NCBI GenBank assembly: GCA_013115125.1
Contig: JABANN010000401.1
Location: forward strand, 1 to 32,534
DNA from: Perkinsus olseni
Lineage: Eukaryota
Direction: 5' to 3'
DNA: 32,534 nucleotides
Shown: positions 1 through 32,534 of the stretch, in pieces
How positions within the stretch are numbered: position 1 is the first letter of the stretch
How the letters are laid out: every line of letters starts with the position of its first letter
The notes under the pieces: model-generated
What the model was told of the DNA's origin: nothing
Database searches by the model: none
Seen by the model: only the letters and a program-made list of their open reading frames with translations
Made by a program: the position numbers and the translations under genes

Positions 1-78
1 GTTGAAAATGACATTGCAAGTGGTGCAAAAACAGGTGCTTAAAAGAACTCCGGTGAGGAAAAACGATTTACTCAACAG

Positions 79-1137
79 ATGCATCCTGAAGAGCATCAGG
101 AGCTGATTACCCGCTTCTTCACCTACTTCTATGCCTCGATTAATCTCGGTTCGATTATTGGTGGCGTTGTTACACCAATACTTCTGCAAGAAGTCAGCTA
201 CACGGCTAGCTTCCTTTTCCCTCTGGCCTTCTTCGTCATCGCCACCATAGTCTTGGTTATAGGAGACTTCATGAACCGTTATGTAAAAGCAAAGCCGCAG
301 GGATCAGCTGTACTGAAGGTCGGTGAGGTGGCCCTCTTTTCTGTTGTCAAATGCTCCCTCGAGAAGAACAAGAAGAGCAAAGGCGGAAAGTTCGAGGACG
401 AGTTCATCGAGGATGCGAGGGTTTTCTTCAGACTCATCCCCCTCTTTGTTTTGACTATACCGTTCAATATGGCTTACAACAATATGACGACCACTTTCCT
501 CACGCAGGGCTTCAAGATGGACCGCAATACTTTCGGTTGGAACATGCCCGCTGCCCTCATGCAGAACGTCGACCCTATTGCGGTCGTTCTGGTTTCCTTA
601 TTCGTGGATAGGGCCCTCTTCCCTATCTTAAGAAGGCGAGGACTTATGCCACCGGTTCTGGTTCGTTATTGCATTGGGTCCTCGCTTGGTGCTTTGGCAC
701 TAGTCGCCGCTGTGATTGTGGAATTCGCCGTCAATAGCCGACCGCTATACACAGTATCTATTTGGTGGCAAATCCCTCAGTTTGCATTGATTGCTGCTGG
801 GGAGATCTTCCTGGTGTCGACCAGCTATGAGGTGGCCTTCACACATGCCCCACCAGAACTGAAGGCCGTGGCTTCCGCCGTGAACCTCTGCTTCATGGCG
901 GTCGCCAACGCTCTTTCAGCTGTCATGTTCCAGCTGGCATCTCCATGGTTGCCTAACTTCGATCCTGGCAGCGCAAGAGCTGAGCCCTCCCACTACGACT
1001 ACTATTACTATGTACTCATAGGGCTATGTCTTGTTGGCGCCATTGGGTCTCTGGCATTCGTGCCGTATTACAGAAAGGTACATGCTGAGGCAATGGCCCG
1101 GCAGAAGACGGAGGTCAGCGAGACTGATGCCCCTTGA
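79..1137 (+). CDS. Proton-dependent oligopeptide transporter (POT/PTR, MFS); 3' portion, N-terminus missing from window
   Basis: 352-aa ORF with PTR2 signature FFTYFYASINLGS, many TM helices, and SIWWQIPQFALIAAGEIF / SYEVAFTHAPPELKA typical of POT C-terminal halves. It starts mid-domain. CAG at 76-78 looks like a splice acceptor, and an in-frame TAA lies at 40-42. Confidence 0.88.
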   Translation: MHPEEHQELITRFFTYFYASINLGSIIGGVVTPILLQEVSYTASFLFPLAFFVIATIVLVIGDFMNRYVKAKPQGSAVLKVGEVALFSVVKCSLEKNKKSKGGKFEDEFIEDARVFFRLIPLFVLTIPFNMAYNNMTTTFLTQGFKMDRNTFGWNMPAALMQNVDPIAVVLVSLFVDRALFPILRRRGLMPPVLVRYCIGSSLGALALVAAVIVEFAVNSRPLYTVSIWWQIPQFALIAAGEIFLVSTSYEVAFTHAPPELKAVASAVNLCFMAVANALSAVMFQLASPWLPNFDPGSARAEPSHYDYYYYVLIGLCLVGAIGSLAFVPYYRKVHAEAMARQKTEVSETDAP

Positions 1138-2042
1138 GGATCTCTGTATTATTCTTCATTTTCCCGTTGACAAGTTTTTAGTTCATTCGAACATTTCGCC
1201 TGTCGTTGATGTCATTCATCACCTCAGACAGTCACAGTCTGTCGTAGAATCGGTAGTTTTCCTGCTCCAGAGTTAATAATTTTTCCTGGAGAATCCCGAG
1301 AGTTTCGTTGATTGTACTCCGCAACGTGTTAAGCAAGCCTGTGGCAAGTCGCGATCAATCGGTCGCGTGTAAGCGAATTCAAAGTCCAACGCCGACAGTA
1401 TGGCTTAGTTAGACTAGTACCGAGGAACCTCTCTATGGGGGGAGCAGCTGAGTTGTTCTTTCGCCTGACTGATGTCGAGTTTTACTTGGGAAAGTCGCGC
1501 GGAGAACTAGGGAACCTCGCTGTGATGCGAAACTGCGCCGGATCTGCTTCGATGAAATATTGCCACGCTGCCGTCGAATGCACACCGTTTCGGTGGAGTC
1601 GGTTTCGGACTCGGGCTAGTCTACGAACAACCCTGGTTCAATTCCGAGAGCTTTTGCTCAGACCCATGCGTGTTGGCGTACGGACAACGTTGAATCGGGA
1701 TAGATAGCAAGTCAGCGGCCGGACTGTGGTTCTGGTTTCAGAACCGTTCAGGTTTCCCTCCCACCATGTTGTTATCGTGATTTAAGAGTCGTGTCCGGAA
1801 AAGGATTCAGACTTTGAATTAACACAATCGTCGAGTTCACCGAAATAAGCCACTCTACCGATGGTCAGTCGATACACGCAGGTGCATTCAATCCGGTGGG
1901 AAGCGTTACGATTGGGCAGTGCCAGGCAGTGCCGCAGTGCAGAGTCCGAGTAGAAGCCCAGCTCTCGCAGGGACACCGATGCCTGTTGTCAATGGGCTGT
2001 GAACCCCTCTTCGCCCCTATACGAACGCAACTTCGAACGCTA

Positions 2043-3582
2043 TCAGTAACGAATCCTTTTACGAGAGGTGGCGGATTGACTTTCCCGCCTATGAGTCTTG
2101 ACTGTGGCGTAGAGCTTGAGGTTGAAACGTGAGAGGGCCTTGAAGACAAGAATCAGCTTTACAGAGTGATCACTTCCTACCTGCGGGACTGCACTGATGA
2201 CTTTCCCGAATTCTGAGGCACCTTCCTTGTAAATGGTCGTGAGTGGAACTGAACAACAGCGGCCCTCAAGCTCGTACGGAAGCAGACACACGCCGGGGGC
2301 ATCAAGAACAGCGCGGACTGTAGTCTTCGGTGTCACAGTTCTTTAAGTTCATGTACGCATCAATCACACTTGGCAATCACAAAAATTCGTAAACAATTCT
2401 CAGCAAGTAGCAAACGTGCAATTGTAATGGTTCAACCTAGCGAGTTGCTTCACCGTTGAAGACCGCAAGGAAGTCTATCTACGACGGCCGACTCACTGCT
2501 TCTAATCTCGCATCCAGGCCGACTACGCAGGACGCATTTGTGAGGGAGAACGACTTGATACCTGCTCACGACGGAATCGCTACTTCGGCGACGCCAAGGG
2601 CTTACACTGAGATGCACTCCTTCGGGCGCTGGACGTATGATGGCAAATACGGATAGACGAACTCGTCGAACTCCGGACGCCAAAAAGTGAAGAGCTTCTC
2701 GCCAATCTGCGACGGAGCATGGAGCAAGGGAATCAGTGGCTCTAACATGTCGACTCAGCGCTTTGTTCCTGCCTTAGACGAAGCATAGAATTGCCAAGGG
2801 CAGGACTAAGCTTGGGACACACGCAGACGCAGGACGTCCTATTGGTGTGAATTCAGAAGGCCGGTTCGATGGTACTCTCAACCAAGAGGGGTCATGCAAG
2901 TAATCATACACGGCACACGAAGTGGTGCGAAATCCTTCAACGTCGAAGCCACACCGATAAGGACACGGAAATTGATTCGGCGGAGGAGGTAGAAGAAGAC
3001 CGGTTCCTCACCATCCATTCACATTTGCTCTGCTTCTCGTCAACTCGCAGGATGCATCTCCGCAACTTTCTATTCAAACAATCAATGTCGGTCTCACCCG
3101 GCGCAACCTTCCCGCCGAGCAGACGGTACCGGCACCACGCAGGCTGCACACCACTGACCATCAGAAGCCGTTTCGACACAACAGAAACGGAGCGCTCACC
3201 TCTGTGACGCCTCGAGTGAGTCGGATATTAGCAGATAGGGCTGCTCGTCGAAGTGACAGAGAACGACGGCGTAGCCAGTACCTGAGAATCGTTCGAATGG
3301 CGGAGGTGAGTACTCCTGCGTGCTCTATTTCTATGCGCGAATCACTCGAACTACCGTCGGAAATTTCGGATGCATCGGTGGATTTACGACGAAGAGCCTC
3401 TCTCACCAACCCTTCAACCTGAGGATTTAGTGAACCCTTTCTCAAGGCCCTTAAGAATGACGATTCTCAATGTCAGACCCTTAACGAAAGTGAGGAACCT
3501 ATAACAGCGCTTCCCGAGTCCTCTAGTTTCAAGTGTGAGGATACTAACCGCAAGAAAGACGCAGACCTTCGCTGACCGCCAT
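2043..3582 (-). CDS. NUDT21: Cleavage factor Im 25 kDa subunit (CFIm25/CPSF5)-like Nudix-fold protein, multi-exon
   Basis: Phase-consistent GT-AG exons 3200-3281, 3012-3153, 2606-2706, 2497-2561, 2181-2248, 2043-2138 give RTGYAVVLCHFDEQPYLL..YRLLGGKVAPGETDIDCLNRKL..W..GEKLFTFWRPEFDEFVYPYLPSYVQRPKECISVYQVVLP..IPLTTIY..FGKVISAVPQALSRFN. This parallels CFIm25 (LPGG..GE..; WWRPNF..YPY.P.H...PKE; YGPIISSLPQLLSRFN). The 5' exons (ATG 3582 plus short exons near 3390-3418 and 3479-3522) are tentative. Confidence 0.8.
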
Positions 3583-4696
3583 GCCAGCGACACTTCTCGG
3601 CGACGAGCACGTCCGCGAAATTTGATCCGCAATATGAAAAAACTAGTGAGAACCATAGTTCGCATCGCGTTCTTCACTCTGTTCGGTACAAAATGCGTAG
3701 AATACGAGAGGCGTTTTCCACTGATGGTTTGAAAGGCGAAGTCACTTCATGTTCGCGGCCAAACTCACAACGGAGTTTCCCCCACGACTTGAAAAATGCA
3801 TCTCACGTCGCGGAATTCACATTTGGCAGGTAAAAGCGCGTGAAACATGACGCGCGCCATGCTACATGCTATTTATTACCGGTGTAAAAAGCGAAGCTAC
3901 TTCTGCGAAATTAAGGGACGTTACGGACTCAAAACTCAGATCCCGGACTTACGCCGCATGCCCTCCTTCTGCCAAGCATCCAACCAACTCCTCCTCGGCG
4001 CCCCTAACGACTGACACGAACGACGAGAGTGTTTCCAACAACACAACCCTGAGCGAAAACTGAGTGGTTGTTCAACAAACAAATTCCGAGACTGAAAATC
4101 GATTCTATAACCGAATTTTAGGCGTAAAAATCACTCCCGCTATCGATTCTTCCAGAATTAGTTCAACGTACGGGGGAGAAGGGTGAAGTTGCTCGTCGAA
4201 CTCACCCGAAGATTCCCTTTCTCAGTCGAATTTGAGCGGGACGGCTGCATGTCGTAGTTGCACAAGTCGTAGACCTGCCAATCGGGGCTCGCCACAGCCA
4301 TTAGGTGAAGAAAACTAGCGGCAGTAGCACGTGGCAAATCTCGATAACGGAGGAATATACAAAAAATTGGTATCACTTTTCTCCTTGCAACGAAACACCG
4401 TGAGTAAAATTCGAACAGCAGTTTCCACGTTACTCCGAGTTTGAAGCTACTGGCCCGTGCTCTTGTTGACGAAGTACACGGCGCGGATTGGCCGTGTTGA
4501 CCTTGAGCCCTTATTTGAATATCCCAACCGAAGTCCGGATAAAGGCTTGCATGAGTCTACCGACTAGTCCTCAGCGATTCAGTATAAAATTCCGCACACT
4601 CCCTGCAACTCGCACAACACAGAAATAGAATGAAACGAAACACACATGGTCTTACAACTCTGGTGTAAAAATTCTGGGACCGCGCGCCACGAAATT

Positions 4697-7600
4697 CTAT
4701 GCCGTGTCCAGAATCATGCTCGCCGGGTTCTCAAGGTAGCTCTTGAAAGTGTTAGAGAAACGCGCAACGGTTGCACCTGAAAAAAAACTTCGCTCCGCTG
4801 TTCGCAGTTCGGACAGGAAAATTGTCCTCGCCTACACTGGAAGCGTCCTAGGTAGCGCCTCACGCCGCTAGAAACCGTTTCATCTTGAATAATGAATCGT
4901 TACTCACTGATTACCCATCATGAAGTTCACGTTTAAGGTTATTTCTAAATCTCTTTTTTTTCGTGGGATGTTCGGAACACAAAAAATTTCCAACCAAAAT
5001 TGAATGGTCGCCCTGTGAATTTTTCGCCCGCCCTGCTACATCGTCGAAGCACAACACAAGAGCAGCGCGATCACTTCTCGATCGTTTAATCGCGGTGAAT
5101 AGTGTTGGCATTCCACATCACGGGCGAAAAATTCCGAATTCGGTCTTTTTCGCTCTTTTCGCGGGCTCACTAGTGAGGTTACTGAGCAATCGCTCTCACG
5201 ATTCAGCAATTCCGTCAAAGCCACGCTTCAACCTTGGATACCACTCACCATCGATATGCCGATGGTCGGCCGACCACGACACGTTCACGATCTTCGCCGG
5301 ATACACTTCCGAACCGTCATCGGTGAACCTACCACACCATCTCACTTTTCACGCGCCACGAAATTCATAAAAGAGCAACTCACAACATAATCGATCATCA
5401 TGACGCGCGCTATTTCCACCTCTCCCGCCTCACCTAGGTAATGTCCTTATCCTTCCTGCTCCACCAATAAGAGCTTGGCCGTCAAACAGAATAGATTTCG
5501 AGTAGGTTCCTCCGATGACTCCGACGTTCGAGAAAGATACTGTTCCGCCATGTACGTCGTCCACGGTTAATCGACCGGCAGCAGCGCGCTCCTGAGACTC
5601 CGAAAAATCAAATTTTTGACTCAATTAAAATCAATGCTCGTCTTGGAAAATCCCAAAAATTCGGGAAAAAAACCTAAAATTCCCGCCCCAAGGAATAATA
5701 ATAAAAGGAAAAATTGAAAAAAATCGAAATTTGTCCGAAATATGAGGAGAAATCCGTACCAGTTTTCTACAAGAATGGTGCGCCATTCAAACGTACCGGA
5801 ATGCCTAGCGGAGCGAAGCGCATAAAAGAATTTTTCTCAAGGATACACAGCTCCAAAGATCTCCCTCTCCCACCTGAATTTCGAGAATGTCTTTCTGAAT
5901 CTGCACCAGAGATTTTTTCTCAACTCCCTTCACGTTCGGTACCACCAACCCTGAGGGACTGTCAACGGCCATGGAGATATTATGATGGCGATACACAGTA
6001 AAAAACTCGCCCGACCTGACAACTCATGACCGCGCGCCACGAAATTATTCCAACTCACGGGTCGATTTTGGAATTTAGCGTCTCGTGTTTGAGAAGGCTC
6101 AGTGACAGGGCTTTGATCATAATAGCCGTCAGCGTGATTGAAGGCAGATTGTGCGGCGGGCCCTGGACTAGCTTCTTTAGGTTAGCCTGGAAAATAATTT
6201 CGTGGCGCAGTGACAAAACCAACACTAATCTACTGAGAGCCAGACATGATTCAGAAACCACATTCCGCATGAAATCGATCACATGATCGATTCCAGAAAA
6301 TTTAATTCGAAATCCCAGTCGAATCCGCCCTAGGATCACTAGAAAATTGAACATCGATAAGCAGCCACTCTGGCCAAGTACATAAAAATCATAGAACGTA
6401 TCACCCCCACAAACATTACAGCAGGGTCGTTAAGTGAACCAATTCTGAAACCGGATTTTACGTTTGAGAACAATAAATGCCGTTTACGAAGTAGACAAGG
6501 TTAGTTGTCAGCCGTATCGGTGTCACAACGGCGTGCGGGACACGCGCGCGTTACAAGATGCTCGTGTCGGTGTAACCGTCGGCGTAGCGCGTTGCGCTGT
6601 TACGGTCGGTTTACGTATCTCGTAGTTAAGCGATTTTATTCCTCTTTCTCGGCCATTCCCGCCACTCCCGGGGCTGGATCTCGTGAGTTCTCCCATTCCG
6701 CAGCCGCGCTTTGGCCGGCTCGCTGCGCATTGGGGGGAACCCACGCGATCTGGCGTCACCCGCTCGGAGCACTTTCATCGGAGTCCCAAGATGCGGCCTG
6801 CAGTCCGGCCCAGCGTACGGGTCGCAGGTTCAGCGTTTTCGGGTCTCAGGTTTGGTGCTCTCGCGGGTGCGCTGCGCTGTTCCCATACTCCCCGGGAGGG
6901 CTTAATGCTGTAGATCGAGGCGGTTAAACTAATAGTAATATACTAGTCAATATTATATACCCACCATATAGAAAATGATATAAATATAAACCATATAATA
7001 TTATTGGACCGGGGGAGGGAATCAGTCACAGTCCGCTCACATCGGTATCCGCACATCGGTGATGCGGGTCTAACTAAGCCTAAGCCCTGTAAGTCCTTGA
7101 CGTTGGACTTGAAACTCACTCACACAGTCCGCCTACTCACACTTCGCACTACGCTCGCAATACCCTTCGAACGCCCAAGCCCGTGAGCACCCACGCAGGA
7201 CTACCTGCACCCTCAACAACTCGTCCACGCGTATTTCCTCGCCCAAGTTCATATGAGGGGCACCCAGCGACGCCGTCATCGATTTCACCATAGCCGCTGC
7301 CACGCCCCGGGTCAGAGACACTCGGTAGGACTCGGACGTATCCTGCGCCTTCGCCACAGGAGCAACCTCGTCAACCTTCGACGCCGCTGCCGCTGCCTTG
7401 AGAATATCATCCATCAAAACCCTTCCGTCGGGACCTGAAGACGCCCCAAATGATTCTACATAACTGAATCATGATAATTTCTCATTAGACCAGGTATTCA
7501 GTAGATAATTTTCCCCGATCATAGAGGCGAAAAATTCATAAATTTAGAATTTTTTTTCTATTTTCTGCTTTGGAAATTCGCTAGGTAATTTCCCTCCTGA

Positions 7601-10600
7601 GCGATTCCACAATCATCTTCCACACGTTCAGCTCAATTATGGAGATCAGGAGAGGCTGTCTATCAAACACCCCCAAAGTTTCGCTCCGCGAGAATCTCCA
7701 ACAGCAGGACAACACGCACGATTCTAGGAAATTGGATATGATAACTTAATATCGAACCGAGTGTCGGTGCCACGAAAAGTTCCGCCCAACTACCCTTCCT
7801 TTCAAAGCCTCCCTTCCCATTGGCCCACCACTATCATATAAAATCTAGTCTACGTCACGCTACATTCTTATCGTCATTATTTTATAATTTCGTTATTTCG
7901 GTTTTTTGTCTTGTGATGTCTATAATAGCACTAATTCTTGATATCGTGATAGACCTCATCACGAAGTCCCTTAATAATGCACAATCAAACACAGTGCCGT
8001 ACTCAGGGGTGGGCAAATTGGGCACTTGCCCAGGGGCCCCGAAAGGACTCCCACTCGGAAAGGGCCCGAAGTGGGACCGCCTCCGCCCGACGGGGGGGCC
8101 TGTGTGCTCGATTTGCCCAGGGCCCGAGCTTTCGAAAAAATCGAGAGTACGGCACTGATCAAACACTCCCGGCTACTACCAGTGCCAAGAACAGAGTTGA
8201 TCTCGATTCCCTTCTCCTTCGCCGCCTGTCTCACCTTCGGAATGGCCAGCGCCCGACCCTCCTCCTTCGCAGCTCTATTGAGCTCTGAGCCGGAAAGCGA
8301 ATCATAGGTCGACTAGTGCAAGATACAAGTATAAAGATACCAATCGATAGCTCCTTTAAAAAACGTTCATTTCGATCGCCACTTTTCACATCATCAGTCC
8401 TCCTTTTCCAACGAAAGATTCGGCTACCCTTGCGCTACACAAAATTAAAGATACCCCCAACTTACATCAAACCACCTTCCAGCCAATTCCTAACCCCTCG
8501 AACAGACCAACTCGAAACTACTATGAAAATTCCTGCCAGCTGGTATATACTGGAGTTTCGCCCGTAATACGCGAAGTGGCTTTTTTTCCACATACCGAAA
8601 AACGCAGAAATCGCGATGTAAAATGTGTTTTCCATATCGCGGGCAAACTCCAATGATCACGAAAAATACCCATCAGTTATCTCTGCCTTTTAACCCGTAT
8701 CCACTTTCCCGCCTCATGGACCCAAACCCTCGAGACTTATGCTCGCGACATTCCCCGCGTCCCGAGCCATTCGCCCTCTACTACCCGTCTCAACAGCTTC
8801 AGGCTGCTCGACCTTCCCAGCCGCCACAGGCTGTCCCTCCCCCCCGTCCAAACCCTCTACTTCAATATCCACCAGAACCGAACCGACCTTGGCTGTATCT
8901 CCTACTTTATACCTGCCGGCCTCCCAGATCGATAATTTCGTGGCGCAGTGACAAAAATTCTTACCCTAAGCGCCTGATTACACCATTGTACCGACTGGTG
9001 ATGTCCACGACCGCCTTGTCGCTTTCAACGGTACAAATCCGGTCCATCTCTTCTACGCGATCTCCTGCAAGAATCAAAACTCGCACCCCGACTCTGCCGA
9101 CTGAACGAAATGTCTACCTCTCTAACGGAGCGATACGCACAGTACTCTCCAGAACCTCCGAGTTCTCATTTTCCGATTGGAAAATTTTGATCTTCCCGAT
9201 TTTTTTGAAGACCCTCCCCCATTACTTCTTCCAGGACAAATCAGATTTACACGATAACACCACTGAATCAAAAGTCGAAATTTCTCGCAAAAAAATTTTC
9301 GAGAAATTCACCAATTTTACCGAAAATTTCCCGAAATTCTCCCAGGGCCATCGTTTAAGACCTTCTCCAACGTGCCACTCCATCATCGCCACTTCGCTGA
9401 TCCCCTCTCCAATATCCGCAAGATGAAACGGCACAATTTGACCGCTGGTCTGAGAGGCAGGCAACACCTCGCTGGTCTCCTCCGTCTTTGAAACGCGGCC
9501 TGAAAAATATTGGTCAATGACAGTTGAGAGAATCGAACCAAGGCCCTCCCCAGAGCTGAATTAAACCCTTAACCACTCTACCACCTGCACTTTCCTTAGC
9601 CGGAGTCTCCTCTACCCCGTGCGTTTCCTCCTCTTCTATCTCCAACAAAACGTCCCCAACTTTGGCAATGCTATTCACATCGAACAACAAACGTTTTACC
9701 GTACCGCCGTACCTGAGATACTCTGAAATTCCAAATTTCGTGGCGCGCGAGAAAAAGCACCTGCTGGTGATATCCACCGCAGCCTTGTCGCTCTCAACCG
9801 TACAAAGACGATCCATCTCCTCGATCTTATCACCTGATCATATAAACCCGTACCACACCAATCGCGACTTCCCCCGAATTTCTTCCCGCTCGACACCATC
9901 ACCCATTCCACACTGGTTCGCCAGAGACCTAAGACTAGCTGGCTTTCCACCAGCGCTCTGCGGAGCACTGATAAGACCGGCGGAAACTATAGATCGGCCT
10001 GCGCTCGCGGGCGCGTTTGGCTGGTTAAGGTTGACAAACGTTTCACTCGTGATTCGTATTAAAGCATACCATGGCAGACGCGTATAATTCCGCTTCCACT
10101 CAAAAAAACGGCGAAAAATCACAACAGGAGAGACACTACCGCAACCACTTGATAATAATACACCAATAAACATCTTGCGCAGACATACAACACTGTCAAC
10201 CCGGTTCTAAGATTCTCTCCAAGACCTCGAGCCAGAATACCCCTTTGATTCCTGTTATAACATAGAGCGTCTCCCTAATTCCATCAAGGTAAAACAAAGC
10301 GACAAAAGAAGCTCACTTTGAAGCGCACAATTATCAACCCAACGTGGCTGTGAGGACACTAGGCAGCAACGCCAAATTTCGTTTCCGCTATTCCTGATCA
10401 GTGGAGGTTCTCCCGTCGGACGTGAAGGGGCGTTCTTCGCGCGATGTAAAATGTCTTTTTCATATCGCGGGTGAAACTCCAGTGTTTCTATAGGACACTC
10501 TGCACCCGTTCTGCTAATTGCTAATTCAAGCTTGTGTTGCCAATAACTCAATTTTGTCAATTTTTTGTCAATAATTCAATTTTGTCAATAATTCAATTGC

Positions 10601-11424
10601 TTGTTTTCCTAATTGAACAGTTCAAATTTAACAGAATAGTTATCAGGAGTCGCGCCAACCCACACTACCCGGTTTCACATGCCACTCCATCACCTCCACC
10701 TGCGTGATACCTAAGGTGCGTATCTTCAGCTCAACCCTGCATCCGACAGTGACAAAAGATACCATCCCATCAATTCGAATCGTAATGCCGATTTTTCGAT
10801 CCCAGAATTGCCGACAAAATTCCCCCTACCAGACGAACAGCGGCTTCCAGCGAGTTCACTCCGCGCTTTACACCCGGCCATAAGAATTGAATTGCCCGTC
10901 CAGCAGATTTTCCAACAGTCAGTCTCGCCAATTCATTGATCGACGAGCTACCGGATATTGCTGTTTTGGTAACTCCCTATGCCTGATGGTACTATGGCCT
11001 ATGAATGACATCCCTGCCGTTGTCTCCATAATGGCGCTGCTAAGATTTGCTGCACACGAGCGAAAAAAAATTTTTAACAAATCGCGTCCCGAAAAACACC
11101 CCGCATGAACCCCAGAATTTCCGTCCAAAAAATTTGTTCTCGGGAGCATACATCCCGAGGCGCCCTATTCAAAGAAGAGGTCGATGCATGCTCAAAACAA
11201 GGAAAAAGATACCTATCCTCTCTACTCCCCGATAACTAAGATAAGACCTTCTCAAAAAAGAAACCCTCCCTCCACAAGTTCGGCGATTTCCCCTCAACAA
11301 GATCCCCTCCTCCCGATATACTACCCTCCCCGATGTCCGCCAACCTAAACGGTTTCACAGCTCCCAATACTGCCGTCCCTCGCCAGAACGATAGATGCCG
11401 GCGAGTGACCAAGCCGGACAGCAT
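4697..11424 (-). CDS. DBT: Dihydrolipoamide acyltransferase E2 of branched-chain 2-oxoacid dehydrogenase type; two lipoyl domains; 14 exons, ~543 aa
   Basis: Exons 11325-11424, 10669-10710, 9761-9833, 9585-9712, 9362-9499, 8965-9064, 8785-8912, 8180-8284, 7205-7434, 6059-6186, 5874-6015, 5434-5591, 5249-5328, 4697-4776 total 1632 nt, in frame, all GT-AG. Product: Arg-rich presequence [16 protein letters not shown]; two copies of [10 protein letters not shown]...[26 protein letters not shown]3-binding domain [31 protein letters not shown]; catalytic [17 protein letters not shown]. Confidence 0.93.
7992..8157. mobile_element. 166-bp non-autonomous DNA transposon (MITE), hAT-like, in E2 intron 8
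   Basis: Perfect 13-bp TIRs CAGTGCCGTACTC (7992-8004) / GAGTACGGCACTG (8145-8157). Exact 8-bp direct repeat ATCAAACA at 7984-7991 and 8158-8165. GC-rich interior with GGGCCC/GCCCAGGG sub-terminal motifs. Confidence 0.9.
9934..9970 (-). mobile_element. Helitron-like 3' terminus in E2 intron 2
   Basis: Minus strand reads CAGTGCTC-CGCA-GAGCGCTG (8-bp hairpin, one G-T), a 12-nt spacer, then CTAG followed by T. The 5' TC end was not located. Confidence 0.5.
10541..10598. repeat. Short AT-rich tandem repeat, ~17-bp unit CAATAATTCAATTTTGT, about 3 degenerate copies
   Basis: Directly visible periodic sequence in E2 intron 2. Confidence 0.7.
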
Positions 11425-12765
11425 GAGAACAACAAAAGGAACTTCAAGACCCAGTCTAGACAGCCCCTCGGTAGGAGTAGCAGCACATTGTTGCACAACT
11501 CGCCAAGAACCTCCGATCTCGGAAACACTTCACGATTCTATCAGATTCGGTACTGATGGTCAGCGAGCGCTCTGTTCTGAAATCACGAGGGTTCCCGGTT
11601 GTGGTCCACAACTTGTGGACACCTGTGAAGTTGACCCTCCACTAACCGATAATAAATGTTGTGGCCCTCATTCAGCACTAGGAGCATAGCAATGACCGTG
11701 ACGGCTGCAATTTACTCCTTAGGTTCCAAAATGAAGCCCAGAAATGACCGATTTTCACCTGAGCCCGTCGCCTATCAGCACCATCTGGTTGATTCACAGC
11801 CAAAAACGAAAACCCTTCTTAGCAAACCTACCGAATCCTCGCACAAGTCTGACTAGTACATGTGGTCTACGCGTTTTGCACCTGCCGAATGTGAATTTCG
11901 CGACGTGAAATGTGAAATGCGTCTTTTTACTAGTGTTTCTCATATCGCGGGTGAAACTTGAGTGATGCGTTAAACGCGATTTACACGCGCCACTTAACGA
12001 TAAAGTACTTGTTTCACAAGAGGCTCTCTATGTTTCACGCGATGAAGCCTTTTCTGCGATGTGTTATCTCGCGAGATGCTCCGATTTCGTGCTATTTCGC
12101 GCTTTTCGCGTTTTTCACTTTGCGAAAAACGCCACTTCCCCATTACGGGTAAAACTCCATTATTATCCGTTCATCACCAATATCTGAATTTTTCCATTCA
12201 ACTATGTATCCTTCACGGAAAATTCATATTGCACATGCGCTCCTCCAAGATTGACTTTTTCATGCATTTTTCTTTAATTGCTTCAATTTTCATCAGCGAA
12301 CGCCACCGAACCATATAACAAACTCACATTAAACATATACTTCCATACTACACTAACTCTCCGCCGGTAAGCCAGCTTCTTTCAAGCGACGAGGAAAAGC
12401 ATCTCAGCGCGGAAAACTCACAAAATCGTCCAAGGCAAGCATCGCCACTGCAACCAAATCCAACCCCAGAATTGATCGTCAGGTAGACGACATAAACGCA
12501 ACTTTCCTGTCGCCGTCAGAGTCAGTTTTCGGCCCGAAAAAAGGAGGACTGATAGTTGTACGTGGAAAATAAACCCACGAACGCTCCTCTTGAATAGTAG
12601 TATTATGTTTCCGAATGTTAATGACTAACAATATCAACATCAATCATCAATAACCTTAAAACCACAGCCGATCGAACGCCGACTGCACGCCGGGAAAAGG
12701 CACACAGCTCCCCCCGCTTGCTTTCCTCCACCATCCTGACGCAACCTTCCTTACAAAATGCCTTC

Positions 12766-15292
12766 TCAATAATTCCTCCCATAAAATGCCGCCTCAGACA
12801 AACCGTGAGACATCTTCTCACTACCGCTGCTGCTAACATTCGTGGCATGGTGATGATGCCGATGATGATGGTGCGATGCGGAACTCCCAGACAGCGGAGC
12901 GCCGCTCGAGTGACGTCCGCCACTGACAGGCGTCACGCTTGTATTGTACATGTCACCGGTCAGAAGGTGATGCTCCTGCTGCTGATGGGCAGGAGGCTGC
13001 TGGTGTTGTTGATGCAATTCCGTTTGCTTCAATAATTTAATAATTTGTAACTTCTCCTTCTTACGACGTTTTATCTCACCCGGTGGGCACCTAAAATTGG
13101 GTAATTTACTCCGAAAAAGGAAATCTTCGCGCATTCCCAAAGCCAAGGAGAACGACATCGCCGTTGAATTCGCAATCACCGTCGCTAGCGCTGCTGAGTA
13201 CGGATATAACCGTCCACTGTCGAAGAGAGAAAAATCCCGTGAACGGAGAAAATCGCTCCAAAACGTCCGTTATTACAAATGGCAAAACTCGCACTGGGCT
13301 CCATGACGGCATCCGCTCGCATGATAAAACCATGCGCAAGGTTTGCACGTTCCCGACGCATGCAGCCTCGACCTGAACACACCGTGGAGGAAATGCAAGA
13401 TAGCAAGATACCAAGGACTACCGCTGCTTACCCAATGCTAGGAAAGACAGAGAGGTCCAAATCTATAGGGGTACTCTCCGGGCTGTGAGATGAAGCAACC
13501 GGACTTAAATTGCTCTCATTACCAACTGTCGTCGTGAAAGACTGAGAAAAAGACGAAAATCCTAAAATTCGAAGCGAACATTCTCGCTGAGAAAAAAATC
13601 TTCCGAAATCGTGATGCTTATTCAACCTACTACTCCAAGCACGACGTGAGACCGAAAACTCGCCCTGAAACAGAGTTCCCACTCCAGCGCTTCACCACAA
13701 ATCAACAGGAAACCGATCACTGACCGCCGAAATTTCCAACTAGTCATGAGTATGAGAAAACGGAGAACTGCCCGTCACTACCTTCGGCAAGGTCATGGTC
13801 ATATCCACTGGACAACTCTGCGGCGTCTTCTTGCACGACGTAAGTTGGGAAGGGGGAAAGTTGATGAAGGTGTTCTTAATCGGCAGAAAACGGTCTTCTG
13901 AGGTGAGCCAGAAACATATCTTCCCAAGACTACGGTAAATGTAAGTCCCTCACTGGAGCGAAAAATCCCGAAATCCGAGCGATTTCCCCTATTTTTACGG
14001 GATAAAACCAGGCGTGCGTTCTCCCAGTGTCACTCCTCAAAAACCCACCAAACTTTCAACCCCTCGCTGTTATCAGAATGAAGCCTGCGCAAGAGAGCCG
14101 GCATCCAACGGATCACCGCGCAGCTCTCATACGGTCATGACCGGGACATGGCGACTACGAGTCCGACAAAGTCGCACTACTGCAACAATCCAATGCTAGC
14201 GCCAGCGATGGGAATCCAGACAAAGTGACGATGGCGAAAGCGAAATCGAATGGTCTTCCCATATGTCCAACCTCCAAGGCCGTTGACGTTCCTTTGCTGC
14301 TCCTGCATTCGCTGGAGCCTCTCGTTCGTACTCTCGTGTCCGACTTCAATTGCTAATCGGGTGAGAGTATCAATGTCTTCTCGACTATATCTGTCCACCC
14401 GATCGATCATCAGGGCCAGCGCTAAGTTCACTGATTGATATTACCCCTGATGAGCTAGTGAATGGGTATCCAGAGTTGCAAGATCAGACACCGTTTCCAA
14501 CCCATGGGCTCTGAGAAGGTCGATACCTGTCAAAAAACAACAAAGTCAAAATCAAAATCGCGAAAAATGCAAAAACCGAATTCTCATACTGAAGAAGAAA
14601 TTTCACCAAGAAAAAAAACTAAACAGGAGAACCGGGAATGGAAATGATCTCCCAATCTGAAAGCAGAGCAACCCTAGATTCTCCCAGGCCATGAGGGTCT
14701 CCAAGATAGCAAGATTTCCTCCCGATAAAAAGAAGGAAAGCTAATTTCTGAGTCCTCCGCAGACCACCAGTCTAGGGCGAATATTGACTCTCATGCGGCG
14801 GCATCATTACCCTCAGGGGAGACCCCGTAGGTGACTAAAATGTCGACCGTGAGGCCCATGGCGTGTTGGAGAAGGAGGTGTTGCGTTGGAGATGAATGAG
14901 TGGCCGTCGTGGTGGCGGGAGCTGTACTGTAAGAGCTCTGCCCCAGGGTATCGGGTGACAAGGAATATAGACTGAAAAAAGAGCAACAAAGAATCGAACC
15001 GGGGACATCCGGACGCCACACCGATCCACTAACCTACTGCACTAACAGTCCACACCTTATCCGCGGCTACCACTTACTCGGGATTCTGATCAGGACCCAA
15101 ACTGGACGCCGCTGAGAACAGTGATGGTGCCGGATACTCATCGACTTGCACCAGAGGCGTTGACCCTTGCCTAACCATCGGGGCATCTCTTCCATCAGAC
15201 GCTCTGTGACGCCGTGACGCATCTGTCCCGTCCCCGACACCATGCGCGCCTGCCGGTGCTATGCTGGACGAGTAAGTTAGACTATCTCGCAT
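12766..15292 (-). CDS. Putative RNA-binding protein: SAM-like helical segment + KNTF motif + CCCH-type zinc finger + Gln/His-rich tail; 8 exons
   Basis: Phase-consistent exons 15078-(15178 or 15292), 14811-14971, 14445-14526, 14272-14390, 13782-13897, 13432-13541, 13277-13372, 12766-13090. Product includes LPIKNTFINF and PSIGSRLHASGTCKPCAWFYHASGCRHGAQCEFCHLCPPGEIKRRKKEK. Start codon uncertain. Confidence 0.8.
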
Positions 15293-15473
15293 AAACAACC
15301 AAAGTGGGAGTCAACTTCTCGAACTTTCAAAAAATGATAGCCGGAAGAAAAAAATAACACAACAAACCGTCTTCACTGGTAAATAGAAACAACACTGTAT
15401 AAGAAAGAAGGCGTATCTAACCGTTTCACACGATCTTTCCGCACTGCCAAGAATTAGCTGCTCTCCTCGTTAT

Positions 15474-18400
15474 TCACTGTTCGCCCTCGTCTTTCTCGGC
15501 TTCCTTCTTCTTACTACCCAGGGCCACTGCGATCAAATTCGGATGGTACTTCAGAGACGCACTAGCGGTAGCGCTGGCTTGATCAATCGAACCTAATAAC
15601 GATCAAACAACATCCACTCGGTACATTCATGATTTTAAGGATAAAAACGACATCTGTGAGATTCGAACCCGAGACCTCGATCATCAAATGACCTTACAGA
15701 CAGACGCTCGAGAGATGGACTCCACATACGACTTTAAATCGATCATAGGCGTATCTTTTCATCCGTATCTTACCAGCTGCGAGCTGCTTCAACACTAGAA
15801 TGTTAGAGAGTATGACTCTCCTCATCTGCTGTACATCCCGCCTCGTCCTCGCGTCGACCATAGATCGCTTCCCAACTTGGTCCAAGAAAAATCCTGTGCG
15901 GTTCATAGACTCTATGCTATTCAACACGATCTGTTGCAGGCCTGAAAATCACACAAAAATCTCGGCGGAGCGATGCAGAATACTCCCCATAGAGAATCTC
16001 GTTCACAGTACATCAGGCGAACAAAAAATGAAAGTGAGAGACTCGGAGATTCCCTCGCTGGGATTCGAACCCAGGATCTCCTAAAACTAGGAGCTGGCTG
16101 AAGTCTCATAACTGCGTCCTATCCAGCCTGACCATGTTTGTGGAAGATGCCCACGGACGTAGTAAAGAAAACGCAAGATTGCAAGATTTCAAGTTGGTCA
16201 TCCTTCGACCCACTCACCCATGTTGGTATCAGATTGGTCCTTGCCAGTCACCGCCATCGCTGTCGATTGGAGGAAATCCGCAAAGGTAAGCTCGTGAGGA
16301 AGACGATAACTGCGGGCGAGCAATTCCGAAATTGCGAATAAATCGCGCACAGTGGATCCCAACAGCCTCCGAGGCACTCAATCAAACACCCGCTTCAAAT
16401 CTTCCGACCGCGCGCCACAAAATTGAAACCCCTTAACCGAGGAATCTTCCACCCCCTGACCATCACCTAGATATTAGAGTCTGTATCCTCACGGCGAATC
16501 GCGAGGCGATCGACTTGGCCGCGGCCTCGGTCGGAGCACTCATCAGGCCAATGTACTGAAGGGCTAGTAACATACGGAAGGAACCTGGGCAAAGACGAGG
16601 TCAAAAGATACGCTTCGAAGACATCGCCACTCATACTGGCTCGGTAGGACACTCTATTAAAGTTGAAGCGAACGATGTCAGAGAGGTAAAGGTTTCTGAG
16701 CTCTACGGCGAATTTGAAGTTCCGATTTTTATGCTACCTACGCTACCACAACCATTCTGCTGCGACGAGTAGGCCGCACCTTTTACCCAAGCCTGCACGA
16801 CGTGAAAACAAACTTCATGTGAGCACTCCAACAATCTCTCTTTCGCACAGTCGCTCAGGATGAGACACGTCCTGCTCGAGATCTATCTCCTCGTCAGAAA
16901 ATGGCTCATTCAACGGCAATGATGACTATGTACCCGCGGCCCTCATCGACACTACCCTGAATGATCTCCATCCTAGCTTGCAACAAGGCCATGTCGTTGG
17001 TGGGCTCCGGGGGTGGTAGTTGGCGATTCTTCCGCTCACTTCGTCGAACGTGACGGGGCTTGGAGGCAAGATCCAGTGCAGACGCCATTTCGCGGAGGGC
17101 GTAGAGCTGAGAGGGAAAAAGGAGATGGTGTCTCGGTCGGTCAAAAGACCGAAGGGTTAGTATAATCGATAGGGAATAGACAGGTTGTCTCAATAAAGTC
17201 GACCTAATCGATCAAGATACTTAACAAAGTTGACCTAATCGATTGAGATACTCAATAAAGTCGACCTAATCGATCAAGATACTCAATAAAATTGACCTAA
17301 TCGACCAAGATACTCAAGAAAGTCGACCTAATAGATCAAGATACTCGATGAAGTTGACCTAATCGATGAAGATACTCAATAAAGTTGGCCTAATCGATCA
17401 AGATACCACCAAACCATCCCCTCTTCCCCTCCTCATTACCCTAACACCAATGAGATAATCCTCAAACCACAAGAGCATCGGCATCTCCTCGCTGTCGGCC
17501 AATCCGAGCTCGAAAGTGAGCTGCATCTCAATCTGCATCAGACTGATAGCCTGGTCCGTAACCCAGGTCCAAGTAGACTTCTTAAAGGCCAAGCGCTTGC
17601 CGTAGTTGATCTCGAGCATTTCATCCATGCCAAAAGCCTGATCGAGAACAAATACCACACTTTCACCTACTCACCTGAACCCCTCATCACTTGACTTTGC
17701 ATAATGTTGTACTCGGGGATGAGCTTAGGAATCGCTCGATGCTGCCTCGATCGACTCTTGAGAAGAGTCCTGGCACGCAGCTGGGTGATGCGAACGCAAT
17801 TGGACAAAACTCCAGCGGAGAACTCTTTATGTGCGGACCAGACATCACTCGGCACGCCCATACACTGGAGGGAATCCTGAGAACGTGAGAGATGCAAGCA
17901 TGGAAAAAAGATATTTTCCCCAACACACGACGCTAGAGTAATACCAAAACTTCCCCGTTTCTCGCCAAAGCACGGCGACTGCGCAATACAGACAGAGGCG
18001 ATGAGGGTCCCAACCGCGGGATGATAGAAAGATCTTTTTCACAGCTCCCGTAGAGCATCATTCTACAAAATTCAAATGCGATACGACGTTATCAGTACTA
18101 CTCATCGCGAACGTATCTCGTTACCCTCAAGGAGATTGGTTAAACCATTTTTAGCTCAACCCCAACTCAACCTCCCTCGCATCATGCACGCTTCAACCTA
18201 AGATTCCCTGATGCCCACCTTAACAAGTGCCTCCATATCGATGGTGTCCATGAGACGCAAGCTGGTGATGGCCCGGGCGAGGGGCTGCTCAGCGGCGCTG
18301 CCGTGACGAAGATCTTCCAAAAAATGCTCCAAGTTATCGAGAGTGTTGACCCTCGATAGACCCTCGAAGGCGTAGCCGATATCCGTCAACAGCGAGTCCA

Positions 18401-19245
18401 TACTCGAATACGCATCCTCGCGACTCAACGAGGGCACTTGGCGCGGCGGTCCTGACATCAACCAATTTCCAATAATGCACACTACACGAACCCGCACGAG
18501 TTCTATCCTCACCTGGGGGCATATCATCATTATTGATACTAGCATCGAACAGCCTATCAAGCTGCTTCCTTCTGTCCTCATCTTCTGCCAGTACCCCATC
18601 CCGGCCCCCCATCTGCAAGGCGTCCAGTACTTCACTGACCGTCGCCATAGTGCATCCCTCGTTCTTGCTGGTCTGGACGCTCTCCAATATCTTCTCGAGC
18701 GCTTCAAAAGCCGCTATCCTCTCGCCCAGACAGTCGGCCACCGCCGGAAGCTTCTTCTGATCGAGGTTGGCTCCCAGCAGGGCCAGCGGGGCGTCCTCAT
18801 CGGCGACAACCTCAGATTCAAGCATGATGTCGCGGGCCAACCACGAGCATCTCAGCGCTAAGTTGAGGAAATACTTCAACCCTTCATGATGGACCGAACC
18901 GAGATCATGGCAAAGCAGGCACGACCAAACCGTCTGCAGGGTCGTGTTACCGTTAAAATACAGGTACACCATAGCAATCATCCCATCGGCGACGTACTTA
19001 GCATCATCATCGCTCAGCTCGCCGATTTCCGCCATAACCGTCTTCACGTCGGGCGTCTGGTGCAGACCAACGTCCATCTTGGGCTGCATCAGTTCGATGG
19101 CGCTCATGGCCTCAAAGGGACTGTAGTCCTCGCCATGCACTAGCTGGCCCAACCTCATAGAAGAGCAAGCGTTGGTGAGGGTGTTCGTGATGTCGGTCCA
19201 ATCGCCATCGCTGTGCTGAGCGTAAGCGACAGTGGCTGCTGGCAT
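15474..19245 (-). CDS. NAA35: N-terminal acetyltransferase C auxiliary subunit MAK10/NAA35; 9 exons, ~665 aa
   Basis: N-terminus WTDITNTLTNACSSMRLGQLVHGEDYSPFEAMSAIELMQPKMDVG and FNGNTTLQTVWSCL match the Mak10 domain. Exons 18513-19245, 18219-18451, 17691-17876, 17440-17637, 16956-17106, 16467-16584, 16218-16309, 15774-15941, 15474-15592 total 1998 nt in frame. Later motifs include SRSRQHR and TFELGL..EE...W..DYL. Confidence 0.9.
16050..16137 (-). mobile_element. tRNA-derived element (SINE head or tRNA pseudogene) in a MAK10 intron
   Basis: Minus strand: A-box-like TGGTCAGGCTGG, D-stem GTC/GAC, long variable-arm hairpin CTCCTA-GTTT-TAGGAG, intact T arm CTGGG-TTCGAAT-CCCAG. Acceptor and anticodon stems do not pair. 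Confidence 0.55.
17189..17405. repeat. Minisatellite, 7 x 31 bp (consensus CTCAATAAAGTCGACCTAATCGATCAAGATA), in MAK10 intron 4
   Basis: Seven contiguous units starting at 17189, 17220, 17251, 17282, 17313, 17344 and 17375, with substitutions only and no spacers. Confidence 0.95.
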
Positions 19246-19661
19246 TCGGGAAGGTGTGATAAATAGAAACTGATTCCCAACACCGCTTTCCGCGCTTCTA
19301 CGGACCCCTTCCTGATTTCTGAGAAATCCCTGCATCAACCTAAGATTCATGCAGCTCCACCAGTTCATCTAGCTGTCTCGTCTCGCCCCTCCCAAACGCC
19401 CCGAACGCCACCTTTTTTCGAGCCAGAACGAATCCAGTGCCCATCCCGTCGTTGAGAGCTTTCGGACCCTCCCCTCCATGAAACACACTACCTCCCTCAA
19501 GTCGCTGTAGTGACGTATATCCGCCTCTAAGAAGCCGCACGACGTAGCAGCAAGTCTCCCGCACGGATTGTAAAAAGCGCGCGCCCGAAAGATACCCCGC
19601 GTGTCACCCATGCGTCACGCAGACGAGCTCGTTCACTGTCCACTCACTGTCGATCGTGAAT
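19246..19661. promoter_or_regulatory. Compact divergent intergenic region between MAK10 and the DMT transporter (candidate bidirectional promoter)
   Basis: Head-to-head start codons about 415 bp apart. CG-rich motifs (GCGCGCGC, near-palindrome TGCGTCACGCA at 19611-19621). Function inferred from position only. Confidence 0.4.
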
Positions 19662-20744
19662 ATGACGGTGTCTCAGCCGGAAGGTAAAGAGACTGGCGAG
19701 AATCTTAGCTCGATCAGTGCAAGATTCGTGCGCTTCATCGAGAACATCAACTTTTGGCCGTTAATTACTATTTTTGTGGGCTCGGCCATTCTCCAAAATC
19801 TATGCTTGGACCAGATCCGCAACAACGGTGGTGGTGGTAAGGATACTGTGCACCTTCTAACCTTCGCCGCCAACGCCTTGGGTAACCTTCTAGTCGGCTT
19901 CCTGCCGGCTCGAAAGCCCTGGTTCAAGTGTCACTGGCGTCGAGCTTTAATTCCGTCAGCAGTGGACCTCGTCTCGCAAGTGCTCATCCAATTCGGCGTT
20001 GTTCTAGCAGGCGCACAAATCTTCACAATCCTGTACAACTCCTGCATTGTGTGGTCGGTCGTCTTGGCTTTCGTTTTCCTCAAGACCCGCTTCTCATGGT
20101 GGCAGATTGCCGCCATTACTGTGGTCATCGTCGGCGTTGGCATGAAGTCCTTCGTAAACACAGCCTCTGGCTCCAACTCGCTGATACTCGGCACTATCCT
20201 CATTCTCTGTGGCTGCCTCATGCATTCTCTCACTAACATCATAAATGAATACTACATCAAAAGATACGATTTTCCGCCAACACGCTTGGCGGGTTTCACT
20301 GGTCTTTACTCGATCATAGCATACGCCGTTTATTTTATCGCGTGGTCTTCCTGGCGTATTCAAGAGCAAATAGTTGACGAAATTCACGCGAACGATTCCA
20401 CCGTCTCCTGGGTTGCACTCTGGTACTTCCTCTTCACGTTGGCCAACTTCCTTCACGCCGCTGGTTTCTTCCTCCTACTCAGTCGTATCGGAAACGTGGG
20501 CACGGCGATCACTAAAGGGCTTAAGACTGGCACGTACGTTTTTATATCGCATGCCATCTATTGCTCTTCTAACGACAAGTACTGCGTTTTCCCTCTGGAC
20601 CGTTGGCAGCGCACGTTGACGCTTTTGTCCGCTATTCTTTCGATTGCGGGTGTTATCGCCTACGGTTATTCAACCAAAAAGTACAACCAAGCAAAGGCCG
20701 AGAAAGAGAAGTCCAAGATCGTCGACGATGGTCAGGGTGTGTAG
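19662..20744 (+). CDS. Drug/metabolite transporter (DMT) superfamily, nucleotide-sugar/SLC35-like; intronless, ~360 aa
   Basis: About 10 hydrophobic helices. ALIPSAVDLVSQVL..G...AG.QIFTILYNSCIVWSVVLAFVFLK..FSWWQI..I..V..G follows the DMT pattern. First ATG is at 19662. Confidence 0.85.
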   Translation: MTVSQPEGKETGENLSSISARFVRFIENINFWPLITIFVGSAILQNLCLDQIRNNGGGGKDTVHLLTFAANALGNLLVGFLPARKPWFKCHWRRALIPSAVDLVSQVLIQFGVVLAGAQIFTILYNSCIVWSVVLAFVFLKTRFSWWQIAAITVVIVGVGMKSFVNTASGSNSLILGTILILCGCLMHSLTNIINEYYIKRYDFPPTRLAGFTGLYSIIAYAVYFIAWSSWRIQEQIVDEIHANDSTVSWVALWYFLFTLANFLHAAGFFLLLSRIGNVGTAITKGLKTGTYVFISHAIYCSSNDKYCVFPLDRWQRTLTLLSAILSIAGVIAYGYSTKKYNQAKAEKEKSKIVDDGQGV

Positions 20745-22158
20745 CTTGCGATAATTCGCTTAAGAGAGGAGATCGCCCCGCCGCAGCGTCAATCGCTTTC
20801 TTGATTGTTATTACCTGGTTTCCCTCAACGTTGGGAGTTTCAGTAGAGTATATTTTATATCAGCCGATTATCCTTATGTTTCCATTCGTAACTATGAGGA
20901 AGTTGATGGGAAAATTGTCTACTTCGAGCGGTGCTTCTTGCGTTATGTTTTAACGCTGATTTTACGGATCTCCAGCTGCTGCTTGTTGCACCACTAGAGC
21001 TCAGGAAAAACATCGAGCAAGAAATTACTCAGTAGGAGTTCTACTTCGGCAAGTGAATGCAAATGGTTGCTAGTTTTATCGACGAACGTTCGCTGTCGTA
21101 TCATCAGAGCGCTCCGGGAGTGTGCCCAACTGAGCACATCGGAGAGAGTCATAGTGAACCGGAGGCGGCGTTGGGCTATGAACATACACACGTCGTGTTT
21201 GACTGGTTCAAACTTTTTTCGGCTACTTACCGCAGGAATTTTCAGCTTCACGCTAGTGCCATGAAGGTCGCTACTGAGAGCGTCCGAAGGCGCAGGGAGT
21301 CTTAAGTTGACTAGAGTATATCGCAATTCTTACTGCGATCGCCATTGACAACCCTGAAGTCCCTTATTTTGTCGAATTTTCGATAAGACGCTCCGCAGTT
21401 CACAGAAGCTCGGCACTAGTATCTTTAATAACGGGGTTGAAACGAAACAAGAGGGTTCGAATGGTTGAGCAGCTCTTTCGTGAGATTCGAAAATCCACAA
21501 GCTGGAACCTTTTGTGTCCCCGGCAAACTCGTTGAACATGCATGAGAGGAAAGAAGAAAAATCGACGTTTGAACGATTGAGTTCAAAGATCGTTGTAATT
21601 AGCAGTTTTCACCCGAGTAGCCTCATCAACTACTCGGGTTCAGGAGACTTCGGCTTCTGATTTGCAGTTCAAGCTGCGCGGGTGAATGATACTGCGGTTG
21701 TGTGCGCTGTCTCCATCGGCTAACACGCGATAAATTACCATAAAATACAGTACATACCATAATTTCATCAATTCTTAAGATATCCTCATGCGACTAGACT
21801 GTGCGGTGAAGTGAATTTTGAGCCTGTTGAATACAGAATTGCGAAGATCTGTGACCGTGTGGGTCTAGTATATCTATCTTCGAGAATCTTTGACCACACG
21901 CAAGTGCCAGTACACTAACAGATCGTAAGTGCCTACAGGAGAACCATGAAAAAACTTTAACCAGGTTGACTAGTTTTTTTCTTCACGTGATAAAAGATAC
22001 GCTCTGGCATCGTCATCGCGAAATCTGCGTATTTTCTAGCTATTCCCGTCCGAATCTTGCGCAGCGACTCTCACATCCGTACGGACGCTTTGTGTTCAGT
22101 GGATACTAATGACCCCAATTTTTTACCCTCAATTTTTTCATTTCTTTTTTCCATTCGA

Positions 22159-23010
22159 ATGTCCGCCGCAACAACTGTAGCCTCACACACGGATGGGTAT
22201 ACCGTGAAAAATACTTTTCTTGATTTCATCCCGCGGTACGCCCGTCCAAGGAGTGTCTCCTCGCCCCAATGGTGCTCCGCTACGCCGACTACCACCACGG
22301 TAACATCAAATTTAACTACCACTTCCAGCGACTACTATAAACCCGGTACCGTTTCTAATAACAACAAGTATGACGACGATCCCCTCAGCCCTGTCATCGA
22401 GGCCTCTTGCGGTAGCACTTGTTCAACCAACGGTGATGGCGAGGTCAGCAGCGTCGATCGAGGTTGTGACGATGATGGTTTGGTCCCGGGAACTACTACT
22501 GTCACTCTCCGAGATTTGCCACCGAGTTTCTCCGCTGACACTCTCGCCAACTTGCTCACGGACTTCCGCGGTCGGTTCGATTTTTATTATGTCCCTCTAA
22601 CTTTTCGCACTCGCACAAGCATCGGCTATGCTTTTGTCAATTTTGGTACTCCCGAAGACGCCCTGGCATTCTACGACCGTTTTAATGGTGCACGAGTCAG
22701 CTCTGATGATGATGATGATGATGAAGACGCCAAGCCCATGGTAGTCACCACTGCCCACGCTCAAGGCTTGGATGCTCAGATCGCCCTCCTCCGCAACAGT
22801 CCAGTGAACAGCGGCGATTCCCCGGCGTTCAAGCCACGTAGGTTCGAGCTTGGTACTGGCAGACCACTGGAGTTCCCTCATGCCGAGTTCGTGCCGAAGA
22901 GAGGGCATTCGCATCGCTCACGACATCGCCAGCGAAGGGCACATCCCTCAGCGGCTGTTCGCGAACGCCAATTTTTTGGTTATTCGTCGTCTTTCAGTCA
23001 TGTCCATTGA
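22159..23010 (+). CDS. Mei2-like protein with a single C-terminal-type RRM (RRM_2); intronless, ~283 aa
   Basis: TTVTLRDLP...GRFDFYYVPLTFRTRTSIGYAFVNF...F...F.G...AHAQGLDA...RNSPV..FKP is the Mei2 RRM3 signature. N-terminal YTVKNTFLDF. A GAT microsatellite encodes poly-Asp. Confidence 0.88.
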   Translation: MSAATTVASHTDGYTVKNTFLDFIPRYARPRSVSSPQWCSATPTTTTVTSNLTTTSSDYYKPGTVSNNNKYDDDPLSPVIEASCGSTCSTNGDGEVSSVDRGCDDDGLVPGTTTVTLRDLPPSFSADTLANLLTDFRGRFDFYYVPLTFRTRTSIGYAFVNFGTPEDALAFYDRFNGARVSSDDDDDDEDAKPMVVTTAHAQGLDAQIALLRNSPVNSGDSPAFKPRRFELGTGRPLEFPHAEFVPKRGHSHRSRHRQRRAHPSAAVRERQFFGYSSSFSHVH

Positions 23011-23499
23011 AATTTTACTGACCTGTTTTGTATCATCATCATAATCGTCATCATCCTTTTGTCGTCAAGACGTTCGCACTGCTCAGGGAAGAGTACAGGT
23101 CTCTGCGACCATTCCCTAGACGTTACCGCAGGCGCCGTACTACCTTACCCAACCCAATTTTTCTGAACTTTCATCACGGTCGAAGGATGTCAGTATTAGA
23201 ACATCATTTGCTTACTCATCATTGTAGTCTATTACCACACAGAATGACCTACAAAAACAACTTCGTGACCAACCACTGTGTTCTGCGTTTACTAGGAGAG
23301 TCTTCCCCCCCGGGCAAAACTGCGAACGCAAATATCCAAAGGAAGGCATGCACATCGTCAAGGGCTAGTTTCAGTGCATAGCCGCCGTCGCCGTTGCGGA
23401 CGAGGAAAGTAAGCTCCTCGGCCTTCTTGGACGAATATGTCGCACCATGTATGCCCTTCTTCACAAACGTTTTCCGGCCTTCCTTCATGAGCGGCGCAT

Positions 23500-24910
23500 T
23501 CGTGTATGTGAGTGAGTTGAGAGCCCAACGTCTACGACAGTACGGCTAGACTAGTTAGACTAGCACCACCGACGTACCTCCCTAAGGGGGATTAGTTCAG
23601 CCTGTTGAATAGGCCCTGTTCATGAAGCCAAACAACGTTGCTCTCAGAACAAGGCCATCGTCAGCTGGGGAATGTTCTTTCCTCCTGGCAGAATCCGCTT
23701 CCCACAGCTGCGGGAGCTGAGCACTACCACGAAACACTAGCCCATCCCGCAGTGTGTCGACCACAAGCATCATCTCCGAGACTCGAAAAAGTCCATACCC
23801 TGGCTTAGACTCCCTCTTACCGAAAGCTGACATTCTTACTGGCAGAGGCATGAATCTCATGTCATCCCCTCGTGTTATGCATTCGTGAAGCGATAAACTT
23901 GTCTGTCCGTTTAAAATCGGGATACATCGGTGCTCATCTAACTAAGCCGATATCCGACGTTGGGCTTTAAACTCTCACAAAAAGGCAAGTATCTGATTCA
24001 CCCCCATAGAAAAGCATGCACATCATCAATGGTTGCTTCGCCATGGTCGTTGGATGTTCTCATTCTAGTAGCCAAAGTACAGACTGTAAGATTCCCTTCG
24101 CTGACTACTGTTATATGGTTCTTGGCCTGATCTGGTTGCGGGACATAAGGAGACAGCTGAAGAGTAGAAGATCAACAACACTCGGGAGGCCTCCTTCCAC
24201 TCACCGCCTTCATCGCTTGCTTTATGTGGGCGACGCCCCTCGCCACAGCATCGTTATGAACTACGAGAAGTCTGCTGCTTTTCAGTGCCTGCAGAGCATC
24301 GTCGTCGCTCGCCCCTCGACTGAGTTAACCCTTGCCTGAGGCATCGCTTGATTCACCGGTTTAACGAGGAAGGTCGCATCAGCAGCGTCCTCTGCACGAT
24401 GGAGGGCGTCCTGAACCAACACTGTGAGTGTTGCTGTGGAGAAGTCGTCGTTCCACCTGTATATCACTATTAGCATTTTCCATAGCATCGCCCTGACCCC
24501 AGCATCGTAACGCGTTACCAACACCCGACTCCTTCAAGGGTAGCAAATCTCCTGGCAGGTCGGCAAAGTGGCGCAAATACTCATGTAAAACCATTAGGCT
24601 TCTGAGGGGTGCCGACGTGGAACAAAACGAGCAAGCGAGGGATAGACTTCGGAAGAGGCTTTTTGAATGGACCGGTGATTGGACGAACTGCCAGCTTTAC
24701 CAGCAACACCCCCGAGGTTCTGCGGATTCTGCCGCTACGAAGAGATACCCCAGCTGACGATGGCCTTGTTCTGAGAGCAACGTTCTTCGGCTTGATGAAC
24801 AGGGCCTATTCAACAGGCTGAACTGACCCCCCTTAGGAAGGTACGTCGGTGGTGCTACTCTAACTAAGCCCTACTGTCGTAGACGTTGGACTCTAAACTC
24901 ACACACACGA
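23500..24910. mobile_element. ~1.4-kb segment bounded by ~200-bp imperfect inverted repeats (probable transposon remnant or two inverted copies of one repeat)
   Basis: 23500-23698 is the reverse complement of 24722-24910, with long identical blocks such as CAGCCTGTTGAATAGGCCCTGTTCAT and AACGTTGCTCTCAGAACAAGGCCATCGTCAGCTGGGG. No clean TSD and no intact internal ORF. Confidence 0.7.
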
Positions 24911-25273
24911 TGGGATGTGCCTGTGAGTTTATAGTCCAACGCTTGCGGTTCCGGCTTAGTTAGACTCGAAGCCGATGTGCTCAGTTGGGGACTCTCGGTA
25001 GCGTTGACATGCCGTGCAATCAGGCAGATTGTCAAGAAGCTCTCTATCGACATCACACATGGGCTAGGTGATACCGATTGATCTGCTCTCTCTGACGCGG
25101 GTCAGCTCGGCTTCGATCGTCAAGCGTCATCAGCCCTTCCACAAACTCTCATTATGACGAACCTCCAATGAACTCAACAGACTTTTATCGTGAAAATTGA
25201 GTGACAGAAAATGGAAACTCCGACCCTTACGGACCGGAGGTGTAAAATAAATCTGGATGGAGTGTCGAACGAA

Positions 25274-26509
25274 TCATTCGCTCCAACGGGCAGAACTTTT
25301 TCGACCAAAAAGCGGCCAACAGCAGATGGTCGTCTTCCTCGTACCAGAACCAACACGTTTGCTGTCTTCTTCGAGTTGCTCACGCTTGACGTTACCGTGA
25401 CGGAAGATGACGATTCCGCATAGGATGAACCCGAGGGCCATCCACTCGAACCAGGTCACCTTCGTAGCTCGTATGATAGGCCAACTTATCAGAGAGAAAA
25501 TCGCCGCCAAGGGCACCGTTAGTTTATAAGAGATGAACGTGAGGAGACTTGATCCATAGGATACAAGTAAATATATCGTGATGTTGAACAGGACATTGAT
25601 GACCATGTAGACGGCGAAAGCCTCAGGAGCGTAAGAGTTGGTAGCTAGGGCGTGGAAACCGTCGCTGAGCCTTTGAGCGGGGTCCTGGCCTGTGCGGGCC
25701 ACCTCCACGAGAATGGCGATTGGCACAACCCAAAAGACGCCAAACGTGTGATTGGAGCTGCTCACAGCGAAGGCGTCCAATGTAGTGTTCACGTAGCCCT
25801 TCCGAGTAGCATAGCGAGTGTAGTCCCTAAACATTCTCTCTTTGATTACAAACGCCAAGGCTTGAAACATGGTAGACATCAGACACACAATGGACATACC
25901 GATACTCGATGAAGCGCCGTCCGAGCCTGCCATCACCACCGAACCCACGGCCATACCCACAACGATAGCCACGCCGAATAGCTCCTGCAGAGTGTAACGC
26001 ACGGCCAAGAAAATGAGCGACCACAGTAGAGTAAAGGGGACCATCGCTTGCTGTAAGAGACTGAAAACTACGATCGAGATGTATGCCTGAGTTAGGAACA
26101 TCAGATTGTCGCCGAGGACCTCAGAAATTGACGCCAAGAACGTGTACTTGCAGCCCGGCAAGCGCTGCCATATCTTTCTCACGCCCGTAACGCCAGGATC
26201 GACCAAAGATGCGGGCCGCGGCTTCCACACCCAGTCGAGCTCCTCCCGGCTGACTCGCCCACAGAGCCGCTCGCCTCCAAGAATGGACCAGTATGACAGA
26301 AAGTAAACCACTTGGCCGATGATGTTGGTCACCAAACCCGAGTACTCGCCGAGAGTCTCTGCGCGGATCTTGCCCGTTATGGCGTTGGTCGTTCCTAAAA
26401 CTACAAGTAAGACGATGAGAACTGGGACCAGCCACACAGGCTGCCTTGGCTTCTCGTAGATGACCTCCTCTTTCTCGGCCGTCATGGCGTCGGTCTCTGA
26501 TGAGGGCAT
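25274..26509 (-). CDS. CRT-like (chloroquine-resistance-transporter-like, DMT fold) transporter, copy 2; intronless, 411 aa
   Basis: About 10 TM helices. LLQQAMVPFTLLWSLIFLAVRYTLQELFGVAIV, FQALAFVIKERMF and YMVINVLFNITIYLLVSYGSSLLTF fit the CRT-like pattern. Confidence 0.8.
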   Translation of the reverse strand: MPSSETDAMTAEKEEVIYEKPRQPVWLVPVLIVLLVVLGTTNAITGKIRAETLGEYSGLVTNIIGQVVYFLSYWSILGGERLCGRVSREELDWVWKPRPASLVDPGVTGVRKIWQRLPGCKYTFLASISEVLGDNLMFLTQAYISIVVFSLLQQAMVPFTLLWSLIFLAVRYTLQELFGVAIVVGMAVGSVVMAGSDGASSSIGMSIVCLMSTMFQALAFVIKERMFRDYTRYATRKGYVNTTLDAFAVSSSNHTFGVFWVVPIAILVEVARTGQDPAQRLSDGFHALATNSYAPEAFAVYMVINVLFNITIYLLVSYGSSLLTFISYKLTVPLAAIFSLISWPIIRATKVTWFEWMALGFILCGIVIFRHGNVKREQLEEDSKRVGSGTRKTTICCWPLFGRKSSARWSE

Positions 26510-26607
26510 TCAACTTCCGGCTCAAAACCCTACCAGGAAAACTCCACGCGCACGCGTGCCAGCTTTGCGCGATCGCGCAAGCCAGTGAGGGGATCTTCAA
26601 CAAACCA

Positions 26608-26687
26608 ACTCTGAAACTCAGAATCGATTCTGGAACCGCATTTTACGCGTAAAAATCAACTCCAGAATCGATTCTCAGTTCCAGAGT
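26608..26687. repeat. 80-bp palindromic mini-element; related degenerate copy at ~4071-4160
   Basis: 27-bp arms ACTCTGAAACTCAGAATCGATTCTGGA / TCCAGAATCGATTCTCAGTTCCAGAGT (2 mismatches) around the palindrome TTTTACGCGTAAAA. Confidence 0.8.
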
Positions 26688-26824
26688 AAATTTTTAAACG
26701 GGAGGAAAAACACAACACTCTCATCAACATGATAACCTATTTCAAAACTTGCAGCCGACACGCCACAGCAGCCACAGCTGGGCCGGCCAGCCATGAACTC
26801 CTCGCCGATTTTCGGCGACGAAGT

Positions 26825-28024
26825 TCACTCGCTCCGGACAAGGGGTGAAGAAAGCGACTGACTCTGATAACCCGGAGGGGCAGCCTTCCTTCTTTGAAAG
26901 AGAGGCCACAGGCACACCGTCTCTTCCGTAAATCCACTGCGCGCCAGTAGTCCTTCCCGGACCCCGTTGCCATGCTTAAAGATAACAACGCCGGCCATGA
27001 TCACAGCCAGAGCCAACCACTCAAATGAGTTCACAGTAGAAGCCCCAATGAGGGGCCAACTGATTAGTGATAAGAACGCTGATAATGGTACTGTTAGCTT
27101 CAAACTAACAAATGTCAATAAACTCGAACCGTAGGACACGAGAAGGTATATGGTAATATTAAAGCACAGGTTAACGACCATGTAGACCACGAACGCGTCC
27201 ATGGCATGCTTCGACCAAAGAAGCGTCTCGAAACCCGAGCGCAATTCGCCCAGGACATCACCGCCAACCCTCGCGCTTTCTACGAGATAGCAAACTGGCA
27301 GGACCCAGAGGATCCCCCACAAATGATTGGAGCTTGTCACGACAAAGATATCCAATTTCGTGGCGCGCGACCCGTGTTCTCGAGCGTGACGATCGTACGC
27401 TCTGAACATAGCTTCTTTGATGACGAACCCGAGCGCTTGAAAGGCAGTAGACGACAGACAGAGCAGAGCCATCCAAAAGCCTGCCGTGCCGCCGCCCCGA
27501 GTAGAAACAAAAACAGACGCCACCGCCATTGAAACGACCAGACCCACACCCAAGATCTCTTCCAGTATGTATCGTGATCCCAGCAGGAGCATCGACCACA
27601 GTAGAGTGAATGGGACCATGCCTTGTTGTAGGAGGTTAAAGACGATGATAGACAGATACGCCTGGGTTAAGAACATGAGATTGTCTCCAAGCACATCGCA
27701 AATCGACGACAGAAAAGTGTACTTGAAGCCCGGCAACCGAGACCACCAATTTCCTCCTCCACTGGTCCGGGTCCACACCCATCTCACTTGCTCCTCGGGA
27801 ATCCTTTTGGTTGCGTATTTCACGGCGAACACTGACCAGTAGGTAACAAAGTAAACCAGCTGGCTGAGGATGCTGGTGACGAAACCTGAGAAGTCACCGA
27901 GCGGCTCAGAACGTATCTTGCCAGTAATGACGTTGGCCGTGCCGAAGATGACCAGAATCACCATCAGAAGGGGGGTAATCCATCCTGGTTGGGACTGGCC
28001 CAGGTGTCTGCTAGAAGTGCTCAT
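26825..28024 (-). CDS. CRT-like transporter, copy 1; intronless, ~399 aa
   Basis: Clear paralog of 25274-26509 (shared RLPG.KYTFL.SI..VLGDNLMFLTQAY and FNITIYLLVSYGSSLLTF). First ATG is at 28024. Confidence 0.8.
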   Translation of the reverse strand: MSTSSRHLGQSQPGWITPLLMVILVIFGTANVITGKIRSEPLGDFSGFVTSILSQLVYFVTYWSVFAVKYATKRIPEEQVRWVWTRTSGGGNWWSRLPGFKYTFLSSICDVLGDNLMFLTQAYLSIIVFNLLQQGMVPFTLLWSMLLLGSRYILEEILGVGLVVSMAVASVFVSTRGGGTAGFWMALLCLSSTAFQALGFVIKEAMFRAYDRHAREHGSRATKLDIFVVTSSNHLWGILWVLPVCYLVESARVGGDVLGELRSGFETLLWSKHAMDAFVVYMVVNLCFNITIYLLVSYGSSLLTFVSLKLTVPLSAFLSLISWPLIGASTVNSFEWLALAVIMAGVVIFKHGNGVREGLLARSGFTEETVCLWPLFQRRKAAPPGYQSQSLSSPLVRSE

Positions 28025-28472
28025 TTTAGCCACAACAGAACTCAGCCTGCAAGGAGAGCGTCCGAGAGGGAAAACCTATCCTAAGGAGAGAAGATTGCAA
28101 GCGGCGCGTTTGACCGCTACTACTCTTCTTCCATTAATTCTTTCCGAATGCCGAACTATTTCCACAAGAAAATTCGCTTAATCTTTGGAGAGTGATCTCC
28201 TAGCGAATATGACTACCCTCAGCGAGACCTCACCGGCAACCGCTAATGCGTGCATCACCCGAACCAGCTCTGAGCACACATTCAATTCACCAGAGGGAAA
28301 ACAGCAGCCAGATAACTATTGCAACTCCCCCGCCCATCACCCGAGCGGTGGTGGAACCGTACTCTCCGAAGTTCACAAATGCCCCCGAGAACCTTTGAGC
28401 CACCTCCCTCCACGCAACCTCGGCGAGTGACAGAAGGAGTAGTTGAAATCGTGAACAGTATTATGAGCAGGG

Positions 28473-30652
28473 CTACTGCTTGGCTGACACAGATCCGTCA
28501 CGGTGCAGTGAAATTGATGGATCATCGTCATCATCTGGTACATCCAGGATAAGGGATTCCGCATGAGCTAGGTAGTACTCTGACCATTCCCTTACGCTAG
28601 AGTATAACTCGGCGAATACCTCGAAAAGATACTCAAATCGATCAACCGTTTCATAATTAGCACACATCAAAAATCGGGGTCGGATTAAGCGACCCTCCGC
28701 TGGTGCGCGTCACGTCACGCTCCGAGTCGTCGAGGAAATGCCGCCGCACACGAGGGAACTCCTCTGTTCAAAACTCCACAGTATTCTTTCAAATTTCCCA
28801 CGTGTAATAATGCCTCAACCGGGAATCGAACCCGCGCCCTTCCCTTCTATTACTTTAATCAGGCCCGCCACTATTATTATAAGCACCATCACATCCACAC
28901 GCCCTCCTCGCGGCTGATTTTCTACTCCGAATCTGGAACAAGAAACTTCGCTCCGCTGCGAATTTGCCAAAGACCAACCTCGGAATGCAGAATATGAGTT
29001 GAGCGAATCCGCTCAGGCCCACTATAGTTACGCCACGTAGAAGGAAATCATACCTACAGGAAGGAATCTTCAACTTCTTTGCCAAAACCCAGCTTCAACC
29101 TAAGATACTACCATGCCCATCGGTGGCCAGCAATCAAGAACCAAAGGAAGCCTACGTCCTCTTCCTCTGAAGGGAAGAAGTATCTGAAAATACGCGAGCC
29201 TGAATTTGAACCAACGACCATCAAATGGAGAAGCAAGTCCGAAAACGGCTAGCCCATACCTACCCAAGCATCAATCCGAAGAATCCGCACAGCACAATCA
29301 GAAGGAGAAGAACAAGCACGGTGCACTAAAAACAACCACCACCATCATGTCACTCCCTCGCAAGAAGCTCCAATTCGGTTCGACTAATTTTCCCAGCTGT
29401 ACGACGAAGCGAACTGATCGTCATTCGCACTCGACACTCGGGAGGCGAGATCACGAGCGAGCCCATTCCCTGTTACTACCAGACCGACAATAACAGGGTT
29501 CGTCAACAAACCAGCAAACCACGTCCGTTTAAACTTATATTTGTATCTGATCAGGAACCAATCGGAGACGCTGGCGCTGGAAGGAAGAGCTGTGAAGTGA
29601 TTACACGAAACCCTAGGTTCGGCTCAGGCCCAGACATAGAGCGCCACGGCTCCTCAGCTCGAGTAGTCACAAGAACATTCAGACCGGACAAGGCGAGGTG
29701 ACCAGATTTCTCAAACGGCTTTTCTACAGCGAGACAGTAGGCGATAAGATCACTCCCCTCGCGCTCCACTAAGACCCTCACAACGAACGCACGCTGAGCA
29801 GCGCTGCAAAACCGACCACAGGAATTGAAATCGGGTGAATTTATCTTGTCGATAAGTGCCGAAGATGGCTCTGTAAAATGCTTCCCGATTTGATAAAATC
29901 AATTCTGCACTATGAAAGTCGAGCGGTCCGCCGAGTCCTTACTTGCAGGTTTGACATTGAAAGAAATTGTCACGATTGGTTGCAACTTTACGCCATTGAT
30001 TGAGGCACTCAACATGGACGTATTTCATAGACCCTGAAAACGACACATTCCAACCATTGTACTTGATTCGGGCCTTTCACTTATGGATGGAGTCAGTGAT
30101 GCAATCCATAAGTAAAAGGCCTCACGTCTTCGATGGTGACACCATCAAGAACGGCGGAGGATTCTCTAGGGGGCCTCACAGAGATCCATTTTACGGGGGA
30201 AAATTTTTCCCTCCCAGCACGATAAGTGGTACGCGATATCATGAGGAGAGGGTACTCCTTCGAAAACTTCAATCAGTCAAACGCGGGTTGTGGTCCTCGA
30301 AAAATTCTTCCAGGTGGTATCGAGACCGAAAAGTTCCGCAAATTACTATAGTAAAGATACCGGGCCGAAGTGCGTGTGCAAGTTGCACAGCGCAACTCGC
30401 AATGTATCACTCCCATGTGCATGACCATCATAGAAAAGAATCCCAATCACTACCTTTACACCGACAGGGCGAAATCAGTCTACCGTCCGCCGCGGTTCCG
30501 GAACATATTCGACAGACTTTTTCCTCAGTCGGAGCGGATCGCTCTAAGATCGATTCATACAGCCGAGTTAGATACTGCCGGGCCTCGGCTTGAGCCATCG
30601 AGTGAGCGTAGACATCTCCGAGAGTACTCCGCGTTTCCGCTGAAGTTCGCAT
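28473..30652 (-). CDS. RING-CH (MARCH-type, C4HC3) membrane E3 ubiquitin ligase; 8 exons
   Basis: Exons 30454-(30598 or 30652), 29943-30033, 29480-29546, 29264-29325, 29112-29183, 28979-29053, 28854-28932, 28473-28619 give CRICSGTAADGRLISPCRCKGSMKYVHVECLNQWRKVATNRDNFFQCQTCKYKY, then about 3 TM segments and an acidic tail. Start codon uncertain. Confidence 0.88.
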
Positions 30653-31011
30653 GTTCGACGATGAGAAAAAGTGCTAAATGAAATATCTATTCTGCAGCAA
30701 TCCCGGGCTTGTGTCGCCTTCCTTGTCCACTCTCCTGAAATAGAAGCACTTTAAGTTTGAGAATTCAGTTTGACATCTAGTGTGTTGAACACAGGGTCCA
30801 TCCTTCCCACAGTGCATAACTGAGCTTACTGTGGGAAGTTCTATAGAAAAGCAAGTACATCGCTTCCAACACAAGCATCTGGTTATGGAAAAGGGCCGTC
30901 CTTCAGTGTGTAAAAGGCAGACCAGCCGATCGCCAGCAGCTGCTGCTCGACATAGAACTAAGGCATACTGTAGAACTCAATGAATTGTCGCTTCGTTCGT
31001 AGGGTGAAGTA

Positions 31012-31271
31012 CAAAATCCAAGGGAAAGTTACAAAATCCAAGGAAGCGCGTGCGGCAGGGAGGCAAAAGCAACAGAAAAAAAACCTGAACTGCGGGTGAA
31101 GGCAGGAACGAGAAACCCGAAACCCCTCCCGAAACCCGACAGGGCAACCCGATCCCGGAACTGTTACCCAGGCCCTGGGTCCCAGGGCCACCAGAAACCG
31201 GAACTATTACCGTGGGCAACACGATCCCCGGAAGTGCCTCCTTGGATTTTATACCTTTCCCTTGGATTTTG
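31012..31271. mobile_element. MITE-like element with ~38-bp imperfect inverted repeats built from doubled AAAATCCAAGG units
   Basis: 31012-31049 CAAAATCCAAGGGAAAGTTACAAAATCCAAGGAAGCGC is inverted at 31234-31271. The interior has repeated GGGCAAC..GATCCC / CCGGAACT motifs. Exact ends and TSD not resolved. Confidence 0.6.
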
Positions 31272-32534
31272 GGAATTACCCCTTCGTACGTGGTCGTACG
31301 CGGAGGAGATAGGCGCATTCTGTTTGGCGCGCGCCCTGAAATTCGTGACGACGACACCGCACGGGTAAATTCATATTCTCAAGGAAGTTACTGAATTCTC
31401 AAGGATGAAAATCCCGCTCGCCCGCGGTTTCACACTCAAGGAGGTCACCTAATCCTTAAGGAGAGTTGCGTTGCCTTGGGTTCCCTTCCGGGATCGAGTT
31501 GCCTCGGGTTCCGAGGCTGCCTTCGGGATAGTGATAGACAGATTTGTCTCTTCTTCCCTGCCGCAGGGTCGCGGAGCTCCTCCGGAGGAACTTCGCCAAA
31601 CCGCGAGAGACGACATTACTGGCACCCCTGGCGGGCAAACACTTATCACTGCGTACTTTCCGAGGGTTCCGCCCGGTCCAAGGTGACTCACCTTAGGTGA
31701 GGAGGCATCTGATTTGAAGCTTCTATGCGTCATAGGCTATGACTCATAGCCTTCACCCAGGTTGGGTGCGCCAGGTCGAGCAGCGCAAATATCGAAATTC
31801 AATTTCCGCGCGACATCTCATGGTGGTTTGCTCAGGAGGAGCTTCGCAAGCTCCTAGAGAAGTAATCCGGCTTCCTGCCGCACTACTCATTCTTTCTTCT
31901 CAGATACAGGATAAATCCAGTCAGCTTTACCACTCGATAGCGTTACCGGCCGCCGAAGCTGTGATGGTTGAGCTTCCCCTGAGCACGCCTTGACAATGTC
32001 AAGTTGACATGAGGATGCTCTGTATCCCCGTACATCTCCTGAATTAGGTGTCCTAATGATACACGAGTCGTGTAACACGACTAGTATACCGCCGGTATAA
32101 TACCATAGGCTTAACATTTTGGATGCGTGTTTCGATATGACGGGACCGTCCCATGAATGACGAGGCGGATTTCGCCGAGTGCACCGTGCTCAGGCTGAGC
32201 AGCTCAGCACGTCGACGTGGCCACCAATTTATTGGTCTGCGTTTGTGAGCGTCGTCGCACTAACAATGCGGCTGCAGCATTACCCTTGGTGGTAAGGCGC
32301 CGGGTTTGCCAAAAACCATAAACTGTCGCGCAAGCGACACATCAGCGAGCCTGGGCAGGGCCCCGGGCGAGCGCACAAATCCCCCGGCGACGACCGGCTC
32401 TAAGGAAAAACCGACCAGAACTACCCCCTTTTTTCTAACCTACCCGTTCAAATCGACTCAAACCGATGCGTCTCTCGGCGCATAGTTGTGTTATCTTGGG
32501 CGAGCGATACTATTGTTCACATTTGATAGTCTTA

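Follow-up and report, generated by a model that had tools for sequence, protein, structure and literature searches.

Seven one-ended repeats in a Perkinsus olseni contig are most likely the 3′ ends of a dispersed retroposon family

The DNA that we analyzed (hereafter the window) is a stretch of 32,534 nucleotides from Perkinsus olseni, comprising positions 1–32,534 of the forward strand of contig JABANN010000401.1 (GenBank assembly GCA_013115125.1). Among its features are a POT-family transporter gene (43–1137, plus strand), an E2-like acyltransferase gene on the minus strand, and seven related short elements, of which six are intergenic and one, copy 2, is the sole genic one. When the seven cores were combined into a profile, it matched the window exactly seven times (E = 3.3e-21 to 3.6e-13, with the next match at E = 1.8), and all seven copies that a prior sequence-only reading had listed were present, to within a few bases, with no eighth.

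Copy 1 (1366–1442, minus strand; profile match 1365–1434, E = 5.6e-17) is about 77–83 nt long, has its sharp terminus at the low-coordinate end, and is alignable to copy 6 over 83 nt at 74.7% identity; it lies downstream of the transporter gene. Copy 2 (plus strand; profile match 7049–7129, E = 2.1e-18) is an 86-nt insert at 7037–7122, or 7027–7132 when the repeats that bracket it are included. Copy 3 (21128–21197, plus strand) has inward similarity over 70 nt at 74% and, as described earlier, is the most degenerate of the seven (profile match E = 3.6e-13). The longest, copy 4 (minus strand; profile match 23502–23582), occupies 374 nt at 23505–23878 (23496–23887 with bracketing repeats), with its terminus at 23505. 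The shortest, copy 5 (23917–23985, plus strand; E = 2.5e-16), spans about 55–69 nt, 55 nt of which align at 76%. Copy 6 (24713–24908, plus strand; profile match 24837–24912) is about 190 nt long with its terminus at 24908, and copy 7 (24915–25052, minus strand; profile match 24915–24986, E = 2.3e-17) lies tail-to-tail with it, 13 nt away. Copies 4 and 6 belong to what we call the A type, and copies 3 and 7 to a B-type subfamily that has the inner stretch CCCAACTGAGCACATCGG in common (25 nt at 92%).

One sharp end is common to all seven copies: it reads ...AAACTCA and is followed by a short CA run, such that the 3′ tail is CA-rich, ...CTCA(CA)n with 2–5 units, in six of the seven. From this end, similarity reaches inwards for 55, 70, 73, 83, about 120, 192, and 374 nt, depending on the copy. 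The elements had been described as units of 60–90 nt, but they are not free-standing at that size, as illustrated by copies 4 and 6, which align well beyond the previously noted core (192 nt at 87.5% identity). No individual copy has terminal inverted repeats; single copies are one-ended. Within the conserved end, the core CGTTGG.CT is invariant in all seven copies and a 12-mer box, TCTAACTAAGCC, is exact in five, with copy 4 carrying a 4-nt insertion inside this box (at 23548) that is absent from most other genomic copies, and with copy 3 having a degenerate version of it. We also recovered the described pattern of conserved boxes separated by spacers that differ in both length and sequence, and the argument that fixed boxes with variable spacers are unlike neutral decay seems to us a reasonable one. 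Its best explanation is probably a constraint that acts, across subfamilies, on the 3′ end of the element itself.

To look beyond the window, we compared contigs from the same organism's genome, at 80% likeness, with a 2.3-kb stretch of the window in four contig runs (X1, X3, X7, and X8, of which X7 is possibly RNA). The contigs that matched the repeat parts of this stretch numbered 296, 294, 125, and 555, respectively. Summed depth, which the tool itself warns is not a copy number, was 10–35 times the single-copy level on A-type parts and roughly flat along them (31, 20, 28, and 17 times), with no rise towards the 3′ end. On copy 4 it was 17–31 times single copy over 23539–23846 and about 1.3 times from 23847, whereas B-type copy 7 had 157 times over 24925–25001 and, further inwards from the terminus, 41 times over 25002–25078. 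Between copies 4 and 6 the DNA is single copy apart from copy 5, which had a depth of about 1.8 times that level. The homology of copy 7 to other genomic copies spans 24922–25041, beyond which other copies continue at an agreement of 0.62–0.70.

The termini themselves were sharp in these contigs. At 24908, 7–8 contigs continued into unlike sequence (agreement 0.47–0.49), and at 24922 the contigs that continued into unlike flanks numbered 20 (X1), 25 (X3), 17 (X7), and 35 (X8). Because agreement past the two termini was only 0.43–0.49 (7–35 contigs per run), the flanks are unique. The consensus of loose contig ends before 24922 finished in a TG run in all four runs. In addition, some contigs joined 25041 to 23677 with 30–33 other letters between, which indicates that elsewhere the body of A-type copies also occurs with B-type tails; in one genomic contig, an A-type body runs straight into a B-type tail in inverted orientation (23776 to 25012). 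Many further family members reside elsewhere in the genome.

Direct repeats that adjoin both the terminus and the inner boundary were found at two of the seven copies. The 86-nt insert of copy 2 has an exact 10-mer, CACAGTCCGC, on either side (7027–7036 and 7123–7132), and the 374-nt copy 4 has an exact 9-mer, GCATTCGTG, on either side (23496–23504 and 23879–23887). When random anchors were used as a null, an exact 10-mer occurred at 9 of 400 and a 10-mer with at most one mismatch at 117 of 400; the 9-mer is weaker evidence than the 10-mer. No convincing target duplication was found at the other five copies. Weak candidates were seen at copy 1 (the 6-mer CGCGAC), copy 6 (an 8-mer at 24396, which does not convince because it would enclose single-copy DNA), and copy 7 (24904–24914 and 25053–25062, agreeing at 10 of 11 positions with one gap, as read by eye), and none at the remaining two, including copy 3.

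Copy 6 lies inverted relative to copy 4 and matches its 3′ part at 87.5% identity. The pair thereby mimics a 'terminal inverted repeat' made up of 122 nt (93%) and 41 nt (90%), with the common terminus facing outward on both sides. A cut-and-paste DNA transposon or MITE would account for this layout if 23505–24908 were one element with inverted ends of roughly 170 nt and the short copies were its decayed ends, and target duplications of the observed 9–10 bp also occur in some transposase families. We nevertheless regard this explanation as quite unlikely. The interior (23847–24693) was single copy in all four contig runs, with 835 nt of single-copy DNA separating copies 4 and 6, and the 9-mer brackets the left arm alone rather than the 1.4-kb unit. 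Together, the single-copy interior and copy 4's own bracketing repeat indicate that the supposed 1.4-kb inverted-repeat unit is two separate insertions. Three more observations count against a DNA transposon: the homology of the left arm runs about 150 nt past the inverted part, the 86-nt copy with the 10-mer repeat has one end only, and no transposase was found in the window frames that we scanned.

The same ends bear on another possibility, namely that we are looking at solo long terminal repeats or at the extremities of a retrotransposon of the LTR or tyrosine-recombinase (DIRS/Ngaro) type. The outer end does read TG... or, on the other strand, ...CA, the copy number is high, and the flanks are unique. 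However, lengths of 55 to 374 nt with one common end only are hard to reconcile with this idea, as are bracketing repeats of 9–10 bp when integrase elements make duplications of 4–6 bp. No direct copy pair surrounds a coding body, and no integrase, recombinase, or reverse-transcriptase domain was found in the window frames that we scanned. We consider this origin very improbable.

The search for coding capacity covered 49 frames of the window (10 frames of 150 amino acids or more, plus 39 of the remaining frames of 90 amino acids or more), which we scanned against Pfam without finding a reverse transcriptase, endonuclease, transposase, integrase, recombinase, GIY-YIG, or any other transposon domain. 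A frame of 114 codons in copy 4 stops just short of the boxes; it had no Pfam match and no relative among 1.84 billion representative proteins, nor among longer proteins. ARAGORN found no tRNA-like genes in the window, and with no pol III–type head found, the long copies do not qualify as SINEs.

Eight contiguous base pairs can form between the two best-conserved boxes (AGTCTAAC/GTTGGACT), a degree of complementarity that was equaled by 70 of 20,000 random box pairs drawn from the window. The resulting 8-bp stem is possible in 89.3% of alignment cells, and, as previously pointed out, an A/G change within it preserves pairing (U-A in four copies and U-G in three). Two of the stem pairs are G-U on the element strand only (in 6/7 and 3/7 copies) and become A-C mismatches on the opposite strand, which points to the element strand as the RNA. 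Evidence for a conserved fold was not forthcoming from the seven copies: none of the eight pairs had changed at both positions, and every one of 500 shuffles scored as high. Folding energies were also not significant on either strand (single-sequence z-scores of −1.64 to +0.38; consensus energy of −4.25 kcal/mol). A search of the whole window against Rfam returned no family at the gathering score, and a search of 23400–25100 at E values up to 10 returned three weak microRNA-type matches only, with no ribozyme, hammerhead, tRNA, 5S, 7SL, or snRNA. The best sub-threshold match was to mir-192, over the hairpin that the tail-to-tail copies make together; it scored 26.9 bits, the gathering score being 54. 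These results lend no support to the structured-RNA and catalytic-RNA interpretations that had been put forward for the family.

On the opposite strand, each of the seven copies has a GT-starting, splice-donor-like pentamer near its end (GTGAG in four, GTATG in two, and GTAAG in one), which bears out the earlier remark that most copies have an intron-like start there, and the intron-like reading GTGAGT...TTAG spans about 37–41 nt. A comparable size was found for one genuine intron of the E2-like gene (43 nt, GTGAGT...CAG, read by eye). Because this gene is on the minus strand and copy 2 is on the plus strand, it is the opposite strand of the element that reads in the sense of the gene. The intron that surrounds copy 2 is 1018 nt long (7205 to 6188 on the minus strand), and its donor and acceptor are 83 and 849 nt away from the copy. 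Copy 2 is a passenger in that intron and not an intron itself.

These observations, together with the box complementarity that chance rarely matched, constitute the case for a host or selfish structured RNA (a ribozyme or small RNA precursor) or for a mobile mini-intron on the opposite strand, a case that we find hardly plausible. Against it stand the Rfam, covariation, and folding results, as well as the two G-U pairs that turn into A-C mismatches on the opposite strand. The proposal of a mobile mini-intron is likewise not supported by location, with six copies intergenic and the sole genic copy sitting within a longer intron rather than forming one. Among the window's short introns none matched the profile, which found the seven copies alone. 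Furthermore, no contig of the possibly-RNA run X7 skipped such a segment within 23000–25300, although this is a weak test in that contigs drop rare forms.

The reading that we favor, with a probability of roughly 0.6, is that the seven elements are 5′-truncated copies of a target-primed retroposon that depends on a LINE or a Penelope-like element. It retains one branch of the sequence-only reading, that of a cis-element of a retroelement, which is supported by the common 3′ end, the variable 5′ ends, the duplications at two of the seven copies, the many genomic copies, and their unique flanks. The elements most likely represent the 3′ ends of retroposons from one dispersed family that comprises several subfamilies and many further copies, and what was found is most likely an ordinary kind of repeat rather than a new ribozyme or mobile intron.

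From this pattern we infer a retroposon cycle with an RNA intermediate, a partner enzyme, and a recognition signal made up of the boxes and stem. Transcription of a master copy would yield an RNA of the sense ...ACRTCGG...TCTAACTAAGCC...CGTTGGRCT..AAACTCA(CA)n. An autonomous partner, LINE-type or Penelope-like and absent from the window, would supply the reverse transcriptase, which would then bind the conserved 3′ module, envisaged as the two boxes, able to pair as the 8-bp stem, plus the short CA-rich tail. The nicked target would prime cDNA synthesis from this tail, and synthesis that often stopped early would leave copies with a common 3′ end and differing 5′ ends, with a staggered second cut producing target duplications of about 9–10 bp.

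A more ambitious version, which we consider a long shot, would give the tail two functions, one per strand. The RNA strand would provide a stem-plus-CA-tail signal through which one reverse transcriptase mobilized several otherwise unrelated subfamilies, and the opposite strand would supply a ready-made short intron (GTGAGT...TTAG) of 37–41 nt, a size typical of introns in this genome, such that antisense insertions into genes would be partly spliced out. If true, this version would imply a stringent LINE/SINE-like partnership of a kind not yet described in Perkinsozoa, and it would place the retroposon tail at an early stage on the way to becoming an introner.

Among known systems, the only specific Perkinsus repeat families that our literature search found described, in the text available to it, were the Dada DNA transposons of Perkinsus marinus, which are presented there as elements of 4.7–11 kb with a DDE transposase that insert into tRNA genes (PMC3706591). 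Unlike the Dada elements so described, the present family has short, one-ended copies with no tRNA association. The introners of Amoebophrya, which belongs to a related alveolate lineage (dinoflagellate relatives), are a parallel in that they too are repeated short elements tied to introns, and here the opposite strand of the tail resembles a short intron. The portion of the report available on them describes each element as an intron in its own right, with an inverted repeat at either end and direct repeats where exon meets intron (PMC7789003). The copies described here have one end in common, most of them lie between genes, and the intron around the genic copy is not defined by it.

Penelope-like elements of the Chlamys/Naiad type are the subject of a variant of our favored reading, which keeps the mechanism but assigns the role of autonomous partner to such an element instead of a LINE. 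This variant would explain the inverted and tail-to-tail layouts together with the CA-repeat-like end. In the available excerpts of PMC8557442, these elements are described as highly 5′-truncated, often with an inverted truncated copy alongside, and as biased towards insertion at microsatellites, with (CA)n common in Chlamys; canonical hammerhead motifs are stated to be absent from Naiad and most Chlamys. The present family is similar to that description in its strong 5′ truncation, its lack of a canonical hammerhead match, its termini with (CA)n-type repeats, and its inverted and tandem layouts (copies 4 and 6 inverted, copies 6 and 7 tail-to-tail, and the contig with an A-type body on an inverted B-type tail). 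It differs in that the inverted copies of the window are not adjacent but split by the 835 nt of unique DNA, and with copy 4 having its own bracketing repeat they look like independent insertions. No GIY-YIG or reverse-transcriptase frame was seen in the window or linked to the copies, and the excerpts contain no mention of Perkinsus or alveolates. On balance, a Penelope-like partner in place of a LINE seems unlikely, though not far-fetched.

The remaining comparison is with the stringent LINEs of fish. In the sections of the reports available on eel UnaL2/UnaSINE1 and on zebrafish elements, a conserved 3′ tail with a stem is described as critical for retrotransposition and as recognized by the element's own protein (PMC1636434, PMC4176376). 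Compared with the fish elements as described in those sections, the Perkinsus family has a stem without covariation, a tail that is a short CA run rather than the fish elements' tail, and no pol III–type head that we could find; its host is an alveolate parasite, and its partner LINE is only postulated. Nonetheless, it resembles the stringent LINE/SINE tails in that otherwise different elements share a 3′ module, conserved over about 60 nt and with a possible stem, and a short simple-repeat tail behind it.

Searching the window with an nhmmer profile of the seven element cores returned exactly seven sites (E values 3.3e-21 to 3.6e-13); nothing else scored better than E = 1.8. These copies, starting at 1372 (-), 7051 (+), 21127 (+), 23500 (-), 23922 (+), 24841 (+) and 24920 (-), lie within a few bases of where the sequence-only reading had placed them, and the seven-copy family it described is real. 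Its observation that the boxes stay fixed was also borne out, in that, when the seven sites were aligned with MAFFT, the invariant columns clustered mainly in those boxes; the 12-mer TCTAACTAAGCC has five exact occurrences in the window. What had to be revised was the picture of self-contained 60–90-nt units, as BLAST within the window found similarity extending inwards to differing lengths: copies 23500(-) and 24841(+) are 87.5% identical over 192 nt, and the matched length is 83 nt for copy 1372, ~70 nt for copies 7051 and 21127, and 55 nt for copy 23922. The inner start of similarity differs among the copies; the outer end of all of them comprises CGTTGGRCT, three bases, AACTCA and a short CA run, and we call the strand that reads in this order the sense strand.

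Contigs from four public sequencing runs of the same organism (X1, X3, X7 and X8), compared at 80% likeness with the 2.3-kb stretch 23000–25300, matched it in numbers far above those needed for tiling (296, 294, 125 and 555, respectively). In X1, single-copy stretches had a depth of about 112–116, and summed depth was 742–3465 across 23462–23846, 1154–3946 across 24694–24924, 17,633 at 24925–25001 and 4583 at 25002–25078; as such sums of depth cannot be read as copy numbers, we claim only that there are many further copies. None of the runs listed is recorded as RNA; X7 is only guessed to be an RNA run, and its depths were not taken as evidence of expression. Past positions 24908 and 24922, where the outer termini lie, 7–35 contigs per run continued at an agreement of only 0.43–0.49, indicating unique flanks and therefore a sharp terminus. 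Beyond 25041 other copies continue at an agreement of 0.62–0.70, and the window's copy 24920 is therefore cut short there; contig joints from 25041 to 23677, with 30–33 intervening letters, show that the body of copy 23500 is also attached to 24920-type tails at other sites in the genome. Among the joints listed for 23000–25300 in the four runs, none skipped an element to reveal an empty site, and pattern scans for more copies gave no matches in metagenome contigs, prokaryote genome contigs or viral contigs.

A repeat search found inverted arms at 23507–23673 and 24745–24907 (122 nt at 93% identity plus 41 nt at 90%), which first suggested a 1.4-kb DNA transposon. We rejected this candidate because each of the four runs shows that the interior (23847–24693) is single copy, and because the left arm has a direct repeat of its own, GCATTCGTG at 23496–23504 and 23879–23887, enclosing 374 nt; the arms are thus two separate insertions, oppositely oriented. 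The tail-to-tail copies 24841 and 24920 form a 25-nt hairpin, which accounts for a weak Rfam match to mir-192 (26.9 bits versus a gathering score of 54). The apparent inverted-repeat element of 1.4 kb and the hairpin resembling a microRNA (24878–24947) are, on this reading, by-products of adjacent insertions and call for caution.

Target duplications were of uneven quality. The 86-nt insert of copy 7051 (7037–7122) is flanked by two exact copies of CACAGTCCGC, and this 10-mer and the 9-mer of copy 23500 are the good duplications, found in two of the seven copies. In the same search space, an exact 10-mer occurred at 9 of 400 random anchors and a 10-mer with at most one mismatch at 117 of 400. 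Copy 1372 offers no more than a 6-mer; the candidate at copy 24920 matches at 10 of 11 positions with one gap (read by eye), and that at copy 24841, the 8-mer CACGATGG at 24396, would take in about 310 nt of single-copy DNA; none was found at copies 21127 and 23922. As evidence for the insertion mechanism, the duplications are suggestive, not conclusive. Taken together, a common 3′ end, variable 5′ ends, 9–10-bp duplications and unique flanks beyond a tail resembling a simple repeat are the signature of a target-primed retroposon.

The enzyme that would partner such a retroposon was not found in the window, where a Pfam scan of 49 reading frames (10 of at least 150 aa and 39 others of at least 90 aa) detected no transposon domain. 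The frame at 23597–23941 (-), 114 codons ending just before the boxes of copy 23500, was considered as the end of a LINE ORF and rejected, as neither a Pfam match nor a relative was obtained for it; copy 24841 does not preserve this frame upstream, and no relatives were found for a frame spanning copy 24920. A tRNA-derived head was suggested by a GCTCAGTTGG-like stretch on the opposite strand of the B-type subfamily, to which copy 24920 belongs; this stretch is too far from either end and unsupported by ARAGORN, which found no tRNA-like head, or by Rfam, in which no small-RNA family matched. With no domain, no relatives of the frames, and neither a tRNA-like head nor an Rfam match, the long copies therefore cannot be called SINEs, nor the family a LINE. 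One possible partner is a Penelope-like element: the Chlamys/Naiad clade is described in PMC8557442 as strongly 5′-truncated, with inverted copies alongside, hammerheads missing and an insertion bias towards (CA)n.

The sequence-only reading had also raised the idea of a mobile mini-intron. Read on the opposite strand, each of the seven copies begins with a donor-like GT pentamer and has TTAG 37–41 nt further on, which is the size class of a 43-nt intron, GTGAGT...CAG (read by eye), in the E2-like (acyltransferase-like) gene. This gene lies on the minus strand, as judged from acyltransferase-like fragments and an E3-binding domain at 21.6 bits, below the cut-off of 23.7, and copy 7051 therefore shows its intron-like strand in the gene sense. 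Status as a spliced intron was not supported, as six of the seven copies are intergenic and copy 7051 lies within a 1018-nt intron, 83 and 849 nt from the splice sites of that intron. The nhmmer profile matched none of the window's short introns, and we retain a mini-intron reading of the tails at low probability. The 1018-nt intron (6188–7205, minus strand) is itself unusually long compared with its 43-nt neighbor and carries AT-rich and GC-rich stretches besides the 86-nt copy. Separately, the 13-mer AATTTCGTGGCGC occurs eight times on both strands (seven exact) versus 0.05 expected in the window, at 4684–4696, 5353–5365, 6034–6046, 6196–6208, 8934–8946, 9734–9746, 16412–16424 and 27354–27366; one site is inside the 43-nt intron and another just before the acceptor of the 1018-nt intron, and possible explanations are a regulatory site and a second short repeat.

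The surrounding DNA is eukaryotic, with genes for POT, Mak10 and RRM proteins and three CRT-like (chloroquine-resistance-transporter-like) paralogues at 19548–20744 (+), 25274–26509 (-) and 26825–28075 (-), two of them in tandem with DNA blocks 71% identical. The best protein relatives of one are entered under Perkinsus names (74% identity to P. chesapeaki, with more matches in P. olseni and P. marinus). Other repeats are also present: a 31-nt unit repeated in tandem at 17158–17437 (seven overlapping registers, 65–91% identity), and a second dispersed repeat at 4061–4150 and 26586–26687 (90 nt, 79% identity), which at 26608–26687 makes up a palindrome (40+40 nt, 83%) resembling a MITE or foldback. 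A similar segment of 29–35 nt occurs at 23336–23364 and 24004–24032, flanking the 374-nt insertion, and 6 kb off at 30415–30449; the minus-strand frames of the first two have the peptide DDVHAFLW in common, and the segments are perhaps remnants of a small gene family, or of a pseudogene, within an insertion-rich spacer. Several direct repeats 0.8–1.8 kb apart and a strongly negative GC skew at 8500–12000 suggest tandemly duplicated genes that have no Pfam match.

A conserved stem had been proposed from the sequence, pairing AGUCUAAC with GUUGGACU, and RNAalifold returned it with a consensus energy of -4.25 kcal/mol. None of its eight pairs was changed on both sides among the seven copies; 89.3% of cells were paired, with 500 of 500 column shuffles equally good; and single-sequence z-scores ranged from -1.64 to +0.38 on the sense strand and from -1.28 to +0.84 on the opposite strand. 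The structure therefore lacks statistical support from the seven copies. Neither covariation nor folding energy upheld the stem. The complementarity itself is uncommon: the two best-conserved boxes pair at eight contiguous positions, which only 70 of 20,000 box pairs drawn at random from the window did. Two stem positions are G-U (in six and three of the seven copies), which would be A-C mismatches on the opposite strand, and together with the complementarity they favor a real sense-strand signal. A second helix or pseudoknot, joining the first box to the spacer after the second, was rejected, as the copies pair in differing registers.

Searches of the literature on Perkinsus repeats, introners and non-LTR elements, with Repbase outside their scope, gave no description of this family. 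In kind the family is ordinary. If our retroposon reading holds, it offers a usable repeat annotation for a parasite lineage, abundant, short and recognizable by its sharp 3′ end, that could serve in masking, in strain typing by insertion presence or absence, and in tracing the autonomous element. As a recognition signal for a reverse transcriptase the two-box module is a reasonable candidate, and for alveolates we found no such signal described. The only Perkinsus repeat families that we met in that literature, the Dada DNA transposons, are unrelated to this family in size and target (PMC3706591). By analogy with stringent LINE/SINE pairs, whose mobilization requires a conserved, stem-bearing 3′ tail (PMC1636434, PMC4176376), the boxes and CA tail would be read by a partner reverse transcriptase; such a signal would keep the boxes constant from one subfamily to the next and let the spacers drift.
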